Part shown: piece by piece, positions 1-64,000 of the stretch
Layout: the number at the start of each line of letters is the position of its first letter
Position numbering within the stretch: the stretch's first letter is position 1
NCBI GenBank assembly: GCA_964612675.1
Contig: CAZTDD010000004.1
Location: 38,386-102,385 of the forward strand
Reading direction: 5' to 3'
Length of the DNA: 64,000 bases
Origin: an uncultured bacterium
GTDB lineage: Bacteria > Hinthialibacterota > Hinthialibacteria > Hinthialibacterales > JAKPRU01
Made by a program: the position numbers and the translations under genes
Notes under the pieces: model-generated
Databases searched by the model: none
What the model was told of the DNA's origin: nothing
What the model saw: the letters and a program-made list of their open reading frames with translations, nothing else

Positions 1-241
1 GGTCTTACAGCGTTTGTGATCTTCGTCTCAACCACACCCGGTGATGAAAATCAAAAAAAAATGCACTCGACACCTTGAAAAATCTCGCGAAGTCTGAACA
101 ATACGCGTAGGGGTCGGCCTTCGCGCACTAAGTTGAGCGAACCGAATATCCTGCTTGTCGGGTGGAGAGAGAAAGAAGGTAGAGCCGACCCCTTCTCTAT
201 ATTCCCTATCCCTCATTGTGCGGTATTGGAATCGGACGCAA

Positions 242-838
242 TTAGCGGAGGATGTCCTTTAAGTCAATTTCGATCCCGGGGAATCCTTGCGGCGAGATGG
301 TTCCCTCCTTGAACCGGCGTACGTCCTCGTAATCAGAACCTGAAGGACTCATGTAGATCTCTACGCACTTATCCTGAAGATTCACAAGCCAAACCTCCGG
401 AATTCCCGCCTTCGCATAAAGGGGAATCTTCACCTCGCGGTCATAACGAACCGAGGCATCCGCAACCTCAACGATAAGCAGGACATCTTCGGGGCAGGGA
501 TGCGACTCGGCGTAGAAATCATCGCGGGGCGTGAGTAGTGCAATATCCGGCTCCGGTTCGGAGTATTCGTCTAAGCGAACGGGTCCCTGAACGCGGACGA
601 TAGCCCGTCTGTCGAGGTGGAAAGAAAGGATTTGATTCAGTTGGTCCACGCATGCTCCGTGCCGGCTCCCGATCGGTGTCATCTGCACGATCTCCCCTTT
701 GATGAGTTCGACCCGGTCGTCTTCCGTCAAAATCCCCGAATCCGCCATCCGGTAATACTCGTCCACCGTGAACGCGCGTACCCGAGGTTCAGCCAACGTG
801 CCAGGTCCTCCGTATGGTTCCGCCTGCTTAATCGCCAT
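242..838 (-). CDS. Uma2 family endonuclease (DUF820, PD-(D/E)XK fold), tandem paralog 1 of 4
   Basis: 198-aa ORF. Carries motifs typical of Uma2/DUF820 restriction-endonuclease-like proteins: FTVDEYYRMADSGIL..DDRVELIxGEIVQMTPIGSRH and EVADASVRYDREVKIPLYAKAGIPEVWIVNL. Highly similar to the three adjacent ORFs, each separated by a 9-10 bp spacer. Confidence 0.75.
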   Translation of the reverse strand: MAIKQAEPYGGPGTLAEPRVRAFTVDEYYRMADSGILTEDDRVELIKGEIVQMTPIGSRHGACVDQLNQILSFHLDRRAIVRVQGPVRLDEYSEPEPDIALLTPRDDFYAESHPCPEDVLLIVEVADASVRYDREVKIPLYAKAGIPEVWLVNLQDKCVEIYMSPSGSDYEDVRRFKEGTISPQGFPGIEIDLKDILR

Positions 839-847
839 CTGTCCTCT

Positions 848-1447
848 TTACACCAGGATTTCTTCCACACGGATCTCCACTTCCGAAAACGCCGTGGGAG
901 AGAGTGACTGTCCTTTTCTCAATATAGAGGTTTCTTCATACCCGGATTCGACAGGATTTCTAAACATTTCAATGGTCTTATCCGGAAGATTGACAATCCA
1001 CACCTCCGGGATTCCCGCTTTCGCATACAGCGGGATTTTCACCTCCCGATCGTAACGCACCGAAGCGTCCGCGACCTCGATGATGAGCAAAACATCCTCG
1101 GGTCCGGGATGCGACTTGGCGTAGAAATCATCGCGCTCTTTGAGCACTGCGATGTCCGGCTCGGGCTCGGTGAACTCGTCCAAACGGATTGGATCCTGGA
1201 CACTTAGAATCTCCTCGCCCCCGATCATGTTGGTGAACACCTTAATGAGTTTCTTCACACATGCTGCGTGCCGGCTGCCGATCGGTGTCATCTGCACGAT
1301 CTCCCCTTCGATGAGTTCGACCCGGTCGTCATCCGTCAAGATACCCGAATCCGCCATTCGGTAGTATTCGTCCACCGAAAACGGCCGTCTTCGAGGTTCG
1401 ACCAATGTGCCGGGTTCTCCGTATGGTGCCGCCTGCTTAATCGCCAT
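848..1447 (-). CDS. Uma2 family endonuclease (DUF820), tandem paralog 2
   Basis: 199-aa ORF with the same conserved blocks as 242-838; family assignment is from motif recognition. Confidence 0.75.
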   Translation of the reverse strand: MAIKQAAPYGEPGTLVEPRRRPFSVDEYYRMADSGILTDDDRVELIEGEIVQMTPIGSRHAACVKKLIKVFTNMIGGEEILSVQDPIRLDEFTEPEPDIAVLKERDDFYAKSHPGPEDVLLIIEVADASVRYDREVKIPLYAKAGIPEVWIVNLPDKTIEMFRNPVESGYEETSILRKGQSLSPTAFSEVEIRVEEILV

Positions 1448-1456
1448 TTGTCTTCT

Positions 1457-2056
1457 TTACACCAGGATTTCTTCCACACGGATCTCCACTTCCGAGAATG
1501 CCGTGGGAGAGAGTGTGTCTCCTTTTCTGGAAATGCGGATCTTCTCATACTCGGACCCGCGAGGATTCCGATACACTTCAATGGTTTTATCCGGAAGATT
1601 GACAATCCACACCTCAGGAATTCCCGCTTTCGCATACAGCGGGATTTTCACCTCCCGATCGTAACGAACCGAAGCGTCCGCGACCTCGATGATGAGCAGG
1701 ACATCTTCGGATCCGGGATGCGACTCAGTATAGAAATCATTGCGTGCCCTGAGGATTGCGATATCCGGCTCGGGCTCGGAATAATCGTCGAGACGAACCG
1801 GGTTCTGACCGTTGAGAATTCCGTCATCGCCGATCATCTTGACGAATATTTTTGTGAGTCTCATAACACATCCCGCATGCCGACTCCCAATTGGTGTCAT
1901 TTGGACGATCTTCCCCTCGATAAGTTCGACCCGGTCGTCTTCCGTCAAAATGCCCGCGTCCGCCATCCGGTAATACTCGTCCACCGTGAACGCGCGTACT
2001 CGAGGTTCGGCCAACGTGCCGGGTCCTGCGTATGGTGTTGCTTGCTGAATCGCCAT
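1457..2056 (-). CDS. Uma2 family endonuclease (DUF820), tandem paralog 3
   Basis: 199-aa ORF with the same conserved blocks as 242-838. Confidence 0.75.
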   Translation of the reverse strand: MAIQQATPYAGPGTLAEPRVRAFTVDEYYRMADAGILTEDDRVELIEGKIVQMTPIGSRHAGCVMRLTKIFVKMIGDDGILNGQNPVRLDDYSEPEPDIAILRARNDFYTESHPGSEDVLLIIEVADASVRYDREVKIPLYAKAGIPEVWIVNLPDKTIEVYRNPRGSEYEKIRISRKGDTLSPTAFSEVEIRVEEILV

Positions 2057-2065
2057 CTGTGCTCT

Positions 2066-2662
2066 TTACACCAGGATCTCTTCCACACGGATCTCCAGTT
2101 CCGAAAACGCCGTGGGAGAAAGTGCCTGCCCTTTTCTCAATATAGAGGTTTCTTCATACCCGGATTCGACAGGATTTCTATACACTTCAATGGTTTTATC
2201 CGGAAGATTGACAATCCACACCTCAGGGATTCCCGCTTTCGCATACAGCGGGATTTTTACCTCCCGATCATAACGAACCGAGGCGTCCGCGACCTCGACA
2301 ACCAACAGCACGTCGCTCGGTCCGGGATGCGACTCGGCGTAAAAATCATCCCGGGGTTTAAGTAGAGAAATATCCGGCTCGGGCTCGGAGAATTCGTCTA
2401 ACCGTAATGGATTCTGGACGTAGACTATGGCTTGTTTACCGAGCCGAAGAACCAACGTCTCATTCAAGCGACTTACACATGCTGCGTGCCGGCTGCCGAT
2501 TGGTGTCATCTGCACGATCTTCCCCTCGATAAGTTCGACCCGGTCATTCTCGGTCAAGATGCCCGAATCCGCCATTCGGTAGTATTCATCCACCGTAAAA
2601 GGCCGTCTTTGGAGTTCGACCGACATCGTTGGTCCCTCGTCGCTTGTCTTTTTTACCTGCAC
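2066..2662 (-). CDS. Uma2 family endonuclease (DUF820), tandem paralog 4 (divergent N-terminus)
   Basis: 198-aa ORF. Same core motifs (FTVDEYYRMADSGIL, EVADASVRYDREVKIPLYAKAGIPEVWIVNL), but the N-terminal 20 aa differ from the other three copies. Confidence 0.7.
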   Translation of the reverse strand: MQVKKTSDEGPTMSVELQRRPFTVDEYYRMADSGILTENDRVELIEGKIVQMTPIGSRHAACVSRLNETLVLRLGKQAIVYVQNPLRLDEFSEPEPDISLLKPRDDFYAESHPGPSDVLLVVEVADASVRYDREVKIPLYAKAGIPEVWIVNLPDKTIEVYRNPVESGYEETSILRKGQALSPTAFSELEIRVEEILV

Positions 2663-2803
2663 CCTCGTCTATTCTACACATTTTTGGACTTTCCTGCATC
2701 CGGAAATCGCCTCGACTATCGCGCCCGCAAGGCGAGAGACCTGGACGCTGAACAGGGCACAGGTCATCCTGAAGTTGGATGCAGAAAACAGGGAGGATAG
2801 ACA

Positions 2804-3361
2804 ATGGATCGAGACCATGAAGTCGAAGGCTTGATGATCGTCGCGAAGATGATGTGTGCCGCGGCCCGAACCGCCCCCAAGGGCCGAGGGATGGACTTGC
2901 TCGAAACGGCCATCCTGACCGGGGACGATAAGAACCGCGTCGCCGACAAGATGCGCGAAATCGGAACGGAAGTGAAACAACCGTTCTTTATCCGCGATGC
3001 GGACAACCTCAATGCCTCTCCCGCGGCTGTCCTGCTCGGGACGCGGCTCAAACCGATGGGGCTGGACTTTTACTGCCAAATGTGCGGCCACAAAACCTGC
3101 AAGGAAACCGAACAAGCCGGCAGTGTGTGTATCTTCAACAGCAACGATTTAGGAATCGCCACGGGGTCCGCGGTCGCCGTCGCCGCCCGGCATCACATCG
3201 ATTGCCGGATCATGTACACCATCGGCATTGCCGCCCGCGATCTGGGATTGATGGGCAAGGATGTACGCATCGCCATGGGCATCCCGCTCTCTGTTACCGG
3301 TAAGAACATCTTTTTCGACAGAGAGAAGAAAAAGAAGAAAGAGGAAGAGGAAAAAAAGTAA
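2804..3361 (+). CDS. DUF2148/COG4739 ferredoxin-like domain protein with poly-Lys/Glu tail
   Basis: The AARTAPKGRGMD...FFIRDADN...CQMCGHKTC...DLGIATGSAVAVAARHHIDCRIMYTIGIAARDLGL...GIPLS pattern matches the DUF2148 family known from Clostridia and methanogens. The C-terminal KKKKKEEEEKK tail is low complexity. Confidence 0.6.
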   Translation: MDRDHEVEGLMIVAKMMCAAARTAPKGRGMDLLETAILTGDDKNRVADKMREIGTEVKQPFFIRDADNLNASPAAVLLGTRLKPMGLDFYCQMCGHKTCKETEQAGSVCIFNSNDLGIATGSAVAVAARHHIDCRIMYTIGIAARDLGLMGKDVRIAMGIPLSVTGKNIFFDREKKKKKEEEEKK

Positions 3362-3376
3362 TTGTGAAACGAAGTT

Positions 3377-3455
3377 CGCCCGGGAGTTCAACTCCCGAAC
3401 GAGCGCGTGAAGTGAGTGTTAAATGACGCTGGCCCGGGAGTTGAACTCCTGGGCC
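3377..3455. repeat. Two copies of a palindromic hairpin with core GGAGTT[C/G]AACTCC (3377-3401 and 3431-3455)
   Basis: Copy 1 reads cgcccgggagttcaactcccgaacg and copy 2 reads ggcccgggagttgaactcctgggcc. Both lie in the convergent intergenic region between the DUF2148 gene and the pilin-like gene. The same core recurs at 26220-26248 and 46552-46578. Confidence 0.6.
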
Positions 3456-3506
3456 GGTGTTGTCTACGATCCTGGACCGATAGGGGCTTCACTACATCGG
3501 AGTGGA

Positions 3507-4181
3507 TTACTCCATCAAGTTCCCCGGTCCGAAAATGGCGATATCGCCGATGCTGACCAGGCCGTTGCTGGGATCGTAACGGAAGGTGCAGTCATCTCCA
3601 TTGTCGCCGCAGAGACCGTTTGTGTTGACATTTGGCCCGAACGACTTCACAAGCCACTTTGTGGGGCAACCATCTCGCTGGGCCTTCGATATCGCAGCGC
3701 TTCTCAGCAGGAACGGCGGGAAATAAGCCCAATAATCCGCACAGTGCGCATCGCGGAGCCCCTGATTACCGCCAATATCGGGATCGGTAGAGCCGAGCAC
3801 ATATCGGTACCAAGAGACCGTTGCGTAGGGTCCGCCGCCCTGACGTCCACCGCTGCTCAAATCCCAGTTCGGAGGAAAGATATCCTGGGGCACGGAGGTC
3901 AAATAGGCGATCGGTGTAGTCAAAGCATTCAACTTAAACGCCGGCGCGTAATTGTTATGGTCCAAAAAGTACTGTTCTTGAGCAGTAGCGATCGCTCGAA
4001 GGTCCGATTTGACATGGGCGATCTTCGCTCGAAGCTGTGCGTTTAGGAAATTTGGCACCGCGATGGCCGCGAGAATGCCGATAATTGCGACCACGATCAA
4101 CAACTCAATCAAAGTGAAGCCTTTTCTACTCTTCATCATTTTGTCCGCCTGAATCAGGAATGGATTTGTCGGTCTCTTCAT
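3507..4181 (-). CDS. Prepilin-type N-terminal cleavage/methylation domain protein (type IV pilin / T2SS pseudopilin-like, DUF1559-like)
   Basis: Contains the canonical prepilin motif KGFTLIELLIVVAIIGILAAIAVP. The likely true start is the second or third Met at 4139/4136, which gives the short leader MKSRKG. Gly/Asn/Asp-rich C-terminal domain with Cys pairs. Confidence 0.75.
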   Translation of the reverse strand: MKRPTNPFLIQADKMMKSRKGFTLIELLIVVAIIGILAAIAVPNFLNAQLRAKIAHVKSDLRAIATAQEQYFLDHNNYAPAFKLNALTTPIAYLTSVPQDIFPPNWDLSSGGRQGGGPYATVSWYRYVLGSTDPDIGGNQGLRDAHCADYWAYFPPFLLRSAAISKAQRDGCPTKWLVKSFGPNVNTNGLCGDNGDDCTFRYDPSNGLVSIGDIAIFGPGNLME

Positions 4182-4384
4182 AATATGCTAACCCAGATCG
4201 AAAATCCATCAAGACTCAACGAAAATCGAAAACACCGAGGGACAGGCTGTAAGCGAAGCAGAGTCAGCCAATGAATTTATGAATGAACCCTTTCCTCCGG
4301 GGTATCGTATAACAACAGTAGGAACCAGTTTCCAATTCCTGTAATCGATCTGCGAGTTTATCGACCTTCCAATCGAGGTATGAA

Positions 4385-7300
4385 TTGATGAAATCTCTGA
4401 CTCTCGTATCTATCGTACTCCTTGCGGCCGTTGCATTGATAGCAACTGTGTTCTTCATATCCGGACCGGAGAAACAGGTCCAAGAGGTCAGCCAGGCCCT
4501 GGAATCCACCGCTGTTCCTGAACCGACCGCGAACGCGGAAGTAACTCCGGAAGCGCCACCCACGGCAACTCCCACTCCCGCCCCGGCTCTTTCCGGCTAT
4601 GTAATCGACACGTCTGGAGAGGCTCTAGCAGGTGTCGTCGTGAAAGCCAGCGGTACGGAAGAAGTGGCCCAGACCGGTACGGATGGGTATTTCCAATTCA
4701 TGGAGGTCGACGGCGTTACCGCCACCCTGCAGGTCAATCACGAACCGTATTTCCCGACAACTCTAAAGAGCCTCGATCTGCCTACCGGCGATGCACTGTT
4801 CGTCTTGTGCCGGGGAGCGAGCATTCGCGGGAGAGTCACCAACATGCTTTCCCGCCCACAAGCAGGGATTCAGGTCGAACGCCGTTCCGCATCGGGGAAT
4901 TGGCAGGGACCGGCACCGCTCTATGAAAAGGCTGCCGAAAACGGTCTGACCGATGCTGCGTGGCAGGAGATTATCGAGCGAATTCCGAAAGATGCGCTTC
5001 ATCAGATCTGCCTGCTCCAATTCTCAGAAGAGGAATCCACAAGCACCGATGAAGACGGGCGGTATACGCTGGAGGGGCTGCGGCAAGGCTTTTATCACAT
5101 TCGAATCCGACATGGAGATCTGGTCGCAGAACCTCACGAGCGGCTGGTCGTCGATTGGGAAGAGAACCTTGACGGTATCGACTTTCGGCTCACGGCAGGA
5201 CACCACATCCGAGGCAAAGCATTCGAAGCCAAATCCGAGGCCCCGGTTCCCGGAGTCACCGTGAGCCACTACATCAGCGGAGCCACCGCCGTCACGGGTC
5301 AAGACGGGACCTATGCCCTCGGCCCTCTGAACCGCGGAAAATATCAACTAAACATCAACACTCCTCCGGGCTATCTGGTCGCCGATCTTTCGTTCGGTCA
5401 GCAGGGACCCGAGGCAAATGTCATCAATCAAGACGTCGAGGGAATCGACATCAAACTGGAAAAGGCAGGCACTGTCCGAGGACGTGTTGTTGACAGCCAG
5501 GGAAAGGGAGTTGCGAAAGCCAGGGTCTCACTTGCACTGGAATCGATTAATCCAATGACCATGGGACCGACGATGATGCGGCTCGGGCGGTTGATGGAAG
5601 GGAAAGAAGCCGACTCCGAAGGGCGATTCGAATTGACCGGGATCTCAGAAGGGAAAGGATACATCCTTCATGCAGCTGCATCCGAATACCCTCCCGGGAA
5701 ATATGGACCGCTCGACCTGGGATACGGCGAAACGAAAGAAGATATCGAGATTGTGCTGCCGGAGAGTGGTTCCGTGTACGGAAAAGTCACCGATAAGGAA
5801 GGCGAACCTGTGCCGGACTATCATGTGGTGTGCATTTCCGGGGACAACTACTTTGCGTCACTCACCCAATTCGCAAACACAGAGTTGATAAAGAAGGCCG
5901 TTACCGATCAAGACGGCAAATACTCCATCGAGTATGTGGCCGCGGGCAAGAATATCGTAGTCGTATCCCGCCGGGATGTTCCGGGCTCGGGAGGTGGAAT
6001 TCCTCAGAATCAGCAAGTTGTCGAGGTGGCCGGTCCCACCGAGGTCAATTTCACCATCGAGGTTCCGAAACTCGATGGAACCATTAGCGGCCGGATCACC
6101 GATAGCAAAGGAGAACCCGCCCGGGAAGCCGTAGCGCTCGCGATGCACAAGAACATGATGATGGTCCAACAGGAGGGCGGAAGCCAAGAGGGGAGAGTGG
6201 ATGAAGACGGCCAATATAAGATCGAGAATCTCATTGAAGGCACTGAATACAATGTGATGGTGTTGCGGGCCAGAGGACCGGTGAATCCGGCTCAGTTGTT
6301 CTCGAATGCCGTCACGAAGACAGCGAAGGCGTCCTCGGAAAACGTTGATTTCACACTGCCCGGCGAAGGCTCGATCTCGGGCCGTGTGGTGTACGAACTC
6401 ACCGGACGCCCCGTTCCCTCGTTCAGCATCTCCGCCACACGAAAAAGCGAAAACAATCCCATGGGAGCTTTTATAGGCATGATCGAGGGCATGTTCGGCG
6501 GGAAAGAGAGTGACGAATTCAACAGCGCCGACGGGTCCTTCCTCCTTGAAGATCTGCTTGCCGGTACGTACACCCTCGCTGTGAACGGCGAAGGATTCGC
6601 CGCTACGACTGTCGATGGGATCGGTGTGATCGAGGACCAGACCACCGAAGACATCGTCATCGAAGTAGAAGGCGGAGGCGGAGTCGAGGGAATCGTCACC
6701 AATGCCGCTACGAAAGCGCCGATCGAAGGGGCTCTGGTTACCGCATATCCCGGCGGGACCAACAGTGTTTTCTCCTTGATGGGGATGAACCTACCCGACC
6801 CAAACAAAGTCGAAACCAAAACCGGTCCGGATGGGAAGTTCTCGTTCATGGGACTGGACGAAGGCCAGGTGTCGCTAGAGGCCAGCCATCCGGAATATGC
6901 CCCCGGATCGGTAGGACCGGTATTCGTATCCAGTGCGGGAACCCAGGAAGTAGACATTCCGTTGAGCCAGGGCGGACGCATCGAAGGTCACGTCTACGAT
7001 TCTGACGGAACCCCACAGCCCGGGATTCAAATCAACATTGTCTCGGTAAACGGCGAACAGAACATATCCACGACTGCAGACAATGAAGGATTCTATTCGA
7101 AAGACAACGTTCCACCGGGTCACTATGTTGTGACTTTCCCGTTCATGGACATTTTCACGAGCCAGCACAACGGCAGTATGCAAGGCGTCGGGGAAGTCCA
7201 AAACGGCCAAACGACGGTAATCGACATCGGAGGAGGCCAGGGTGTCACTGTCACGGGAATCGTCCAAAGCGCAGGCCGGCCGGTCCCCGGTGTCCAGGTG

Positions 7301-8383
7301 GTGTTTATTCGCGGTTCCGAAGTGAATTTCATTCTGCCCGGCGGGACGCTTGGGGAAACAACAACAAACCCCGATGGGACCTACCGTGTCTCCGGCCTTG
7401 ACGGCGGACCGGCGAAGATCCTCATCGTCCGGATGAACGACCTAATGGCCGGACGGCCTCCGATGACGCTCCATCGCCAGGAGGTGGAACTGCCGCAAAG
7501 CGGCGAGATTCAAATCGATGTTCAGCTGCAGCTTTTGCCGCTCGGCGGCACGGTTCGCGACGCGGAAACCGGCGAACCGATCGCCGATGCGATGCTGATG
7601 ATGTTCCGCGATTTCAGCGGCGGTGAACGAACACCGTTCGAACTGCGGCCCGGCGGCGAAGGGGGAATCGGTACGGGGCAAGTCACGACCGGCGAGGACG
7701 GAAGGTATCTGTTTGAAGAAGTTGCCCCGGGAGAGTATGTCTTATCGTGCCGGGCGCAGGGGTACGGCCAACAGAGCATCGAAATCCGCGTAGAAGCCCA
7801 GCCCACCGGTGAGGTGGATATTCAAATGCCGAAGCAGGTCGGTGAGGTGTCAGGCCGCATCACCGACCGCCAGACAGGCCGGGCGGTTCAAGGCGCCATC
7901 GTCTATTTGATCGACCAGCACGGCCAAATGGTCATGCCCGCGGGTCTCGGCCCTATGGGCATGATGACCGACGAAGGCGGCCATTTCAAAATCGACAGCG
8001 TTGCCCCGGGTGTATATGCGCTGCTCGCAGGCGATCCCATGACGAATGCCTATGGCTGGACACGGATCGACGGTGTGGTCGCACAGGCGGGGGAAGTGAC
8101 GGACTTGGAGATTGAACTGCAGCGTGGTGCGTCGGTAGCGATCGGTCTTATGGATCCACAGGGGCAGCCGCTTATGGGGGCGGAGTGGCAGCTGTTCGAT
8201 GACCGGGGCACCTCAATGGCAGGGCAGACCATGGAGATCGGGAATACGCTACGGACGTCATTGGCTCCGGGACAGTATACGGCCCGTGCCGAGCTGCGTG
8301 GATTTCAATCCGTGGAATTTCCATTCACGATTGAAGAAGGACAGGCCAGTTTCGAGCAGGCGATTACAACCCAGCCGATGTAA
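4385..8383 (+). CDS. Giant (1332 aa) secreted or membrane-anchored protein with more than 10 carboxypeptidase-regulatory-like (CarbopepD_reg / transthyretin-like) beta-sandwich repeats
   Basis: N-terminal hydrophobic anchor LTLVSIVLLAAVALIATVFFI followed by a Pro/Thr/Ala linker. Many ~80-aa modules carry the recurring G.V.D..G.P..GA.V / DGxYxxxxLxxGxY signature. Confidence 0.6.
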   Translation: MMKSLTLVSIVLLAAVALIATVFFISGPEKQVQEVSQALESTAVPEPTANAEVTPEAPPTATPTPAPALSGYVIDTSGEALAGVVVKASGTEEVAQTGTDGYFQFMEVDGVTATLQVNHEPYFPTTLKSLDLPTGDALFVLCRGASIRGRVTNMLSRPQAGIQVERRSASGNWQGPAPLYEKAAENGLTDAAWQEIIERIPKDALHQICLLQFSEEESTSTDEDGRYTLEGLRQGFYHIRIRHGDLVAEPHERLVVDWEENLDGIDFRLTAGHHIRGKAFEAKSEAPVPGVTVSHYISGATAVTGQDGTYALGPLNRGKYQLNINTPPGYLVADLSFGQQGPEANVINQDVEGIDIKLEKAGTVRGRVVDSQGKGVAKARVSLALESINPMTMGPTMMRLGRLMEGKEADSEGRFELTGISEGKGYILHAAASEYPPGKYGPLDLGYGETKEDIEIVLPESGSVYGKVTDKEGEPVPDYHVVCISGDNYFASLTQFANTELIKKAVTDQDGKYSIEYVAAGKNIVVVSRRDVPGSGGGIPQNQQVVEVAGPTEVNFTIEVPKLDGTISGRITDSKGEPAREAVALAMHKNMMMVQQEGGSQEGRVDEDGQYKIENLIEGTEYNVMVLRARGPVNPAQLFSNAVTKTAKASSENVDFTLPGEGSISGRVVYELTGRPVPSFSISATRKSENNPMGAFIGMIEGMFGGKESDEFNSADGSFLLEDLLAGTYTLAVNGEGFAATTVDGIGVIEDQTTEDIVIEVEGGGGVEGIVTNAATKAPIEGALVTAYPGGTNSVFSLMGMNLPDPNKVETKTGPDGKFSFMGLDEGQVSLEASHPEYAPGSVGPVFVSSAGTQEVDIPLSQGGRIEGHVYDSDGTPQPGIQINIVSVNGEQNISTTADNEGFYSKDNVPPGHYVVTFPFMDIFTSQHNGSMQGVGEVQNGQTTVIDIGGGQGVTVTGIVQSAGRPVPGVQVVFIRGSEVNFILPGGTLGETTTNPDGTYRVSGLDGGPAKILIVRMNDLMAGRPPMTLHRQEVELPQSGEIQIDVQLQLLPLGGTVRDAETGEPIADAMLMMFRDFSGGERTPFELRPGGEGGIGTGQVTTGEDGRYLFEEVAPGEYVLSCRAQGYGQQSIEIRVEAQPTGEVDIQMPKQVGEVSGRITDRQTGRAVQGAIVYLIDQHGQMVMPAGLGPMGMMTDEGGHFKIDSVAPGVYALLAGDPMTNAYGWTRIDGVVAQAGEVTDLEIELQRGASVAIGLMDPQGQPLMGAEWQLFDDRGTSMAGQTMEIGNTLRTSLAPGQYTARAELRGFQSVEFPFTIEEGQASFEQAITTQPM

Positions 8384-8390
8384 GGTATGA

Positions 8391-8661
8391 GGGGGTCGCA
8401 AAAAGTCGAAAGTTGGCATCGGAAGTTCCCTCTCCCCCCGGGAGAGGGTTAGGGTGAGGGGCGTTAATTGCATCGGGTTCGATCATTATGACTAGCCTGT
8501 GTATTCGTCAGAGACAGCAAATGAATCAGCGGCAAAGGGTTTGGATGATGACAGGGGTCTGCCACAGACAAAGGAATGTCAGCGGATAATGCAACGTGCC
8601 CTCACCCCGGCCCTCTCCCAGAGGGAGAGGGAGAAGAGTTCTCGCGACTTTTTGCGACGGC
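8391..8661. repeat. Inverted pair of MITE-like repeat copies (A 8391-8463, B 8596-8661) of repeat family 1
   Basis: Copy A is ggtcgcaaaaagtcg...ggaagttccctctccccccgggagagggttagggtgaggg. Copy B is its reverse complement, ccctcaccccggccctctcccagagggagagggagaagagttctcgcgactttttgcgacggc. A third copy lies at 46927-47018. Each copy has an internal ctctccc-N-gggagag palindrome and terminal gtcgcaaaaagtc inverted repeats. Confidence 0.7.
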
Positions 8662-8680
8662 ATCAGGTATGAGGGTGGTG

Positions 8681-9004
8681 TTATCCCTGCAACCAGCTGC
8701 GGATCACCGCGGCAACGTCTTCAGGATTGGATCGACTGAAGTCGCGGACGTACTTCTCCATCTTGAGACGGCGTTGCTGATCGGCGGGAAGGGAGGCAAT
8801 CTCGTCAAAATCCGTGATGCCGAGTTCGGACAGCGTCAATTCACGTTGTGACACGACGGGTTCGGCTTCTTCCAGTTCCTCGCCGAATCCTTCCCGGTCA
8901 GATACCTGTTTCGGCCGGAAATCCCGGCAGGCCATGATATAGCCCGCAATACAGAACGTGGACAGCCCAACGACAATTGTTGCCGTGTTGATCAGTTCTT
9001 CCAT
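8681..9004 (-). CDS. Small membrane protein resembling the C-terminal TM2 plus FliG-binding tail of the flagellar MS-ring protein FliF (orphan fragment)
   Basis: 107 aa with one TM helix (TATIVVGLSTFCIAGYIMA) and an acidic cytoplasmic tail ending NPEDVAAVIRSWLQG. This resembles the conserved FliF C-terminus (D-P-x-V-A-x-V-I-R-x-W-M/L). No FliF N-terminal region is present upstream. The assignment rests on motif similarity only. Confidence 0.35.
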   Translation of the reverse strand: MEELINTATIVVGLSTFCIAGYIMACRDFRPKQVSDREGFGEELEEAEPVVSQRELTLSELGITDFDEIASLPADQQRRLKMEKYVRDFSRSNPEDVAAVIRSWLQG

Positions 9005-9271
9005 ATCGCCATTCCCACAAGCAGTTTACACGTGCATCGAGTGGAGTCGGATTCGCAGTTTCCACCGAACACTCACCTATATAGTACCGATGAATGACAT
9101 CCATCGCAACAATTCCGGCACGCCATGGACTTGACGCTGTTAGCCCTCGGAGTCAAGATAGTTTTGCTATTGACATGGAATTCTACGCTGATATCAAAAT
9201 CTTTGGATATCTCTCTTCGGCAAGGCCGCCCGGAAGCAACTAGAGATACCCACCATCGACTCTGTAACTAA

Positions 9272-10171
9272 ATGGCCGAACGATCCCCATATAATCTCTG
9301 TTTCTGCGGCTCGCTCGATCCTCCAACCAGGTACGAGGACTCGCGTTTTGTGGTCGTCCCGATTCCATACGACCACACGTGCACATACGGCACCGGTGCT
9401 CGTTTCGGCCCGCGTGCCATTCTCGAAGCCTCTGCGAACATCGAGTTGTACGACGAGTTCCTGGACTGCGAACCGTACCGCGCCGGCATCTGGACTCACG
9501 AATCGGTGGAACCGGTGGTCACCGGCCCAAAAGAGATGACCGAACGCGTGCGCTCGCTGATAGCGGGGCTTCTCGATGAGGGAAAAACCCCAGTCCTTTT
9601 GGGGGGAGAGCACAGCATTTCTCTCGGAGCGGTGGAGGCGTGTCGCCGGAAAGAACCGTCTCTCTCCGTTCTTGTTATCGATGCACACGCGGATCTTCGA
9701 CCCGAATACCAGGGGAGTCCTTACAGCCATGCGTGCGTACAAAGGCGTTTTCTGGATTTCGGTTGTTCGGTGGTCCAAATCGGGGTCCGAAGTCTTTCCG
9801 GGGAAGAGGCGAAGTACCGAAAAACCGTGCCGAGACTAGCAAGTCTAAGCGTCCAGGATTATCGTGAGATGATGCGAACGGATCCGGAGGATTTCCGTTC
9901 GATCCTCGGAGAGCATTTGACGGATAAGATTTATCTCAGTATCGATTTGGACGGTCTCGATCCGTCGATCATGCCGGCGACCGGTACACCGGAACCGGGT
10001 GGATTGCTCTGGGAAGAGATTACGGAAATTCTGACACAGGTTTGGCGGCGAGGGAGTATCGTCGGGGCGGATATTGTGGAATTGGAACCGATTCCAGGAA
10101 TGCGAGCCCCGGATGTACTCGCAGCCCGACTCACCTATCGGTTGATGGGCCTCGTCGCAGCAAAGAAATAA
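9272..10171 (+). CDS. speB: Agmatinase / ureohydrolase (arginase family)
   Basis: 299 aa. Arginase-family Mn-binding signatures are present: GGEHSIS, VLVIDAHADLRP and LSIDLDGLDPS. The N-terminal TYGTGARFGPRAI block is typical of agmatinases. Confidence 0.85.
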   Translation: MAERSPYNLCFCGSLDPPTRYEDSRFVVVPIPYDHTCTYGTGARFGPRAILEASANIELYDEFLDCEPYRAGIWTHESVEPVVTGPKEMTERVRSLIAGLLDEGKTPVLLGGEHSISLGAVEACRRKEPSLSVLVIDAHADLRPEYQGSPYSHACVQRRFLDFGCSVVQIGVRSLSGEEAKYRKTVPRLASLSVQDYREMMRTDPEDFRSILGEHLTDKIYLSIDLDGLDPSIMPATGTPEPGGLLWEEITEILTQVWRRGSIVGADIVELEPIPGMRAPDVLAARLTYRLMGLVAAKK

Positions 10172-10195
10172 ACAAGAAGAAGTGGGGGGAACCGA

Positions 10196-10759
10196 ATGGA
10201 CACCATTGGAAAACTCGTTCCGAGAAGAATGTTTTTGACAAAAGGCGTCGGCTGGCACAAAGAAGAGCTGCGCTCGTTCGAGATGGCGCTACGCGGCGCG
10301 GGGATCGAAAAATGTAACCTGGTGAATGTTTCGAGTATTCTCCCGCCGGGCTGCAAGATCATTCCCACGGACAAAGGAATCAAAGAACTCGTTCCGGGCC
10401 AGATCACCTATTGTGTGATGGCACGTTGTTCAACCAATGAGCCCCGCCGGAAATTGGCGGCCTCGATCGGTGTCGCGATCCCGCGAGCCAAAGGGACGTA
10501 CGGTTATCTGAGCGAACACCACGCCTTCGGGCAGTCCAAGCAGGAAGCGGGCGATTACGCCGAAGATTTGGCGGCGGCCATGCTCGCTACCACACTCGGT
10601 ATCGAATTCGATGAAGACAGCTCGTGGGACGAGAAGGAAGAGGTGTACCGCCTGTCAGGGAAAATCGTTGGCAGCAAAAACATCACTTCGGTAGCCGTGA
10701 ACAAACCCGGTGGATATACGACGGTGGTTGCGGCAGCCATTTTCTTGTTGGAACCCTAG
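10196..10759 (+). CDS. pdaD: Pyruvoyl-dependent arginine decarboxylase (PdaD/AaxB family)
   Basis: 187 aa. FEMALRGAGIEKCNLVNVSSILPPGCKIIP aligns with the archaeal PdaD self-cleavage region (..NVNLIRISS|IMPP..) and keeps the Ser-Ser processing site. It starts 25 bp downstream of speB on the same strand, making a putrescine pathway pair. Confidence 0.8.
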   Translation: MDTIGKLVPRRMFLTKGVGWHKEELRSFEMALRGAGIEKCNLVNVSSILPPGCKIIPTDKGIKELVPGQITYCVMARCSTNEPRRKLAASIGVAIPRAKGTYGYLSEHHAFGQSKQEAGDYAEDLAAAMLATTLGIEFDEDSSWDEKEEVYRLSGKIVGSKNITSVAVNKPGGYTTVVAAAIFLLEP

Positions 10760-10807
10760 TTTTCTCGAGCGTTCATTGCGGGTACGCGTTTATTGGCGAC
10801 ATATATT

Positions 10808-10940
10808 CAATGTCACGAAGCCGAGTCATCCGCGAGAGAATGCCGGGAGCGCGAGTCTCCCGACGAACCGAAGAGAACAGAAAGACTCGGCTCAGCAGGA
10901 GCTTCGCCCTCCCACGACCAGCCCACGTCAGCCTAACGTG
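10808..10940. repeat. Degenerate copy of hairpin repeat family 2
   Basis: The right arm cggctcagcaggagcttcgccctccc (10888-10913) is a perfect family-2 arm. The left arm cgggagcgcgagtctcccgacgaaccg (10844-10870) is degenerate. The flank caatgtcacgaag is related to the family TIR caatgtcattaagtt. Lies in the convergent gap after pdaD. Confidence 0.5.
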
Positions 10941-10964
10941 ACGGTACATGCAAATACCATTGGC

Positions 10965-12320
10965 TCATGCGTTCCGGCAGCCGGGCCGGACATACAAAGA
11001 CGAAAACTCCTCGGTAGTAAGGATGTCCCGGTCAAGCAGCTCCAAGCCTGTTTTTACCCGGACCGATTCGGCACGCGCCGCCCCAAGTTCATCCAGCTTA
11101 CGGTGGGGGCTGAACTCGTGGCGACATAGAACGGGGATCCCGTGAAGCGACAGTTCCAGGTTCCGTAGCCACTCGATCATTCTCTTCGCATTTTCCTGCA
11201 CCGTCCGTGCGTGATTGGTCAACAGCTGGTATTGCGCTGTTCCCCAGGATTCGGTGGTTCCCCAATTCCTTCCCAGCATAAACGGCGCGAGATGAAGGGC
11301 CGAAATGACCTGTTCGCTGATCGCCTGCAGACTTTCCTGCCAGCGTGTCCTACTCCCCGTCGGACCGATGTAGTCCACCTCGATATTGTCGAACGTAATG
11401 AAGTTGCTGTCGGGCTTTTTCTCTCTGAGCCGGTCTCGGATTTCGTTGAATTCTCTCGCGGTTCGTTCGTTGTACGCGGATGGCGACTCACCGGGCCGTA
11501 GAGAACCGGGAGTGTACTTCACATGAAGCGTGGGGTAGCCCGCGTTGTGTGAAGCGCGTGCAATATCGATGACCATCTGTTGTTGAATCCTGGCGATGAG
11601 AGGCACCGCCAAGAGCGGGGAGCGGCCGTACGGTGAGTCGCCTTCCGCATCGAGTCCGTAATAGAAGAATGACCCGGGATTCAGCTGAATCGTTGTTCCA
11701 TTGGGGAGAAGTTGGAAGGGCAGCAACCGGCGCTCGCGCTGCGTCCGTCGAAATCGAATCATAGCCGGATCGATGATATAAAACTTGTCGATCCGCTTGC
11801 GGTTATTCGACAGAACAACCTCCCCCGCAAAAGCCCCATAGGTGAATACGGAAAGGAAGAAGGAGCCAACAAGAGCCTGCATCCCCTGGCCTTTTACGTG
11901 TGTGAATTCGTGGATACGTTCGTCGAGATCTGCGAGGATCTGCCTGGCATGGTGGAGGTCGCTCTGGGAGCCGCCGTCGAAGTGGAGGCTTTGCGGTGTG
12001 TTACAGAGCCGAACCCACGCCCACACGCCCGCCGACACGTCCGGTATACGGTCGCGCAGATAACGCAGGACCGGATATAGGACGGAAGGATCGGGCTCCT
12101 GGACCGGTATCATTCCCGGTTCGGAGAGTGTTCCGGACGGTGGAAAAGGACTACTTGTGGCGGCGAGCGGATGCGTAGGCAACTGGTTGGGATCTGCGAC
12201 AGTGTCGAGAACACGGCTGGGTGGATGAGAATTCGACCGGCGCCGAAAGATGCGGGGTAGTGGATTCCACATGGCAGCTCCTGAGTGTAAAAAAAGCGTG
12301 ATTCCGAAGAGTCCCTTCAA
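10965..12320 (-). CDS. Hypothetical protein (451 aa), no firm family; weak portal-protein-like motifs
   Basis: Long ORF with good coding texture and a Pro-rich N-terminal region. The C-terminal blocks YYGLDAEGDSPYGRSPLLAVPLIA and SALHLAPFMLGRNWGT are reminiscent of HK97-type portal proteins, but this is a guess. No other phage genes lie nearby. Confidence 0.45.
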   Translation of the reverse strand: MKGLFGITLFLHSGAAMWNPLPRIFRRRSNSHPPSRVLDTVADPNQLPTHPLAATSSPFPPSGTLSEPGMIPVQEPDPSVLYPVLRYLRDRIPDVSAGVWAWVRLCNTPQSLHFDGGSQSDLHHARQILADLDERIHEFTHVKGQGMQALVGSFFLSVFTYGAFAGEVVLSNNRKRIDKFYIIDPAMIRFRRTQRERRLLPFQLLPNGTTIQLNPGSFFYYGLDAEGDSPYGRSPLLAVPLIARIQQQMVIDIARASHNAGYPTLHVKYTPGSLRPGESPSAYNERTAREFNEIRDRLREKKPDSNFITFDNIEVDYIGPTGSRTRWQESLQAISEQVISALHLAPFMLGRNWGTTESWGTAQYQLLTNHARTVQENAKRMIEWLRNLELSLHGIPVLCRHEFSPHRKLDELGAARAESVRVKTGLELLDRDILTTEEFSSLYVRPGCRNA

Positions 12321-12475
12321 AAATCAGCATTCATGGCGGCAAAATCGGGTATTCTGTTCTCAAAGGTCTCATTTGACAGTTGATTCTCATTGACTTAAGG
12401 TGTGCCGTGATTTTGCGTTGAAACTGAAAGGGCTATCGTCTCAGCCCAGCGTGTTCAAATCAGTGAGGAATTCCT

Positions 12476-15400
12476 GTGAACGAAAAACCATCGAAAAAAA
12501 TTTCCGTGACCCAGGCCGGACTGCTGATACTTGGGCTTTTTATCCTGGCGGCCTTTCTCAGGTTGTGCTTCCTGAGTCAGATGGCGTATCACCACGATGA
12601 GTCGCTGCACGCCTACTACTCCTACAAACTCTACGACAACACAACCGATGCATCCGGGCGTTCGGCGTATAAGTACGACCCGGTTTATCACGGACCGTTT
12701 CTGTACCACTGGGGCGCTCTGATTTTCTTTCTGTTCGGCGATTCAGACTTCACGGGACGTTTGCCTTTCGTGCTGTTCGGGCTATTGATGCTGTATCTGG
12801 TCTTGCGGTTGCGGCCGTACATCGGGACCGCCGGTGTAATTTTCACTCTTGCGGCGGTGACCGTATCCCCTGTGTTGACATATTTCGCTCGCTTCGCCAG
12901 GAACGATGTGTACGTAGCTACAGAGTCTCTGGCGATCGTCGTATTCGCTCTCGACTACTTTCGCACGAAACGGCCGGTTTATTTGATCTGGATGCTGTTC
13001 TTTTTGGGGCTTCTCTACTGCACAAAAGAGAATTCTCTAATGATGGGCTTCATTTTGTGCTCGTATGTGGTTTTGTATGGGGCCTATTATATATGGTTTC
13101 GGCCGGCAGGAACGCGAAAACATGCCATCCGCACAATTGTTTCCGATTACGCGCCATTTACGAAATCCTTGATCATCTATGGCCTCTTCTCGTTTTTCGC
13201 GTTTTTCTACTCGAAAATCATCATCTCGCAGATCGATTGGAGCGGCATTCCGGGCGATCTGGGTTTGGGAGTGATCCAAAGCCAGATGAGATCGTACCTC
13301 ACCGAGCATTCCGCTTTTACCGAGATGTGGCTCACGTTTGCCGTTGTCACAACCGCCGTTGTGTTTGGGGCCTTGTGGTATGTGCGGCGTATGGTGGAGA
13401 AGGGACGGGGCGACGCACTGGAAGGCGAAGAACGCTGGAAGGCGATCTCTCGTGAGTATTACCCGCTTGTAATGGGATGGGCGGTCGTTGTCATCCTTTA
13501 CTGTGCGCTTTTCACCACGCTGTTCTACCACCGTGAGGGCCTCAAACGGGGTCTTGTCGAGTATTACGCGTACTGGATCGGCCAACAAAGCGTTCGTCCT
13601 CGTATTCATGGGGGAGCGGCGTATTATATTCCTCGCCTTGCGCTTTATGAGATTCTTCCGATTTTGTTTGGAATCGCCGCTTATGTGTTTTACCTGGTCC
13701 GAGGAATCGGGTGGGCTTGGACCTGCGCTTTGCAGCCGGTTCTTTTGGGCGCGTTAAGAGAATTCTACTCCTACGTCGGCAACCCGGAGACATTTCGCTC
13801 GAATCTCGTTTGGCATTTCCTCGAGTTCCTCTTCTTCGTGGCGCTGGGCGGACTGATTTTTGCGGCGTTCAAGATTTACGAATTGGTGTTAAAGAAACCG
13901 CCTGAAGAAGAAGTGCCGGTATCGAGAGAGAGCCCGCCGGGCGACGTGAACGGGTTCCGAATGTTCCTTATTTATTGGAGCTTGAGCGCCCTGATCATCT
14001 ACAGCATACTGAACGAGAAAGTTCCATGGCTGCTGACCCACCAGGCGCTGCCGCTCTGTCTTTTGGCGGGAACTTTTGCAGGAGATTTGTGGAACAGGCT
14101 GGGACGCGGTACGGCAAGAACAGCTGTTGCGGTAGCATTCTGCGTTCTCGCGGTTTATGGGCTTCGCAGCAACGTTCTCCTCAATTTCTACAATCCCGAC
14201 GATCCTCGCGAGTTAATGGTTTATACGCAGAGTACAGAGGAGGTCGTTCAAGTTCGCGACGAGGTACTGAACGTTGCGTATCTCCTCGGAGAAAAGAAAT
14301 ATCTTCTGCGTCGCGATGAAGAACGGGATCGGTACCAAACACAGCGCGCAGAAACTCTTGTGGCAATGCAGGGGCATACTCAATGGCCGTATGTTTGGTA
14401 TTTCAGGAAGTACCGGTCTCATCCCGGAATGCCCTATAAACCGCTACCCCCCGTTGTTATCGCCGATCCGGAAATGGATTCGCAAATGGAGAGCCTGGCG
14501 GGTGGGAAATACTCCGTCCGTCGTTATCCGTTGCGGGCGTGGTGGCCGCCGTGGGCGAAGACGTTGTGGCCGTTCGACGCGGTCGACGATCCGGACCAGA
14601 CACAAATCAACGATACCGCAGAGGCCTGGGAAGCGCTTTGGGACTATGTTTGGAATCGCAAGGTCTGGAGTCCGCCCGGCTCGTCCGACATGCTGCTCTA
14701 TGTGCGAAAAGACCTCTTCCGGATGGTTCCGGCTCCGGAGGTGGACGAGGGATACGATAGTACTCCGAAAGCGATTCAACCTGTGCGTGTCTGGGGCACG
14801 ACCGGAAGCGCTCCCGGACAGTTCCAGGGTCCGAAAGGCATTGCGGTCTCACCGGACGGGCAGCGGATTTACGTTTTGGACAGCGGTAACGCTCGGATTC
14901 AGGTATTCGATCCAAACGGAACATTCCAGGCTCAGTTCGGCGGACCGGGAGACGGTCCCGGCCAGTTCAATCCGGGGTTCGGCGGTCCATGCGGCGGGAT
15001 CGATGTAAGTCCGAACGGTACGATCTATGCCACCGACACATGGGGCGCGGGCGGACGAGGTCGGGTTCTCGTTTTCGATGCGGCAGGGAACCCCGTCAAT
15101 TCCTGGTCGGAGGCGGAACCGGGCGGAGGATTCTTCGGGCCTCGGGGAATAGCAGTCGCCCCGGACGGCCGGGTGTTCGTGTCCGATACCGGGCATAAAC
15201 GGTTGGTTGTTTTCACGGCCGACGGCCGGTTCATGAACACAATCGGAGGCGAAGGAGCCGGTCCGGGACAGTTTGTCGAGCCGGTCGGCTTGACCGTCAC
15301 CTCCAATAATGAAGTGTACGTAGCCGACGTCGGTAATCGACGAATACAGGTGCTTGGTACCGATGGTGGATTTCATCGGCAGTGGAATATCCTTGGCTGG

Positions 15401-15646
15401 ACCGAAGATTCACAGGGGATGATTTGGGTGGAACCCTATATTGCCGTCGGTCCCGACGGGTGGATTTACGTGAGCGACTCAAAACGGAAACTGATCCACC
15501 GTTTCAACAGAGGCGGGAAACAGGTGGTCCTCGGGAAGAGTTCGGCGGGCTTCGGTTTGCCAAAAGGGATCGCGTGCGGACCGGAAGGGTTCGTCTATGT
15601 TGTGGATCAGGAACGGTGCCAGGTACAGAAGTTCCAATTTCAGTGA
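12476..15646 (+). CDS. GT-C fold glycosyltransferase-like membrane protein (GT39/ArnT/TIGR03663-like) fused to a C-terminal NHL-repeat beta-propeller
   Basis: The 1056-aa N-terminal half has about 12 predicted TM segments. An HHDESLHAYYSYKL loop resembles the DE catalytic loop of PMT/ArnT-type GT-C enzymes. The C-terminal 300 aa carry six NHL-type repeats (e.g. YVLDSGNARIQVFDPNGTF, FVSDTGHKRLVVFTADGRF, YVADVGNRRIQVLG). Confidence 0.7.
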   Translation: MNEKPSKKISVTQAGLLILGLFILAAFLRLCFLSQMAYHHDESLHAYYSYKLYDNTTDASGRSAYKYDPVYHGPFLYHWGALIFFLFGDSDFTGRLPFVLFGLLMLYLVLRLRPYIGTAGVIFTLAAVTVSPVLTYFARFARNDVYVATESLAIVVFALDYFRTKRPVYLIWMLFFLGLLYCTKENSLMMGFILCSYVVLYGAYYIWFRPAGTRKHAIRTIVSDYAPFTKSLIIYGLFSFFAFFYSKIIISQIDWSGIPGDLGLGVIQSQMRSYLTEHSAFTEMWLTFAVVTTAVVFGALWYVRRMVEKGRGDALEGEERWKAISREYYPLVMGWAVVVILYCALFTTLFYHREGLKRGLVEYYAYWIGQQSVRPRIHGGAAYYIPRLALYEILPILFGIAAYVFYLVRGIGWAWTCALQPVLLGALREFYSYVGNPETFRSNLVWHFLEFLFFVALGGLIFAAFKIYELVLKKPPEEEVPVSRESPPGDVNGFRMFLIYWSLSALIIYSILNEKVPWLLTHQALPLCLLAGTFAGDLWNRLGRGTARTAVAVAFCVLAVYGLRSNVLLNFYNPDDPRELMVYTQSTEEVVQVRDEVLNVAYLLGEKKYLLRRDEERDRYQTQRAETLVAMQGHTQWPYVWYFRKYRSHPGMPYKPLPPVVIADPEMDSQMESLAGGKYSVRRYPLRAWWPPWAKTLWPFDAVDDPDQTQINDTAEAWEALWDYVWNRKVWSPPGSSDMLLYVRKDLFRMVPAPEVDEGYDSTPKAIQPVRVWGTTGSAPGQFQGPKGIAVSPDGQRIYVLDSGNARIQVFDPNGTFQAQFGGPGDGPGQFNPGFGGPCGGIDVSPNGTIYATDTWGAGGRGRVLVFDAAGNPVNSWSEAEPGGGFFGPRGIAVAPDGRVFVSDTGHKRLVVFTADGRFMNTIGGEGAGPGQFVEPVGLTVTSNNEVYVADVGNRRIQVLGTDGGFHRQWNILGWTEDSQGMIWVEPYIAVGPDGWIYVSDSKRKLIHRFNRGGKQVVLGKSSAGFGLPKGIACGPEGFVYVVDQERCQVQKFQFQ

Positions 15647-15713
15647 GACGAAAGACCGGGCAATATCTTGCCCAGCGGGATGGAATGCGGTAGCTTATCG
15701 ATGCCTTCAATAC

Positions 15714-15785
15714 GGCGGCGTAGCCAAGTGGTAAGGCAGAGGACTGCAAATCCTTTATTCACCGGTTCGAATCCGGTCGCCGCCT
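15714..15785 (+). tRNA. tRNA-Cys (anticodon GCA)
   Basis: 72-nt cloverleaf: acceptor GGCGGCG/CGCCGCC, D-arm GCCAAGTGGTAAGGC, anticodon stem GAGGA/TCCTT with loop CTGCAAA (GCA), T-arm ACCGG-TTCGAAT-CCGGT, discriminator T. No encoded CCA. Confidence 0.85.
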
Positions 15786-16104
15786 TTTGAATCTTGCCCC
15801 ATCGGAATAGAGTCGGAAATACGCATGCACGCGCTCGAGGCCCTTGGCGTAGTCGTAGGATCAACCAGTTGGTGGGCTACGGGCTCCTGTAAACATTGAT
15901 TCGGCACTGTAGTGTGGAACGACGCCCGTGAGCCCATCCTACAATCTGAGTCATTCCAGAGACAATGTTGATGAGTAAATGAAAGCGGTCCGCGCCGGAA
16001 CCTCTCGTTTCCGGCATCCACCATCGTGAGCGGGTAGGTTGTTGTAAGGGAAATACTCCATCGGCCGAGCCGGAAAGTTCAAACTCAAGAGAATCGTCTG
16101 AATC

Positions 16105-17340
16105 TTATGGCTGAACGACCAGCCCCCGTTCCGGGCCTTCCTGAACGACTAACGCATAGTCGAAAGCACTGTCCCCCGGCCCCTCGAACGTGTACGACCA
16201 GGTTTGTCCGCTCTTGCGGCCCCTAACAAGGAGCAGTGTGGCTCCTTCGTATTTCTGGGCGATCGAGCGGTCAAAACCGGCTCGTAACATCGCGGCTTTG
16301 TCCGGTACCATTTCGGTTCTCAAGAGATCGCGGCCCGCCCAAGGAGCGTCTTGGTCGCCAAGAAATCGCCGGTCGCGATGGAACGCAACGACTTTGGTCA
16401 ATCCCCGGACTACGAACCTATCCTCGATTGTACTGAGCGTGACCTCGGTTCCCGGCCCGAAATCCGCTGCGGCCCGGGATATCTGAACCTCGCCGGAACC
16501 CCCGGGCACCAGTGAAGGTCGCACAATATCCAGAGAATCGACCTTGACCAAATACTCAGCGCTGCACCAGCCCACTTTCATACGAGAAGACTGTACACGC
16601 CACCATTCCCCCTGCTCATTGAGGAGTATCAACACATCCCCCCGTCGCAAACGTTGAATAGACCGATGATCCGTGCGCGGACCGTCGCGCAGGTTGAGCC
16701 GGTCGACCGTGACCACCACGGGGATGTTGTCGAGCGGCTCCAGGTATTTGGTGTGAATCCATCCTTCGAGACCGTCGAAAGTCCGCGCATGAGCCCACCG
16801 ATCCACCTCATCGATTCGCACCAAGAGCGTGCCTCGGATGAGGGCGTCCAACACCTCATAATCCAGTCCCGGGCCGTCACGAAACCGAACGGCGCTGCCG
16901 GTGACACGGAATGTCCGTCCCGGCGGGAGGACAACCGGTAGCATCGGAAGTTCGGGGAAGGTCGCGGAATCGACTTCGGCATCGGACGCAGCTGTCTCGA
17001 AATCCGGTTCGAAAGAGGGCATGATCGCCGACGCATCGCCTTCAGGTTGCGGTTCCACGGAGAACCCCTGCGAAGGTATGGGTGTTGGAGTAGGAGTGGG
17101 TTCTTCTTTCTCTCCTTCGATTTCGGCAATCTGGTCCAAAGGAATCTTGAGAGTGACTCCGGCAATATCGACGACCAGGACTTCGTCCGTTCGCTCAACG
17201 ATATCCGCCGCTATTCTGTCTCCGCTTTTCAAGTGGATGACCTCCGCCGGTGTCGCTCCCGGGAAGAGAAGGAAAGACAGCAGAATCAACGAACAGCACC
17301 ATCGGATCATCGGACGAACCTCCCAGAACGATTTGACCAT
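16105..17340 (-). CDS. Secreted protein with two bacterial SH3 (SH3b) domains
   Basis: Signal-peptide-like N-terminus (CCSLILLSFLLFPGATPAEV) and a PTPTPTP linker. Two SH3_3-like segments: TGSAVRFRDGPGLDYEVLDALIRGTLLVRIDEVDRWAHARTFDGLEGWIHTKYL and LNLRDGPRTDHRSIQRLRRGDVLILLNEQGEWWRV. Confidence 0.5.
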   Translation of the reverse strand: MVKSFWEVRPMIRWCCSLILLSFLLFPGATPAEVIHLKSGDRIAADIVERTDEVLVVDIAGVTLKIPLDQIAEIEGEKEEPTPTPTPIPSQGFSVEPQPEGDASAIMPSFEPDFETAASDAEVDSATFPELPMLPVVLPPGRTFRVTGSAVRFRDGPGLDYEVLDALIRGTLLVRIDEVDRWAHARTFDGLEGWIHTKYLEPLDNIPVVVTVDRLNLRDGPRTDHRSIQRLRRGDVLILLNEQGEWWRVQSSRMKVGWCSAEYLVKVDSLDIVRPSLVPGGSGEVQISRAAADFGPGTEVTLSTIEDRFVVRGLTKVVAFHRDRRFLGDQDAPWAGRDLLRTEMVPDKAAMLRAGFDRSIAQKYEGATLLLVRGRKSGQTWSYTFEGPGDSAFDYALVVQEGPERGLVVQP

Positions 17341-17481
17341 GCAGCGGCGTCACCGGTCCTGCTAAATGCTAACACAATTGTCTCTGAACAAGGACAGGGG
17401 CTCTGTTTGAACATGCAAACGTTGTAACGAATCGAAAAGCAACGGAGAAGGCAAGAAGGAACAACCATATGATTTGCATAC

Positions 17482-17982
17482 TCAACCGCGTTGGCTTTGC
17501 TCTTTGTCCAGACGGTGAAGATCGCGCCGCAGTTTTTCAAGTTTGTCCCGCATATTCTTCTGATGGGTTCCATGCCAGAAAACCTGGTCACAGGTTTTGC
17601 AATACCAGAACTCGTTCACTGTCTTAAAGACATGCGGCGGAATTTGTTTTCGGTGAGGGTGTTTTGGAACGGAAACCAATTCCTCGTTGCAGGTGAGACA
17701 TCTGGAAAAAGGCGAATAGTCCAGATCCAAGCCGTACTGACGCATCACAAGCCAGAGTTGGATCTCCGGATGTTCGGTCGGCAGAAAAACGACCCGAACG
17801 TGTGGAAAGCGATCCGCAAAGGTAGTATCCCGCGTCAGAACGATACGGTCTTCCCTATCGGCGATTGCCGCGAGTTCGGAGTCGTCGATCTCCCGTTCGT
17901 ACAGCGTGTCGTAGCCGATCATTCGCAGCCACCAACAAAGCCGCCCCACCATATCGTCTGCGAAGAACCTGGTTGTTGTCAT
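17482..17982 (-). CDS. Mut7-C RNase domain protein (PIN-like nuclease plus C-terminal zinc ribbon; PF01927/DUF82)
   Basis: 166 aa. N-terminal FFADDMVGRLCWWLRMIGYDT and IVLTRDTTF blocks are typical of Mut7-C/DUF82. The C-terminal CLTCNEEL...WYCKTCDQVFWHG forms a Cys4 ribbon. Confidence 0.7.
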   Translation of the reverse strand: MTTTRFFADDMVGRLCWWLRMIGYDTLYEREIDDSELAAIADREDRIVLTRDTTFADRFPHVRVVFLPTEHPEIQLWLVMRQYGLDLDYSPFSRCLTCNEELVSVPKHPHRKQIPPHVFKTVNEFWYCKTCDQVFWHGTHQKNMRDKLEKLRRDLHRLDKEQSQRG

Positions 17983-18062
17983 CTCTCCCGCTCGCCCATC
18001 TAGGCATTCTCCGGTAGTGTCCGATGTCTGAGCGCTCAGGTCAAGATGGTTTACCGAAAATC

Positions 18063-19940
18063 CTACTCGTGGTGATTCTGAGCATCCCGGGCCGGATTAT
18101 GAAGCATTTCTCCAAATACTGTACACGCTTTGTGGATTTCGCTGAAATAATGTACATACCGCCGAAGCAATTCCACCTGCGATGCGGGATTGGGATGAAA
18201 TGTGAAATAGTCCGGCGCGCGAATCGTGACAAAAAGCCGTTCCAGAGCCAATTCGAGGATTTGGTAAAGCCGGAACCCCTCTTCGATCTGTTCGCGAACG
18301 GCCCTGAATTCCTGCAGCAGGCGGGAAAGCTGTTCGGGTTGCATGTCGCCGGAGAGTGAAGAAACCGCGCCGAGTTGCTTTTTGGCATGCGAGCCTACCC
18401 GTTCGACAACGGTTGCCAGATCTTCAAACAGTCCTTCGGGAATCGCCGGTGTAGGGATGGTCGAGATCCTTTCCACAACCTGCCAGGGATTGAAGGAAAC
18501 GGTCAAATACGTATCGATGGTCTCTCGAAGCGACAGGATCTGTGTTCCCTGTATCCATGCGCCTCCCTCGGTCGCATCTATACAGTGGACCTCCGTTTCC
18601 GCCAACAGATTCTCCAAGTAGCGAATAGATTCAAAAAACGCCGCACTGGTGGAGACAGTCGTTCCGTCAACGGAGGCTACGGAAATGGAGTCTACTTCCT
18701 CATGGAAATCACCGTCCGCCTCCGGGCGACGGTAGTCGATCTTCCCGGTACTGGTCCGCATCACCTCGGCCTGAAGGGCAGACCCGCTCGCGTGGCTTTT
18801 TCCTTGCGGTGGAAACGCCAGATCAAGTCCGACGAAGATGATGGGCGTACAGCCCATCACGCGGGCGAGATGAAACGCGGCCAGCGCAACATTCTGGCTG
18901 AACGGAAGAATGTCCTCTTGTTTCAGTTCGCGGCCCGGCAGTTGCTCGTGGAGGCCTCGACAGCGGTGTGGCAGGAAAATGGAAGGATTTCGGAACCTGT
19001 TCGCCAGAGCCGGAGTGATCTGAGGGTCGAAAACAAACACCGTCCGGCCCAGGTCGTCGATCCCTTCAAAATGACGGGCATTCAGCTCCGACGGATCTTT
19101 TGTAACGACAAATTGGGGTTCCACACCTTTTCGACGAAGCAATTGGAATGAAGTATCGCAAGCGAAAACAGCTGCCCGGCCCGTGATGTCCGGTATCAGG
19201 TCGATGTTCTTGTCGAGCGACGGTCCCGCGGCGACAATCAACGCGGGGTTTCCGGACAAGAGGTTTTTCACAGACGACGGCGGAACGGATCGGTACAGTT
19301 TGGGCACATTGCGGAGGATATGTTCCTGCGTGTGATAGCCCGTGGACTCCATGTGAGCCAACATGTTTTTGCCGGCTTCCGCCAGCCGTGAGATCTCGTG
19401 TTGGACCTCCTGGAGTTCATTCGGGCAGACCTGCGTTGCCGCGGGAAGAGCCTGAAAGTGGAAGCCGGTGGACAGAAACTCGCCCATTCGCCTGAATAGC
19501 GTCTGATAAAGCGCATGTGCGGGTTCAGCGCAAATAAGATCCACTGCTGCATTGTTGAACAACGGTCGCAGATCGACATGCTCCAGAGCAGCCCGGAAAA
19601 CATCGGCACGGGGTTCAAAAACACAGAGATAATCCCGGCGAGCTGTAGACAGGAGGGCCAAGGCCTGATAACCAAGCCCGAGTCCGAACAGTACTATGCG
19701 GCTCGACTCCCGGTTCTCAGGCGCGTTCGCCCAGCGTTCCGCTTCCTTGCGGGGGTCGTTCCTGCTGTGATAGAGCACAGTTCGACCGGAGGCGGCGGGG
19801 ACTTCCAGCGTGGGCGTCCCGGAGGGAGTCGTCTGAACGGTTACCGAGTCTGGAGAGGGCTCGTTCTCGAATCGAGCGGCGAGGGTGGGGTGGCGCTGAC
19901 GGAGCGCCTGTAGATTTGTCTGGAAGAACGACTTGACCAC
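18063..19940 (-). CDS. Motility-associated factor (Maf) family glycosyltransferase (DUF115 / MptE-like), paralog 1
   Basis: 625 aa. The N-terminus FFQTNLQALRQRHPTLAARF, the central PALIVAAGPSLDKNIDLI...AVFACDTSF Rossmann-like core and IIFVGLDLAFP are hallmarks of DUF115 Maf proteins, which in other bacteria transfer nonulosonic acids to flagellin. Paralogous to 32441-34375. Confidence 0.7.
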   Translation of the reverse strand: MVKSFFQTNLQALRQRHPTLAARFENEPSPDSVTVQTTPSGTPTLEVPAASGRTVLYHSRNDPRKEAERWANAPENRESSRIVLFGLGLGYQALALLSTARRDYLCVFEPRADVFRAALEHVDLRPLFNNAAVDLICAEPAHALYQTLFRRMGEFLSTGFHFQALPAATQVCPNELQEVQHEISRLAEAGKNMLAHMESTGYHTQEHILRNVPKLYRSVPPSSVKNLLSGNPALIVAAGPSLDKNIDLIPDITGRAAVFACDTSFQLLRRKGVEPQFVVTKDPSELNARHFEGIDDLGRTVFVFDPQITPALANRFRNPSIFLPHRCRGLHEQLPGRELKQEDILPFSQNVALAAFHLARVMGCTPIIFVGLDLAFPPQGKSHASGSALQAEVMRTSTGKIDYRRPEADGDFHEEVDSISVASVDGTTVSTSAAFFESIRYLENLLAETEVHCIDATEGGAWIQGTQILSLRETIDTYLTVSFNPWQVVERISTIPTPAIPEGLFEDLATVVERVGSHAKKQLGAVSSLSGDMQPEQLSRLLQEFRAVREQIEEGFRLYQILELALERLFVTIRAPDYFTFHPNPASQVELLRRYVHYFSEIHKACTVFGEMLHNPARDAQNHHE

Positions 19941-20054
19941 AGACGACCTCCACGTGAGACTCGATTCCGGGACGGTGTTTCTGCACCTTACCGCCCGAGA
20001 CGGTCGTCGTCGAGGCGTTCGTTCGCGCTTTCTAACAGCCTGTAGGAGATCGCT

Positions 20055-20226
20055 GATGTCGATCCCATGTCCACAATGCGGCAGAGAGTATGATGTTACT
20101 CTGTTTCAGTTTGGGAATAAGATCGAGTGTGTCTGTGGGGAAAAACTCCCGTTGTCTCACAAGGCGGAAGAAAGCGGGGGCAACGGAACGGCTACCGATT
20201 CAGACGATGAGGATATGCTGCCTTAG
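20055..20226 (+). CDS. Small zinc-ribbon protein (57 aa)
   Basis: CPQCG-x15-CVCG Cys4 motif with an acidic C-terminal tail. Start chosen at the ATG at 20055; the six-frame ORF from 19933 overlaps the end of the maf gene. Convergent with the downstream nuclease-like gene. Confidence 0.4.
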
Positions 20227-20281
20227 TTTCCTTCCAATATCTAGGTTTTCATTGTTTCCCACGGAAAGGCGGTCCGCTTCT

Positions 20282-20992
20282 TTACCAGTCGTAGCTCTGG
20301 ATCACAATGACTCCCTGTTGTTCTGCCTTCCGGAGAAACGCGTTGGTGGCGAAATGTGTAACGAGGACTTTTACAGTTTCCATATCTCCGTACTCCCGCT
20401 GCACCGCTTCCGCTTTTTCATTCAGTTCCTCGAAAACCTCCATACCTTTCATAGACGGCCGGATGTCCAACCGTAGCTTCACTTCACCGACAACCAACAC
20501 TTCTTGCCCGTTTCGAGTACCCCGCCCCAGGAGGTTCACTTCTCGTCCTCCAATTTCCGCTCGGATCAGTTTCTTCTTCAAATTGATTCCAAACTTCTCG
20601 CTGAGTACATTCGGCGCCATTCGATATGCCTCGTTCTCGAAACCATAGGAGACACTTCTTGACAGCCCGCCGACATCTTGACGGAGTCTCCGGAGGCCAA
20701 TGGTCAATTTCCGTATTTCCTCCTCTGTACGCGTCTGCGCTTCCGCCAGTTTCTCGACCTTGGCCTCTGTACGTACCTGGGCTTCTGCTAATTGTTCGAG
20801 TCTTGCTTCCGTCCGTTTCTGCGAGTGGGCCAAATCGGTAACAATGGATTTCAACTCATTGAAATCGCCTACGGTCACAAGGTTCCGATAAGAGGTATGC
20901 ACAACCTCCGCTAGAAGGGACGCTTGTTTATCGTCGAATCCTTCCAACAGCTTTGCTCGAATCGCATCTTCGTTGTACAGTCCCGGGTCCAT
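20282..20992 (-). CDS. Coiled-coil protein with C-terminal PD-(D/E)XK nuclease-like domain (DUF3782-like)
   Basis: 236 aa. The centre is a heptad-like repeat (RLEQLAEAQVRTEAKVEKLAEAQTRTEEEIRKL). The C-terminus has a D...EVK restriction-endonuclease-like core (REVNLLGRGTRNGQEVLVVGEVKLRLD). Family call from motif memory only. Confidence 0.5.
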   Translation of the reverse strand: MDPGLYNEDAIRAKLLEGFDDKQASLLAEVVHTSYRNLVTVGDFNELKSIVTDLAHSQKRTEARLEQLAEAQVRTEAKVEKLAEAQTRTEEEIRKLTIGLRRLRQDVGGLSRSVSYGFENEAYRMAPNVLSEKFGINLKKKLIRAEIGGREVNLLGRGTRNGQEVLVVGEVKLRLDIRPSMKGMEVFEELNEKAEAVQREYGDMETVKVLVTHFATNAFLRKAEQQGVIVIQSYDW

Positions 20993-21231
20993 GACACGAC
21001 CCCCTTCCCCGATCTTTCGTCCCTTGGCATGGAAGGGCTCGAAATTAGATCTTCACCGCATGTAGTCTAGTGTAACCCAAATCAACAAAGCGCACAAATC
21101 GGCAAAAAGACTGTGCAGGAAGGAGTTGGCGACTCCCCCATCGCCTCTTTTGTCGCCCAGGGGGCCTTTATGATACTATTCATTTGGTGCTTGCCTGAAA
21201 GCGAATTTCCACTGATCCGAGAACAATCTGA

Positions 21232-24200
21232 TTGAACCCTATGAAAACCCTCTATCTTATGTCGATTGCCCTACTATCGAGCAGCTTCTCCAGCCCCGTC
21301 GTCGATCTTTCCCAGCAACCCCGCGCATTGGATGAAGGGATCTACCAGGACATCCGTCTGCCGCATACCATCCCTCTTGGCGGCCTCGGCTGTGGTTCCG
21401 TGGAACTGGGCAGTGACGGTTGGTTTCAGCATCTCTCGATCAACAATAACTGGATCGAAGACCTGCCTCGGCCGGAAGGCTCTTTCTTTGCGATCTGGAT
21501 TCGAGATGGTGAGCACACCGCATCCAAAGTGCTGCGTCTCTCGGATGCCGATCTCCCGAGCGTCGATCATGTCCGCTATCAAGGTGTTTTCCCGTGTTCC
21601 ACCCTGACATTTACCGACATCGACCTACCGGTGGATGTTTTTTTGGACGCCTGGTCGCCTCTGGTTGCATGGAATCTGAAGGACTCGTCAATTCCTGGAG
21701 CAGTCTTTTCGCTGCGATGTACCAATCCCGCCGAACATCCCATCGAAGTCGCCTTGGCGTTCTCTTGGGAAAACCTCCTCGGGCTCGATACCCAACAAAG
21801 CGATTTCTCGCAACAAAGGATTGGCAACACACAGGAAATCGAAGGGTCGCGCTCAGTTCACGGCCTTGTGTTTCGCCAACTGGACAAAGACGAAGAAGAA
21901 AAACTGCCCGGAACCTACGCAATTGCTGTCGAGGAGGCGGACGAAGGGTCAATTTCATATTTGCCGTCATGGAATGTCGTTTCGCCTGATAGTTTTTGGG
22001 ATGAGTTCTCCGACGACGGATTTCTTTTCGACGAAGATCATCCGGGGCCGTGGCCTGTTGGGAACGAGGCCATCTCTCCGGCGGGTGCTGTTGCACAGCG
22101 ATTTACGCTGCCCGCGCGAAGCTCCCGGCGCGTTCATTTTGCGTTGGCATGGCATCAACCTACGCTTGTGCAAACGGAAGAGACCGAGCGACGACCTTTC
22201 TATGTCGAAGAATTCGACGATGCATGGGATACCGTGAAATATCTGCTGGATGATCGGGAGGACCTGTGGGGCGGTACCGAGAAATGGCGGGACGCTCTGA
22301 TGCGTTCTTCGCTGCCCCCCTGGCTGAGAGTTCGTTTGCTGAACGACCTGTGCCCTTTCTTCTCCCGAACGCTGTTGTTCGAGGGGCGCTACGCCATGAT
22401 TGAAGACTCGCGAAGCGGGGCGCTCCAATCCAACTTCAACGCACTGCTCGCCGACGCTTTTCTTTTAGGGTTCTTTCCCGAGCTGTGCGAAAGCAACCTG
22501 TATGTTGCCTCCACCGGCCAACTGCCGGATGGTGAGATTCCCTCTTACACGGGCACGTTTCCGGGGATTCTGACCGACGACACAACCGGCCTCGCCGCAA
22601 ATCAAAACCCATGGGGAGCCTGTGGGCTGATCCTACGCCTGCGGCTGTACGACTTACTAGCGGGCAGCGATCGCTTACGGGAAGAGCTGTACCCCGTTGC
22701 AAAGAACGCCGCGCTCTGGCTGGCTGACCGCGATCAAGACCGTGACGGGATTCCAGAGGGAGGCAATCCCCGGCTGGATCCCGGCAAGACCAAAAACTTC
22801 AGCGCAGTTTGTAGCGCGTGGCTGGCCGCCTTGCACGCCGTGAGCGATTTTGCATCCGCCACGAACGATCTCGAAACGCTGGCCCGGTATGAGAATCTGC
22901 GTGCCCGGGCACTCGAGAACGGGGTCTATGAACTCTGGAATGGTCGCTATCTGAAAGCATTTTTCGATCCGGAATCACCGGACGATCCAGCATCGATTAT
23001 GGTTTCTCCGGACGCGCTTGTTGGTGAATGGTATGCCGCAACAGTGGGATGGGAAGCAATCTGGCCGGAAGCGGTTATCGAGACAACGCTTCAGTCCCTT
23101 CTCCGAAAGAGGCCGTTTGCAGCAGAGGCCGAGGTACTCGATACCGGCCGGCTTTCGACATTGGCATCCGTGGCGGCTCAAAAAGGTAGAGCCGGGGATG
23201 GGTTCGAAATAATGAGCGAGCTGCATCGTCACGTGACCGAATCGGGCCAAGCGATGGCGATGCCCGCTCAAGTGGGGTCTGTCAGCGGAGGTGTTTCGAA
23301 CGACATCGGGGGACCTGTTTCCTGGGTCTTCCTGAACGCACTTACCGGAGCTTCATTCAACACAAAACTGGAGCGATTCACGTTGAGTCCACGAGTTCCA
23401 ACGGAATCGGACCGACTCGAAGTGCCTGTTTTCTTGCCGTCTTTCCGTGGTTGGCTTAGCTATCAAGCCCCCTCCTTTGAGTCTGCCCATCGAATTACGT
23501 TTCGGCTGAATGCACTTCGAGAAGGGCGCTCGCTCGAAATCAAGCAAATCGCGACACGGGTGCCACCTGCTTTCCGGGATCGGAATCCCGTGCTGTTCTT
23601 GGAGGGGTCGTCCGGCGGAGGCGGTGTTTCACGGCGGAGTCTCGGTCTACTTACACTTGTTCTGGATGATCCACTTCGCTTGCGCGAGGGGGATGATTTT
23701 ACCGTCGTGCTCGGGACAGAGGACACCGGCAGGATCGATGTCAACATCAAAGCGCATCAGGTCGCGGCACGGGGACCGGCGTGCAAGATTGATCGACTCC
23801 CGGATTCTCCTCTTGCATTCACTGTGATGAACCGTCTTCAGACCCCTCAGATGCTGAATCTCCGGTTTACCGGCCTGGATGGTCACTCGTATCGAATCGC
23901 GGTGGACGGTCGTGAAATATCGCCTCTGGAGACGGAAGGAACGCGTGTTACTCTCCCGCTTCCGGGCGGACCGTTCACGACGATGCAAGCTGCAAAGGCT
24001 GAACGTACTCGCCGTCGGCTGGTTCGAATCGTCCAGCTTCTTACAGAGTATCCGGCCGAACAGGAAGCCCTTCGTAAGGTCTGGGAGCTTCAGAAGACGA
24101 TTGAGCGGTTCTTCTTGGCCGACATCGGTGGGCGATTGGCGACTGTCGATGTGTATGAATCGGATACGGATCCCCCGGACCGCGAGCCAGCGGAAACTCT

Positions 24201-25137
24201 ATCCGAGCGTGAGGCTGAAAATCTCTGGGAGGATCTGAATGAGGAAACGGAGAAGTTCAGATCGAGCATCGCGGATGCGGTATCCGATCCGGCTGTGCGT
24301 GCGAGGATTCTCGGTCTGGCATATCCCGTGGATCTCATGTTGCACGTCGAAGGCGATCCATCGATGGAACCGGAATTCGATTTGACGGCTGTGTTGAGCA
24401 ACCCCGAACGTCTTCCTCTCAGCGGCCGATTCACATTGATCGTCCCCGAAGAGAGTTGGCAAGCCACCACACTCGATTCCACGGAGTTGCACTCGGGACC
24501 CTCTCCTTCCGAACGCGAAACGCGACGATTTCATGTGGAGATGCCGAGCCCACTTGCCGTTCAGCGTACGGAGATTATTGCGCGCTTCATCGGGGAGCTG
24601 GACAACCGGCTCTTTGTCTTAGAGACAATCATGCCGGTGGGGCACGGATTCCTTCGCGATTGGATGGTGCTGGGACCGTTTCCAAACGAAGGCGATCAGC
24701 AGCTGACGGAGGTTCATTATCCCGAGCACGCTGTAGACTTGGACGCGACATACGATGGTATCGGTGGAAGTGCGTCCTGGCGGGCGCATTATTCGGGAAC
24801 CGGCTATATCGATTTTCAGTCGATGTTCGATGTGCGCGGTCCGGCCCTGGCGTTTGCTCACGCCTTTGTCTACTCCCCGCACGATCGACCTGTCGTTTTC
24901 CATTTGGGAGCTACGCAAGGTGTACGGATCATACTGAATCAGCAAGACGTATTTACGCGGAACGACCATCAGCCCGCACAGCCCAGCCAATACCGAATCG
25001 CGACACGCTTCCGGAGCGGCTGGAACAATCTGCTTGTAAAGGTCTCACGGTTATATGGGGATTGGGGATTCTATCTGGAGATCACCGATCCTGCCGGAAG
25101 ACCGATCCCTGAGTTGAAAGTATCGTTGAGGCGGTAG
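21232..25137 (+). CDS. Glycoside hydrolase family 116-like protein (GBA2-type glucosylceramidase/beta-glucosidase fold) with long C-terminal extension
   Basis: 1301 aa with a signal peptide. The N-terminal HTIPLGGLGCGSVELGSDGWFQHLSINNNW...GSFFAIW block matches the GH116 N-terminal beta-sandwich. It is followed by an (alpha/alpha)6-like catalytic region (DUF608-like). The last ~450 aa are extra beta-rich domains. Confidence 0.6.
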   Translation: MNPMKTLYLMSIALLSSSFSSPVVDLSQQPRALDEGIYQDIRLPHTIPLGGLGCGSVELGSDGWFQHLSINNNWIEDLPRPEGSFFAIWIRDGEHTASKVLRLSDADLPSVDHVRYQGVFPCSTLTFTDIDLPVDVFLDAWSPLVAWNLKDSSIPGAVFSLRCTNPAEHPIEVALAFSWENLLGLDTQQSDFSQQRIGNTQEIEGSRSVHGLVFRQLDKDEEEKLPGTYAIAVEEADEGSISYLPSWNVVSPDSFWDEFSDDGFLFDEDHPGPWPVGNEAISPAGAVAQRFTLPARSSRRVHFALAWHQPTLVQTEETERRPFYVEEFDDAWDTVKYLLDDREDLWGGTEKWRDALMRSSLPPWLRVRLLNDLCPFFSRTLLFEGRYAMIEDSRSGALQSNFNALLADAFLLGFFPELCESNLYVASTGQLPDGEIPSYTGTFPGILTDDTTGLAANQNPWGACGLILRLRLYDLLAGSDRLREELYPVAKNAALWLADRDQDRDGIPEGGNPRLDPGKTKNFSAVCSAWLAALHAVSDFASATNDLETLARYENLRARALENGVYELWNGRYLKAFFDPESPDDPASIMVSPDALVGEWYAATVGWEAIWPEAVIETTLQSLLRKRPFAAEAEVLDTGRLSTLASVAAQKGRAGDGFEIMSELHRHVTESGQAMAMPAQVGSVSGGVSNDIGGPVSWVFLNALTGASFNTKLERFTLSPRVPTESDRLEVPVFLPSFRGWLSYQAPSFESAHRITFRLNALREGRSLEIKQIATRVPPAFRDRNPVLFLEGSSGGGGVSRRSLGLLTLVLDDPLRLREGDDFTVVLGTEDTGRIDVNIKAHQVAARGPACKIDRLPDSPLAFTVMNRLQTPQMLNLRFTGLDGHSYRIAVDGREISPLETEGTRVTLPLPGGPFTTMQAAKAERTRRRLVRIVQLLTEYPAEQEALRKVWELQKTIERFFLADIGGRLATVDVYESDTDPPDREPAETLSEREAENLWEDLNEETEKFRSSIADAVSDPAVRARILGLAYPVDLMLHVEGDPSMEPEFDLTAVLSNPERLPLSGRFTLIVPEESWQATTLDSTELHSGPSPSERETRRFHVEMPSPLAVQRTEIIARFIGELDNRLFVLETIMPVGHGFLRDWMVLGPFPNEGDQQLTEVHYPEHAVDLDATYDGIGGSASWRAHYSGTGYIDFQSMFDVRGPALAFAHAFVYSPHDRPVVFHLGATQGVRIILNQQDVFTRNDHQPAQPSQYRIATRFRSGWNNLLVKVSRLYGDWGFYLEITDPAGRPIPELKVSLRR

Positions 25138-25210
25138 CGGCCGCGATTACTCTTGGCCCTGCGTCTCACTGAGGTCGTTCCGCGCAGGAATTTCGGTCGC
25201 TGTATTATGT

Positions 25211-26251
25211 TCACAGCCCTTTCAACTCCGTAATGATTCGTTCGGCTGCGAGACTGTCTTCCTGTGGACGGCTCTCCAGAGCCTTTGCGTTTATTCCCAC
25301 AGGCGCCCAAACATGAGGATCGGTCGAACGAAACACGGCGAGTGTTGGACAACCGAGAGCGGCGGCCAAATGAGTGATCCCACTATCATTCCCCACGTAC
25401 ATAGACATCTTTCGGAGTACAGCCGCGATATCCATCAGGGGGCGATTGTGAATCGATCTTGGATTCAATTCGTTGACGGCTGCGCACAGATCGATTCCCA
25501 GTCGTTCCTCCTCTGCACCGGCCAATACGGCAACTCGGATGAAACGCTCCCGCGCAAGCCCGTGAAGAACATCGGCCCAGACGGGAATCGGTAAACGCTT
25601 TTCCGCTTTGCTTGCTCCTGGATGGATGGCGATCCAGGGGGATTGTCGCTCCGGCGCTCCCAGTAGATTCTCCAGGTCCTCAGGGAGTCTCGCCGAAATC
25701 TGTAGCGAAGGTACCTTGAGCGGTCTTGCGATTCCTAACTGGTTCAACGGTTCAAACAAATGGTCGATGACGTGCTGGTCTTCGGATGGACGTGGTGAAT
25801 GGACAACAACTTGACCAGGGCAGAGGTCAGTCAGGTTTCGAGTCAGCTGTCCGTCGCGGTCTTCTCCATACCAGAGAATAAGCGCTGCGGAAGCGAAGAG
25901 GTCGCGCACCTCTGCGGAGAGCGACGGACTCGGGCCGTACAGCGTATGAATCCCAGGCAGTTCAAAACTCATTGCGCGAGAGGCAAATGAAGGACCAACA
26001 AGCAGAGAGACACGTTCGTATTGTCCGAGTATAACGATTTCGCGATGTGGAAAGTGGTTTCGGAATGCGTGGATTACCGGTGCAAGGAGAATGGTATCTC
26101 CGATTGCTCCGTTTCGAATGACGAGAATATGCCCCCGTTCTTGCATAATCCGATATCTGCCATTGAAGGTAGCAGCGGCTCCCTGAACCGGGCAGAGAAG
26201 GCTGTGGTAGGAAGAGTAACTGGTCCAGGAGTTGAACTCCTGGACCAGCAT
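25211..26251 (-). CDS. Glycosyltransferase family 9 (LPS heptosyltransferase-like)
   Basis: ILVIRNGAIGDTILLAPVI matches the GT9 N-terminal ILIIRxxxxGDxxLxxP motif. The C-terminal GNDSGITHLAAALGCPTLAVF matches GxDSGxxHLAAAxGxPxVxLF. The true start is probably the Met at 26146 (MQERGHILVIR), because the palindromic repeat at 26220-26248 lies upstream of it. Confidence 0.75.
   Translation of the reverse strand: MLVQEFNSWTSYSSYHSLLCPVQGAAATFNGRYRIMQERGHILVIRNGAIGDTILLAPVIHAFRNHFPHREIVILGQYERVSLLVGPSFASRAMSFELPGIHTLYGPSPSLSAEVRDLFASAALILWYGEDRDGQLTRNLTDLCPGQVVVHSPRPSEDQHVIDHLFEPLNQLGIARPLKVPSLQISARLPEDLENLLGAPERQSPWIAIHPGASKAEKRLPIPVWADVLHGLARERFIRVAVLAGAEEERLGIDLCAAVNELNPRSIHNRPLMDIAAVLRKMSMYVGNDSGITHLAAALGCPTLAVFRSTDPHVWAPVGINAKALESRPQEDSLAAERIITELKGL
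26220..26248. repeat. Perfect 14-bp-arm palindrome ctggtccaggagtt-g-aactcctggaccag (GGAGTTGAACTCC core family)
   Basis: Read directly. It sits between the stop of the 669-aa gene and the probable GT9 start, so it is a terminator- or operator-like hairpin. Confidence 0.6.
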
Positions 26252-26294
26252 GTCCTGAAAGTATTCTCTATCTCAGATTCGTCCCCGGTATGCT

Positions 26295-28304
26295 TCAGCG
26301 CTCGGTAGGCGTTGTACTCTTGATTTCATCCGCCAATCTCTCCGCCTGTTCGGCCCTTTCCGGGATGTACTGCGCCATCTTCTGGGTGAGGATCAAAGCC
26401 AGTTCGCGCTGTCCGTTTTTGTTGAGTTCCCGAATTACTTCGGGCAGCCATTTGTGAATCTGGCTGATGCTGACGTCTCCCCGCATGTCGGGTGGGATCG
26501 ATACGCGAGCGGGCAGGTCACGAAAGACGGTCTGCTTCTGAGTGACGATCGCGTTTTCCTGTATTGAAGAGGCTTCCGCTTCTGCCTGACAAATCGAGAA
26601 GATGGCGATCAATTTGGCCAGCCGGCCCATGCCAAAGGCAACGTTCTGGGCCTGCTTATCGTGCGCGGCGCCCAAGGCCGCCATCTGCGCGGTACGCTCC
26701 AGCGTTTTGCTTGCACCGCGGGTCGCACGAGCCGTGTCGACAAACTGGATGTGATTTGCCTTTCCCTCCAAAACCGAATCAACTCTTTCATACGAGCTGT
26801 CGGTTTGAATGCCCTTTTGCCGTCCATCGTAAACGTCCAACATTTGATGCAGGGGGTTTTGGTGGGATGCGATCAACACCCCGCTTTCTACTATCGTGAG
26901 ACAGGGCTGGTACGGGAAGAACGGTATGGGGACCTGTATCGACGAGATTGTATGACCTTCATACTCGCTCGCCATGACTTGAATAGGCAACTCCGTGCTC
27001 TTGCGAATCGTATCGACGACTTTCGGCAGCCACGCTTTTGCCTTCTCTTGGTCGGTGGCTTCGATCCAGATCGCAAAATGATTCATCGGTACAACGGACT
27101 CCAGGTCGACGGGATACTTGACCGCGCCATAGCTCTGGCCCATCCATGAAAGTAGGTCTTCTTCGAAATCAAGGCCGGTATTTGCTTCGAACTCGGCGAA
27201 GCCGGCGCGAATTTCCTCCCGATTCGGGGCGAGCGAATCGATGAGTGTCCATGCAGCCTCCCAGATGTCCGGCACCGAGAAGACGTTACTGGCCCAGACA
27301 CTCTCGATTCCGCGCGGTGCGATTCGGAAAACGGGGAATCTGGCTGGCTCGTTGCGGAATAAATCTTCGAACAGCTCGGGGCGTTCCTCAGCCAACAGTG
27401 TTCGTCCTGTGGTGACTCTTGTTTGCCCGTCCCAAACCGACACACTCGCTCCGGCGCGGAATGTGCCGATCAGCGAAATCACCTGATCGGCGGCCCGATT
27501 CACGAGAACGCGCACTTCTTCGTCTTGGATGAAGGCGGTCAACTTCTGAATCTCGTGCAGAGTGGAAGCGAAATGGCCCCAGTTCGAGAAGACCAACTCG
27601 TCATAGGTGTCCGGAAGTTGCTCTTGAAGGGCCTGAAATTCGGGTTCATCGATCAGTCTGCCGCTCTCTAGCTCCGGGAGTTCCAATACCCGATCGAAGA
27701 TAGCGCTATTTGTGGAAATAAAGAGAAGATCTCCTTTTGCAACATACGAGAGCCCAAGTCCGGGAATTCCCACGCCCGCTTCTACCGAATCCACGACGCT
27801 TTCGTCGGCCCAACGGGTATCGCGGCTAACGGGGAGTCCGTAATTCAGAATCGTGTCGAACACCGATTTCAGCGTGGCCGTCGCTTTATCGAGCTCCTTC
27901 GGTTCACAAATATACAGAACAGAAGGTATTCGCGGTCCGATTCCTCCCGCCAATCCGAACACAGCAAACGCCGAGCGCTCGCTTTCAAAAGCACCGAACA
28001 TCGATGCGTTTTCCGGCAGGTTCATCTGTGCCTGAAGCGATTCCAGCTCTTCCCGGAGGATTCGCCATTCCACGATGTCGTTCATTGCCCGAAACCAGTC
28101 TTCGAGGCTTTGTTCGAAGTTGCGGAACGTGGGTTCCTCGGGCGCCTCGTTGATGCGTTCGCTGATCGTGCAGTAAAGCGCATCGCTGGGTATATAGTCC
28201 AACAGAGTTGGCGTCTGGGCCGCCACAGGCAAGGCGATTACCATAAGGAGCCCGATTTTTGCCGCTGCTTGGCGGAAGGTCGTGCTGTTCGATACTCGGT
28301 TCAT
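26295..28304 (-). CDS. Hypothetical secreted protein (669 aa)
   Basis: Signal peptide (IGLLMVIALPVAAQTP). No recognisable catalytic motifs. Sits next to an ECF sigma/anti-sigma pair. Confidence 0.5.
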   Translation of the reverse strand: MNRVSNSTTFRQAAAKIGLLMVIALPVAAQTPTLLDYIPSDALYCTISERINEAPEEPTFRNFEQSLEDWFRAMNDIVEWRILREELESLQAQMNLPENASMFGAFESERSAFAVFGLAGGIGPRIPSVLYICEPKELDKATATLKSVFDTILNYGLPVSRDTRWADESVVDSVEAGVGIPGLGLSYVAKGDLLFISTNSAIFDRVLELPELESGRLIDEPEFQALQEQLPDTYDELVFSNWGHFASTLHEIQKLTAFIQDEEVRVLVNRAADQVISLIGTFRAGASVSVWDGQTRVTTGRTLLAEERPELFEDLFRNEPARFPVFRIAPRGIESVWASNVFSVPDIWEAAWTLIDSLAPNREEIRAGFAEFEANTGLDFEEDLLSWMGQSYGAVKYPVDLESVVPMNHFAIWIEATDQEKAKAWLPKVVDTIRKSTELPIQVMASEYEGHTISSIQVPIPFFPYQPCLTIVESGVLIASHQNPLHQMLDVYDGRQKGIQTDSSYERVDSVLEGKANHIQFVDTARATRGASKTLERTAQMAALGAAHDKQAQNVAFGMGRLAKLIAIFSICQAEAEASSIQENAIVTQKQTVFRDLPARVSIPPDMRGDVSISQIHKWLPEVIRELNKNGQRELALILTQKMAQYIPERAEQAERLADEIKSTTPTER

Positions 28305-28343
28305 GATGGATTATTCCTTTCACGCAATAAGGCTCAGGATCAT

Positions 28344-29123
28344 TTAGCTCATGGCGCCTATCAGTTGAATCAACGTTGTACCCGCTGCGATTCCCGCCTG
28401 CGGCAACGCTTGCTTTGCCGCGGCATCGAGAGCACGAGATCCGTGGTTTTCGACGGCTTCCGACATTTCAGTGGCCGTGCTCTTCGCGCTGGTAAGGAGA
28501 CCTTCCGATTTCTTTGTCCATGCAGCCAGTTTATTCCCCACTGCCAATCGCGATTCCTGTTTCCAACTTTGTGCCTCTTCCGATGCCGACGAGTAAGCTT
28601 TTTTGGCTACGGTGGACAGAAAACCGCTCGCCGATCGATACACATTCAGTTGATCGGCCGAGGCCACCATTGTGGGATTGCTCTCAACCATTGGGCTGGG
28701 ATCGTCTTTCGGAACATCGGCGACTCTGTTTTCCGCTGGTGTCGATGACTCCGGGACTTCGGAAGGATTATCCACATATACAATGACGGAACCCAGCAGC
28801 AAGATCGTCATGCCCACATAGGCCAGAGTCCGCACCGAGAACAAATTGAGCCACCAACCGAACGGAACGTCGCGCGAAGCTCGCTTCTCGCGAGAGACTT
28901 TTCGCAGAACTCGGTCTCGAACTTGTTGAAACACCGCGTCATCGACATGGACCGCCTGCGGGTCCATTTCTGCGATTGTCTCTTCCAGCAAATTGAATTG
29001 AGCCAGCCGCTCGGCACATTGAGCGCATTCACTTACATGGTTTCGGACGAATTCCGATTCTTCAGGACCGACCAGATCGTCCAGGTACGCTGACATCAGT
29101 TTGTCGCTTATATGTCTGTTCAT
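28344..29123 (-). CDS. Zinc-finger (zf-HC2) anti-sigma factor with one TM helix
   Basis: N-terminal HVSECAQCAERL (H-x3-C-x2-C anti-sigma motif), a central TM helix (LAYVGMTILLLGSVIVYV) and a periplasmic C-terminal domain. It lies immediately downstream of the ECF sigma gene, 9 bp apart on the same strand. Confidence 0.65.
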   Translation of the reverse strand: MNRHISDKLMSAYLDDLVGPEESEFVRNHVSECAQCAERLAQFNLLEETIAEMDPQAVHVDDAVFQQVRDRVLRKVSREKRASRDVPFGWWLNLFSVRTLAYVGMTILLLGSVIVYVDNPSEVPESSTPAENRVADVPKDDPSPMVESNPTMVASADQLNVYRSASGFLSTVAKKAYSSASEEAQSWKQESRLAVGNKLAAWTKKSEGLLTSAKSTATEMSEAVENHGSRALDAAAKQALPQAGIAAGTTLIQLIGAMS

Positions 29124-29131
29124 GATTCACC

Positions 29132-29869
29132 TCACCTCGCCTGGATCAAGTCCGCAAGGAGTGGTTCCAGATCTCTCATGAGTTTCTTTCGGGCGGCGAA
29201 CAGCGTTGTTCCCACTGTTCGTTCTTTGCATTCGAGGACTTCGGCGATCTCTTTCATGGATAACTCGCGCAAACACCGGAGCGACATGGCCATTCGCTGT
29301 CGTTTCGGTAATTGGTTCATGGCGGCCACGACCTTGTCTTCCAGTTGTTTGTGGAGGATTCGCCGATGAGGATCGTCCGGCGTTTCGTCCGCCAAATTCG
29401 TCTCCGGTTCGAGTCCCGTGTCCTCTTGTTTGCTTTCCAGGGAAACCGTTCGTCCCGGTTTCGCTTTCCTCAGATGATCGATTGCCAGGTTTGAAGCAGT
29501 CCGGAAAAGCCAAGGTTGAAGCGAAACATCCTCCCGCAGCTTATCTATGCTTCGGTGGAGCCTGATAAAGGTCTCCTGGAGGACATCCTGTGTATCTTCA
29601 TCATTTCGGACAATCTTCCAGACCAGCCGATACAAGCGGCGCTGGTACCGCGACATGAGGCAGTTGAACCCTGCCATATCGCCGTCCTTCCAACGCTTAA
29701 GATCCGCAACATCTTGGGATACTGTTGGTTCGGACCCCAATATGTTGTGGTCTGCCAACGCGACGCCCGCTTGTCTCACGGTCAAACCTGCTTTACTGAT
29801 TAGGTTTTGCCCCACTGTGGGGCTCTCAACTGCTTCTACAATGGTATACGTAAGATAGGAATCGAACAT
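29132..29869 (-). CDS. ECF (sigma-70 family, group 4) RNA polymerase sigma factor
   Basis: Region 2 reads YRLVWKIVRNDEDTQDVLQETFIRLHRSI. Region 4 helix-turn-helix reads LSMKEIAEVLECKERTVGTTLFAARKKL. The true start may lie downstream of the first ATG. Confidence 0.8.
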   Translation of the reverse strand: MFDSYLTYTIVEAVESPTVGQNLISKAGLTVRQAGVALADHNILGSEPTVSQDVADLKRWKDGDMAGFNCLMSRYQRRLYRLVWKIVRNDEDTQDVLQETFIRLHRSIDKLREDVSLQPWLFRTASNLAIDHLRKAKPGRTVSLESKQEDTGLEPETNLADETPDDPHRRILHKQLEDKVVAAMNQLPKRQRMAMSLRCLRELSMKEIAEVLECKERTVGTTLFAARKKLMRDLEPLLADLIQAR

Positions 29870-29997
29870 TTACTCTTGTTTCTCGATTGTTTTTTGCGCT
29901 GGTATCCGACCTCTCCGGGATGGGCGGCCTTTGAGTCATCCACGGCTGACTCTGACATAGAGTCATGATAGCACGCGTTGTAAAATCATAGACCGTC

Positions 29998-30683
29998 ATG
30001 ATCAAACACGCTAACGGAGACCAGACAATGAACCGATCACTCTGGCTCATCTTGAGTTCTATATTCCTCCTCGCCCAGTTCTCCTGGGCGGCTGAGTCCG
30101 TCGACCTTGCTTTAGTGAACGGAAAGATTATTACCCTTAACAAGGATAATCCTCAAGCGGAAGCACTCGCAGTCCGCCACAACAAGATCGTTGCGGTTGG
30201 TACGAATGCGGAGATTCGGTCCACCATCGGTCCTTCCACACAGGTGATCGACCTCGAAGGGAGTACGGCTGTCCCTGGGTACCGGACCGTCTTGGAGAAG
30301 AGCGATCGCGGGAAGGAGCCTATGTGTGGCGGAAACTGATCGACTCGGGAGCGGTGGTCTGTAACGGGACCGATTCCCCCGTGGAGCCGCTCAGCCCGAT
30401 TGAGTGTTTCTTCGCCGCTATCACCCGCCGATTGCCGGATGGTTCTGCTTTCTATCCCCAACAGTGCATGACCCGTGAAGAGGCACTCCGATCCTATACG
30501 ATCGATGCGGCGTATGCTGCATTCGAGGAAGATATCAAAGGGTCTCTCACACCGGGCAAACTGGCGGACGTTACGGTTCTGTCCAAAGATATTCTGACGG
30601 TCTCTGAGGATGAAATACTCAGCACGGAGATACTCTACACGATCGTTGGCGGGGATATTCGCTACAAAAAGCGGCTACCTTGA
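29998..30683 (+). pseudogene. Amidohydrolase-3 family (metal-dependent hydrolase) gene with large internal deletion and frameshift
   Basis: ORF 29998-30339 encodes a signal peptide plus the amidohydrolase N-terminus (VDLALVNGKIITLNKDNPQAEALAVRHNKIVAVGTNAEI...VIDLEGSTAVPGY). It then diverges and terminates. ORF 30324-30683, in another frame, encodes the family C-terminus (LIDSGAVVCNGTDSPVEP...EEALRSYTIDAAYAAFEEDIKGSLTPGKLADVTVLSKDIL). About 300 aa of the catalytic barrel are missing. Confidence 0.6.
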
Positions 30684-30690
30684 CCGAGTA

Positions 30691-30909
30691 TCAACGTTTG
30701 CCGCCGAATAAGTTGAAGATCAACGTCAAGATAATCGAAAGAATAATGCATGTAGCAATGGGAAAATAGAAAGAAAAGTTCTCTTTTTCGATGCGGATGT
30801 CCCCGGGGAGTCTCCCGATCCACGGAATCTTGCCCACAAAGGTCAGCACAAGGCCGAGTACGACAAGAATCCCGCCGAACAGCAAGAGCATTCGTCCCAT
30901 TGATTCCAT
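30691..30909 (-). CDS. DUF2905 family small membrane protein
   Basis: LLLFGGILVVLGLVLTFVGKIPWIGRLPGDIRIEKENFSFYFPIATCIILSIILTLIF matches the DUF2905 pattern (..GRLPGDIRIExxNFSFYFPI..). Start chosen at an internal Met (30909 or 30900); the longer ORF runs to 30987. Confidence 0.6.
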   Translation of the reverse strand: MESMGRMLLLFGGILVVLGLVLTFVGKIPWIGRLPGDIRIEKENFSFYFPIATCIILSIILTLIFNLFGGKR

Positions 30910-31027
30910 CACAATAAATCTCACTTCCACAGGCTGGAAGCCCATACCACCCGGTTCTGAAATGACTGGACAAACACAGCTTAGCAAGTGTTATCCTTGT
31001 GCGGTACGCTGACTGCGAGGAGACGTC

Positions 31028-32458
31028 ATGAACCTTTTGATCAATCCGAATCTGATGAAGCCGCCGGTGACGCCGGTGGCTCTCGATTATTTATCACAGG
31101 CTCTAGAGGAGGCAGGCATGCCGTCCAGAGTTTTGGATTTGGCTTTCGAATCCGAACCGTTGGAGGCAATCCGAGCGCAAATTACCGGCGAGGAGGATCT
31201 CGTTGGTGTCTCTGTGCGAAATATCGACGATTGTTATTACACCAGCCAGGATTTCTGCCTGGAGCGAACACGTGAGATTGTGAGGGAGATCAAAGCGCGT
31301 ACGAGCGCGCCGGTTTTTGTCGGTGGGATTGGCTACTCCATGTTCCCGAGAGAAACCCTCCATTTCCTGGAGGCGGATGCGGGTGTACCCGGTGAGGGAG
31401 AGGAAGTCCTCTGTGGGGCAGCACATCGTATCCGCGAAAAGCGAGATTGGCGGGAGACACCGGACCTTCTATTGAACGGACAAGGAGCAGATCAACCGCT
31501 CCGATTCAGTCGGGTGTCCAATTTGGCAGAGATGGATCTATCCGCTCGACGGGCTATCGACAACGCCCGCTACCTCCGCGAGGGAGCCAATGTAGGGTTC
31601 GAGACGAAACGCGGCTGCGACGGAACCTGTATTTTCTGTCCTGAACCGTACGCCAAAGGTACGCATATCCGAGTTCGCAACCCGGAAAATGTCGCACAGG
31701 AACTCGAAAATCTCTTGGCGCAGGGGGTAGACACGTTTCATACCTGCGACAGTGAGTTCAACCTGCCTCCCGGTCATGCCCTCAGTGTTTGTGAGGCGAT
31801 CATCGCGAGAGGTTTGGAGGACCGCATCGGTTGGTATGCCTATGCGACTCCGCACCCATTTCCCGAGGAACTGGCGGAGGCGATGCGCCGGGCGGGCTGT
31901 GTGGGAATCGACTTTGGGGTAGACCATGCGGATGACGAGATGCTGAGACGGCTCGGACGGAAGCATAGTGTGGAGCATTTGAGAGAAACCGCCGCATTGT
32001 GCCGGAAGCATGATATTCCCATTATGTACGATCTTCTTATCGGAGGACCGGGGGAAACACGCGACTCGATTCGGCGCACGATTGAGACACTGAAGACCAT
32101 TGCGCCGGAGCGGGTCGGCATCTCATTCGGCGCACGGGTTTACCCAAACACACCGTTGGGCCGAATGGTGGAACGCGAAGGATTTACGCCGGAAAATCCG
32201 AATTTGCGCGGTCAGATCCGGGACAATGAGTCGTTTTTACATCCTGTTTATTACGTTTCAGCGAAGATGGGAAAAGACGTCGGCGACTTCCTTCAGGATT
32301 TAATCGCAGGAGACGAACGCTTCCTGTTCGGCGGTACCGAGCAGAGCGAGCAGAACTACAACTACAATGACAATTCTGTGCTATCGAATGCGATTCGGGA
32401 GGGTGAGCGAGGAGCCTACTGGGATATTCTTCGGCGGCTGTCAAGCAGATCCACCTGA
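31028..32458 (+). CDS. B12-binding domain radical SAM protein (class B radical SAM)
   Basis: N-terminal cobalamin-binding Rossmann-like region (LDLAFESEPL...LVGVSV). Radical SAM cluster motif RGCDGTCIFCPEP (Cx3Cx2C). Downstream TIM-barrel-like region with GxIxxGxPGET. Its 3' end overlaps the 3' end of the convergent maf gene by 18 bp. Confidence 0.8.
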   Translation: MNLLINPNLMKPPVTPVALDYLSQALEEAGMPSRVLDLAFESEPLEAIRAQITGEEDLVGVSVRNIDDCYYTSQDFCLERTREIVREIKARTSAPVFVGGIGYSMFPRETLHFLEADAGVPGEGEEVLCGAAHRIREKRDWRETPDLLLNGQGADQPLRFSRVSNLAEMDLSARRAIDNARYLREGANVGFETKRGCDGTCIFCPEPYAKGTHIRVRNPENVAQELENLLAQGVDTFHTCDSEFNLPPGHALSVCEAIIARGLEDRIGWYAYATPHPFPEELAEAMRRAGCVGIDFGVDHADDEMLRRLGRKHSVEHLRETAALCRKHDIPIMYDLLIGGPGETRDSIRRTIETLKTIAPERVGISFGARVYPNTPLGRMVEREGFTPENPNLRGQIRDNESFLHPVYYVSAKMGKDVGDFLQDLIAGDERFLFGGTEQSEQNYNYNDNSVLSNAIREGERGAYWDILRRLSSRST

Positions 32459-34375
32459 CAATTCCGCACACACCTGATCCAGCAGGTTGATGAAGTGCTC
32501 CAGCATCATGTTCATTTCGCTTAGGATAAACTGGTACTTGTTGTACATGCAGCGAAGAAACGTGGCGGGAGACTCGTCCGGAAGCGGATCGGACCGTTGT
32601 CGCCGGTAATAGAGATACGTGACAGACGCGTCCAGGAAAGTATTGAATAGCGGATCCGCCAACATGGATTGCCACAGATCTTCGAGCCGATTCCACTCGT
32701 TCTGGGATTGCTGAGGAGTCAGCGTCCCGGACGATGCCAGTTCCGGCCATGATGCGATGTGTTGGAGAGCCTGTTCGGCGATTTGTTTCGAGTCCGCCAA
32801 TGTCGCCCGGCCTTTCTGTAACTCAGAAATAAGAGGCTCAACGGGCCGCTGAGGGGGCGGGCTCCGGAACCGTTCCAGGAACGGTGTCACATCTTCCGCA
32901 GGACCTAGCTGCAACATCGCCTCTTTGAAGGTCATGATCTCAGTACCTTGTTTCAGGGCACCCCCTTCCGTTGCATCGATTACACGAGCGCCGCTTTTCC
33001 GGATGTTCTGTTCGAGATCCCGGATGTACTGACGAAACGAGACGGATGTCGGGACTTCACCCCCGAAGTAGCCCGGCACAAACACAACTTGTCCGGTCTC
33101 ACTGTCCGCCTTACCTTCTTTCCCCCCGACAGTCATTGAACGGTCGGCTCCAACCGCCGACGTTGTACGGGAAACCGCTGCATCCGCGGCGTGACTGGTG
33201 CCCCCCTGCGGCGAAAAAGCGAGGTCCATTCCGATCAAGATAATCGGATCGCAGCCCAGATGTACCGCGATATTGAAGGCGATTTGACCGACATTCATAC
33301 CGCGGGGTACATGCCCGACCTCCCCCAGAATATTCTCAAGGACCTGAGACAAATGTTTGAGCAACGCGCCCTGTTCATCGACGAGCGGAAACAGATAGGG
33401 ATGACTGGGATACTTCCGGGTGATTCGCCAATGGGATTCCGGGTGAAATGCGAGAATGGTGTCATCAAGATCCTGAATTCGTTCAAAGTGGCTGAAATTC
33501 AGTTCCGTCGGATCGGCCGCGACGACGATATGAGGGCGGATACCGCGTTTCGATAACGTGTTCTGACTGGTGTCGGCACTGATAATGAGTCCCCGGTTGT
33601 TCAACTCTTTCAGCTCATCGATGTTCCTATCGAGCGACGGTCCGGCGGCGACGACGACCGCAGGCGTCCCCTGGGCGGCGTCGCGATACTCGGCGGGCAT
33701 TCGGCCGCGCCAGAAAGCGTGCAGGTTCATGATGATGTTCTGCTGGTTCGTCTGCCGTTGCCCGAGGACAGTCTTTGTGTTGACCCCGTCGAAGGTGACC
33801 ACGTCGACGATCTCTTTCGCAACATCGACATAATATTGGCGATTGATTTGTTGGGTTGGGGTATGATGAAGAATCTTGAAATTGTGGACCATGAAGTTCG
33901 TTCGGAGCGGTTTGAGGAGTTCGGGAAACACCTCGGAAGGTTCTCCGACGAAACAGAAACAAGGCTCCGCCCCAATCAGGCCACGGAGATCGCGCATGGA
34001 GAGTGCCAACCGAAAGAGGTGCGGATCGAACTCAACCAGGGCGATGCTCCGTGCGTGCGTTCCGAACCGGTCGAGGTAGCTGACGATGTGATAGCCCAAT
34101 CCCACGCCGAGAAAAACCAGGTTGATCGCTGAATTCACAGGCTCGTTTTCCGCCCACCGATCGGCTTCGCGAACCGGATCGTACACACTGCAGAGTGCCC
34201 GGGCCGAAGCGTCTCCGGGGGGATGATATCGAACCGCAGGCAGGCCGGATTTCGCCTCGATCAATTCCAAATATGGAGGCAGTCCCGGACCGAGGCCGGC
34301 AATTCGATTCGCCAGCTCGGGGTCGCGTTGGCTCAGGACTTCCAGGTTGGATTGCAGGATAGACGGCATGGGCAT
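32441..34375 (-). CDS. Motility-associated factor (Maf) family glycosyltransferase (DUF115), paralog 2
   Basis: 644 aa. LQSNLEVLSQRDPELANRI, PAVVVAAGPSLDRNIDELKELNNRGLIISADTS and ILIGMDLAFSP match the DUF115 architecture. Last gene of the minus-strand flagellar run. Confidence 0.7.
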   Translation of the reverse strand: MPMPSILQSNLEVLSQRDPELANRIAGLGPGLPPYLELIEAKSGLPAVRYHPPGDASARALCSVYDPVREADRWAENEPVNSAINLVFLGVGLGYHIVSYLDRFGTHARSIALVEFDPHLFRLALSMRDLRGLIGAEPCFCFVGEPSEVFPELLKPLRTNFMVHNFKILHHTPTQQINRQYYVDVAKEIVDVVTFDGVNTKTVLGQRQTNQQNIIMNLHAFWRGRMPAEYRDAAQGTPAVVVAAGPSLDRNIDELKELNNRGLIISADTSQNTLSKRGIRPHIVVAADPTELNFSHFERIQDLDDTILAFHPESHWRITRKYPSHPYLFPLVDEQGALLKHLSQVLENILGEVGHVPRGMNVGQIAFNIAVHLGCDPIILIGMDLAFSPQGGTSHAADAAVSRTTSAVGADRSMTVGGKEGKADSETGQVVFVPGYFGGEVPTSVSFRQYIRDLEQNIRKSGARVIDATEGGALKQGTEIMTFKEAMLQLGPAEDVTPFLERFRSPPPQRPVEPLISELQKGRATLADSKQIAEQALQHIASWPELASSGTLTPQQSQNEWNRLEDLWQSMLADPLFNTFLDASVTYLYYRRQRSDPLPDESPATFLRCMYNKYQFILSEMNMMLEHFINLLDQVCAELSGGSA

Positions 34376-34388
34376 TTGAATTGTTGTC

Positions 34389-35207
34389 TCACGGAGGTGG
34401 CATCACCTCTCCAATAGGGGCGTCGCGAGCGGGGTTGTCCGGAATCTCGAGTTCCCCTTCGATTGTCTCGCTTTCGAACGCCTCCAGGAGGACAATGGAG
34501 ACTCGCCGATTGAGTTGACGACCGTACGGCGTGTCATTTGGCGCGCGAGGGTGATTGGGACCCAGAGATTCCATGCTCAATCGATCGTGATCGATACGCA
34601 ATTCCGGGTTCGGATTCGTCTCTAGGTATTTCAATACATTGTACGCTCGCGCAGCGGCCAAATCGAAATTGTCTTTGTAAAAATGCGGTTGTCCTTCATT
34701 CCACACATTGTCCGTGTGACCCTCAATGCGAATCCGATTTGTAAAATCCGAAAGGATTTCCGCGAGCGGATCCAGCACAGCTTGGGCCGAAGCAGGGGGG
34801 ATCTCCGCACTCCCGGAGCGGAACAACACGTCATCCTGCACATCGAACCGGATACCTTCTTCGACCCCACGGATTTGGACTTGGTGGGTCTGCTCAACGG
34901 ATACCAACTTCTCCTTTGCCCGTTCCGCGATCGCTTCTTTCACCCGCTCGATAACTCGTTCATCCATCGTGGGCTCGGATTTCTGGGGCGTCATATTGAC
35001 AGGAGGAATGAACGACATATTGAACAGGTTCGGTACCCGTCCAAACGCCCCCTTGATAAACGCGATGGTCTGGACGAACTTTTTCTCCTCGATCGTCGAC
35101 ATCGCGAAGAGCAGAACGAAGAAACAGAGGAGCAGAGACATCATGTCCGAGAAGGTGCACATCCACTCGGGCGCTCCGCCGGATTGTTCTTCTTCTTTGG
35201 GTGGCAT
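34389..35207 (-). CDS. motB: Flagellar motor stator protein MotB (OmpA-like C-terminal domain), paralog 1
   Basis: GAPEWMCTFSDMMSLLLCFFVLLFAMS matches the MotB TM/plug region (..W.VTYADM.TLLLAFFV.L.A). The C-terminus has an OmpA-like peptidoglycan-binding block (RIRIEGHTDN...AAARAYNVLKYL...NRRVSIVL). Confidence 0.8.
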   Translation of the reverse strand: MPPKEEEQSGGAPEWMCTFSDMMSLLLCFFVLLFAMSTIEEKKFVQTIAFIKGAFGRVPNLFNMSFIPPVNMTPQKSEPTMDERVIERVKEAIAERAKEKLVSVEQTHQVQIRGVEEGIRFDVQDDVLFRSGSAEIPPASAQAVLDPLAEILSDFTNRIRIEGHTDNVWNEGQPHFYKDNFDLAAARAYNVLKYLETNPNPELRIDHDRLSMESLGPNHPRAPNDTPYGRQLNRRVSIVLLEAFESETIEGELEIPDNPARDAPIGEVMPPP

Positions 35208-35226
35208 GACTGTCCGCCTCTTTTAC

Positions 35227-36048
35227 TTATACCGGTTCTTCTACGATTACCGGGGTTGGTGTTGCGGTCGATTCCTCAGTATATATGTACCATGGCGCGT
35301 TTTCCGACGATTGCAGCACGACGATTTCGACCCGGCGTTGTTGAGATTGTCCTTCCGCGGTATCGGTCGGTATCGGTTTCCCTTTTTCGTCGGTCGCCGG
35401 CACCGTATCGGCGTATCCCTCATAGCTCATTCGGCTCGCGTCGATTGCTTCATAATCTCTGAAATAGGTCATGACGGCTCGCGCACGCGCCATGGAGAGT
35501 TCCCATTTGTCCGCATACAGTTTTTTCGGCGGCGACGGACCGGAATCCGCGTGACCGACGAATTTCAGCGGATTCCGCCGCAATTCTCTGAGGTTCTCGC
35601 CGATGTACTGAAGAAACGTATATGCTTCCGGTTTAATCTCTGCACTCCAGTGTTCAAACAAAGAATCGCCGAGTAAGGTGAACTGAATCCCCTTCTCGGT
35701 ACCTTTAATTGTCACGATATCGTCGAGCTTCAGTGACTTATATTTTTGTTTCAGGCGCGTCAGAACATCGTCTTTACCGTACGCTCTTTTCTTAATCAAT
35801 TGCGGATTCTTCGAGATTTCTTCAATCGTCTTCCGATCGCGGATGTTCGGGATAGCGTGCGGAGCAATCCGACCACCGAATGCATCCCGAAATGCGCCGG
35901 CCACCTGAATGAACTTCTTCTCCTCAATGGTCGACATAGCGAATAACAGAACGAAAAAGCAAAGGAGGAGGGACATCATGTCCGAGAAGGTACACATCCA
36001 TTCTGGCGCACCTGCTTTGGCTTCTTCTTTCTTTCGTTTCTCAGACAT
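35227..36048 (-). CDS. motB: Flagellar motor stator protein MotB, paralog 2
   Basis: The N-terminal 36 aa (GAPEWMCTFSDMMSLLLCFFVLLFAMSTIEEKKF) are identical to paralog 1 but differ synonymously in DNA. The periplasmic part diverges (FVGHADSG...MARARAVMTYF...RRVEIVVL). Confidence 0.8.
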   Translation of the reverse strand: MSEKRKKEEAKAGAPEWMCTFSDMMSLLLCFFVLLFAMSTIEEKKFIQVAGAFRDAFGGRIAPHAIPNIRDRKTIEEISKNPQLIKKRAYGKDDVLTRLKQKYKSLKLDDIVTIKGTEKGIQFTLLGDSLFEHWSAEIKPEAYTFLQYIGENLRELRRNPLKFVGHADSGPSPPKKLYADKWELSMARARAVMTYFRDYEAIDASRMSYEGYADTVPATDEKGKPIPTDTAEGQSQQRRVEIVVLQSSENAPWYIYTEESTATPTPVIVEEPV

Positions 36049-36076
36049 GATTCAGCCACCAAATCCGCTGTCCGTT

Positions 36077-36835
36077 TTATTCTTCTCGCGCCGGCCGAAT
36101 GCTCGGTGCCAGGAAGGCTAAGAGTTTCTGTTCCAGAATGCGCGGATTGTCCCCGGACTGAATCGACATGATTCCCTCGATGGCGACTTCTTTGATCAGG
36201 ATTTCTTCCGCTGTCCGCGCCTTCAATTTCCCGGCCACGGGGATGAAGGTTGTATTCGCCATGATGGCCCCGTACATCGTGGTCAGCAGCGCCACCGCCA
36301 TCGCGGGACCGATCGCCGACGGATCGTCCAGCTTCTGAAGCATCAGAACCAGCCCGACCAGCGTCCCGATCATTCCGAACGCCGGAGCCGCACTGCCCGC
36401 GTATTCGAAGATTTTCTGGCCGGTTTTGTGTCGATCTTCGATGAACGCGAGTTCTGTGTGAAGAATATCCTTAATCAACTCCGGCTCGACGCCGTCCACT
36501 GCGAGACGCAGGCCCACTCGAATGAAATCGTCCTGCACCTCATCCATCGAACTTTCGAGAGAGAGGATACCCTCGCGACGCGCCTTCTCCGAGAAACTCA
36601 CCAGCGTCGTTACAGTGTCGAGTGGCGATTGCGGCGTGGCGAACACCGCGTTCTTAACCACATTACCGATATTCAGCACCTGAGCTAACGGAAAATGAAC
36701 CAAGACGACAGAAAAGGTCCCGCCGACCACGATCATGATACTGGGCACATCGATGAACGACATGATCCCGCTACCCATCGCACCGGCGATCAATCCCAAC
36801 GCCAAGACTAATCCGACAACGGTTCCGACATCCAA
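36077..36835 (-). CDS. motA: Flagellar motor stator protein MotA (MotA/TolQ/ExbB proton channel family)
   Basis: 252 aa, four TM helices. REGILSLESSMDEVQDDFIRVGLRLAVDG, AFGMIGTLVGLVLML and MIEGIMSIQSGDNPRILEQKLLAFLAP align closely with Bacillus MotA. Confidence 0.8.
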   Translation of the reverse strand: MDVGTVVGLVLALGLIAGAMGSGIMSFIDVPSIMIVVGGTFSVVLVHFPLAQVLNIGNVVKNAVFATPQSPLDTVTTLVSFSEKARREGILSLESSMDEVQDDFIRVGLRLAVDGVEPELIKDILHTELAFIEDRHKTGQKIFEYAGSAAPAFGMIGTLVGLVLMLQKLDDPSAIGPAMAVALLTTMYGAIMANTTFIPVAGKLKARTAEEILIKEVAIEGIMSIQSGDNPRILEQKLLAFLAPSIRPAREE

Positions 36836-36837
36836 GG

Positions 36838-37047
36838 TTACGTCTCCTTTCTGGTGACTACCACACCGGACAAGACACCACGCCGGTAGGCCAGAATTCG
36901 TTCGACCAGATCATCCGCGGTTTCACGGACAATGAACTTCCGTCCTGAAAGTACCGTGATCACGGTATCGGGAGTAGATTCTATCGTTTCTATTAGATCC
37001 GCGTTGAGCAGATATTGTTGACCGCTGAATCGGGTGACGCGGATCAT
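36838..37047 (-). CDS. flbD: Flagellar protein FlbD
   Basis: The 69-aa sequence MIRVTRFSGQQYLLNADLIETIESTPDTVITVLSGRKFIVRETADDLVERILAYRR matches FlbD (MIKLTRLNG..F.LNA.LIE.IE..PDT.ITL..GKK..VKES.EEV). Confidence 0.75.
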   Translation of the reverse strand: MIRVTRFSGQQYLLNADLIETIESTPDTVITVLSGRKFIVRETADDLVERILAYRRGVLSGVVVTRKET

Positions 37048-37223
37048 CTTGTTCCTCGGGCCAAGGGCCGTGTTTCAGGCTGAAGCTGATGATACGTTTT
37101 GATGCTTTATGACGCAACGAGAGGCCGACAAAAAAGGGAGAGAGGTCCTGTCGGAACCTCCCTCCCTCATGGTCCTCTTATTCGCGATCTACCCGGACCT
37201 GGTTCGAGCATGCGTTTCAACGA

Positions 37224-46639: not shown

Positions 46640-46864
46640 TCAAGTTGAGTTCTTGTCATCCTGTCCATCGCTCGTTCGAGTGCAACCCGAGTATCGTGCA
46701 TCTCGCAAGCCAGGTCTTGGGTGTTCCGTCTGACAAGCCAGGTCTTGGGTGTTCCGTCTGATTTGAAACAGAATATAGAGGATCAGACCAAACAACGCTA
46801 TCGGAATCAGCGTCCCGAAAAGGCCAATCCCCAGCACGACAACACCTTCTATCGCTCCAGGCAT
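46640..46864 (-). pseudogene. Small membrane protein paralog 3, frame-shifted by a 28-bp tandem duplication
   Basis: The N-terminus GAIEGVVVLGIGLFGTLIPIALFGLILYILFQIRRNTQDLA is homologous to paralogs 1 and 2. A perfect direct duplication of caagccaggtcttgggtgttccgtctga (46706-46733 and 46734-46761) follows. Removing one copy restores the paralog-like tail ...ACEMHDTRVALERAMDRMTRTQLESG. Confidence 0.55.
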
Positions 46865-46926
46865 AATGGTTCCTTGTTTCCTTTCTTGATTGTCCTGCTA
46901 CAATCCCTCTTACCGTCAAGATAGAT

Positions 46927-47018
46927 GCCGTCGCAAAAAGTCCAAGAATCGGCCCTCACCCTAACCTCCCGGCGGGAGAGGGGAACTTCTAATGTCAGCG
47001 GACGACTTTTTGCCGCAG
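46927..47018. repeat. Third copy of MITE-like repeat family 1
   Basis: gccgtcgcaaaaagtcc...gccctcaccctaacctcccggcgggagaggggaacttc...gacgactttttgccgcag. A palindromic core is flanked by inverted gtcgcaaaaagtc termini. It matches the copy A/B pair at 8391-8661. Confidence 0.65.
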
Positions 47019-47089
47019 CGTCAAGATAGGCGAGGATCATAACCGGCAAAACCGCGCGGAGTTGTTTTATTCCATTACTATACGAGTTT

Positions 47090-49402
47090 TTGCTGCTTTC
47101 TATGTCAAACTTCTGTCGTTTTTCCATACTGCTTGTACTGCTTCTTGGTTTTGTCTCCATTTCGGCGTCCCAGGAGACCAGGATTCCACGGATTCCGATC
47201 GGACGGGATGGGAGTCGTACCGCGTGGGTCGACTTCAGCACAGTCCCGATGGGGTGGGGGCTTGCCCGCTCCGCCACCGCCACGCAGGAAGTCCGGTGGG
47301 AGAAACATCTGGGTTCCAAAGGACTTGTGCCCGAGCCGGAAAGTCCGGACCCTTCGATTTATCTGGGAGTGGCTCCCGGTTTTCTGTGGTGGACGACTGG
47401 GACGTTTTTTCTGGCGGTGGAGTACTGGGACAGTCAACCCGGGGCGTTTTCCATTCAGTATATGAGCGATGTCGGCTCGGCAACCCCGACCGAGGACGAC
47501 ATTCTTACGAAGCGGTTTTATACAGGCGGAACGCAGCGCTGGCAGCGGCAGAACGTGGCGCTTTGGAGCGCACAGTTGGAAAACGCGATGACGCATGATT
47601 CCAGCATCCGTCTGATTCCGCCGGGTACCCCGATTCGCCGTGTGATCCTGACACGTCAGCCGCTCGGTGAAATCGATCGTGTGCGGCCCTGGGGTGCGGA
47701 GAAGGAGGTAGCCGAGCCTCCGGAATCGTTCAGCATTTTCGTCCGTCCTTCCGATGAGGAGCGCTTGATCCGTAATGCCGGCACGCCTCGTTTCGACCAG
47801 CGGATGGGCCTGTACGCGTCGTGGGGAGCGGAGGCCATAGTACTACGATCGGAACGGGCCGATTTGATCGGGAAGACCAGTTTGCGCGACAGCCCAGTGT
47901 ACTCATGGGCGTCGGTATTCCGCGACACCAAACCGGGCGTCATCCTGGACATCAGCACGGCTGGCGCGACTGAAAGTGCTCTGAGCATTTGGGATTCTCG
48001 TGAAATCCAGCGATGGGAGGAGGCTGCGCGGACAATCGGCCGGATCGGAATGAATCGATGGCCCCATGGAGTCGTCATCGACCTGCGGAATACCGTTGGT
48101 TTTGAACCGTCTCATGCGCTGGAGATTGTATGGGACGCCCCGGAGATTGTGGACGAATTCCGCCTTGCTGTTCGCAAGAAGTACGGAACCCTGCCGAATA
48201 TCAACCGGGCGTGGGGAACGGAATACCGGCGCAACGATCAGATCGTTCCGTTTCTGGGTAGGCAAGCTCCGTCGCCCCAGGCAGCTGAATTTGTGGAGGA
48301 GTGGCTGCGAGACCGACAAGTAGAATATCTTGACAATTTGCTGGAGACATGCCGCTCCGCTCTTCCACAAACGCGATTGTTTCTGTGGCTGCCCTGCCGG
48401 GCGGATTGGGGAACGCTTCCCCCAGACTCTATCGCGCGGATCACGTCACGCCATGACGCTTTTTTCTTGACTGTTGCCAAAGAATTCAATCCTGTCCTCG
48501 ACCCGAAATGGCTGCTGTTGGCGAAGTCCTTCCGACACCACGAAGCGTCGTTCGGCCTGGAGGTCCGGGAGACAGATGGGGGCATACTTTCATCCGCCTT
48601 GTTCGCTCTTGCGAATGAAGGAGGCGACATCCTTCTCGTTTCCGAGGACCAGTTGGCACGTCCCGGGGTTCTGGACACCTACCGCACCGGTGCCGACAAA
48701 ATCGGTGGAACACGACAACCACGGTCGATTGGCGTTCTATATCCCTGGCTTCCCACCGAAGCCGATTCCGAATTCGCCGAGCGGTTTGGATGGATTCGCG
48801 ATGGGATACCGGTCGATCTTGTGTCGCCAGAAGATCTCGTAGATCCCTCATTTCTTTCGGATTACACCATCTTGATCCACCTGAAGGGGACACGATGGCC
48901 GGCGGAATCTTTCAGCGGTCTGGAGCAGTGGATTCGGCGCGGGAACCTCTTCATCTTCTCGGGCGGTCTCCCTTTCCGCGATCGGGAAGGAAACCTGGAA
49001 ATCATGACCCGGCTTTTCCCGTTGGAACTGAGCAGGGACGAGCAGGGGCTTGAGCCTATATCGCGGGGTTTTAACGAGATTTCGATTCTGTCGCCGTTTG
49101 AGGAGCTGCGAGCCGCTTGGGTGAAAGAGGTTGGGCTCGGTTTTACTTTCTATGTCCCGGATGCGGGGCGTTACCCTGCGGAGTATGCCGATTTGGTCTG
49201 CGCCATCGCTACGAATCCCTCCGCGGTGGATCCGCGGCTTCGGCGAGATGTCGGAACGGACGGTTTGATGGATGGTTTATTTCGAGCGTTTCTGGATGGT
49301 GACGAACTTATTTTGAACCTGACCGCAAAAGAGCAGATTGTCTCCGATCGCCGCCAGCCGGTGACTATTCCCCCCTGGGGACTCGCTCGCCTCCAAAAGT
49401 AG
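47090..49402 (+). CDS. Hypothetical secreted protein (770 aa), possible glycoside-hydrolase-like fold
   Basis: Signal peptide (FSILLVLLLGFVSISASQ). LPNINRAWGTEYRRNDQIVPF weakly resembles the GH42 beta-galactosidase LNxAWGT motif. No firm family assignment. Confidence 0.45.
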   Translation: MLLSMSNFCRFSILLVLLLGFVSISASQETRIPRIPIGRDGSRTAWVDFSTVPMGWGLARSATATQEVRWEKHLGSKGLVPEPESPDPSIYLGVAPGFLWWTTGTFFLAVEYWDSQPGAFSIQYMSDVGSATPTEDDILTKRFYTGGTQRWQRQNVALWSAQLENAMTHDSSIRLIPPGTPIRRVILTRQPLGEIDRVRPWGAEKEVAEPPESFSIFVRPSDEERLIRNAGTPRFDQRMGLYASWGAEAIVLRSERADLIGKTSLRDSPVYSWASVFRDTKPGVILDISTAGATESALSIWDSREIQRWEEAARTIGRIGMNRWPHGVVIDLRNTVGFEPSHALEIVWDAPEIVDEFRLAVRKKYGTLPNINRAWGTEYRRNDQIVPFLGRQAPSPQAAEFVEEWLRDRQVEYLDNLLETCRSALPQTRLFLWLPCRADWGTLPPDSIARITSRHDAFFLTVAKEFNPVLDPKWLLLAKSFRHHEASFGLEVRETDGGILSSALFALANEGGDILLVSEDQLARPGVLDTYRTGADKIGGTRQPRSIGVLYPWLPTEADSEFAERFGWIRDGIPVDLVSPEDLVDPSFLSDYTILIHLKGTRWPAESFSGLEQWIRRGNLFIFSGGLPFRDREGNLEIMTRLFPLELSRDEQGLEPISRGFNEISILSPFEELRAAWVKEVGLGFTFYVPDAGRYPAEYADLVCAIATNPSAVDPRLRRDVGTDGLMDGLFRAFLDGDELILNLTAKEQIVSDRRQPVTIPPWGLARLQK

Positions 49403-49574
49403 CGTCCGGGTTCGTCTCGGACAGTGGCCCGGGATGAACCCGGGCGCTACGGTCTGGATCAAAGTCGGGAGCGAGACGTTGCCTGCATTTTGCAGATTGG
49501 CGAATGAAATCGAATTTAGGTAGTATCTTTCATAAGAAGTCGAAAACCAACTACCCGAGACTGGATGCCGAATC

Positions 49575-49883
49575 ATGGCCCATTACGTGAAAGTCGCTAC
49601 GCTCAACGAACTGCCGCCCAATACGGTCAAACCGATTGATGCGGAGGGGGTACAAATCGCTCTCTTCAACGTCGATGACGAGATCCACGCGCTCGACAAT
49701 ACATGCCGGGAATGCGGCACAATCCTCAGCAAGGCCGTTGTCAGCGAAGGAAATGTCGGTTGTCCACACCATGGCTGGAGTATCGATATCGACGAAGGAA
49801 TCTGTCCTGTTTGCCCGGAGGAAGAGATCAAAAGATACCCGGTCAAGATTGAAGGGGACACGGTCTTCGTCGGACTTCCGTGA
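49575..49883 (+). CDS. Rieske [2Fe-2S] domain protein (NirD-like, small subunit type) with non-canonical ligand box
   Basis: 102 aa. Box 2 CPHHGW is canonical, but box 1 is CRECG instead of CxH, giving a predicted 3Cys+1His ligand set. Small beta-rich protein of NirD size. Confidence 0.55.
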   Translation: MAHYVKVATLNELPPNTVKPIDAEGVQIALFNVDDEIHALDNTCRECGTILSKAVVSEGNVGCPHHGWSIDIDEGICPVCPEEEIKRYPVKIEGDTVFVGLP

Positions 49884-50079
49884 ACCGGATAAAACCGCGG
49901 TCCTCTGGTGTAGGAGGGGTATTCCTGCGTCCTGTGACCCGCCCGCAGAATCGTGGACGGTTGTTTCTTTTGCCTAAATGTCTCTCCGGGATCCACTTTA
50001 GGCGCCCGCCCTATTGCCGCCTTCCCCGATTTGAGAGATGATGTGGTTACTACCATTTCTTAGGAGAAGGAGTATACCC

Positions 50080-51486
50080 ATGTCCGAACATTTCACCCGT
50101 CGGGAGTTTCTACATACCAGCGGCGCAGGTGCGCTGGCCCTATCGATGTTTAATCCCTTGCGTGCGACCATGCCGGTTCACGCAGCGACAACTGACCTGC
50201 CGCCCGTAAACGTTCACGTGATTTACCTGGCAAAACCGGTGCCCACGTGGCCCACACCTTATCTGGATGTGCAAGCCGAGATTCGGCGGGTCGACACGGA
50301 ACTGCGCAAAGTGGCGAACGATTTCCCGGAGATCAAACTGACCGGCGGGGAACTGCTTCGTGTGGCGGACGATCTCAAGAAACTCGACGGCAAGATGGAT
50401 GACGCCGACGGTGTGTTGATCTTCAACCTGACCTCAACTGTGGGCCATCTTGTGGCGGGCATCGCGGAACACAACATTCCGTCGATGCTCTTTTCGCAGC
50501 CGTACAGCGGTCACGACTGGTGCCGTATCGGCGACATGCAGCGGGACGGCAAGCGGATCGACGTATTGGCAACTAGCGATTTTCAGGATTTGGCCAAGGC
50601 GTTGCGCGCCTTTCGAACCGTCCGCAGGATGAAAGATTCCCGGATTCTTTGCTTGACCGGCGGCGGGATGGACGAAGCATTTGCGGATGAAGTGAAGAAG
50701 AAACTCGGTACGAAGATCGTCCTGGTGAGTGGAAGACAATTGATGGATGCCTTCGAGAAGGCGGACCCGGACAAATCAAAGAAACTCGCAACGGATTTCA
50801 TCGACCATGCCGAGACTGTGGTCGAACCTTCGAAAGAGGAGATTCTCAAATCGTGCCGTCTCTATCACGCAATGTGCGACATGCTTCAAGAACAGAAAGC
50901 GCAGGCCATTGCGATCAACTGTCTCAGTTTGTTCCGGCAGGGAGAACTTCCTGCCTATCCATGCCTTGGATTCTCACGCATGAATGATGAAGGACTGGTG
51001 GGAGCGTGCGAAGCGGACCTTCAATCAACCCTAACCATGCTGACATTCGGATATCTGGTCGAGAAACCCGGCTTTATCAGCGATCCGGTGATCGATACCT
51101 CCGAGAACGTAGTGATCCACGCACATTGTGTATCCGCTACACGGATGGACGGCGTGAACGGAAAGCAGTGTCCCTACGCGATCCGCAGCCACATGGAGGA
51201 CGACAAGGGCGCGGCGCTTCAGGTGAAGATGGACATTGGCCGGAAGATTACCATGGCCCGCTATCTGGGAACCGACACGATGCTGATCTCGACAGGAGAG
51301 ATTGTCGACACACCGGTCTGTGAGCGCGGTTGCCGAACGAAGATCACGACCAAGGTGAACGATCCACGTGAGGTCCTGCGCAAGTACACGGGCGGTCTGC
51401 ATCGAGTGATTTTCTATGGCGATCATGTGAATGACATCTATCGGCTGTCCCACTTCCTCGGGTTTAATGTGGTAGAGGAGTGTTAA
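50080..51486 (+). CDS. Tat-signal protein, L-fucose/L-arabinose isomerase-like fold (hypothetical)
   Basis: A strong RBS (AGGAGAAGG) lies 8 nt upstream of ATG 50080. Twin-arginine signal TRREFLHTSGAGALALS. GACEADLQSTLTMLTFGYL resembles the sugar isomerase (FucI/AraA-like) catalytic region. Family call uncertain. Confidence 0.5.
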   Translation: MSEHFTRREFLHTSGAGALALSMFNPLRATMPVHAATTDLPPVNVHVIYLAKPVPTWPTPYLDVQAEIRRVDTELRKVANDFPEIKLTGGELLRVADDLKKLDGKMDDADGVLIFNLTSTVGHLVAGIAEHNIPSMLFSQPYSGHDWCRIGDMQRDGKRIDVLATSDFQDLAKALRAFRTVRRMKDSRILCLTGGGMDEAFADEVKKKLGTKIVLVSGRQLMDAFEKADPDKSKKLATDFIDHAETVVEPSKEEILKSCRLYHAMCDMLQEQKAQAIAINCLSLFRQGELPAYPCLGFSRMNDEGLVGACEADLQSTLTMLTFGYLVEKPGFISDPVIDTSENVVIHAHCVSATRMDGVNGKQCPYAIRSHMEDDKGAALQVKMDIGRKITMARYLGTDTMLISTGEIVDTPVCERGCRTKITTKVNDPREVLRKYTGGLHRVIFYGDHVNDIYRLSHFLGFNVVEEC

Positions 51487-51534
51487 GAAAAACAGGGTTG
51501 ACTGCCTTGAAATGAGAATAAGAAGGAATCGTCT

Positions 51535-51882
51535 ATGCGTGTCAGCACGAGTGCGATAGAAGATCTATGCGACCGAATTGTCCGGGATTTTCGGCCGGAA
51601 CGCATTATACTTTTCGGTTCCTATGCCTATGGAAACCCTTCTGGTGATTCTGATGTAGATCTGTTGGTCATCCTGCCGTTCGAGGGGAGGAATTTTGGAA
51701 AATCGTTGGAGATTCTGAACCGCACCGACCCTCGTTTTCCGATTGATCTGCTGGCGCGTCGACCCGACGACATAGAACGACGATATGCGATGGGAGATCC
51801 TCTTGTCCGCGAGGCATTGGACAGAGGTAAGGTACTTTATGAACGAAGTAGTCAAAGAGTGGATACAGAAAGCGGAAGGTGA
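51535..51882 (+). CDS. Nucleotidyltransferase (MNT) antitoxin-like protein of a HEPN/MNT pair
   Basis: ILFGSYAYGNPSGDSDVDLLVI is the minimal nucleotidyltransferase hG[GS]-x9-13-DhD motif. Confidence 0.75.
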   Translation: MRVSTSAIEDLCDRIVRDFRPERIILFGSYAYGNPSGDSDVDLLVILPFEGRNFGKSLEILNRTDPRFPIDLLARRPDDIERRYAMGDPLVREALDRGKVLYERSSQRVDTESGR

Positions 51883-52422
51883 TTGGAGAACAGCTAACCG
51901 AGAATTCGAAGTCGAATTTGATCCGAATTTCGATGCCGTCTGTTTTCATGCTCAACAGTGCATCGAAAAACTTCAGAAAGCTGTTCTTATCGCGCGCAAC
52001 ACCATTCCGCCAAAGACCCACGATCTGGTTGAATTGAACCATCGTCTTTGCAGTTGTTTTGAGCAATTGGGAGTGCGATATTCGGGATTTACGATATCTG
52101 GCACGTGCGGCGGTTGAGTACCGATATCCCGGATGACGTGCTGGTGCACGCCGATTACTATGCCCGTCATTGGTATTCGGCCCGGTGTTACGCGCGCGAA
52201 TATCTCAGATCGATTGGAAACGGCGACGAGAACCTCTCCGAAGCAGTCTCCGCCTATGAGGAAGTCGCGTCTCGTCTCCGTCCGGTTTGGGAATCGTGCT
52301 CAAAGAAAGAACGACCGACGGATAAGGAAACTCCGCTTGGTCTCGCACAGTGTATCCGGGATGCGAAGAAGGCAGAAGAAACGGGAATCGAAAGTATCAG
52401 GAAATACCTGGCATCTTCGTGA
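51839..52422 (+). pseudogene. HEPN domain gene (toxin partner of MNT), apparently disrupted by two +1 frameshifts
   Basis: Frame A (51839-52117) gives the HEPN helices with AVCFHAQQCIEKLQKAVLIARNTIPPKTHDLVEL (Rx4-6H region). The expected ...DLRYLARAAVEYRYP motif is read only in a second frame around 52090-52130. The continuation DDVLVHADYY... is in a third frame (ORF 52105-52422). One shift lies at the CCC run near 52128. Confidence 0.4.
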
Positions 52423-52461
52423 CGCTTTTGCACCGAGACGCATATACAGGAGACGCTTACG

Positions 52462-53625
52462 TTGAAAGTCGCCCATTTGGAGATGCTTTCAGGGGTGTCC
52501 GGCGAGCTGTTGCTCGGTGCGTTGATCGATTTGGGGGTCAAGACCGAGGATCTGGTCTCGGCGCTCGGGCCATCGTTTGCCGTAGATCTGACAGGTCGAA
52601 AGGTCAGTCCAGGGGGAGTTGCCGCCACCCAGGTCCAAATCGCGGCACCGAAATCCAGAGAGATCTCTTTCAGGGAAACTCAAGAGATCCCTCGTGAAAT
52701 GTCGCTCGCGGCTGGCGTCGCCGAGAGGTCCGAGAGGATACTCAGGAGGCTGGCTGAAGCCACAGCGGCCGCACACGGAATGAATCTCCTGGAGGTCCAG
52801 TTCCGGATGGAGGCGGTAATCGAGACCGTCCTTGTAGTGACGGGACTCCATCTTCTGGAGGTCGAGCAGGTCTCGGCATCCGAGATTCATCTCGGCCGAG
52901 GCAAAATCGACATCGGAGACACCCGGTTCTTGCCTCCCGATCCGATTGTCTCTCGTCTGTTGACTGGATTTCGGATCGTTGCGGGCACAGTGGAAAAGTC
53001 GTTGGTGACTCCCGTTGGCGCGGCGCTGGTCGCAGAACTCTGCGACGGGTCGATGTCTCTGCCGTCGCTTCAGCTGACCGGGGTCGGTATAGGTGCGGGT
53101 AACTTCGATATTGAGGAACATCCGCATATACTCCGTATTCTCACGGGTCATACGGTTTCGGGAAGTCCGAGCGAAGTTGTCGTGATCGAATCGCAGATCG
53201 ACGATATGGTCCCGGAAGCCTATGAAATTCTTATGGAAGACGCATTTCGGACAGGGGCGTTGGATGTGATGTTCACACCGGTGCAGATGAAACGAAATCG
53301 TCCGGGGACATTGGTGACTGTGCTGTCTCCGGTCGGTTTGGAAGAACCTCTCGCGCAGTTGTTGCTCCGAGAGAGCACTACGGTCGGTGTGCGTTTTCGA
53401 CGGATGGAGCGGCGGGTTTTGCAACGCGAGTCGGTGACCGTAGAAACGAAGTGGGGGCCGGTTCGCGGGAAAGTCGTATGGGGTGCGGGGGTTGCACGAC
53501 GCTTCAAGCCGGAATATGTCGATTGCCGAAGGCTTCATATGGAGCACGGGGTACCGTTTTTGGAAATCGCGGCGGCTGCGCAGCGGGCGTATGATGAGAT
53601 TGAGGGGAGCGCATGTCCATCCTAA
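52462..53625 (+). CDS. larC: LarC family nickel-insertion protein (DUF111; nickel-pincer nucleotide cofactor biosynthesis)
   Basis: The N-terminus KVAHLEMLSGVSGELLLGALIDLGV matches the DUF111/LarC signature (MK..Y.DCFSGISGDM.LGAL.DLGV). 387 aa, typical length. Confidence 0.7.
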   Translation: MKVAHLEMLSGVSGELLLGALIDLGVKTEDLVSALGPSFAVDLTGRKVSPGGVAATQVQIAAPKSREISFRETQEIPREMSLAAGVAERSERILRRLAEATAAAHGMNLLEVQFRMEAVIETVLVVTGLHLLEVEQVSASEIHLGRGKIDIGDTRFLPPDPIVSRLLTGFRIVAGTVEKSLVTPVGAALVAELCDGSMSLPSLQLTGVGIGAGNFDIEEHPHILRILTGHTVSGSPSEVVVIESQIDDMVPEAYEILMEDAFRTGALDVMFTPVQMKRNRPGTLVTVLSPVGLEEPLAQLLLRESTTVGVRFRRMERRVLQRESVTVETKWGPVRGKVVWGAGVARRFKPEYVDCRRLHMEHGVPFLEIAAAAQRAYDEIEGSACPS

Positions 53626-54665
53626 AAGACGTCAAAATCTGGATCGGCCTGCTCATCAGCGGAGTCAGTCTGTATTTTTTCACACGGGACGTGGTTTGGT
53701 CCGAAGTTTGGCAAACCGTTCTCACGGTTTCGTGGATTCTGTTCATTCCCTCGATTTTTCTGAATTTTGTGAACATTTATCTGCGTGCCATTCGGTGGCG
53801 TTCGTTTCTCGGCAAGCCGCCGGAACCGGTGAACCGTCTGTTCGGTCTTATGTTGATTTGCTTCATGGGAAACAGCATTCTTCCCGCCCGGGCCGGCGAG
53901 CTGATCCGGGGTATTCTTCTGGCGCATAAAAGCACGCGGCGTTTTACGGAAATCCTGGCAACAGTTGTTGTCGAGCGGGTCTTTGACTTCGCAGGTATCC
54001 TTGTAGGGCTTGGGGTTGTACTGGCTTTGGCTCCGTTCCCGGTCGATCAGGAGGGTCAGCTGGCGTTTATCATCCAGACGGGCGGAAAAGCGTCGCTTTT
54101 CTTCGTGTCGGCGGTCGCGGTTGTCCTGCTTATCATGACCTATCTGCCCACGTGGAGCTATCGCGTGGTTAGCATTCTTGTCCGGCCGCTCCCGCGAGAG
54201 GTTTTGGGAAAACCCTTCCGGCAGAGAATCCTCGATATGACGGTCTCATTCGAGAAGGGGCTATCCACGTTTCGGCGTCCCGGTTCGCTTCTTTGGACCA
54301 CGTTTCTCACACTTGTCCTCTGGCTGATCCTGGCCTGGTCGGAATATGTGATGGTGCAGGCGTTCGGCCTTTCCGATACGATCCCGTTTCTTGGTGGTAT
54401 CCTGATTATGGTGGCGATCTGTTTAGCCGCAGCTGTCCCCAGCGCCCCCGGTTATGTCGGCCTTTATCAGTTGGCTGCGAAAGCCGTTCTGGTTGAATTG
54501 TACGGAGTCAAACCGGGCGTTGCGGCGGCCTTCGCCATTGTATTGTGGCTCAGTCAAATCATCCCGATTATCATCGCGGGACTGATATCGCTCAACTGGA
54601 TGAATATCGCATTCGGCGAGATGATCCATGCCAAGGAAGAAGCCTCCGTCAGCGAATCTTTGTAA
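53613..54665 (+). CDS. Lysylphosphatidylglycerol-synthase-TM-region / flippase-like (TIGR00374, UPF0104) membrane protein
   Basis: 350 aa with about 8 TM helices. YLRAIRWRSFL and ILPARAGELIRGILL are the conserved Arg-containing motifs of this family. Confidence 0.65.
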   Translation: MSILKDVKIWIGLLISGVSLYFFTRDVVWSEVWQTVLTVSWILFIPSIFLNFVNIYLRAIRWRSFLGKPPEPVNRLFGLMLICFMGNSILPARAGELIRGILLAHKSTRRFTEILATVVVERVFDFAGILVGLGVVLALAPFPVDQEGQLAFIIQTGGKASLFFVSAVAVVLLIMTYLPTWSYRVVSILVRPLPREVLGKPFRQRILDMTVSFEKGLSTFRRPGSLLWTTFLTLVLWLILAWSEYVMVQAFGLSDTIPFLGGILIMVAICLAAAVPSAPGYVGLYQLAAKAVLVELYGVKPGVAAAFAIVLWLSQIIPIIIAGLISLNWMNIAFGEMIHAKEEASVSESL

Positions 54666-55710
54666 ACCCCATTATTCCACAGATTCCCTCTCGCCTGCCG
54701 GTTCCGTCATCGCGAAGGTCCGTGAGACGATTTCCAAATACGATATGCTTGAAGGTTGTACCGGTGTGGTGGCGGCTGTCTCCGGCGGTGCGGATTCGAT
54801 TACCTTGTTACTCGCACTAAACGCACTTGCCGCCGAACACTCCCTCCATTTGCGTGTCGCACACCTGAATCACGGTTTACGCGGGGACGAGTCGGATGAA
54901 GACGAGCGATTTGTCAAACGGCTGGCGAACGAACTCGGTCTGCCGTTCCATCGCAAGCGGGTCGATGTGCGTAAACAGGCCTTCGAGCGCCGAGAAAACC
55001 TGGAGTCGGTTGCGCGGGAGGAACGGTACCGGTTCCTCACGAATCTCGCGAAACGAAACAAATGTGAAGCGGTTGCGACAGGACACACATTGGACGATCA
55101 GGCGGAGACGGTGCTGCATCACCTCGTCCGTTCAACCGGCATTGACGGGCTCACAGGAGTTGCGCCGGTCTCGGGGTACTACGGTGTCCGGGTCATTCGA
55201 CCGCTGTTAGATGTAACACGTGGCGAATTGATCCATTTCCTGCAGCAGGTTGGGTACGAGTACCGAACGGACGCGACGAACTTCGATGTTTCGCTGACCC
55301 GGAACTATATCCGTCACGAGATTGTTCCCCGGCTTGAGCACGTCAATCCGAGGGTTCGAGAAGCGTTGGGACGACTTGCGGAGATCGCGCGGGAAGAGGT
55401 GTCTGCGTGGGAACGGGAAGAGAGCGAATGGCTCAATATTCACAGTGATCATTTCGATGGAGGAATTCAAATTGATCGTGAAGCGTTCTGTGCATTGTCC
55501 AAAGCCGCCCAGCGACGGATTGTTCGGCGTCTGCTTGATGAATGTACGCCCGAGCTCCATCCGACTTTAGAGATCGTCGATTCGATTCGCGAACTGGCGG
55601 TCTCCCAGAAGGGGGGGCGAAAACGGACGCTGCGAGGGCATGCGGTGGTGACACGGCGAAAGGATCAGCTCGTGTTTTCTTCCCTAAAATCCGTTACCGA
55701 ATGTCGATAA
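54628..55710 (+). CDS. tilS: tRNA(Ile)-lysidine synthetase
   Basis: PP-loop VVAAVSGGADSITLLLAL, HLNHGLRGDESDEDERFV and ATGHTLDDQAETVL blocks. The real start is probably downstream of 54628, either ATG 54745 or an upstream non-ATG codon, because the first ~37 nt overlap the preceding gene. Confidence 0.75.
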   Translation: MPRKKPPSANLCKPHYSTDSLSPAGSVIAKVRETISKYDMLEGCTGVVAAVSGGADSITLLLALNALAAEHSLHLRVAHLNHGLRGDESDEDERFVKRLANELGLPFHRKRVDVRKQAFERRENLESVAREERYRFLTNLAKRNKCEAVATGHTLDDQAETVLHHLVRSTGIDGLTGVAPVSGYYGVRVIRPLLDVTRGELIHFLQQVGYEYRTDATNFDVSLTRNYIRHEIVPRLEHVNPRVREALGRLAEIAREEVSAWEREESEWLNIHSDHFDGGIQIDREAFCALSKAAQRRIVRRLLDECTPELHPTLEIVDSIRELAVSQKGGRKRTLRGHAVVTRRKDQLVFSSLKSVTECR

Positions 55711-55840
55711 GTGAATCCTATAGTGAAACGATACCGGGAGGGCGAAGCTCCCGCTGAGCCGCCTGTAGGAAGGGGAATCCGGCTCAGCAGGAGCTTCGCC
55801 CTCCCGCGAAAAACGAGCGTGTACTTGACTTAATGACATT
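55700..55840. repeat. Hairpin repeat family 2 copy with flanking inverted repeats
   Basis: The hairpin cgggagggcgaagctcccgctgagccg-loop-cggctcagcaggagcttcgccctcccg (55735-55806) is flanked by gaatgtcgataagtg on the left, overlapping the tilS stop, and gacttaatgacatt (55827-55840) on the right. Lies in the convergent tilS/DUF2723 gap. Confidence 0.65.
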
Positions 55841-57323
55841 AGTCCGTCACTCGCCGATAGAGCACCGCCTCGCGACTGGCGTCCGGATAATCGTAGAACA
55901 AGACCGGCTCGAAACGCTCTTTCGGCAACGAAAAGAGCTCGGGACAATCCGCGAAAAAGACGTTCAATCCGACGGGGATCTCAAGGCCGCACTCGACCAG
56001 CGGCGAAACTCCCGCTAAATACGCAGCCAACTCCTGCGGCTCCCATTCCTGCGCTGTATAAATGTGTTCCTCGGGTCGTCGGAGTTCCTTCACCCACAAG
56101 TGATACCGGAAATAATGCGCCACTTGGTAAATCTCGGTAATCAAAACACTGTCCTGCGGAACGAAACGGATAATACGTTCCGTCACACGCTGCGGGAGAA
56201 CATTCTCGCTTTGATCGACCAGTTGCCAATTCGAAACGATGAGAATCGGAAACAAAAGCAACAAAAACGCACGAGCCATACGCAACGAATATCTTTCAAC
56301 AACCACCCGCATCCCTTCCGCAATCCAAAAGACTGCCAGAAAGAAACACGGTAGAGCAAACACCTTTGCGTCATCCACACGGTACCCCGCGGCGAAAATT
56401 GCTTTCAGGATTATCGCAGGGAAGGTGAGCCAAAATAGCGGCCGGTTCCTGTTCAACAGCGACCACGCGCCTAGGATCGCGAAAATACAACCCGGCAGGA
56501 AGAATTGAAAATAAAAGAGTGACAGAAACCAGTGCGTTTGGTTGTACCAGAGTTCGCTCCAGGAAAACCCCATCATCCGACTATGGAATTTCGCACCAGA
56601 AGCGAACCGTAGAAAATCGCCGAGGGTATAGATAGGCACTTCGATATACGGACACTCGGAACGTGTGCGAATAAACAGATAGGCATATTGCGACAGCGAC
56701 AGCAGAACAAAACCGATACAGCTCAGCCAAAACATCTTCCGCCGAAACACGCGGCAATCGACTAAACAGAAGAACAGAACGAAGCCCGGCAACAGAAAAA
56801 TCGAACTTGCATGATTGCCGAACGAAACCGCGTAAAGAAAGAGAGTCGCAACCAGCCAGCGATCCTCTCGCTCTCTTTGCCAACGAACCGCGCAATAGAG
56901 AATTCCCACCAGGAACAGAACCTGAAGCGCATACACCTCGGCGACGATACACTGACTCCAGAACCGTCGGCTGAACGCAAACAAAAGAGTCGCCGCGGAG
57001 GCCACAACCGCATCCCCTGTAAGTCGGCGTAAAATAAAGAACAATACCGCCACGGCACCCGCACCGATGACCGCCGACAACAGGTTCTGGCCGTAGGCCG
57101 GTTCTTGCCAAGGCAGAAGACTCACGAGATGATTTAGCAGAAGATACTGCGGATAGCCTGTCGTGTGCGGAACACCGAGAATATGACCGAGAAAGTGAAA
57201 CTTGGCCGTATCGCCCCGGTACCCGGTACCCGGCAGAAGAGTAAACGAATAGATGACGAACGGGACCAGAAAATGGACCGCGAAGAGAAATAGATCCCGC
57301 CGGTTGTGTGTGGTGGATTTCAT
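55839..57323 (-). CDS. DUF2723 domain protein (GT-C fold, TMEM260/GT117-like putative protein O-mannosyltransferase)
   Basis: Polytopic membrane protein. HTTGYPQYLLLNH resembles the DUF2723 HPPGYPLY motif. Start chosen at Met 57323 (MKSTTHNRRDLFLFAVHFLV). The longer six-frame ORF to 57569 runs through the upstream hairpin repeat. Confidence 0.6.
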   Translation of the reverse strand: MKSTTHNRRDLFLFAVHFLVPFVIYSFTLLPGTGYRGDTAKFHFLGHILGVPHTTGYPQYLLLNHLVSLLPWQEPAYGQNLLSAVIGAGAVAVLFFILRRLTGDAVVASAATLLFAFSRRFWSQCIVAEVYALQVLFLVGILYCAVRWQREREDRWLVATLFLYAVSFGNHASSIFLLPGFVLFFCLVDCRVFRRKMFWLSCIGFVLLSLSQYAYLFIRTRSECPYIEVPIYTLGDFLRFASGAKFHSRMMGFSWSELWYNQTHWFLSLFYFQFFLPGCIFAILGAWSLLNRNRPLFWLTFPAIILKAIFAAGYRVDDAKVFALPCFFLAVFWIAEGMRVVVERYSLRMARAFLLLLFPILIVSNWQLVDQSENVLPQRVTERIIRFVPQDSVLITEIYQVAHYFRYHLWVKELRRPEEHIYTAQEWEPQELAAYLAGVSPLVECGLEIPVGLNVFFADCPELFSLPKERFEPVLFYDYPDASREAVLYRRVTD

Positions 57324-57413
57324 GGCAACACAAATGATACGCGAGTCGGGATGTTTCGAACAGATGGGAGCGGTAGTATTGAACACCATTGAGCTAGCAA
57401 CCTTTAGATTCTC

Positions 57414-57487
57414 GTCGGGAGGGCGAACCTCCGGTGAGCCGTTTGCCATTTCAGACGAGCGGCTCGGCGGGAGCCACGCCCTCCCGA
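57414..57487. repeat. Hairpin repeat family 2 copy
   Basis: gggagggcgaacctccggtgagccg-loop-cggctcggcgggagccacgccctcccg, lying in the divergent DUF2723/kinase intergenic region. Confidence 0.6.
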
Positions 57488-57670
57488 GAAAATGCCCGCA
57501 AATCGTCATTCCGAGGAGCGAAGCGACGCGGGAATCTCCCCGTTGAATCGGACAAAACGAGATGGCCACGCTTCGCTCGCCATGACGGCAACGGAGACCG
57601 CGTCTTCTTTCTTAAATCAGCGGCATCGACGGTCTGGGCTCGCGGGAAAACGCTTTTGAGAATTGATCCG

Positions 57671-58651
57671 ATGAAGATCAGCGTGATAGGAACAATCAAC
57701 TACGATCACATTTTTCTCCCCGACGAACCGGAGGAACGGACCTCATTCGGCGGGATTCTCTATAACTCGATTCGGTTGGCTGTGTTGTTCGGCGACCGCG
57801 CGGAGATCTATCCGGTGAGCCGTATCGGACGAAACCACCGCGACCCCATCGCACAAATGTTATCCGATTATCCCTCGATCCGGCTGGATGGTCTTCTGGA
57901 CAGTCCGCTCGGGACCAACGAGGCGTATCTCTACTTCACCGACAGCAAAAACCGCAGCGAACGGATTATCCTCCATGCGGAGCCCCTGGCACAGGACGAT
58001 ATCGAACCGTTCCTCGATTCGGATTTCATTCATTTCAATTTCATCTCCGGCAAGGAAGTCAATAAAGAGACTTTTCATATACTGGCCAGACAAACAGAGG
58101 CCGATCTATCAATGGATATCCACAACCTCATCGGTAATTTCGAGTTGGATGGGATTCCATCGAAACGCGTCTTCACCGATTGGCCCGAGTGGGTTGCGCC
58201 GTTGGAATTTGTACAGATGAATGAAACGGAGGCTTCTTTTCTAGTGGGCGATGAAGTTTTCACTGATGCGGAGCGCTTGATTCCAATCGGTGTGAATCTG
58301 GTTGAGGCGGGACCGCGCTCGGCGCTGATAACGCTTGGAAAGGATGGTGCGATTGTGGTGTACCGCCGGGACGATTCAACTTTCGCCGCGTACGTACCTG
58401 GGACCTCGCATCAGCCGGTCAATACAACGGGATGCGGTGATGCGTTCTCCTCCGGTTATCGATTCGCTCTATGTGAAGGGCTTGATCCGCTTCGCGCTAC
58501 ACTTTTCGCGAATACTGTTGCCGGAATGAACGCAGCGACAGAAGGGATCGGTGAGAGCAGGCCGGTGGAGGATTACTGGCGGGAGATGCGGGATGAATAT
58601 GGGGAGCTACTCGCGCGAATTGAGTCCGGCTGGTGTGGGGACGGTGTTTAG
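57671..58651 (+). CDS. PfkB family carbohydrate kinase (ribokinase-like)
   Basis: NTTGCGDAFSSG is the PfkB catalytic/anion-hole signature. Start at ATG 57671 (MKISVIGTINYDHIF); the upstream part of the six-frame ORF covers the repeat. Confidence 0.75.
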   Translation: MKISVIGTINYDHIFLPDEPEERTSFGGILYNSIRLAVLFGDRAEIYPVSRIGRNHRDPIAQMLSDYPSIRLDGLLDSPLGTNEAYLYFTDSKNRSERIILHAEPLAQDDIEPFLDSDFIHFNFISGKEVNKETFHILARQTEADLSMDIHNLIGNFELDGIPSKRVFTDWPEWVAPLEFVQMNETEASFLVGDEVFTDAERLIPIGVNLVEAGPRSALITLGKDGAIVVYRRDDSTFAAYVPGTSHQPVNTTGCGDAFSSGYRFALCEGLDPLRATLFANTVAGMNAATEGIGESRPVEDYWREMRDEYGELLARIESGWCGDGV

Positions 58652-58798
58652 ACTGAAGATTCTGAGATTTGCGATATACTTCGGATTGCGAGGGGTTGTG
58701 CACATTGGGTTGGCTTCCTGACAGCCGTCTGAGATGAACGGGGTGGCAAAAAGCCGATGAGAGTGGGAAAACAGAAATCTTCAACCCCCTCTGTATCT

Positions 58799-58939
58799 CA
58801 ATGTCATTAAGTTAGGAAAGGGCGAAGCCGTCTACTGGGAGGGCGAGGCTCCCGCCGAGCCGAAATGAAGAAAAATGCGGCTCACCAGGAGGTTCGCCCT
58901 CCCCTCGCTCCTTCTCTGAAACTTAACTTAATGACATTG
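58799..58939. repeat. Hairpin repeat family 2 copy with terminal inverted repeats caatgtcattaagtt / aacttaatgacattg
   Basis: Arms ctgggagggcgaggctcccgccgagccg (58835-58862) and cggctcaccaggaggttcgccctcccc (58878-58904), with a 15-nt A-rich loop. Perfect 15-bp TIRs at 58799-58813 and 58925-58939. Confidence 0.7.
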
Positions 58940-59230
58940 CTCTGTATCTCCCCCAGGCTTGGGGGAGAAGATGCTGCAGACACGCTCGTTTCTTTTTCCT
59001 CCCCCGAAGATCGGGGGAGGTTAGGAGGGGGTTGAGGTCTGCATCGCGTACTTTTTACCGCACTGCCAAGATTGCCGAGGAAGAACGTGTTCACACCCTC
59101 CGATTGAACGACTTAGCGCGCCAATGTCGCAGATCTTTCTGGTTGTCCGGCAGTTGTATTCCAAAACGGATAGCGAGAAGGTGGAGAGTCCAATCATGAG
59201 CACCACATTGAGAGAGAGGAAGGTCCGTAG

Positions 59231-62200
59231 ATGCGCAGGAAAGAAACGCTCCTGTCCATCGTGCTCCTTGTTGCCGTACTCGCACCGCAGTGTTCCGCAG
59301 TTGAACAGCAACACGAGCCCCTCATCCTGGGCGGCGTAGAACTCGACGTCGCGCAACTGTCAAAGAAGAGTCCACTCAGTCTCAAGCACATCCCAGCCCC
59401 CGGTCTCCATCACGCGATTGTCCAGTTTTCAAAGCCTCTGTCGCCCGACGAACGAAAGACAATCAGACAAAGGCAAGTTGATTTCCTGCAGTACATACCG
59501 CCCTATGCCTATTTCATCTCCGGCACACGCGAGGCGTTTCTTCAGCTGGAAAGACACAAAAACGTCGTGGGAGTCATCCTCGTTCCGCACGAAGTGAAGT
59601 TGGACGAAGTCATCCGATCCTCTGCGAGGACGCCTTCAAAAACACAGGGAAAGAAACCCAGTGCAATCCGACGCGAGCAGTTCAAAGTTGTTTTCTTTGA
59701 AGACACTTCCTTCAAACAGGCAAGACGTGCTCTTGCGGCAAACGGTGCGATTCCGGCTGCAACGCAAACCGATTTCGACTTTCGACAGACAATCGATTCC
59801 GTCAGGATCCCGGTTCACCGCGTGGAAGACCTGGCGAAAGAAGACTGTGTCTATCTGATCACTGAAGTCGATCCGCCGGCACGCCCTTTGAATTTGGACG
59901 CACAAGATACCTCGAACGTGGACGAGATCCAGCCGAAAGGCGACGCGGGCTACAACCTCGACGGGAGTGGCGTAACCGTCGGCGTATGGGACGTCGGCCG
60001 TGTCAATATCAACCATGAGCAAATCCTCGACCGCGCCAAGCAGATGGATTCAGCGGCGTTTGGTTTCAACGACCATGCGAGCCACGTCGCGGGAACCATT
60101 GCGGGCAGCGGTACGAAAACGGTGCAAGCGAAGGGAATGGCGCCCGCCGCGAAGCTGCTTTGTTGGGATACGGGAAGCGATCTCAGAGAGATGGATCAGT
60201 ATGCCCATCTAATCTCGATTTCGAATCATTCTTATGCGAGCAGTATCAGCGAGGAAACGGACCGTCAGCACAGGCCCACAGCAAGTTACGGCCACCTAGG
60301 CATCTACGGCACGATCAGCCAAGCCTGGGATCGGCTTGTGGACGATCACGATGTGATTGTGATTCGCTCGGCGGGAAACGAGCGAAGGTTTATTACAGCG
60401 GACGGTGAATCCACAATGGACAACCCGTACCCCGAGGAGTTCGATACCATCCTATCGGTTGCCGCTGCGAAAAACCTCATTTCGGTTGGGGCCGTCGAAG
60501 ATTTGACCGACGAGCCGCCGGTGCCGGACGACAACAGCATGACCGGTTTCTCGAGCTGGGGACCGACAAATGATGGTCGGATTAAGCCGGACGTCGTCGC
60601 GAACGGCAGACGGCTCTACTCGATGATCGCGGACGCTGACGATGCTTATGCGAGTAATTCCGGCACCTCGATGTCCGGTCCTACCGTGGCGGGAATCGCC
60701 GCGTGTCTCGTTCAGCAGTTTCGCAAAACATTCGACGGTGCGGACCCGACTTCCGCCACAATGAAATCGATTTTGATTCATACCGCGATTGATGGCGGTT
60801 CGCTGCCCGGACCCGACTATCGGTTCGGCTGGGGCCTGGTGGATGCGCGAGCCGCCGCCGATTTCATCTTCAAGCACGGCGTGGACGGCAACCACATCGA
60901 ACTGGGCGCGTACAGCGACACGGTTCTGCAGTATCCAATGACCTATACCGGTTCCGGTCCGATTAAGGCGACCATGGTGTGGAAAGATCCTCCGGGGATT
61001 CCTATCTCGGGCTCCCTTTCGGAGACGACACCGAATCTAGTGAACGATCTCAACCTCCATGTATTTGCTCCTGACGGAACGTACTTCCCATATACCTTGG
61101 ATCCATCCGCGCCATTGGAACCCGCCCGGCAGGATACCGAAAACCACCGGGACAATGTCGAACAGGTCTTCATCGAATCGCCTGTGGAAGGTTCGTATGC
61201 AATCTGGGTGGACGGTCAAGTCAACCTGGGGGATGCGCAGGAATTCGCGCTGTGTATTTCCGGTCTGGAATACGGCGGCGATGCTCCCCACGCGATGCAC
61301 ACGGTAATCATGACACCGAAAAGGAGCGATATTCTCTCGGAGACGGTGCCGATTCGCGCTCATTTTATTGATAACCAGGGCGCTTCGAAAATGACGTTCA
61401 ACGTGGATGGAGCGGTGATCGACGATCCCGAAACCGATGAGGTCGAAGGCGAAATCATATTTGAATCGCCGGAGAATCAGGGCGTACACAGTGCGCAGTG
61501 GGATTCGTCGACTGTCGCCAACGGCAGTCACACGATTGAGGTGACGGTCACCTCATCGGACGACATGACTCACACACGGGGAATTTCGGCCTATGTCATT
61601 AACGAGGTGACGTATACCGAGCTGCTGCTTGACGGTCCCACAAAGTACGGCAGGACGTGGCCGTCGGAGGATGAAGATTGGTTTGTTTTTGAGGCGCCGG
61701 ATTCCGCCACGTATACCGTTGAAACGCTGCGGGCCTGGGATCTGCAGCCGATGGATACGGTGTTGACGCTGTACGCGTCAGGTGCCGAAAGCAGCCCCAT
61801 CGCGGTGAATGACGACGGCGGACGCGGTATCCTGTCGAGAATTACGCAGGTGTTCGAGGGCGGACATGATTATCTTGTGAAAGTTAGTTCGTTTGGAAAA
61901 GCAACGGGCGCGTACGGAATTCGTTTGCGTACCGCAACCGAAGAACCCACCGCACAGATCGTTAACCTGGAGGTCAACGGTCCGAAAGTCTCCAGCTTCG
62001 AAATCACCTCCGATCTCGATCAGTGGTACCGGTTCACCACCGAGCGCTTCGGAACCTATCACATCGTGACCTCGCCGGTTTCCGACGGGGTCGGAGCGGG
62101 GCCGCAGATTCTTCTGTACGATTCGAATAACGAGAAAGTGCTGGCGAGTTCCACTCGCGGAACCCGTCTCTTCAGCCGGGTTTTGCCGGGAGGACAGACC

Positions 62201-63109
62201 TATCTGGTGAACGCGGTTCTTTCGAAGGAGTCGCCCGACGCGTATCTGATCGGAGTCGAGAACGAGACCGTCGGCGAGCTGACGGAGTTGGTTTTGGATG
62301 GTCCCGAACTCAGTGGACATCTCCCATCGGCAGCGACCGGCGAAGCGTGGTATTGGCTGCGAGCGCCCTCGGGGGGTACGTACATGGTTGCCGAACTTGC
62401 TAGTGTCACCGAGGAGTTTGTGACGGGTCCGAATCTCTCGCTTTACGGCCCGCGCGATCCGAACGAACTTGTTCGAACGGGTGACCCGCGTCCCTCCGAG
62501 CGGATACGGAAGAAACTCGCGTCGATGCTTCGGGGCGACCGAGTCTATTATCTGAAAGTGGAGCCGGAGGGCTGGAGCGGCGGCTATACTATCGCAGCGC
62601 GGGAACTCGAAATCGGTACGCTGTATTCGATTACGCGCTCGTTTTCTGCGGAGGGGTATACGCCCGGCGAGTCGATGAGGGTTACACTCGAGGTCAGCAC
62701 CAATGGCGACACGTTGGTGAATGTCGATGAAATCGTCGAGGTTCTTCCTCCGGGCTGGACAGCGGGCGACCTTTCGTCTCCCGGTTTCAAGCAGGGCATG
62801 ACGGGAATATTCCTGCGTTGGCCGTGGGTGCCGGAAGGAACGAACAAGGTCACGTACACGGCGTTCCCGCCGGATGACGCTGCAGGTTTTTATTCGTTTT
62901 ACGGTCAGCTTTCATACCGTATCGGTAAGAAGCTGCATGCGGTGTTCACATTGGAGCGGCGGCGTATCGGCCCCGCGGCGCAAGGTCTCGGCTCCTGGTT
63001 CTCGCCGCTGCAACGGTCTTCGGTGGGTGTTGGTGTAGATATCCCGTACGTGCAACCAAAAGACAATCCAATCCGAAGCGCCATGGAATTCTGGCAGGAG
63101 TATCGGTGA
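59231..63109 (+). CDS. S8 family (subtilisin-like) serine peptidase, 1292 aa, with N-terminal propeptide-like region and C-terminal beta-rich (PPC-like) domains
   Basis: Signal peptide LLSIVLLVAVLAPQCSA. Catalytic triad blocks: VTVGVWDVG (Asp), HASHVAGTIAG (His) and GTSMSGPTVAGIAA (Ser). Oxyanion AGNE. Confidence 0.85.
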   Translation: MRRKETLLSIVLLVAVLAPQCSAVEQQHEPLILGGVELDVAQLSKKSPLSLKHIPAPGLHHAIVQFSKPLSPDERKTIRQRQVDFLQYIPPYAYFISGTREAFLQLERHKNVVGVILVPHEVKLDEVIRSSARTPSKTQGKKPSAIRREQFKVVFFEDTSFKQARRALAANGAIPAATQTDFDFRQTIDSVRIPVHRVEDLAKEDCVYLITEVDPPARPLNLDAQDTSNVDEIQPKGDAGYNLDGSGVTVGVWDVGRVNINHEQILDRAKQMDSAAFGFNDHASHVAGTIAGSGTKTVQAKGMAPAAKLLCWDTGSDLREMDQYAHLISISNHSYASSISEETDRQHRPTASYGHLGIYGTISQAWDRLVDDHDVIVIRSAGNERRFITADGESTMDNPYPEEFDTILSVAAAKNLISVGAVEDLTDEPPVPDDNSMTGFSSWGPTNDGRIKPDVVANGRRLYSMIADADDAYASNSGTSMSGPTVAGIAACLVQQFRKTFDGADPTSATMKSILIHTAIDGGSLPGPDYRFGWGLVDARAAADFIFKHGVDGNHIELGAYSDTVLQYPMTYTGSGPIKATMVWKDPPGIPISGSLSETTPNLVNDLNLHVFAPDGTYFPYTLDPSAPLEPARQDTENHRDNVEQVFIESPVEGSYAIWVDGQVNLGDAQEFALCISGLEYGGDAPHAMHTVIMTPKRSDILSETVPIRAHFIDNQGASKMTFNVDGAVIDDPETDEVEGEIIFESPENQGVHSAQWDSSTVANGSHTIEVTVTSSDDMTHTRGISAYVINEVTYTELLLDGPTKYGRTWPSEDEDWFVFEAPDSATYTVETLRAWDLQPMDTVLTLYASGAESSPIAVNDDGGRGILSRITQVFEGGHDYLVKVSSFGKATGAYGIRLRTATEEPTAQIVNLEVNGPKVSSFEITSDLDQWYRFTTERFGTYHIVTSPVSDGVGAGPQILLYDSNNEKVLASSTRGTRLFSRVLPGGQTYLVNAVLSKESPDAYLIGVENETVGELTELVLDGPELSGHLPSAATGEAWYWLRAPSGGTYMVAELASVTEEFVTGPNLSLYGPRDPNELVRTGDPRPSERIRKKLASMLRGDRVYYLKVEPEGWSGGYTIAARELEIGTLYSITRSFSAEGYTPGESMRVTLEVSTNGDTLVNVDEIVEVLPPGWTAGDLSSPGFKQGMTGIFLRWPWVPEGTNKVTYTAFPPDDAAGFYSFYGQLSYRIGKKLHAVFTLERRRIGPAAQGLGSWFSPLQRSSVGVGVDIPYVQPKDNPIRSAMEFWQEYR

Positions 63110-63144
63110 CCCGAGTGGCCCCGTTCGATCAAATCAAGCGTGTG

Positions 63145-63196
63145 CCACCTCCAAGGGTACCGCCCCCGACTCCGTTTGGAGGTGGTTGTGTTTTTA
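63145..63196 (+). terminator. Rho-independent terminator candidate downstream of the S8 peptidase
   Basis: The stem ccacctccaa (63145-63154) pairs with ttggaggtgg (63176-63185) around a 21-nt loop. A T-rich tract ttgtgtttttat follows. Confidence 0.5.
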
Positions 63197-63580
63197 TGCA
63201 TGGTCCCCTCTTTCGTGTTTCATTGTCTGAATCATGATGGTCAGGATGATAATTTTTCCAAAATCATAATGAATATCATCTAATCTAGATATCTGAATTT
63301 ACACATTACTCCATCCCTATTGAGGCTTGGGCTATGTGAAGGCGGTCACAGGAATCGCCACGGGTTGGAGGTCTGGTCGAGCCGGTGTAATGAGGTATGC
63401 TGCATTATGGCGTTCGCGAATTCCTGGAAGGATACAAGTCACACCCCGCCGGATAGTGGACATGCAGGCTTCTATCGCCGGCGAACAGGCCACCATGCGG
63501 ACGACTCTCGTTATGACAAATACAAACGTGTTGGCCATCAGCACGTTTTGACGGGCCGCTAAGTATAACAAGGGAAGATA

Positions 63581-64000
63581 ATGACCAGCAGGCGGCAGTC
63601 AACACTTTTCGATCTCGACGACGGCGGGAATTTGAACCCCGTGATTGCTCCGCCCGATGGCTGGGAGCCCAAACCGGCTCCCTTCTTCTCACCTGAAAGA
63701 ATCATTCTCGCCAAGGGAAGCACAACGAGCTCTGAACGGGCAGAACTCGCGCGTCAGATTTGCGACACCTACCCGAACGCGGAGATCGTCGAAGAAAAGG
63801 AGACTCCCCATTCCCTCATCAAGATCGAAGGATCGTCACTCCTCGACCGACACCGTGTGGGAAAGAAAACATTGGTCCTGGGCGAATTGAATGACGCCGT
63901 TCGCTTCAGCGAAGAGAAAGGAAATACTTGCCCGAATTACTGGCATTTCTCCCCGTACGGTTTCTGTCCGTACGGCTGTCGCTATTGCTACCTGGCAGGG
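63581..64000 (+). CDS. SPL-family radical SAM protein (spore photoproduct lyase/DNA repair photolyase-like), 5' partial; runs off window
   Basis: ATG at 63581 preceded by AAGGGAAG. The open frame to the window end finishes ...CPNYWHFSPYGFCPYGCRYCYLAG, i.e. the Cx3Cx2C-Y radical SAM motif characteristic of SplB-like proteins. An AT-rich putative promoter lies at 63200-63300. Confidence 0.55.
   Translation, partial: MTSRRQSTLFDLDDGGNLNPVIAPPDGWEPKPAPFFSPERIILAKGSTTSSERAELARQICDTYPNAEIVEEKETPHSLIKIEGSSLLDRHRVGKKTLVLGELNDAVRFSEEKGNTCPNYWHFSPYGFCPYGCRYCYLAG

What the first reader, a model, noticed from the sequence alone, without database searches (positions are those of the whole stretch)
8391..9004. 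Orphan FliF C-terminal fragment bracketed by an inverted pair of MITE-like repeats
- **Protein**: a 107-aa ORF encodes only a TM helix plus the FliG-binding tail motif of the MS-ring protein FliF (..NPEDVAAVIRSWLQG).
- **Context**: it sits 23 kb from the flagellar block with no N-terminal FliF sequence upstream.
- **Flanking repeats**: two inverted copies of repeat family 1 (8391-8463 and 8596-8661) lie immediately downstream.
- **Interpretation**: this looks like a rearrangement or deletion scar mediated by the repeat element. Alternatively it is a neo-functionalised mini-protein that could titrate FliG.
Basis: partly seen in the sequence, partly recalled or inferred. Interest (0 to 1): 0.5.

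Follow-up and report, generated by a model that had tools for sequence, protein, structure and literature searches.

The report
Stand-alone copy of FliF's FliG-binding tail
A small, well-conserved membrane protein of Omnitrophota bacteria is a free-standing copy of only the membrane anchor and rotor-binding tail of the flagellar ring protein FliF. It exists alongside a normal FliF, so it is probably an unrecognised modulator of flagellar rotor assembly and not a deletion remnant.

Summary
ORF 8681-9004 (-) encodes 107 aa: one TM helix, a disordered acidic linker and two C-terminal helices. It matches the last ~100 residues (TM2 plus cytoplasmic tail) of genuine 510-549-aa FliF proteins (E=2.8e-17, 45% identity). 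No other part of fliF is in the window.

The "scar" interpretation fails for four reasons:
- Full-length 107-110-aa orthologues occur in at least 7 lineages, with dN/dS 0.06-0.2.
- A wider family of 91-136-aa stand-alone relatives forms about 25 clusters at 50% identity.
- Three Candidatus Omnitrophota MAGs carry both a mini gene and an intact fliF with its own tail, in flgB-flgC-fliE-fliF-fliG order.
- A 96%-identical orthologue lacks the repeats altogether.

The two "inverted repeat copies" are the arms of one 272-bp MITE-like insertion (8394-8665). It has a 10-11-bp target-site duplication and sits in the 15-bp spacer between two convergent stop codons. The insertion is recent and unrelated to the gene's origin.

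Best reading: a membrane-anchored paralogue of the FliF tail that binds FliG's N-terminal domain and buffers or sequesters it. Binding is inferred, not shown. The family is unnamed ("hypothetical protein"), has no Pfam match, and I found no paper on it.

The parts
8681..9004 (-). Gene for a 107-aa stand-alone paralogue of FliF TM2 plus the cytoplasmic FliG-binding tail ('mini-FliF-C')
   Evidence: ORF. phmmer matches FliF C-termini at E=2.8e-17. tblastn of FliF residues 436-535 maps to 8992-8684. Orthologue alignment is A1. dN/dS is 0.06-0.2.
8921..9001 (-). Residues 2-28: single transmembrane helix, followed by the conserved juxtamembrane motif GY..A..DF(R/K)PK. Predicted topology is N-out/C-in, like FliF TM2.
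   Evidence: AF2 helix 2-28 with pLDDT 90-98. Hydropathy peak at residues 5-26. Aligns with TM2 of Omnitrophota FliF, GLGYMFFQRAFAPKP. Topology is inferred from E2/E3 on the N side and R27/R30/K32 after the helix.
8786..8920 (-). Residues 29-73: acidic, mostly disordered linker containing the conserved EP..S.REL(T/S)L.ELG(I/L) motif shared with Omnitrophota FliF
   Evidence: pLDDT 48-62. Alignments.
8687..8785 (-). Residues 74-106: two C-terminal helices hinged at Pro94 (..QQRRLKMEKYVRDFSRS-NPEDVAAVIRSWLQ). They are equivalent to the FliF_C segment that wraps FliG domain 1.
   Evidence: AF2 helices 74-92 and 94-106, pLDDT 81-91. They align to Salmonella FliF ~509-556. FliF 514-560 contacts FliG D1 in cryoEM (PMC11087270). 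In T. maritima the last 36 residues form two hinged helices (PMC6079021).
9081..9109 (-). Weak sigma-70-like promoter candidate TTGCGA-17 nt-TACTAT, about 75 nt upstream of the ATG
   Evidence: Read from sequence. Identical in L031. L002 has TTGCGA-17-TAGAAT at the same relative position. It falls below the threshold of the consensus scan. No sigma-28 or sigma-54 consensus was found in the mini-gene upstream regions; the only sigma-28-like hits, in L001, were 3-mismatch matches 156-222 nt upstream.
8394..8665 (.). Single 272-bp MITE-like insertion. It has terminal inverted arms of about 70 bp (8394-8463 and 8596-8665) and a 132-bp unique interior (8464-8595).
   Evidence: Inverted repeats. Folds as one long hairpin, -128.5 kcal/mol, z=-5.8. 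Empty site in L031. Three independent assemblies of the identical gene break 67 bp after the stop, inside the right arm.
8384..8393 (.). Left copy of the target-site duplication GGTATGAGGG (11 bp if A8383 is counted)
   Evidence: Read from sequence. Removing the insertion and one copy leaves a 15-bp spacer that aligns with the 13-bp spacer of L031.
8666..8675 (.). Right copy of the target-site duplication GGTATGAGGG
   Evidence: Read from sequence.
46925..47018 (.). Second, short (94-bp) member of the same repeat family. It has both termini (GTCGCAAAAAGTC / GACTTTTTGCCGC), one core, and an 11-bp direct repeat CGTCAAGATAG at 46914-46924 and 47019-47029.
   Evidence: blastn-short.
4385..8383 (+). 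Convergent neighbour, a 1332-aa protein whose stop codon abuts the insertion. Its L002 homologue carries CarboxypepD_reg repeats.
9272..10759 (+). Divergent neighbours: agmatinase/arginase-family gene (9272-10171) and pyruvoyl arginine decarboxylase (10196-10759). This synteny is conserved with orthologues down to 52% identity.

Best explanation
**What it is.** The ORF is a functional, free-standing gene. It arose by duplication of the 3' end of an Omnitrophota-type fliF. It encodes only FliF's second transmembrane helix, the acidic linker and the two-helix C-terminal tail.

**What the full-length tail does.** In FliF that tail co-folds with the N-terminal domain of the rotor protein FliG and fastens the C-ring to the MS-ring.

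**Proposed mechanism.** The mini-protein inserts N-out/C-in in the inner membrane. It presents a FliF-like tail that binds FliG_N outside the MS-ring. The FliF_C-FliG_N complex is tight, so the most likely consequence is stoichiometric buffering or sequestration of FliG. That would set when, or how many, rotors are completed.

**Shown versus inferred.**
- Shown: homology, domain content, conservation, purifying selection, and coexistence with an intact FliF.
- Inferred: membrane topology, FliG binding, and the sign of the effect (inhibitory or assisting).

**The repeats.** The adjacent inverted repeats are the two ends of one recent MITE-like insertion into the spacer between convergent genes. 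They have nothing to do with the gene's origin.
For: **Homology and domain content.**
- The ORF matches TM2 plus the tail of genuine FliF proteins at E=2.8e-17 to 1e-6.
- Residues that FliF tails share across phyla are nearly invariant in 27 divergent mini-proteins: P94, A98, I101, R/K102, W104 and L105. So are the QRR.KM and ELG motifs shared with PVC FliF.
- 8 of 27 members individually hit TIGR00206 at its C-terminus, and no other family recurs to that extent.
- The AF2 model gives a TM helix, a disordered linker and two hinged C-terminal helices. That matches the published FliF_C architecture (PMC6079021, PMC8956890, PMC11087270).

**A real, constrained gene.**
- dN/dS is 0.06-0.2.
- All seven aligned clade-A proteins (window, P0001-P0006) are full-length at 107-110 aa.
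- Between the same two MAGs the mini tail is 81% identical and the FliF tail 90%. The mini gene is constrained, but less so than FliF.

**Coexistence with intact FliF.** Three MAGs hold a mini gene and an intact fliF followed by fliG: JAKQSI01 (L006 + L011), DAOMHQ01 (L007 + L008) and CAYVAZ01 (L039 + L016).

**Motility context.** The window itself carries motAB, flgE, flgD, fliK and two maf genes, so the organism is probably flagellated.

**MITE.** Inverted arms, a 10-11-bp target-site duplication, an empty site in L031, and a second element with its own 11-bp duplication.
Against: - No direct evidence of FliG binding. I could not model the complex, and Foldseek on the monomer was uninformative.
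- The gene is never next to flagellar genes. Clade A sits beside polyamine genes or a single-domain response regulator, and clade B sits upstream of purF.
- Its upstream region shows only a weak sigma-70-like promoter and no sigma-28 or sigma-54 site. There is therefore no sign of co-regulation with the flagellar regulon.
- Systematic differences from FliF tails could mean a changed partner. Examples are I->R at position 87, K->R at 102, A->S at 103 and A->D in the juxtamembrane motif.
- I could not check whether the window's own genome has fliF and fliG, or whether mini genes also occur in non-flagellated Omnitrophota.
Confidence: 0.5

Rival explanations
1. Deletion or rearrangement scar: the ORF is the decaying 3' remnant of a fliF gene truncated by recombination at the repeat element.
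For: Only the C-terminal ~100 residues of FliF are present, and a repeat element lies next to the ORF.
Against: - Same-length orthologues exist in at least 7 lineages, with conserved start, stop and upstream region, and dN/dS is 0.06-0.2.
- A 96%-identical orthologue has no repeat at all.
- The repeats lie 3' of the gene, whereas a truncation would be at its 5' end.
- The insertion has its own target-site duplication.
- Relatives have an intact fliF elsewhere.
Confidence: 0.02
2. Split FliF: in these organisms the FliG-binding tail is encoded separately, and the main FliF lacks it.
For: None beyond the existence of the separate gene.
Against: All 21 full-length (or 5'-truncated at a contig end) Omnitrophota-type FliF ORFs recovered carry their own highly conserved TM2 and tail (...QRRLKMQEHVINYA.EKPEEVAAIIKAWLS). 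This includes the three MAGs that also have a mini gene.
Confidence: 0.02
3. Positive assembly factor. The mini-protein pre-folds or holds FliG_N at the membrane and hands it to nascent MS-rings. Alternatively its FliF-like TM helix packs against FliF TM helices so that it joins the rotor and adds FliG attachment points, much as FlgV forms an extra ring between the MS- and C-rings.
For: - Its TM helix and juxtamembrane motif resemble FliF TM2.
- Small membrane accessory proteins at the MS/C junction are known: FlgV (PMC10655999, PMC11607428) and SwrB (10.1101/2021.04.30.442225).
- FliG_N needs FliF_C to fold (PMC6079021).
Against: - FliF_C-FliG_N is described as tightly tethered (PMC11087270), which makes hand-over unlikely.
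- There is no flagellar gene neighbourhood.
- Nothing here distinguishes this reading from the decoy model.
Confidence: 0.2
4. Neo-functionalised anchor with a non-FliG partner. The tail has been retargeted to another helical or armadillo-like domain, or to a regulator such as the adjacent single-domain response regulator. The protein would then act outside motility.
For: - Non-flagellar and variable neighbourhoods: speB, a response regulator, and purF conserved in three clade-B lineages.
- It evolves faster than FliF tails.
- There are consistent substitutions relative to FliF.
- The same tail is also fused to a 229-aa protein (P0035) whose long hydrophobic N-terminal region looks polytopic (sequence read only, no TM prediction run), so it behaves as a portable module.
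Against: - The residues kept nearly invariant are the ones conserved in FliF tails from distant phyla.
- All three genomes checked also have fliF-fliG.
- No candidate alternative partner was found. The 343-aa upstream neighbour in L001 is not FliG-like.
Confidence: 0.23

Closest known systems
FliF C-terminal cytoplasmic tail (FliF_C) as seen in FliF_C-FliG_N complexes (PDB 5TDY, 5WUJ; Salmonella FliF 514-560 in C-ring cryoEM)
   Same: - Homologous sequence: 45% identity over 100 aa to Omnitrophota FliF, with the same conserved P..vA.vI(K/R).WL terminal helix.
- Same order of TM helix, acidic linker and two hinged helices.
- The protein ends at the same position as FliF.
   Different: - It is a separate 107-aa gene. 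It lacks TM1 and all periplasmic ring-building domains, so it cannot form an MS-ring.
- It is encoded away from the flgB-fliE-fliF-fliG cluster.
- It evolves faster than the FliF tail.
FlgV (small accessory membrane protein at the MS-ring/C-ring junction; Borrelia BB0268 family and the Campylobacterota FlgV)
   Same: - A small inner-membrane protein with a cytoplasmic tail that acts, or is proposed to act, at the FliF/FliG interface.
- The BB0268 family is reported in PVC bacteria including Omnitrophota (PMC11607428).
   Different: - FlgV has two TM helices, with an intramembrane Arg or a GFFxG motif. It is encoded inside flagellar superoperons (PMC11607428, PMC10655999).
- The mini-protein has one TM helix, is homologous to FliF itself, and has non-flagellar neighbours.
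SwrB of Bacillus subtilis
   Same: - A single-pass membrane protein with a cytoplasmic C-terminal domain.
- It is proposed to act on the FliF-FliG rotor surface during basal-body maturation (10.1101/2021.04.30.442225).
   Different: - SwrB is 167 aa and is not reported to resemble FliF.
- Sequence similarity to the mini-protein was not tested here because no SwrB sequence was at hand.
[quoted passage not shown]
   Same: The same evolutionary logic: a free-standing gene encodes only the C-terminal module of a core flagellar membrane protein, alongside the intact parent gene.
   Different: - The parent protein is different (an export-gate component, not the MS-ring).
- FlhX is soluble, not membrane-anchored.
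- This is an analogy only.
MITEs and REP-like intergenic palindromes (for the flanking repeats)
   Same: - Short and non-coding, with terminal inverted repeats and a 10-11-bp target-site duplication.
- Inserted between convergent genes, and an empty site exists in a close relative.
- The GC-rich palindromic core is dispersed in intergenic regions of other Omnitrophota.
   Different: - No cognate transposase was identified.
- Only two elements with termini are visible in 64 kb.
- A metagenome scan with the 18-nt terminus found no further copies.

Membership tests
FliF (flagellar MS-ring protein; TIGR00206, PF01514 + PF08345) | N-terminal TM1 and periplasmic ring-building domains (PF01514 YscJ_FliF, PF08345 YscJ_FliF_C) | tested here: not met
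   No Pfam hit even at E<=10. The protein is 107 aa. tblastn finds no other FliF segment in the window.
FliF (flagellar MS-ring protein; TIGR00206, PF01514 + PF08345) | TM2 followed by the cytoplasmic C-terminal FliG-binding tail | tested here: met
   phmmer to FliF C-termini gives E=2.8e-17, and those proteins are confirmed FliF. Also TIGR00206 positions 497-552/555 and PDB FliF 472-556/560.
FliF (flagellar MS-ring protein; TIGR00206, PF01514 + PF08345) | Score above the curated equivalog cut-off (129.75 bits) | tested here: not met
   13.1 bits. It is therefore a paralogue of one module, not a FliF.
FliF (flagellar MS-ring protein; TIGR00206, PF01514 + PF08345) | Encoded in the flgB-flgC-fliE-fliF-fliG cluster | tested here: not met
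   The neighbours are speB/PvlArgDC and a 1332-aa CarboxypepD_reg protein. True fliF loci of relatives do show the canonical order.
FliG_N-binding proteins (functional class) | [quoted passage not shown] | not testable with these tools
Binding is inferred from conservation of the tail residues.
FlgV (BB0268 family / Campylobacterota FlgV) | Two N-terminal TM helices with a conserved intramembrane Arg or GFFxG motif, and a gene inside a flagellar superoperon | tested here: not met
   One TM helix and non-flagellar neighbours. Defining features are taken from PMC11607428 and PMC10655999.
MITE (miniature inverted-repeat transposable element), for 8394-8665 | Terminal inverted repeats | tested here: met
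   Arms are 85-86% complementary. The element folds as a single long hairpin, z=-5.8.
MITE (miniature inverted-repeat transposable element), for 8394-8665 | Target-site duplication and an empty site in a relative | tested here: met
   GGTATGAGGG at 8384-8393 and 8666-8675. L031 has a 13-bp spacer in its place. The short element at 46925-47018 is flanked by CGTCAAGATAG on both sides.
MITE (miniature inverted-repeat transposable element), for 8394-8665 | Small and non-coding | tested here: met
   It is 272 bp. Only short overlapping ORFs of 33-91 aa made of repeat sequence are present.
MITE (miniature inverted-repeat transposable element), for 8394-8665 | Many copies in the genome and a related autonomous transposon | tested here: inconclusive
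   - Two elements with termini in 64 kb.
- The 35-nt core recurs in at least 8 other Omnitrophota loci.
- Short-read assemblies break inside it.
- A metagenome scan with the terminal 18-mer gave only chance-like hits without the core.
- No transposase was found.

The most novel reading that the evidence does not exclude
Omnitrophota encode a previously unrecognised class of flagellar regulator. These are free-standing, membrane-anchored copies of the FliF tail that bind FliG stoichiometrically, in competition with the MS-ring. They would act as a titration switch on rotor (C-ring) assembly or flagellar number. The same tail would be a portable FliG-recruiting module that can be grafted onto other membrane proteins, such as the 229-aa hydrophobic fusion protein P0035.
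Probability: 0.3. Interest if true: 0.75.

Novelty: new variant of a known kind. Interest (0 to 1): 0.6.

Why it matters
**The interface.** The FliF_C-FliG_N contact is the single mechanical link between the membrane ring and the torque-generating switch complex. It is also an early checkpoint of flagellar assembly.

**What is new.** Known regulators act on FliG's middle or C-terminal domains, on FliM/FliN, or on the stators. Examples from my own knowledge are YcgR and EpsE. I found no report of a natural free-standing competitor for the FliF-binding site of FliG in four literature searches.

**If it binds FliG.** The family would be a new regulatory principle, a decoy of a structural docking peptide. 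It would also be a ready-made natural peptide inhibitor of rotor assembly.

**Practical points.**
- An unnamed family in a poorly understood, uncultivated phylum gets a testable annotation.
- Pfam-based FliF checks miss the cytoplasmic tail entirely.

**The repeat.** The MITE result is ordinary. It does document a recent insertion with a clean empty site, and a REP-like core that is widespread in Omnitrophota intergenic regions.

Tried and rejected
- **Pfam scan of the ORF:** no hit. This is expected, because PF08345 ends before TM2.
- **Foldseek of the AF2 monomer against the PDB:** only chance-level hits, best E=3.6. A TM helix plus a helical hairpin without its partner is not searchable by fold.
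- **Genome-contig scan with the broad 34-sequence alignment:** Repeated with a narrower alignment, whose patterns miss the divergent clade B. The ratio of mini loci to fliF loci among the 26 hits therefore cannot be read as a frequency.
- **Second word-indexed protein search with the 27-member profile:** only 11 proteins returned. That was enough to open clade-B contexts but not to size the family.
- **Metagenome scan with the MITE terminus ATGCCGTCGCAAAAAGTC:** 27 hits, none with the repeat core.
- **Hidden FliG paralogue next to the mini gene:** the 343-aa upstream gene in L001 has no Pfam domain and no similarity to FliG. tblastn of FliG and of clade-B minis found no fliG and no second mini gene in the window.
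- **Sigma-28 or sigma-54 promoters upstream of mini genes:** none convincing. The consensus promoter/terminator scan found nothing at 8300-9350.
- **Rfam on 8200-9400:** only sub-threshold chance hits.
- **Papers:** the two primary FliF_C-FliG_N structure papers (PMC5808767, PMC5387689) are not held. I relied on papers that cite and describe them.
Full report
**1. What is at the coordinates.**
The ORF 8681-9004 on the minus strand encodes 107 aa: MEELINTATIVVGLSTFCIAGYIMACRDFRPKQVSDREGFGEELEEAEPVVSQRELTLSELGITDFDEIASLPADQQRRLKMEKYVRDFSRSNPEDVAAVIRSWLQG.

It is convergent with a 1332-aa gene that ends at 8383. It is divergent from an arginase-family gene (9272-10171) followed by a pyruvoyl arginine decarboxylase (10196-10759).

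The arm motifs occur far above chance. CCCTCTCCC-N3-GGGAGAGGG occurs twice against 0 expected. GTCGCAAAAAGTCG with up to 2 mismatches occurs five times against 0.74 expected.

**2. Is it FliF-like? Yes, decisively, but only through the right comparison.**
- Pfam gives nothing.
- NCBIfam gives a weak hit to the last 55 positions of TIGR00206 fliF (E=0.034, 13 bits).
- An exhaustive phmmer search of 1.84 billion cluster representatives returns 34 proteins.
- Seven of these are 510-549 aa and are matched at their very C-terminus. Examples are P0008 residues 435-535 of 535 (E=2.8e-17, 45% identity), P0011 (E=1.4e-14) and P0013 (E=2.0e-13).
- All seven carry PF01514 + PF08345, so they are genuine FliF. 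In them PF08345 ends around residue 400-417, before the region that matches the ORF.
- PMC6079021 states that PF08345 covers Salmonella FliF 253-437 (periplasmic) and that the cytoplasmic C-terminal segment is 470-554.
- Profiles of the family find FliF as the top PDB hits: Salmonella 6scn residues 466-556 of 560, two other FliF entries, and a FliF-FliG fusion. Each aligns at the terminal helix. Each is individually non-significant (E=0.07-0.3) but they agree with one another.
- tblastn of full-length FliF against the window hits only 8992-8684 (E=5e-22). No other piece of fliF is present in the 64 kb.

**3. Architecture.**
An AlphaFold2 model built on 27 family members has mean pLDDT 77.7. 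It shows:
- a helix at residues 2-28 (pLDDT >90), with the hydropathy maximum at residues 5-26;
- a low-confidence acidic linker (29-65);
- a short helix (66-70);
- two helices, 74-92 and 94-106 (pLDDT 81-91), hinged at the invariant Pro94.

This matches published descriptions of FliF_C:
- In T. maritima the last 36 residues form two helical segments with a hinge and co-fold with FliG_N (PMC6079021).
- The H. pylori complex has two FliF helices (PMC8956890).
- In the Salmonella C-ring, FliF 514-560 wraps FliG domain 1, with every C-terminal residue ordered (PMC11087270).

The charge distribution is E2/E3 before the helix and R27, R30 and K32 after it. This predicts N-out/C-in, the topology of FliF TM2. 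That step is an inference.

**4. It is a gene, not a remnant.**
- Six close homologues are all 107-110 aa and align end to end.
- Nei-Gojobori dN/dS between the window gene and its orthologues is 0.058 (L031, dS 0.32), 0.13 (L002) and 0.18-0.21 (L001, L005, L006).
- Synteny with speB/PvlArgDC and a Mu-portal-like gene persists down to the 52%-identical orthologue P0006.
- The exhaustive search also reveals about 25 further stand-alone proteins of 91-136 aa. Each represents a 50%-identity cluster and has the same layout.
- Across 27 of them the invariant or nearly invariant positions are L61, G62, Q77, P94, G21, A25, D28, F29, P31, A98, W104 and L105. The tail residues in this set are the ones shared with FliF tails of distant phyla, for example Salmonella ..NDPRVVALVIRQWMS.
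- 8 of the 27 individually hit TIGR00206 at its C-terminus.
- NCBI records call the members "hypothetical protein".

**5. Whose genes are these, and is there an intact FliF?**
A scan of one genome per species returned 26 loci, largely from MAGs titled Candidatus Omnitrophota or unclassified "bacterium". I reconstructed the ORF at each match:
- three stand-alone mini genes (L005, L006, L007);
- twenty full-length FliF ORFs of 526-544 aa;
- one FliF ORF truncated at its 5' end by the contig end (L025, 439 aa);
- one Omnitrophota-type tail in only a 90-aa open frame (L024);
- one divergent 538-aa FliF from Candidatus Thermofontivivens (L030).

The Omnitrophota-type ORFs all carry a very conserved tail (...IPIEPVTE.RELTL.QLGL.EFGDIASLPAEEQRRLKMQEHVINYA.EKPEEVAAIIKAWLS).

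Three MAGs hold both kinds of gene:
- JAKQSI01 has mini L006. It also has a 535-aa fliF in L011, preceded by small rod genes and followed by fliG.
- DAOMHQ01 has mini L007 and fliF-fliG in L008.
- CAYVAZ01 has fliF in L016 and a clade-B mini in L039.

So the mini gene is a paralogue that coexists with a complete FliF. It is neither a scar nor a split gene.

A rough NJ tree places the window clade (A) next to Omnitrophota FliF tails. The more divergent minis (clade B) fall on a separate branch. I treat the topology only as a hint that the family derives from an Omnitrophota-type fliF. Between the same two MAGs the FliF tail is 90% identical and the mini 81%.

**6. Genomic context gives no flagellar link.**
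- Clade A genes sit next to speB, with the window, L002 and L035 as examples. Others sit upstream of a 150-aa single-domain response regulator (L001, L006).
- Three clade-B genes from different lineages all sit immediately upstream of purF.
- No sigma-28 or sigma-54 promoter is apparent. A weak sigma-70-like TTGCGA-17-TACTAT (window 9081-9109, minus strand) is conserved in L031. It appears as TTGCGA-17-TAGAAT in L002.
- The window does carry motility genes: maf (18063-19940 and 32441-34375), motB x2, motA, a 1027-aa flgE, flgD and fliK (34389-43768).

**7. The repeats are one MITE-like insertion.**
- The 10-bp string GGTATGAGGG occurs at 8384-8393 and again at 8666-8675. These copies lie directly outside the termini GTCGCAAAAAGTCG (8395-8408) and CGACTTTTTGCGAC (8645-8658).
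- Deleting 8394-8675 leaves TAA-ggtatgagggtggtg-TTA. This aligns with the 13-bp spacer TGA-gatgggagtggaa-TTA of the 96%-identical locus L031, which has no repeat.
- The 297-nt region folds as a single long hairpin (-128.5 kcal/mol, z=-5.8).
- Three independent short-read assemblies carrying the identical gene all end 67 bp past the stop codon, inside the right arm. A repeated or palindromic element would cause that.
- A 94-bp relative at 46925-47018 has both termini and one core. It is flanked by the 11-bp direct repeat CGTCAAGATAG.
- The 35-nt core (CCCTCACCCC..CCCTCTCCC..GGGAGAGGG) also occurs alone in intergenic DNA of other Omnitrophota loci. Examples are 28 bp after the mini gene in L001 and L007, between flagellar genes in L008 and L011, and between fliF and fliG in L028. 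It therefore behaves like a REP-type unit.
- In L002-L004 the same intergenic slot holds an MNT/HEPN toxin-antitoxin pair. The spot is a recurrent landing site.
- None of this bears on the origin of the mini gene, which predates the insertion.

**8. Mechanism.**
What is shown:
- The protein is a conserved paralogue of FliF TM2 plus its tail.
- It keeps the residues conserved in FliF tails generally.
- It coexists with a complete FliF-FliG pair.

What is inferred:
- It is anchored in the inner membrane with its tail in the cytoplasm.
- It binds FliG_N.

FliG_N co-folds with FliF_C, and the pair is described as tightly tethered (PMC6079021, PMC11087270). A free tail would therefore most simply act as a stoichiometric sink for FliG, that is, as a decoy or buffer.

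The rivals are a positive holding or assembly role, or a retargeted tail with another partner. The non-flagellar neighbourhoods, the faster evolution and the systematic substitutions keep the last option alive.

My probabilities:
- about 0.95 that it is a functional FliF-tail paralogue;
- about 0.55 that it binds FliG;
- about 0.3 that it acts as a decoy.

**9. Comparison with known systems.**
- It is not a FliF. It has no ring-building domains, scores 13 bits against a 129.75-bit cut-off, and lies outside the fliF locus.
- It is not FlgV, which has two TM helices and sits in flagellar operons (PMC11607428, PMC10655999).
- It resembles SwrB in layout and putative target. Homology to SwrB was not tested (10.1101/2021.04.30.442225).
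- The nearest evolutionary analogy I know is FlhX, a stand-alone copy of the FlhB C-terminal domain. I recall this from my own knowledge and did not check it here.
- Four literature searches found no description of stand-alone FliF tails.

**10. Verdict.**
- The scar interpretation is rejected.
- The mini-protein alternative is favoured.
- The repeat is an ordinary, recent MITE-like insertion.
- The gene family looks like an undescribed variant within flagellar biology.
- Interest is moderately high, pending a binding test.

Noticed in passing
window 242-2662 (-): Four tandem paralogous genes of 198-199 aa with an exact 609-bp period, 72-90% identical at the DNA level. The first one scanned is a Uma2-family putative restriction endonuclease (PF05685, E=1e-34).
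   Followed up: partly
window 46925-47018: A short 94-bp MITE-like element of the same family as the one beside the mini gene. It has both termini and one core, and is flanked by the 11-bp direct repeat CGTCAAGATAG (46914-46924 and 47019-47029).
   Followed up: yes
window 58741-59060; also 10888-10917, 55780-55855, 57460-57489: - A nest of repeats bounded by GTGGCAAAAAGCCG ... GTACTTTTTACCGC, which resemble the family-1 termini.
- It encloses a second repeat family, CGGCTCAGCAGGAGCTTCGCCCTCCC plus ACTTAACTTAATGACATT, which recurs at four sites in the window.
   Followed up: no
L002 6091-6791 (also L003, L004): In the 82%-identical relative, the spacer between the mini gene and the convergent 1328-aa gene holds a nucleotidyltransferase/HEPN (MNT-HEPN) toxin-antitoxin pair. 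The window has the MITE in this spot and L031 has nothing there. The slot is a recurrent insertion site.
   Followed up: partly
window 10965-12320 (-); L002 2471-3775; L035 1974-3275: A lone Mu-portal-like gene (PF06074, E=9e-6) is conserved in synteny next to the arginine decarboxylase/agmatinase pair across orthologous loci. No other phage genes are evident. It may be a domesticated or relic portal.
   Followed up: no
window 34389-36835 (-) and 37224-40307 (-): Two tandem MotB paralogues (272 and 273 aa) follow one MotA. They share a 108-nt stretch that is 84% identical. The FlgE hook protein is unusually long at 1027 aa. There are two Maf-type glycosyltransferase paralogues (18063-19940 and 32441-34375).
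   Followed up: no
window 42065-42202 (inside the fliK-like gene 41207-43768): An imperfect 18-nt tandem repeat (GGACTCCGCTGATTTTGC-type units) encodes a short peptide repeat within the hook-length control protein.
   Followed up: no
protein P0035 (229 aa); P0025 and P0040 (2450 and 2135 aa): - P0035 joins a ~170-aa hydrophobic N-terminal region (apparently polytopic; no TM prediction run) with no Pfam hit to a FliF-like tail (...ELGLGEFGDISSLPWEEQRRLVMQEYVIDYMANNPEKSASIFKAWLNS). The tail is therefore also found fused to another membrane anchor.
- Two giant proteins match the linker region of the mini-protein in 6-11 repeated stretches. I take this to be compositional, but did not check it.
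   Followed up: no
L010 5332-5754; L022 7359-7751: In two Omnitrophota fliF loci, an additional ORF resembles only the C-terminal domain of FliG (29-35% identity to residues ~190-330). In L010 it lies right after fliF, and in L022 right after fliG. It may be a FliG_C-only paralogue or a very divergent FliG.
   Followed up: no
L028 6240-6274; L008 3961-3994; L011 3952-3987; L001 1597-1631; L007 304-338: The 35-nt GC-rich palindromic core of the repeat occurs alone, without the GTCGCAAAAAGTC termini, in intergenic spacers of other Omnitrophota genomes. Two of these are between fliF and fliG and directly after the mini gene of a different lineage. It looks like a phylum-wide REP-like element.
   Followed up: partly
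window 3427-3462, 26220-26249, 46547-46582: A near-palindromic 30-36-nt motif (CTGGTCCAGGAGTTGAACTCCTGGACCAG) recurs three times. Two copies sit at the 5' ends of ORFs (3423-4046 + and 25211-26251 -). Its nature is unknown.
   Followed up: no

What the first reader, a model, noticed from the sequence alone, without database searches (positions are those of the whole stretch)
10808..58939. Repeat family 2: GC-rich long hairpin (gggagggcgaagctcc..ggagcttcgccctccc) flanked by AT-rich terminal inverted repeats caatgtcattaagtt (4 copies)
- **Copies**: 10808-10940 (degenerate), 55700-55840, 57414-57487 and 58799-58939.
- **Hairpin**: each copy has 26-28-nt arms able to form a long perfect stem. The loops are variable and A-rich.
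- **Terminal inverted repeats**: the best copies are bounded by 14-15-bp TIRs (aatgtcattaagtt / aacttaatgacatt).
- **Location**: they occupy convergent gaps but also a divergent promoter gap (57414), so they are not simply terminators.
- **Overlap with tilS**: in copy 55700 the TIR overlaps the tilS stop codon.
- **Concentration**: three copies lie within 3.3 kb, suggesting a locally active or target-biased MITE-like element.
Basis: seen in the sequence. Interest (0 to 1): 0.5.

Follow-up and report, generated by a model that had tools for sequence, protein, structure and literature searches.

The report
REP hairpin doublets inside IS4-derived MITEs
The four GC-rich hairpins are copies of a widespread palindromic repeat that elsewhere always flanks a dedicated tyrosine-transposase gene (RAYT), and in this genome two or three copies ride inside a 140-bp miniature transposon with the ends of an IS4-family insertion sequence, one of which demonstrably jumped into the overlapping ends of two genes.

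Summary
The repeat is real: 9 arm matches against 0.93 expected by chance, forming 4 hairpins. It is two nested mobile modules, not one.

**Shell.** Copies 58799-58939 and 55699-55841 are true MITEs, and 10808-10946 is a decayed one.
- Their 15-18-bp TIR (CAATGTCATTAAGTTAAG) is identical to the ends of ~1.6-kb IS4-family elements found elsewhere (435-aa DDE transposase, NF033592).
- They carry 10-bp target duplications.
- A relative with 77% identical TilS has the empty site. There tilS and the convergent glycosyltransferase gene overlap by 43 nt. Here the MITE splits them, and both genes now stop in its TIRs.

**Core.** The 68-72-nt hairpin is an inverted doublet of a 26-nt REP, i.e. REPIN-like.
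- Each arm keeps its own covarying 3-bp mini-stem.
- The doublet occurs without TIRs at 57417-57485 and in more than 120 metagenome contigs.
- It flanks both sides of all six REP-associated tyrosine transposase (RAYT) genes examined.

It is not a canonical terminator (no U-tract, no G·U strand bias) and matches no Rfam family. No RAYT or IS4 transposase lies in the window, so current activity is unknown. A REP doublet kept as the core of an IS4-type MITE appears undescribed, which makes this a new variant of known kinds.

The parts
58799..58939 (.). Intact 141-bp MITE. Layout: TIR CAATGTCATTAAGTT (58799-58813), 23-nt linker, REP doublet, 21-nt linker, TIR AACTTAATGACATTG (58925-58939).
   Evidence: The TIRs are 15/15 complementary and identical to the ends of full-length IS4-family elements.
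58789..58798 (.). Left copy of the 10-bp target-site duplication CTCTGTATCT of MITE 58799. The right copy is at 58940-58949.
   Evidence: Read directly. The same 9-10-bp TSD length is seen in MAG copies and in full-length IS elements.
58940..58949 (.). Right copy of the target-site duplication CTCTGTATCT. It abuts the small hairpin CTCCCCCAGGCTTGGGGGAG.
58837..58903 (.). REP doublet (REPIN-like hairpin), heterotypic. The left arm has mini-stem GGC/GCC, the right arm ACC/GGT, and the loop is 15 nt.
   Evidence: both arms have 0 mismatches to the widespread arm variants. The same A+B combination occurs in L038, L051, L082 and L110.
55699..55841 (.). Older 143-bp MITE inserted in the overlapping 3' ends of tilS and the PMT-like gene. 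The left TIR is GAATGTCGATAAGTG and the right TIR is GACTTAATGACATTA.
   Evidence: The relative L141 has the empty site. With 55699-55851 removed, the window aligns without gaps to L141 over 208 nt.
55689..55698 (.). Left TSD copy ATCCGTTACC. It is still coding (TilS ...S-V-T) and differs from the empty site ATCCGTCACC at one synonymous position.
55842..55859 (+). Right TSD copy GTCCGTCACT plus the relic of the original tilS end. TCC GTC ACT CGC CGA TAG reads SVTRR*, the C-terminus of the closest relative's TilS.
55735..55806 (.). REP doublet with near-perfect 27-bp arms (mini-stem AGC/GCT in both) and an 18-nt loop.
   Evidence: I6, 96% complementary.: -61 and -64 kcal/mol, z about -8.5.
57417..57485 (.). 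Solo REP doublet with no TIR and no TSD, lying in the divergent PMT-like/PfkB gap. It is inverted relative to copy 58837 (arm B then arm A), with a 1-nt deletion in one arm.
   Evidence: I10; no TIR-like sequence within 80 nt.
10808..10946 (.). Decayed composite copy between convergent PvlArgDC and Mu-portal-like genes. The left TIR is CAATGTCACGAAGCC (11/15). The right TIR at 10930-10946 is about 10/15 with a 2-nt indel. No TSD is recognisable.
   Evidence: The sequence is identical in two independent Logan assemblies.
10845..10913 (.). REP doublet of the decayed copy. The left arm has 4 mismatches yet keeps a compensated mini-stem GTC/GAC. The right arm has 0 mismatches.
54628..55710 (+). 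tilS. Its last three codons and stop (E-C-R-*) are supplied by the left TIR of the MITE.
55839..57323 (-). PMT/TMEM260-like glycosyltransferase gene. Its stop codon TAA is the last 3 nt of the right TIR (55839-55841). The relative's protein runs 7 residues longer (…VTDAQGENTS*).

Best explanation
The finding is a chimera of two kinds of non-autonomous mobile DNA.

**Shell.**
- It is a 137-143-bp MITE whose 15-18-bp terminal inverted repeats are the ends of an IS4-family insertion sequence.
- A DDE transposase supplied in trans binds these ends and cuts and pastes the element. This makes a 9-10-bp target duplication, preferentially at small palindromes.
- That is how copies 58799 and 55700 (and probably 10808) arrived.
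- Copy 55700 landed in the 43-nt overlap of two convergent genes. It shortened both slightly, gave each a new stop codon from its AT-rich TIR, and placed 143 bp between them.

**Core.**
- It is an inverted doublet of a 26-nt REP sequence, GGGAGGGCGA-RSS-TCCY-SSY-GAGCCG, where each arm is itself a small stem-loop.
- It is a REPIN-type element. Its family is spread by, and co-inherited with, a clade of REP-associated tyrosine (HUH/Y1) transposases. These are thought to act on single-stranded DNA hairpins.
- Copy 57417-57485 is such a doublet on its own.

**What is shown and what is inferred.**
- Shown: the anatomy, one insertion event, the IS4 partner family, and the RAYT association.
- Inferred: that RAYT moves the doublets; that the doublet is kept in the MITE because it helps, for example as a hinge bringing the two ends of a very short element together or as a transcription barrier; and that either enzyme is present in this genome.
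For: **MITE shell**
- TIRs and TSDs were read.
- The composite pattern (TIR, 15-45 nt, GGGAGGGCGA) occurs 16 times in one other genome, MAG CAZFER01 (GC ~43%, not the window's organism). Clean 10-bp TSDs are seen there: GGGGCAAACC, GGTCAACCCC.
- The 18-mer TIR hits 54 IMG/VR contigs. These include ~1.6-kb elements with both TIRs, 9-10-bp TSDs and a 435-aa ORF.
- That ORF scores 164 bits on NF033592, IS4 family transposase (cutoff 115). It also matches Pfam DDE_Tnp_1 and carries the Y-2-R-3-E-6-K motif.

**REP core**
Host GC ranges from 45 to 72%.
- The inner 16 bp of the arms pair 13.8/16, against 12.76±0.10 with shuffled partners.
- Within each arm, positions 11-20, 12-19 and 13-18 are Watson-Crick in 91, 94 and 87% of 252 arms. 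At least five compensated variants occur.
- All 8 arms in the window keep this mini-stem, including a GTC/GAC variant.
- A HUH…Y scan found two 192-aa ORFs next to doublets. They score 88 and 78 bits on NF047646, REP-associated tyrosine transposase (cutoff 80).
- They also match E. coli TnpA-REP, PDB 4ER8, at E=1.7e-7, with invariant HxH and Tyr.
- Four further homologs (52-62% identity, one labelled Fimbriiglobus sp.) are all flanked on both sides by the same doublet. That makes 6 of 6 loci.

**Context and architecture**
- Of 90 doublets with both neighbours called, 53 are in tandem gaps, 29 in convergent gaps and 8 in divergent gaps. Background adjacent gene pairs split 325/121/130.
- In the window copies, linker sequences are unrelated (z ≤1.8) but linker lengths are nearly constant at 22-23 and 16-21 nt, while TIRs and arms are conserved.
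Against: - No RAYT gene and no IS4 transposase gene lies in the 64-kb window or in the other loci of this organism (tblastn). The elements here may therefore be fossils.
- The REP lacks the GTAG or CGTC tag that marks the described REP super-families.
- The same REP sequence accompanies RAYTs that are only ~50-60% identical. Published REPs are largely species-specific.
- 85% of metagenome doublets have no flanking inverted repeat, and other MITEs with this TIR carry unrelated inner hairpins. The doublet is therefore not required for this MITE type in general.
- The gene-context statistics rest on a crude self-trained ORF caller.
- The two MITE copies carry different arm subtypes. This also fits repeated capture or gene conversion, rather than one conserved composite lineage.
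Confidence: 0.8

Rival explanations
1. A single MITE family. The hairpin is simply the inner sequence of the transposon and has no separate identity. TIR-less copies are decayed MITEs.
For: - Three of four window copies have the TIR / ~22 nt / hairpin / ~21 nt / TIR layout.
- All 16 copies in MAG CAZFER01 share one layout.
- TSDs and the empty site prove that the whole unit moved.
Against: - The hairpin occurs without this TIR in at least 120 metagenome contigs. None has the TIR within 80 nt.
- About 15% of them sit between other, unrelated inverted repeats.
- The hairpin flanks RAYT genes on both sides in 6 of 6 loci.
- Copy 57417-57485 has well-kept arms but no trace of TIRs.
- Other MITEs with the same TIR lack this hairpin.
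Confidence: 0.08
2. Transcription terminators or mRNA-stabilising 3' hairpins selected for their RNA structure, spreading only by descent or recombination.
For: - The stems are very stable.
- The hairpins are enriched in convergent gaps and depleted in divergent gaps relative to background.
- Published work suggests such roles for REPs (abstract of PMC2817692).
Against: - There is no T-run after the stem. T is 6% at position +1 and 18-22% at +2 to +4, and the flank is purine- and A-rich on both sides.
- G·U and C·A mismatches are equal (57 against 58) on the strand of the upstream gene, so there is no sign of selection on one RNA strand.
- The sequence is conserved far beyond what pairing needs.
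- The within-arm mini-stem is irrelevant to a long RNA hairpin.
- One copy lies in a promoter gap.
- No Rfam family matches.
- A secondary, exapted effect on transcripts is not excluded.
Confidence: 0.07
3. The composite arose repeatedly. Either RAYT-driven REP doublets insert into pre-existing IS4-type MITEs or IS ends, or the doublet is overwritten by gene conversion. On this view the core is a passenger with no role in MITE mobility.
For: - The two good copies carry different arm subtypes (AG/AG against A/B) and unrelated linkers.
- The MAG copy has yet another subtype and asymmetric linkers of 24 and 4 nt.
- Many MAG copies have lost part of the hairpin yet keep their TIRs.
Against: - The nearly constant linker lengths in the three window copies are hard to get from independent insertions.
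- No doublet-free version of this MITE was seen in the window's organism.
Confidence: 0.25

Closest known systems
REPINs / REP-RAYT systems (Pseudomonas fluorescens SBW25 REPINs, PMC3116915; RAYTs, PMC2817692; E. coli TnpA-REP, PDB 4ER8)
   Same: - It is an inverted doublet of a short palindromic REP that forms a hairpin with a poorly conserved spacer.
- It is extragenic and occurs in many copies.
- The HUH/Tyr transposase gene is flanked on both sides by the same repeat (6 of 6 loci).
- The protein passes or nearly passes NF047646 and matches 4ER8.
- Tandem half-arm arrays and clusters occur, as described for REPs.
   Different: - There is no GTAG or CGTC tag.
- The arms are 26 nt, with a 10-nt invariant head GGGAGGGCGA.
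- The same REP goes with RAYTs only ~50-60% identical and with hosts of 45-72% GC. Published REPs are reported as largely species-specific and co-evolving with their RAYT.
- Here some copies are enclosed in a DDE-type MITE.
IS4-family insertion sequences and their MITE derivatives (for example IS231 and its MIC231 derivatives; recalled from memory, not tested)
   Same: - The TIRs are identical to those of ~1.6-kb elements encoding an IS4-family DDE transposase with the YREK signature.
- TSDs are 9-10 bp.
- The ends begin with CA.
- The element is tiny and non-coding, keeping only ~17-20 nt of each IS end.
   Different: - The specific IS was not named, and plasmid matches are only to short stretches of Enterococcus IS4 transposase genes.
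- The inner part is not IS-derived sequence but a REP doublet of another mobile system.
- No transposase copy was found in this organism.
Correia/NEMIS elements of Neisseria and similar hairpin-forming MITEs (from memory)
   Same: - They are about 100-150 bp, TIR-bounded and intergenic.
- They fold into a long hairpin.
- They can supply gene ends or signals to neighbouring genes.
   Different: - Correia elements pair through their own long TIRs and make a TA duplication.
- Here the stem comes from a separate GC-rich module and the TSD is 10 bp.
REP-targeting insertion sequences (IS1397, ISKpn1 and ISPpu-type elements; from memory)
   Same: - In MAG CAZFER01 all 16 copies of this MITE sit in GTAG-type REPs, with one REP arm duplicated.
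- Window and IMG/VR insertions lie at small palindromes.
   Different: - Those IS belong to other families (IS3, IS110).
- Here the REP-like sequence is also carried inside the element.

Membership tests
MITE (non-autonomous DDE-transposon derivative) | Terminal inverted repeats | tested here: met
   Copy 58799 has 15/15 on both ends. Copy 55700 has 11/15 and 13/15. Copy 10808 is weak. Copy 57417 has none.
MITE (non-autonomous DDE-transposon derivative) | Target-site duplication of fixed length | tested here: met
   10 bp at copy 58799 (perfect) and at copy 55700 (9/10 and 8/10 to the empty site). 10 bp in MAG copies L007 and L015. 9-10 bp in full-length IS elements.
MITE (non-autonomous DDE-transposon derivative) | Small, no coding capacity, several copies | tested here: met
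   Elements are 137-143 bp. There are 3 in the window and at least 16 in MAG CAZFER01.
MITE (non-autonomous DDE-transposon derivative) | Ends shared with an autonomous IS | tested here: met
   The 18/18-nt TIR is identical to ~1.6-kb IS4-family elements L167, L179, L180, L185, L214 and L215.
MITE (non-autonomous DDE-transposon derivative) | Presence/absence at orthologous sites | tested here: met
   L141 (TilS 77% identical) has the empty site, and the alignment after excision is gapless.
MITE (non-autonomous DDE-transposon derivative) | Cognate transposase present in the same genome | not testable with these tools
   Only 64 kb of this organism is available, and there is no hit in it. Its genome is not in the species collection.
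IS4 family (for the partner IS) | DDE transposase with the Y-2-R-3-E-6-K signature that passes the family model | tested here: met
   NF033592 scores 164 bits (cutoff 115). PF01609 has E=8e-30. The motif YHLRWEIETSFRELK is present.
REP / REPIN | Two REPs in inverted orientation with a short spacer, able to form a hairpin | tested here: met
   26-nt arms with spacers of 0-28 nt (median 18), and about 113 nt in some copies.
REP / REPIN | Each REP is itself an imperfect palindrome | tested here: met
   The mini-stem 11-13/18-20 is Watson-Crick in 87-94% of arms, with variants GGC/GCC, AGC/GCT, GCG/CGC, ACC/GGT and GCC/GGC. All 8 window arms keep it.
REP / REPIN | Extragenic and abundant | tested here: inconclusive
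   All 4 window copies are intergenic. Metagenome copies lie mostly between ORFs. Copy number per genome was not measured; 4 per 64 kb is the only figure.
REP / REPIN | RAYT gene flanked by the same REPs | tested here: met
   6 of 6 distinct RAYT loci: L078, L110, L153-156, L157, L158/159 and L160-162.
REP / REPIN | Conserved GTAG (or CGTC) tetranucleotide at one end (PMC3733652) | tested here: not met
   GTAG in 2 of 251 flanks and CGTC in 1 of 251. The arm head is GGGAGGGCGA.
REP / REPIN | Cognate RAYT in the same genome as the window | not testable with these tools
   No RAYT in the window. The rest of the genome is unavailable.
RAYT (for the associated protein) | HUH motif and catalytic Tyr; passes the REP-associated tyrosine transposase model | tested here: met
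   NF047646 scores 88.1 bits (passes the cutoff of 80) and 78 bits (just below). H107, H109 and Y164 are invariant. The protein matches 4ER8.
Intrinsic (Rho-independent) terminator | GC-rich stem followed by a U-tract | tested here: not met
   The stem is present, but T is depleted 3' of it on both strands (and window flanks).
Any Rfam RNA family | Match at the gathering score | tested here: not met
   Only a tRNA in the window. In E-value mode, only sub-threshold miRNA-like noise on the hairpin.

The most novel reading that the evidence does not exclude
The REP doublet is not a passenger but a working part of the chimera.
- **Hinge role.** By extruding as a hairpin or cruciform, it acts as a hinge that lets the two ends of a 140-bp element meet in the IS4 transposase synapse. 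A straight duplex of that length would be too stiff.
- **Vehicle role.** In return, the MITE gives the REP doublet a second vehicle, independent of RAYT, for entering genomes that lack the RAYT.
- **What it would explain.** This would account for one REP sequence being shared by hosts of 45-72% GC and by RAYTs only ~50-60% identical.
- **Support so far.** Spacing and modules are conserved while linker sequence is not. Unrelated inner hairpins occur in other MITEs with this TIR.
Probability: 0.2. Interest if true: 0.65.

Novelty: new variant of a known kind. Interest (0 to 1): 0.45.

Why it matters
- It ties a GC-rich palindrome common in environmental genomes to a defined enzyme family, the RAYTs. 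That palindrome routinely breaks assemblies, as shown by contigs ending in the element, and ORFs called across it pick up peptide stretches such as GSAGASPS.
- It gives a clean, datable example of a MITE separating two overlapping convergent genes and supplying both with new stop codons.
- It shows two unrelated mobilisation systems, HUH single-strand and DDE cut-and-paste, nested in one 140-bp element.
- It raises a testable question about how REP sequences can stay identical across distant hosts.
- For annotation, ORFs that run through these hairpins, such as the GTG-started 57434-58651 ORF here, should be treated as artefacts.

Tried and rejected
- **Rfam.** Gathering mode on the whole window and E-value mode on 55500-59200 found no family.
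- **Full-text literature search.** The arm sequences and their peptide translations gave 0 relevant papers. The sample accessions also gave nothing.
- **BLAST of the MITE.** No match against PLSDB plasmids or GenBank phages.
- **Naming the IS.** Plasmid BLAST gave only short ~76% matches to Enterococcus IS4 transposase genes.
- **RNA-strand test.** G·U against C·A relative to the upstream gene was 57 against 58, which gives no support for an RNA role.
- **GTAG/CGTC tag test.** Negative.
- **Exact look-up of PfkB.** This was meant to find strains lacking copy 58799; the protein is not on record. Logan contigs of this organism break at the repeats.
- **Fifth copy at 34799.** A chance match in coding sequence.
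- **Homology between the linkers of the composite copies.** None.
- **Taxonomy of the window's organism.** The nearest TilS relatives are labelled only 'bacterium', and Pfam on ten large ORFs gave no phylum marker.
- **Clustering of three copies in 3.3 kb.** Too few events to test.
- **Same sequencing study.** Whether the window's samples (SRR7048220, SRR7048224) belong to the study named in MAG CAZFER01's title (SRP141376) was not verified.

Full report
**1. The observation**

- The four loci were read directly.
- The outer 16-mer of the arm, with up to 3 mismatches, hits 9 times against 0.93 expected. None of 100 shuffles reached 9.
- Eight hits form four inverted pairs. The ninth (34799) is a chance match in coding sequence.
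- All four pairs fold much better than shuffled sequence on either strand.
- Only 55735-55806 is a near-perfect 27-bp stem (I6). The others carry mismatches.
- TIR state by copy:
  - The TIR CAATGTCATTAAGTT is perfect at 58799-58813 and 58925-58939.
  - It is degraded at copy 55700 and weak at copy 10808.
  - It is absent at copy 57417.
  - Copy 58799 is bracketed by a perfect 10-bp direct repeat, CTCTGTATCT.
  - Copy 55700 is bracketed by ATCCGTTACC and GTCCGTCACT.

**2. The outer shell is an IS4-derived MITE**

*Copies in another genome*
- A scan of 185,579 species genomes for TIR, 15-45 nt, GGGAGGGCGA gave 16 hits.
- All 16 are in one MAG, CAZFER01. Its GC is ~43%, against 55% for the window, and the window's own copy was not returned. 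It is therefore a different organism.
- Complete copies there have 10-bp duplications (GGGGCAAACC, GGTCAACCCC).
- Many hits lie at contig ends, as expected for a repeat.

*Proof of insertion at copy 55700*
- The closest TilS relative (77% identity) lies on contig L141.
- There the sequence reads …GGGCATCCGTCACCCGCCGGTAAAGGACC… with nothing inserted.
- After removing 55699-55851 the window aligns to L141 without a gap over 208 nt.
- In L141, tilS and the convergent PMT-like gene overlap by 43 nt. In the window the MITE sits in that overlap.
- TilS now ends …SVTECR*, with E-C-R-stop encoded by the TIR. The old end, SVTRR*, survives as a relic right after the element.
- The PMT-like protein ends …YRRVTD*, using the last three bases of the other TIR. 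In the relative it ends …YRRVTDAQGENTS*.

*The autonomous partner*
- The 18-mer CAATGTCATTAAGTTAAG hits 54 IMG/VR contigs.
- These include ~1.6-kb elements with both TIRs and 9-10-bp duplications.
- Their 435-aa ORF is an IS4-family transposase:
  - NF033592 scores 164 bits against a cutoff of 115.
  - It matches Pfam DDE_Tnp_1.
  - It carries the motif YHLRWEIETSFRELK.
- Other short derivatives with the same TIR (143-215 bp) carry unrelated inner hairpins.

**3. The core is a REP doublet tied to a RAYT clade**

*Distribution and pairing*
They come from many habitats, with host GC of 45-72%.
- None has the IS4 TIR within 80 nt.
- About 15% lie between other inverted repeats, against 2% in controls.
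- The inner 16 bp of the arms pair better with their own partner than with shuffled partners (13.8 against 12.76±0.10). Several arm variants are compensated.

*Each arm is itself a small palindrome*
- Positions 11-13 pair with 18-20 around a TCCY loop in 87-94% of 252 arms.
- Variants include GGC/GCC, AGC/GCT, GCG/CGC, ACC/GGT and GCC/GGC.
- All eight arms in the window obey this, including a GTC/GAC variant in the 'degenerate' copy.
- The long hairpin does not require this constraint, but it is what defines a REP.
- Heterotypic doublets (arm A plus arm B), as in copies 58837 and 57417, recur in unrelated contigs.

*RAYT association*
- A motif scan of all fetched DNA found two 192-aa HUH/Tyr ORFs. 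Each has a doublet 13-20 nt after its stop and arm sequence at its 5' end.
- They score 88 and 78 bits on NF047646, REP-associated tyrosine transposase (cutoff 80).
- They match E. coli TnpA-REP, PDB 4ER8.
- The family has at least 1,502 members. Many are on ~1-kb contigs, and some are named RayT by JGI.
- Four further members, one from a Fimbriiglobus MAG, were all flanked on both sides by the same doublet. That makes 6 of 6 loci.
- This is the defining arrangement reported for RAYTs and REPINs (PMC2817692, PMC3116915).

**4. What it is not**

- No Rfam family matches.
- It is not a canonical terminator. T is depleted 3' of the stem, and the flanks read ttcc|stem|ggaa.
- G·U and C·A mismatches are balanced on the transcribed strand (57 against 58). 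This argues against selection on one RNA strand.
- Doublets are under-represented in divergent gaps (8 of 90 against 23% background). That is also typical of REPs. The figure rests on a crude gene caller.

**5. How the two modules relate**

- The three composite copies in the window share the same layout:
  - a 15-nt TIR;
  - a 22-23-nt linker;
  - the doublet;
  - a 16-21-nt linker;
  - a 15-nt TIR.
- Their linkers are unrelated in sequence (z ≤1.8) and their arm subtypes differ.
- The MAG copy has linkers of 24 and 4 nt.
- Two readings fit. Either one old composite lineage keeps TIRs, doublet and spacing while the linkers drift, or capture and conversion happened repeatedly.
- I favour the first for the window copies, but it is an inference.
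- Insertion sites are at small palindromes:
  - GTAG-type REP arms in the MAG (16 of 16);
  - the foot of CTCCCCCAGGCTTGGGGGAG for copy 58799;
  - GTCACCCGCCGG…CCGGCTCGCGGTGAC for copy 55700;
  - similar sites for the full-length IS elements.

**6. Limits**

- No RAYT or IS4 transposase is present in the window or in this organism's other contigs. Present-day mobility is unknown.
- The organism is an unclassified bacterium.
- No open-access paper contains these sequences. That is absence of evidence, not proof of novelty.

**7. Verdict**

- It is an IS4-type MITE shell around a RAYT-type REP doublet, plus one solo doublet.
- Both parts belong to known kinds.
- The nesting, the lack of a GTAG tag and the cross-host conservation of the REP make it a new variant of moderate interest.

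Noticed in passing
window 317-2621: Four tandem copies of a 609-bp unit (72-90% identical), probably a repetitive domain array at the window's start (D1-D3).
   Followed up: no
window 3375-3401, 3429-3455, 26220-26246, 46552-46578: A second, unrelated palindromic repeat family, CTGGCCCGGGAGTTGAACTCCTGGGCC, with 4 copies (D7, I1, I2).
   Followed up: no
window 57503-57535: Another GC-rich palindrome, cgtcattccgaggagcgaagcgacgcgggaatc, lies about 20 nt from the solo REP doublet in the divergent PMT-like/PfkB gap. From memory it resembles a different palindrome often seen in metagenomes.
   Followed up: no
window 58948-58967 and about 58998-59020: Two small G/C-run hairpins (CTCCCCCAGGCTTGGGGGAG and CCTCCCCCGAAGATCGGGGGAGG) lie just downstream of MITE 58799. 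The first abuts the target duplication, which fits insertion at palindromes.
   Followed up: partly
window 42065-42202: An 18-nt periodic repeat lies inside the FliK-like ORF 41207-43768.
   Followed up: no
window 57434-58651 (+): The longest ORF for the PfkB kinase starts with GTG inside the REP doublet and reads …GSAGATPS…. The likely true start is ATG 57671 (MKISVIG…). ORFs that run through these hairpins are artefacts.
   Followed up: partly
L004-L019 (MAG CAZFER01): All 16 MITE copies are inserted in GTAG-type REPs (…GTAGGGGCGAACC| or GGGTTGACACATAGGTCAACCCC|), with one REP arm as the duplication. Many copies have lost part of the inner hairpin, and some are interrupted by a further repeat (GTAGGATGGGTTGCG…).
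   Followed up: partly
L024 11015 onward; L066 7440-7482; L058, L100: Tandem arrays of the 17-nt outer half-arm (AGGAGCCTCGCCCTCCC) lie directly beside complete doublets, suggesting slippage or repeated partial copying.
   Followed up: no
L053, L072, L136, L066, L040, L137: The same REP doublet is enclosed by other, unrelated inverted repeats of 15-26 nt. It appears to sit inside several different MITE-like shells in other genomes.
   Followed up: partly
L142-L152 (IMG/VR contigs): Eleven predicted viral or proviral contigs carry the REP doublet. Their context was not examined.
   Followed up: no
L158, L160: Next to some RAYT genes the two inverted REP arms are separated by about 113 nt rather than about 18 nt. 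L160 also shows a regular array of arms at a ~179-nt period.
   Followed up: no
L140 4599-5181 (upstream of tilS in the same organism): A nucleotidyltransferase/HEPN gene pair (toxin-antitoxin-like) lies about 2.5 kb upstream of tilS.
   Followed up: no

Follow-up and report, generated by a model that had tools for sequence, protein, structure and literature searches.

Two Maf glycosyltransferase paralogs, one of them in a conserved flagellar hook and stator operon, and an adjacent TsrM-like cobalamin-binding radical SAM gene in an uncultured Hinthialibacterota bacterium

A three-domain layout, in which an N-terminal Maf domain is followed by a central DUF115/MptE-like domain of GT-A type and a C-terminal helical domain, is common to the flagellin glycosyltransferase Maf of Magnetospirillum magneticum AMB-1 (PDB 5MU5) and to bipartite Mafs like Maf-1 of Shewanella oneidensis (SoMaf-1). 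Their genes lie among flagellar genes, beside those for flagellin and nonulosonic-acid synthesis, and paralogs are present. In S. oneidensis the multiple paralogs modify different flagellin serines, and a catalytic aspartate is needed (D247 in SoMaf-1, D261 in SoMaf-2). The PseD/PseE-type Mafs of Campylobacter and Helicobacter (NCBIfam NF050051) have the DUF115 core in common with these. A different kind of enzyme, the tryptophan 2-C-methyltransferase TsrM (PDB 6wte), is a cobalamin-dependent radical SAM protein for which roles have been described for Arg69, which lies beneath the cobalt, for Asp271-Ser272-Glu273, of which Glu273 is a ligand of the unique iron, and for Asp335 and Arg412 (PMC9204698).

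Relatives of both kinds of protein are encoded close together in the 64-kb stretch of DNA analysed here (the window), at exactly the positions given in the first-pass annotation. The gene for Maf2 (32441–34375, minus strand, 644 aa), a putative nonulosonic-acid protein O-glycosyltransferase, ends a run of flagellar genes on the minus strand. This starts with fliK (41207–43768, Pfam Flg_hook), flgD (40473–41165, FlgD) and a giant flgE (37224–40307, 1027 aa, Flg_bb_rod/FlgE_D2/Flg_bbr_C), after which there is a terminator-like hairpin with a 15-bp stem (37168–37134, minus strand). Then come flbD (36838–37047, an ORF whose ortholog at relative locus L087 matches PF06289), motA (36077–36835, MotA_ExbB), motB (35227–36048) and a second motB (34389–35207), both with MotB_plug and OmpA domains. 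The genes from flbD to maf2 are tightly packed, with gaps of 2–28 nt, that between the second motB and maf2 being 13 nt. The gene order is thus as annotated, except that there are two motB genes and not one.

The radical SAM gene (31028–32458, plus strand, 476 aa) is monocistronic and convergent with maf2, the two having 18 bp in common (32441–32458), and it is divergent from a gene for a DUF2905 small membrane protein (30691–30945, minus strand; PF11146, E 4.9e-26). The gene for Maf1 (18063–19940, minus strand, 625 aa) is at a non-flagellar locus, and a Mut7-C RNase gene comes after it. Some 12 kb separate it from the flagellar block, with unrelated genes (GH116, GT9, DUF3352, an ECF sigma/anti-sigma pair and an amidohydrolase pseudogene) in between. 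The Mafs and the radical SAM gene had been described as flanking the flagellar block; the distance of about 12 kb to maf1 holds, but maf1 and the radical SAM gene are on the same side of it.

We consider that these genes represent two independent things, with a probability of about 0.7: a component of a Maf-type flagellar glycosylation system and, unrelated to it, a TsrM-like cobalamin enzyme encoded by a stand-alone gene.

By sequence and predicted structure, Maf1 and Maf2 are genuine members of the Maf family, as annotated. Both match MptE-like/DUF115 (PF01973, cutoff 34.6) strongly, Maf1 at 122 bits (E 2.9e-35) and Maf2 at 129 bits (E 1.9e-37). The N-terminal domain Maf_flag10_N (PF20157, cutoff 23.5) is found in Maf1 at 48.9 bits (E 7.6e-13) and in Maf2 at 25.0 bits (E 1.6e-5), barely over the cutoff. 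The two are paralogous, with 33% identity across about 500 aa (E 1e-61). An AlphaFold2 model of Maf2 (pLDDT 93.8) has as its top Foldseek match in the PDB the M. magneticum Maf 5mu5 (E 6e-20, TM 0.58/0.59), aligned over the whole chain, and has the three-domain fold of that structure, even though sequence identity to it is only about 15%. Maf1, which aligns to Maf2 over 500 aa, also matches 5mu5 (E 2.3e-9). The C-terminal domain, a helical bundle of some 150 aa, differs from the long TPR of SoMaf-1. GPS, Asp and EGG positions are invariant in Maf1, Maf2 and 37 homologs; two aspartates are candidates for the catalytic residue in these 39 Mafs, D384 being invariant and D288 nearly so.

Both proteins score far below the cutoff of 670 bits of the PseD model (68–70 bits, E about 1e-19), and neither gene adjoins a pse cluster. 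They are not orthologs of PseD/PseE, and we counted these scores against our own reading.

Maf2 is a conserved member of a flagellar operon. The order fliK-flgD-flgE-flbD-motA-motB-motB-maf recurs in eight loci of relatives (L087, L088, L090, L097, L098, L099, L102 and L104), with Maf2 orthologs of 40–69% identity in the equivalent position, and for this reason we regard the flagellar link of Maf2 as real. As a Maf system this is ordinary; the operon position is unusual, because maf2 ends a hook and stator operon, whereas Mafs of the AMB-1 and S. oneidensis type are beside flagellin and nonulosonic-acid genes. Maf1 has no adjoining flagellar genes, either in the window or at the loci of its orthologs, and this also counts against our reading.

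No flagellin or nonulosonic-acid gene was found among the larger ORFs of the window by Pfam scans, and tblastn found no NeuB, PseG/H or other gene of the nonulosonic-acid cluster of locus L093 in its 64 kb, in agreement with the first-pass annotation. The contiguity of flagellin, maf and sugar biosynthesis that marks a classical flagellin glycosylation island is therefore not seen in the window, and the lack of a CMP-sugar synthetase, nonulosonic-acid synthase or flagellin gene within it is a further point against our reading. There is, nevertheless, a link to such sugars through Maf1. An ortholog with 57% identity, which retains the Mut7-C neighbor, lies 3–10 kb from a pseudaminic-acid-type cluster of genes for NeuB, a PseG/PseH-like fusion, a methyltransferase and a sulfotransferase. 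Canonical islands with flagellin and NeuB were seen solely for more distant Mafs (24–33% identity), for example at locus L149. Given the family membership, the conservation of the Maf2 operon and the proximity of the Maf1 ortholog to NeuB and PseG/PseH-type genes, a role for the Mafs in flagellar glycosylation with nonulosonic acid is a reasonable suggestion.

In our reading, Maf2 is co-transcribed with flbD-motA-motB-motB, downstream of fliK-flgD-flgE, and Maf1 is a separately encoded paralog. Both are cytoplasmic three-domain enzymes, most likely moving a CMP-activated nonulosonic acid to Ser/Thr of flagellin before export, and they may also modify other exported axial proteins. We infer both donor and acceptor; the sugar is probably of the pseudaminic-acid type. 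The C-terminal helical domain of each Maf would be its acceptor-binding module, so that a separate GlfM-like adaptor is not expected. The flagellin and sugar biosynthesis genes would have to sit elsewhere in the genome.

The radical SAM protein has an N-terminal B12-binding domain (PF02310, 44.7 bits, E 1.4e-11) and a Radical_SAM domain (PF04055, 90.7 bits, E 1.6e-25) with a CxxxCxxC motif whose cysteines (C197, C201 and C204) are invariant in the family, and thus belongs to the cobalamin-dependent (class B) superfamily, as annotated. Its closest characterized relative is TsrM (profile E 1.7e-101). It scores 261 bits against the TsrM equivalog model TIGR04428 (cutoff 500), and six further family members score 278–297 bits. 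Full-length similarity was also found to TIGR04072, the ‘lipid biosynthesis B12-binding/radical SAM protein’ of ladderane-cluster type, at 234.7 bits for the window protein and 205–274 bits for family members, all those tested being below the cutoff of 360; fatty-acid synthesis neighbors occur at none of the best 80 of 584 loci.

The family is large: over 2600 homologs have E values below 1e-20. It was located at 584 genomic places, of which the best 80 loci were kept; these come from Desulfobacterota, Chloroflexota/Dehalococcoidia, Hydrogenedentota, Armatimonadota, Planctomycetota, Nitrospirota, Actinomycetota and others. Members are 46–61% identical and span at least 14 named phyla. No neighbor is conserved between phyla in the best 80 of the 584 loci, and the only one kept in the close clade is DUF2905, which adjoins the orthologs at L092, L091, L003–L007 and L008. 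We class the gene as belonging to a widespread TsrM-like housekeeping family. Unlike tsrM, it lies outside any thiopeptide cluster, as a single-copy, stand-alone gene in many anaerobic phyla. Other identities tried gave scores far below their cutoffs: BchE (63.5 bits, cutoff 481), HpnJ (74.9, cutoff 578), HpnR (40.3, cutoff 650) and BzaD (124, cutoff 450).

The resemblance to TsrM extends to functional residues. The two proteins have in common the N-terminal cobalamin domain, the CxxxCxxC cluster motif and a Gly-x-Ser/Thr-x-Arg motif, in which R64 of G-V-S-V-R corresponds to Arg69 under the cobalt. D241, E243, Y272, D299 and R370 align with TsrM D271, E273, Y308, D335 and R412, and these residues and R64 are invariant in 120/120 homologs. 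S242 (TsrM S272), which completes the Asp-Ser-Glu motif, is kept in 97 of the 120. Tyr308 we take to be a hallmark of TsrM. A C-terminal NYxxN...GYxGAFW motif is present in both proteins, although the window enzyme is shorter (476 aa against 575) and lacks most of the C-terminal region of TsrM. With the TsrM-type Arg, Asp-Ser-Glu and other residues conserved, the enzyme is predicted most likely to catalyze polar, non-radical methyl transfer, rather than to methylate an unactivated carbon by a radical route. By way of methylcobalamin, it would most likely methylate a nucleophilic substrate that takes part in some general process of the cell.

The first-pass annotation had joined the radical SAM gene and the Mafs into one flagellar modification system, with a methylated flagellar glycan as its product. 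The Maf part of this proposal stands; we consider it very improbable that the flagellar glycan is a target of the radical SAM enzyme, which might for instance C-methylate the nonulosonic acid that Maf2 transfers. The genes are immediately adjacent and overlap by 18 bp, and the tail-to-tail arrangement is retained in two relatives, L092 (82% and 81% identity) and L100 (Maf2 61%, radical SAM fragment 67%). The genes are convergent, however, and so cannot be co-transcribed. The adjacency is also confined to the window and these two loci, and is missing in other, equally close relatives whose proteins are 61–69% identical; in GCA_043820745.1 the two orthologs (L087 and L091) are on separate contigs. 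Co-occurrence with maf, which the annotation had suggested examining, was not seen at the level of loci: up to a distance of 10 kb from the radical SAM gene, tblastn and a Maf profile HMM detected a Maf at 0 of the best 80 of 584 loci (best E 0.0063, not significant), and a cluster of flagellar genes was likewise present at 0/80. Conversely, 812 kb of Maf-centered metagenomic DNA contains a single true family member (that at L100) and about 4–6 radical SAM-like matches, so there is no enrichment of B12 radical SAM genes around Mafs. There is a precedent at L149, where a flagellin-FliD-FliS-FlgN-Maf-...-CMP-sugar synthetase-NeuB operon includes a different B12 radical SAM gene in the same orientation, indicating that such enzymes can belong to flagellin-Maf-NeuB islands, and at L088 another is convergent to the Maf2 ortholog. 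These two enzymes, however, have only 24–26% identity to the window protein, and group with HpnJ/BchE-like models rather than with TsrM. Moreover, the TsrM-type residues tied to non-radical methyl transfer, including the Glu on the cluster and the Arg under the cobalt, argue against methylation of unactivated glycan carbons. The kinship to TsrM, the spread of the enzyme's own family over many phyla, Dehalococcoidia and Actinomycetota included, and the lack of linkage to Maf or flagellar genes at the 80 loci leave the methylated glycan unsupported, and are essentially what the annotation had itself set against its proposal. The adjacency is most likely incidental, the tail-to-tail position being the presumed product of a lineage-specific rearrangement, although there may be a functional tie in the sub-lineage of the window, L092 and L100.

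Two other explanations concern the Mafs. It is possible, if unlikely, that the Maf2 clade is specialized for the hook and not the filament, glycosylating the large FlgE or other rod or hook proteins and leaving flagellin to Maf1. At nine loci the Maf2 orthologs are always by flgE or flgE-flbD-motAB and never by flagellin, and at L103 maf is directly 3′ of flgE. FlgE is 1007–1036 aa long throughout the clade, with 18% Ser+Thr in its central 750 residues, and pseudaminic acid is O-linked at three sites of H. pylori FlgE (bioRxiv 10.1101/2025.07.13.664564). However, all the experimentally characterized Mafs that we found in the literature act on flagellin, and the acceptor cannot be read from the place in the operon alone. 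On the hook hypothesis Maf2, encoded with flgE, would be expressed with the middle-class genes; such early expression also fits a need for Maf ahead of flagellin synthesis. Less probable again is that one or both Mafs are not flagellar nonulosonic-acid transferases at all, and that Maf1 especially modifies another protein or uses another sugar. The isolation of Maf1 from flagellar genes and the low PseD scores fit this suggestion, and the pairing of the Maf ortholog with a GT4 glycosyltransferase at L090, L096, L103, L104 and L106 points tentatively to glycans that comprise more than a single nonulosonic acid. Against it are the full Maf architecture, including the N-terminal Maf domain, and the NeuB and PseG/PseH-like genes near the Maf1 ortholog; several Maf paralogs for different flagellin serines are in any case normal, as in S. 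oneidensis.

The surroundings of the two genes vary where they are apart. In GCA_043820745.1 a hypothetical gene and a methylase gene come after the radical SAM ortholog, and at L099 the genes downstream of maf2 are those for a GntR regulator, a pilin-like protein and FG-GAP proteins.

The window contains two maf genes and one gene for a cobalamin-binding radical SAM enzyme. Maf1 (18063-19940, minus strand, 625 aa) matches the Pfam MptE-like/DUF115 family at 122 bits and the Maf N-terminal domain at 48.9 bits; the corresponding scores for Maf2 (32441-34375, minus strand, 644 aa) are 129 and 25.0 bits. The radical SAM gene (31028-32458, plus strand, 476 aa) encodes a Pfam B12-binding domain and a radical SAM core, and is convergent with maf2, with which it has 18 bp in common. 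The coordinates given for these genes in the first-pass annotation agree exactly with the ORF list. Maf1 and Maf2 are 33% identical across approximately 500 residues (E = 1e-61) and, judged by sequence, are true paralogs. When the window was searched with home-built profile HMMs, Maf matched exactly twice and the radical SAM family once.

AlphaFold2 was used to model Maf2, based on a 39-sequence alignment (pLDDT 93.8, pTM 0.89). By far the best match to the model in the PDB is 5mu5, the Maf glycosyltransferase of Magnetospirillum magneticum, over the full chain (E = 6e-20, TM 0.58). Sequence alone gives a weak match to 5mu5, with E = 1e-3 for Maf2 and E = 2e-9 for Maf1, and both Mafs score far below the cutoff of the NCBIfam PseD model. 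They are therefore distant members of the same family and not orthologs of Campylobacter proteins such as PseD. Published Mafs act in the cytoplasm on Ser/Thr residues of flagellin, and paralogs may target different serines. Acceptor recognition has been attributed to a C-terminal helical domain or to a separate GlfM protein. Each of the two window Mafs ends in a helical domain of its own, some 150 aa long, and a GlfM-like adaptor, as a small four-helix-bundle ORF, was not evident beside either Maf by ORF inspection, which is not a rigorous search.

The genes upstream of Maf2 on the minus strand encode FliK, FlgD, a 1027-aa FlgE, FlbD, MotA and two MotB proteins, with 2-28 nt separating successive genes from flbD to maf2. 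The terminal slot of this fliK-flgD-flgE-flbD-motA-motB-motB-maf arrangement is occupied by Maf2 orthologs (40-69% identity) in eight loci, namely L087 (a genome assembly), L088, L090 and five metagenomic contigs (L097, L098, L099, L102 and L104). In L103, maf comes directly after flgE, with a hairpin in between. The contents 3' of the Maf2 orthologs vary: L099 has a GntR regulator and pilin-like genes, L090, L103, L104 and L106 have a GT4 glycosyltransferase, and L088 has an HpnJ-like radical SAM operon. Because the sequence beyond maf2 differs among relatives, the transcription unit is considered to stop at maf2. The Maf and flagellar part of the original proposal is borne out by the Pfam domains, the fold match to 5mu5 and the conservation of the operon in eight loci. 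Both Mafs are new to a known family, of which they are distant members. What sets them apart is a fixed position next to a giant FlgE, where the hook and stator operon ends.

The Maf2 clade in this lineage is always found alongside flgE or the flgE-flbD-motAB block. The FlgE of the relatives is similarly large, at 1007-1036 aa. The window protein contains an acidic central insertion of about 750 aa with 18% Ser+Thr. O-linked pseudaminic acid was recently demonstrated on the FlgE of H. pylori (bioRxiv 10.1101/2025.07.13.664564). Given this result and the operon position by the giant FlgE, a novel though unlikely reading, with a rough probability of 0.15, is that the Maf2 clade may be a dedicated hook glycosyltransferase, which would put nonulosonic acid on the giant FlgE of about 1000 aa. 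If true, Maf2 would be the first Maf to be given a non-flagellin acceptor, and this would account for its position in the operon. With a Maf subfamily fixed at the end of the hook/stator operon, hook glycosylation becomes testable outside Helicobacter. More distant Mafs (24-33% identity) are found in textbook islands with flagellin and NeuB, of which L149, described below, was studied in detail.

Directly 3' of flgE, before flbD, there is a strong terminator-like hairpin with a 15-bp stem and a T-run (flgE and hairpin together at 37134-40307, minus strand). It may be an attenuator that separates expression of the hook from that of the stator and maf. The single motA is followed by a tandem motB pair (34389-36048, minus strand), which is kept in L087, L088, L097-L099 and L104. 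The two MotB products are about 38% identical overall, and almost identical over the first 45 or so residues, which contain the TM helix, the plug and the conserved Asp. The pair may give rise to two forms of the stator that differ in their periplasmic anchoring domains. Several relatives of Maf1 and Maf2 (35-45% identity), in L090, L096, L103, L104 and L106, have a gene for a GT4 glycosyltransferase of some 394 aa immediately after maf; the window has no such partner gene.

The first-pass annotation had included the radical SAM enzyme in a candidate Maf system, with a methylated flagellar glycan as a plausible product. Its nearest solved relative is TsrM, the tryptophan 2-C-methyltransferase (PDB 6wte; profile E = 1.7e-101, single-sequence E = 1.8e-64). 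In NCBIfam, the family scores 261-297 bits with the TsrM model TIGR04428 (cutoff 500) and 205-274 bits with TIGR04072 (cutoff 360). It lies between these two yet under both cutoffs, and is therefore an unnamed family, for which there is no curated model. In the alignment, R64 corresponds to TsrM Arg69, the residue under the cobalt, and D241-S242-E243 to Asp271-Ser272-Glu273, of which the Glu in TsrM takes the place of SAM as ligand of the unique iron. Y272, D299 and R370 correspond to Tyr308, Asp335 and Arg412. R64, D241, E243, Y272, D299 and R370 are each found in 120 of 120 aligned homologs, and the C-terminal Y444 and W465, part of a conserved NYNYNDN...GYRGAFW motif, are invariant in the family. 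We take Tyr308 to be a hallmark of TsrM. The roles in TsrM of Arg69, Asp271-Ser272-Glu273, Asp335 and Arg412, which form the basis of its non-radical methyl-cation transfer, have been described in a review that makes no mention of Tyr308 (PMC9204698). The conserved residues point to a polar, methylcobalamin-dependent methylation of a nucleophilic centre, and radical methylation of an unactivated carbon is probably not the chemistry of this family. With polar methylation predicted, the chemical rationale for a methylated flagellar glycan disappears. No description of TsrM-like homologs in primary metabolism was found in the literature searched.

More than 2600 homologs match the radical SAM protein with E below 1e-20. 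Among the best 120, identity is 48-82% and the length hardly varies, and identity across phyla is about 50%. A scan at one genome per species gave 584 loci. The best 80 of these (46-61% identity) span at least 14 named phyla: 19 are from Desulfobacterota, 16 from Chloroflexota (11 of them Dehalococcoidia), six each from Hydrogenedentota and Planctomycetota, five from Armatimonadota, four each from Nitrospirota and Bacillota, and the remainder from Verrucomicrobiota, Aerophobetes, Poribacteria, Latescibacterota, Actinomycetota, Omnitrophota and unclassified bacteria. No Maf was found by tblastn within 10 kb on either side at the best 80 of the 584 loci, nor by the Maf profile HMM, whose best match (0.0063) was not significant. 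The same 80 loci contained no flagellar gene clusters, the sole matches being OmpA-type domains at two of them. When the ORFs surrounding these 80 genes were clustered, no neighbour was kept across phyla. Neighbours were no guide to function, being either promiscuous families (histidine kinases, ABC ATPases) or clade-restricted genes, namely PanC among the Desulfobacterota and an alpha/beta hydrolase among the Dehalococcoidia.

With a nearest characterised enzyme of unrelated function and no co-occurrence with maf at the best 80 of 584 loci, the radical SAM part of the original proposal is not supported, and the Maf and flagellar part stands. On present sequence evidence, the gene belongs to a large, uncharacterised family of TsrM-like enzymes and is unrelated to the Maf system in the way proposed. 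The practical value of this outcome is that it halts the spread of a plausible yet unsupported annotation as 'flagellar glycan methylase'. It also leaves two leads, the Maf2 clade of the hook and stator operon and this large, strongly conserved, unnamed family of cobalamin enzymes across anaerobic phyla; both are modest, and neither alone alters current understanding.

The tail-to-tail junction of the radical SAM gene with maf2 was seen in three places only: the window, L092 (82% and 81% identity, with the same 18-bp overlap) and L100 (Maf2 61%, radical SAM fragment 67%, gap of about 100 bp). Its persistence in three related lineages could reflect a lineage-specific functional tie, in which the TsrM-like enzyme tailors the Maf2 glycan. 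Convergent orientation means that the two genes are not one operon, and this, together with the lack of Maf at the best 80 of 584 loci and the polar chemistry predicted, makes such a tie very improbable, and much less likely than a role for Maf2 at the hook. The junction is absent in L097, L098, L099, L101 and L102. In GCA_043820745.1 the two orthologs are on separate contigs, with a hypothetical gene and an MmeI-type methylase downstream of the radical SAM gene, and in metagenome 3300009693 the contigs carrying a 64% Maf2 and a 61% radical SAM protein each have other neighbours. Of the radical SAM-like genes in 812 kb of Maf-centred metagenomic DNA, one (in L100) is a member of the family and three to five are not, a density that by rough reckoning is close to background for anaerobes.

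A different gene is the other reason for leaving such a tie a small probability. Contig Ga0079294_100018 (L149, 4008-16904) has a co-directional island containing flagellin, FliD, FliS, FlgN, Maf, a 191-aa ORF and a B12-binding radical SAM gene (10392-11783), followed by a CMP-sugar cytidylyltransferase, NeuB, a NeuC-like epimerase, a dehydratase and an aminotransferase. The radical SAM gene of this island, which stands between maf and the CMP-sugar synthetase gene, is BchE-like and 24% identical to the window enzyme. We found no mention in the literature searched of a B12 radical SAM gene within a flagellin nonulosonic-acid island, and among the top literature matches none connected radical SAM enzymes with the glycosylation of flagellin. 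In L088, an operon encoding a GcpE_C-domain protein, an HpnJ-like B12 radical SAM enzyme and a TPR protein (11955-15421) is convergent with a 41% Maf2 ortholog. This enzyme was rejected as an ortholog that would indicate conserved linkage, being HpnJ-like and only 26% identical to that of the window, and it is probably a coincidence that another radical SAM gene, not orthologous to the first, borders a gene of the Maf2 type.

Within the close clade (at least 59% identity) the conserved neighbour of the radical SAM gene is a divergent DUF2905 gene (30691-30945 in the window), followed in relatives by queA and an NlpC/P60 gene. In place of the queA side, the window has an amidohydrolase pseudogene (29998-30683, plus strand), which is the mark of a local rearrangement with its junction beside the DUF2905/radical SAM pair. 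The 113-aa N-terminal piece has a signal peptide and stops where the metal-binding motif should begin. The frameshifted 119-aa C-terminal piece matches only positions 359-472 of the 472 in Amidohydro_3, so that about 240 central residues have been deleted. The same split is present in two independent Logan assemblies (L001 and L002), which excludes an assembly error.

The sole conserved neighbour of Maf1 is a Mut7-C RNase gene. In a relative, the 57% Maf1 ortholog is 3-10 kb from a nonulosonic-acid-type cluster (L093 1-7090 and L094) encoding NeuB, a PseG/PseH-like (PseG-like + GNAT) fusion, a 433-aa protein, a class I methyltransferase, DUF4910/DUF2172 and a sulfotransferase. Its content suggests a methylated and/or sulfated pseudaminic-acid-type sugar in that relative, and the cluster is the best available hint that sugars of the pseudaminic-acid type are made in the lineage. 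None of these genes is in the window: NeuB, PseG/H and the others gave no tblastn match there, and no gene for flagellin or nonulosonic acids came up when all the larger remaining ORFs were scanned with Pfam, as the first-pass annotation had stated.

Upstream of Maf1 is a 236-aa ORF (20282-20992, minus strand), whose N-terminal half is coiled-coil with repeated 'LAEAQ.RTE' units. The ORF matches nothing in Pfam or NCBIfam, and was discarded as a candidate flagellar protein since it looks like a coiled-coil unrelated to flagella. Rfam and tRNA scans found no riboswitch or other RNA element near the Maf and radical SAM genes. The sole RNA gene detected in the window is a tRNA-Cys (GCA) at 15714-15785 (plus strand), about 2.3 kb from Maf1, with no shift in composition pointing to an island. 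At the right end (approximately 63581-64000, plus strand) is the start of a spore-photoproduct-lyase-like radical SAM gene, which runs off the window, is seen in L177 (4571-5761) and is not related to the B12 radical SAM gene. A 451-aa ORF (10965-12320, minus strand) matches a Mu-type phage portal family marginally (25.7 bits, cutoff 23.9) and may be a prophage remnant.

Follow-up and report, generated by a model that had tools for sequence, protein, structure and literature searches.

A flagellar stator sub-operon with one motA and two tandem motB genes, conserved in a Hinthialibacterota-like clade

Several bacteria possess more than one kind of stator for one flagellar motor. This is the case of Shewanella (PomAB/MotAB) and Bacillus (MotAB/MotPS), in which the B paralogs have differing periplasmic domains. 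Pseudomonas MotAB/MotCD gives the same picture: more than one stator kind per motor and paralogous B subunits that differ periplasmically, a pattern that the locus described here would share. However, the dual stators of Pseudomonas, Shewanella and Bacillus result from the duplication of both A and B subunits, and the two sets frequently use different coupling ions or respond differently to load, whereas our locus has a single MotA and MotB paralogs with identical transmembrane (TM) segments; channel and ion should therefore match and only the periplasmic module would differ. Other 5:2 motors, AglR with AglQ/AglS of Myxococcus and exbB-exbD1-exbD2, are encoded by one MotA/ExbB-like gene and two genes for single-TM B paralogs. 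They resemble our locus in having one A-type pentamer gene and two paralogous B subunits, but they are non-flagellar, and AglQ/S and ExbD are devoid of an OmpA-like peptidoglycan-binding (PGB) domain.

The closest described system is the motA/motB1/motB2 set of Aquifex aeolicus. According to its description, the two MotBs are 97% identical in the N-terminal region and 23% identical in the periplasmic region (Takekawa et al. 2015, Sci Rep 5:12711, PMC4525482). Furthermore, the same text reports that the N-terminal TM region of either Aquifex MotB1 or MotB2, fused to the periplasmic region of Escherichia coli MotB, works with MotA.

Here, we analyzed a 64,000-nucleotide stretch of DNA (the window) from an uncultured Hinthialibacterota-like bacterium. 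An initial annotation, made from this sequence, had proposed that it carries one motA followed by two tandem motB genes. This proposal was borne out: both motB ORFs are complete and intact, and each encodes a MotB_plug and an OmpA domain. Four genes, flbD, motA, motB1 and motB2, follow one another on the minus strand (Table 1), within the flagellar gene order fliK-flgD-flgE-flbD-motA-motB1-motB2, which is unchanged in relatives; the position of flbD, in particular, is identical across related loci. The motA gene starts with a TTG codon located 2 nt past the flbD stop and preceded by an AAGGAG Shine-Dalgarno sequence. The motB2 gene begins 19 nt past the motB1 stop, and an AAGAGG Shine-Dalgarno sequence lies inside this spacer. 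Overall, Shine-Dalgarno sequences accompany the short spacers of the operon (28, 19 and 13 nt), and motB1 and motB2 are probably co-expressed in this bacterium. An internal regulatory signal is not evident in the motB1-motB2 spacer. A homolog search found no further motA or motB within the 64-kb window. No fliL homolog was found in the window either, outgroup FliL queries giving nothing below an E-value of 0.08. The genes flbD-motA-motB1-motB2 thus make up a conserved sub-operon for the flagellar stator, one that typifies the Hinthialibacterota-like clade.

Table 1. Stator genes of the window and codons of the segment shared by the two MotBs (position 1 is the first nucleotide of the window)
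Feature	Coordinates	Strand	Characteristics
flbD	36838..37047	-	Directly upstream of motA; small gene that opens the stator sub-operon; Pfam FlbD, E 3e-26
motA	36077..36835	-	252 aa; single stator A subunit, PomA-like; Pfam MotA_ExbB, E 3e-29
motB1	35227..36048	-	273 aa; TM helix, plug, linker, OmpA-like PGB domain; Pfam MotB_plug, 1.6e-21; OmpA, 1.1e-11
motB2	34389..35207	-	272 aa; Pfam MotB_plug, 2.8e-18; OmpA, 2e-13
motB1 codons of the 34-aa segment	35911..36012	-	Exact protein identity with MotB2
motB2 codons of the 34-aa segment	35076..35177	-	Codon identity with the motB1 copy 15/29 versus 11.0 expected

The tandem motB pair was found in all 15 related loci that were fetched, including that of Ca. 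Hinthialibacter antarcticus, and also in 23 contig-matched protein pairs. Conversely, 91 loci belonging to other lineages all lack it and have the order motA-motB-fliL instead. A look at related genomes, as the initial annotation had advised, therefore reveals an arrangement that is constant in the clade and absent from the lineages sampled elsewhere. The pair sits within the flagellar operon in every related locus examined. An adjacent motA does not invariably accompany it, since one relative (L106) has flbD-motB1-motB2 without motA at the locus. In addition, a metagenome scan with the MotB alignment showed that CTFSDMM and LCFFVLLF, which are the most conserved peptides, occur widely; most of the 80 loci that it returned belong to gut Firmicutes with a single motB, the useful ones being L018 and L019. 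In a tree of the C-terminal regions, MotB1 and MotB2 form separate clades, supported by 282 (94%) and 277 (92%) of 300 bootstrap replicates, respectively. Monophyly of MotB1 plus MotB2 relative to outgroup MotBs was recovered in 91 of 300 replicates, and MotB2 groups weakly with MotBs from Planctomycetota and Phycisphaerae. The separate clades, the saturation of synonymous sites (see below) and the presence of the pair in all 15 related loci agree with the earlier view that these are old paralogs and not the products of a recent duplication.

The exact peptide common to MotB1 and MotB2, GAPEWMCTFSDMMSLLLCFFVLLFAMSTIEEKKF, is 34 aa long. The identity noticed in the initial annotation is thus real, although it extends over 34 and not 36 residues. 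Likewise, the description of this region as a TM/plug segment holds only partly for the plug: after a brief pre-TM motif and the TM helix, in which the Asp of FSDMM lies, the segment takes in just the start of the plug, the remainder of the plug helix being paralog-specific. This Asp is invariant among 46 sequences. The two DNA copies of the segment differ at 15 of 102 nt, and every difference is synonymous (14 at third positions and one at the first position of a Leu codon), as had been anticipated; the two DNA strings quoted as examples of this divergence were found on the plus strand at 35151 and 35986. The segment is generally the most conserved part of MotB, and MotBs from other phyla match it at 50-85% identity. 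Complete identity between the paralogs evidently exceeds this baseline, as they are only ~29% identical elsewhere.

MotB1 and MotB2 align by BLASTP over 258 aa with 39% identity overall (E 2e-38). Their periplasmic parts were initially thought to be unrelated in sequence, which our data contradict: both are homologous OmpA-like PGB domains, ~29% identical, with the same predicted stator PGB fold. AF2 models of both proteins consist of a TM helix, a plug helix, a linker and a PGB domain, the latter having a pLDDT >90 in the MotB1 model. For both proteins, the best Foldseek matches are the periplasmic domains of MotS, PomB and MotB, with target-normalised TM-scores of 0.87-0.92; those of MotB1 are MotS and PomB. 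The motifs GH[AT]D, xLxxxRA and NRRV are retained in both paralog groups, and we take the GH[AT]D / LxxxRA / NRRV region to be the D and R motif that contacts peptidoglycan. Each paralog therefore has the features of a MotB/PomB stator B subunit: a single TM bearing the Asp, followed by a plug, an OmpA-like PGB domain and a gene position next to motA in the flagellar cluster. Sequence searches of the PDB gave 50 matches for MotB2 and 19 for MotB1, and the PGB domain of MotB2 is the more canonical, PomB-like one, that of MotB1 being less so. Moreover, MotB1 of the subclade to which the window belongs has a K in place of the usual N of the NWxL motif. The plug and linker sequences are specific to each paralog and conserved in both, and the periplasmic parts are probably functionally specialised.

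In sequence searches of the PDB, MotA matched C. sporogenes MotA and Vibrio PomA best (E 1e-62 to 1e-56). In an ungapped alignment to PomA of V. alginolyticus, the window MotA has the equivalents of T158/T185/T186, as well as those of G154, A182 and A190. The three threonines are conserved in sodium-driven stators, whereas proton-driven ones have Ala in place of T158 and T185 (PMC10374538). MotA is thus predicted to be of the sodium (PomA) type. The MotBs have identical TM segments and share the MotA that contains the selectivity residues, so that both are expected to be coupled to the same ion. For the same reasons, the difference in ion specificity that had been considered as a possible role of the pair is unlikely, and we rejected it. 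Any difference between MotB1 and MotB2 must presumably lie in the plug, the linker or the anchoring domain.

These features make the locus very similar to that of Aquifex (PMC4525482). In both systems, a single operon comprises one motA and, after it, two motB genes; a near-identical N-terminus contrasts with a strongly diverged periplasmic part (34/34 versus ~29% here, 97% versus 23% in Aquifex); the linkers between the plug and the OmpA-like domain differ; and the stator is of the sodium type, as established experimentally in Aquifex and predicted here from the MotA threonines. Hence, the arrangement is rarely described, as the initial annotation had stated, but it had already been reported in Aquifex with the same identity pattern. 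The two systems differ in their hosts, a hyperthermophilic member of the Aquificota and an uncultured Hinthialibacterota-like bacterium. Furthermore, the phylum-wide conservation, concerted evolution and conversion in relatives that we report here are not mentioned for Aquifex in the accessible text of PMC4525482. Since all other sampled lineages have a single motB, the duplications of Aquifex and of the Hinthialibacterota-like clade are likely of independent origin.

How could one MotA pair with two MotBs? The suggestion that two B subunits share it fits the conserved operon. We consider it probable that MotA serves both paralogs, which would be interchangeable and make differently recruited or anchored stator species. 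Whichever MotB is inserted, the MotA pentamer would receive an identical TM helix, catalytic Asp and initial plug turn, and one and the same ion path would thereby be formed. The remaining plug helix, the linker and the PGB domain differ and would make two kinds of module for gating and anchoring in the periplasm. Two stator species, MotA5-(MotB1)2 and MotA5-(MotB2)2, could result, which would be recruited or anchored differently. Both MotBs would pair with MotA and generate torque as MotA5MotB2.

Alternatively, MotB1 and MotB2 could be obligate heterodimer partners in a stator MotA5-MotB1-MotB2 with an asymmetric periplasmic anchor, a possibility that we regard as rather unlikely. It would fit with the occurrence of both genes in every clade locus examined and with the conservation of a paralog-specific plug and linker in both proteins. 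The genes are also tightly coupled or overlapping: they share 4 nt in L099, lie 1 nt apart in L106 and L109, and are separated in the window by 19 nt that include a Shine-Dalgarno sequence. Such spacing would favour equimolar synthesis, and identical TM helices would permit the chains to alternate within the rotating MotA ring. If so, which we doubt to the same degree, TM identity would be maintained by selection together with segment-limited gene conversion, because the chains must swap equivalent positions as MotA rotates. However, known stator B subunits are homodimers. Moreover, chimeras carrying the TM region of either Aquifex MotB alone drive rotation with MotA, according to PMC4525482; therefore, these TM regions need no hetero-partner.

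With interchangeable MotBs sharing one MotA as the preferred reading, the N-terminal identity would chiefly reflect purifying selection that this common partner exerts, with a clade-wide reinforcement by occasional gene conversion confined to the N-terminal segment. Relative to the closest relative (L108), dN is 0.077 and 0.068 for the two MotBs. Even in this comparison, in which MotA is 97% identical, dS is saturated. We therefore obtained no more than an upper bound on omega, roughly <0.1 or lower, and classical dN/dS was replaced by tests of codon identity against the expectation from codon usage and against a C-terminal control. In L108, the MotB1 and MotB2 segments are also identical at 34/34 residues with 15 differences, and all four cross-comparisons of the segment between the window and L108 give 13-15 differences; therefore, synonymous sites are saturated. 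The dN/dS comparison recommended at the outset thus yields low dN against saturated dS, and both paralogs are evidently under strong purifying selection.

Selection is nevertheless not the sole cause of the identity, as had been supposed for the region interacting with MotA. In the TM segment, the identity of MotB1 to MotB2 within genomes (0.964) is higher than that between orthologs (0.91; 0 of 20000 permutations), and the rare substitutions co-vary within genomes (23 genomes). The C-terminus shows the reverse, with 0.29 within genomes and 0.47-0.52 between orthologs. Furthermore, four relatives (L099, L104, L107 and L001) have a significant excess of identical codons or long runs of identical DNA in the segment; for instance, 22/26 codons are identical in L099 and 18/24 in L104, and L107 has a perfect run of 50 nt. 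This co-variation and these tracts indicate that episodic gene conversion also homogenises the segment, which evolves in concert. In the window itself, the segment has no clear conversion tract, with 15 identical codons at 29 degenerate sites versus 11.0 expected from the codon usage of the window (P=0.08).

Could conversion, by copying one N-terminus onto the other, explain the identity in the window without any selection? The clear events in L107, L099 and L104, the weak excess of identical codons in the window and its fraction of synonymous differences (0.48 in the segment versus 0.69 in the C-terminal control, P=0.04-0.08) point in this direction. However, a conversion of this kind must have been followed by purifying selection, given 15 synonymous differences and no replacement among 34 codons; L108 displays the same values with saturated synonymous sites; and the TM core is nearly invariant throughout the clade, so that we find this explanation very improbable. 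It is just as improbable that one motB copy is redundant, decaying or engaged in a non-flagellar role, for instance as a generic OmpA-like anchor. The less canonical PGB domain of MotB1, with its fewer PDB matches, and its N-to-K change in NWxL could be read in this way, but both ORFs are intact, both proteins retain the Asp-bearing TM and plug, both genes lie inside the flagellar operon at every locus, and the paralogs form separate clades phylum-wide with a dN of ~0.07 against saturated dS. That the pair results from a faulty assembly or arose by duplication very recently is refuted, the probability being next to nil, by the 15 synonymous differences between the segment copies, by the ~29% identity elsewhere and by its recurrence, identically flanked, in 15 other assemblies made independently from different samples.

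The sub-operon is not a new kind of system, since its architecture and identity pattern were previously described, and partly tested, in A. aeolicus. If both MotBs work with one MotA, a second case of a modular stator in nature would be known from this clade, apparently independent of the first, in which a fixed ion-conducting core is combined with a periplasmic module for gating and anchoring that exists in two versions. This would bear on the recruitment and anchoring of stator units and on whether MotB dimers can be mixed. Furthermore, concerted evolution limited to the N-terminal segment is a clean illustration of the constraint that paralogs experience when they have one partner, here the single MotA, in common.

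The flagellar genes of the window form a block on the minus strand (43768 to 32441), in which a single motA gene is followed by two tandem motB genes and a Maf/MptE-like gene (maf). Since the spacers are short (28 nt for motA/motB1, 19 nt for motB1/motB2 and 13 nt for motB2/maf) and motB2 is preceded by a Shine-Dalgarno sequence (AAGAGG), gene anatomy makes it almost certain that the four genes are co-transcribed. No further motA or motB homolog was found within the 64-kb window. A B12-binding radical SAM gene, oriented convergently to maf, overlaps its end by 18 nt and likewise adjoins maf in the closest relative (L108). FlgE reaches ~1000-1080 aa clade-wide (window and related loci L099, L102, L103, L105, L107, L108 and L109), far above the ~400 aa of its E. 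coli counterpart, and carries a large insertion that separates D1 from the D2/C-terminal domains. Elsewhere, the window carries an unusual four-fold tandem array (242-2662) of ORFs of 198-199 aa separated by 9-nt gaps, each of which encodes one complete Uma2 domain (PF05685, putative restriction endonuclease; E 1e-34 to 1e-36).

Positions of the features in the window and in two related loci
Feature	Locus	Position	Strand	Remark
fliK	window	41207-43768	-	flagellar block; FliK 853 aa
flgD	window	40473-41165	-	flagellar block
flgE	window	37224-40307	-	1027 aa, unusually long
flbD	window	36838-37047	-	flagellar block
motA	window	36077-36835	-	sole motA
motB1	window	35227-36048	-	first motB gene
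motB2	window	34389-35207	-	second motB gene
maf	window	32441-34375	-	Maf/MptE-like, after motB2
34-aa segment, motB1	window	35911-36012
34-aa segment, motB2	window	35076-35177
B12-binding radical SAM	window	31028-32458	+
Uma2 ORF	window	242-838	-
Uma2 ORF	window	848-1447	-
Uma2 ORF	window	1457-2056	-
Uma2 ORF	window	2066-2662	-
CarboxypepD_reg protein	window	4385-8383	+	1332 aa, 11 repeats
arginase-family gene and pyruvoyl-dependent arginine decarboxylase	window	9272-10759	+	adjacent genes
451-aa ORF	window	10965-12320	-	weak Mu portal match, E 9e-6
conversion tracts	L099	3528-3640, 4364-4476
motB1-motB2 region	L106	2963-5154		GCA_040755155.1, JBFMBP010000102.1; motB1-motB2 208 nt after flbD

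The two MotB proteins have in common an exact 34-residue peptide (GAPEWMCTFSDMMSLLLCFFVLLFAMSTIEEKKF) that spans the pre-TM motif, the transmembrane (TM) helix bearing the catalytic Asp and the plug's first turn, the rest of the plug helix being paralog-specific and kept within each paralog group. Between the two coding stretches, 15 of the 102 nucleotides differ, all synonymously. The N-terminal identity and synonymous divergence put forward in the initial annotation, whose quoted DNA strings were located at 35151 and 35986, are confirmed, except that the segment measures 34 aa and not 36. Contrary to that annotation, the C-termini are related: the BLASTP alignment of MotB1 with MotB2 extends over 258 residues (E 2e-38), both proteins match Pfam OmpA, their periplasmic parts are ~29% identical and an OmpA-like domain is confidently modelled by AlphaFold in each, its best structural matches being the MotS, PomB and MotB periplasmic domains. 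MotB2, which has a long conserved helix ahead of the peptidoglycan-binding (PGB) core, carries a more canonical, PomB-like domain; MotB1 is more divergent.

A protein search provided 446 relatives, and 23 contig-matched pairs each consist of one MotB1-type and one MotB2-type protein. As the initial annotation proposed to check, the layout recurs in related genomes: motB1-motB2 is present in all 15 related loci whose DNA was fetched (including that of Ca. Hinthialibacter antarcticus), in the order flgE-flbD-motA-motB1-motB2-maf save for one locus without motA. In L106, motB1-motB2 directly follow flbD and tblastn found no motA across the 7.8-kb locus, whose sequence has no Ns; either motA was relocated or a MotA encoded elsewhere is in use. 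All 91 fetched loci of other lineages have a single motB, followed by fliL in most outgroup genome loci checked; in outgroup loci L002-L015, from several other phyla, the product of the gene after motB matches Pfam FliL for 7/8 proteins tested. In the clade, this place is taken by motB2 and then maf (window 32441-35207, minus strand), and no fliL homolog is detectable in the window. A tree built on the C-terminal region places MotB1 and MotB2 orthologs in separate clades (282/300 and 277/300 bootstraps, respectively), which are sisters in 91/300 replicates. Compared with the closest relative (MotA 97% identical to that of the window), MotB1 has a dN of 0.077 and MotB2 one of 0.068, dS being saturated; purifying selection is strong on both copies. 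Taken together, the loci, the tree and the dN values show that the pair is old, clade-wide and functional-looking, and an assembly artefact can be excluded.

Among 23 genomes, the few amino-acid changes of the TM segment (E to L, M to L, A to V, S to A, C to T, V to I, plus A/S and M/L positions) appear jointly in both paralogs of one genome. Over 28 residues, identity between MotB1 and MotB2 is 0.964 within genomes versus 0.914 (MotB1) and 0.906 (MotB2) between orthologs, and 0/20000 permutations reached the within-genome value. The C-terminal part shows the opposite (0.29 for paralogs of one genome versus 0.47-0.52 between orthologs): concerted evolution is limited to the N-terminal segment. 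Furthermore, identical codons in the segment significantly exceed the codon-usage prediction in four relatives: L099 (22/26, with 4 synonymous differences over 26 codons), L104 (18/24), L107 (16/21, with a perfect run of ~50 nt) and L001 (17/28). The pooled fraction of synonymous differences is 0.45 in the segment versus 0.61 in the C-terminal control, taken at sites with identical residues, and 10/32 sequences have the paralog of their own genome as closest DNA neighbour. These data indicate that motB1 and motB2 undergo episodic gene conversion. Clear tracts, confined to the TM-coding segment, were seen in L099, with equivalents in L104, L107 and L001.

In the window itself, this signal is weak (15 identical codons versus 11.0 expected from codon usage, P=0.08). 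The four cross-comparisons of the segment with the closest relative give 13-15 differences, and its synonymous sites are effectively saturated with zero replacement changes. In MotBs generally, no other part is as well conserved as this segment, which shares 50-85% identity with its counterparts in other phyla. Identity in this genome is maintained by purifying selection. The main evolutionary inference of the initial annotation, old paralogs under purifying selection, is thus supported for the window but incomplete for the clade, where concerted evolution also acts.

The finding is real, but such a layout was already known: Takekawa et al. (PMC4525482) describe a motA/motB1/motB2 operon in Aquifex aeolicus and note that one or two complete sets are common in other bacteria. 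The Aquifex MotBs are 97% identical in their TM/N-terminal part and 23% in their periplasmic part, with different linkers; the same operon and identity pattern are found here in another phylum. Since all other sampled lineages have a single motB, our data suggest that the duplication arose independently of that of Aquifex. The paper describing Ca. Hinthialibacterota refers to flagella without mentioning the stator genes (PMC9324843). New here are the conservation across the phylum, the split of MotB1 and MotB2 into two clades, and concerted evolution restricted to the segment and accompanied by gene conversion.

Window MotA aligns without gaps with Vibrio PomA over TM3 and TM4 and matches PomA T158, T185 and T186 with Thr; G154, A182 and A190 are likewise present. 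According to Hu et al. (PMC10374538), these threonines are kept in every sodium-driven stator, Ala replaces T158 and T185 in proton-driven ones and the selectivity filter lies at least partly in the A subunit. A sodium-type stator is therefore predicted from these residues. In Aquifex, either MotB fused to the E. coli periplasmic domain gives sodium-dependent function with Aquifex MotA (PMC4525482). With one MotA in common and no difference between their TM segments, MotB1 and MotB2 should use the same coupling ion, and the difference in ion specificity evoked previously is disfavoured. The two proteins might form an obligate heterodimer within the stator rather than two homodimeric stator species. 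Their strict co-occurrence and tight gene junctions, overlapping in some relatives, are compatible with both, and we consider the heterodimer unlikely. The reading with the best support is that a single channel core would be combined with two versions of a periplasmic gating/anchoring module, the differences between MotB1 and MotB2 residing in the distal plug, linker and PGB domain.
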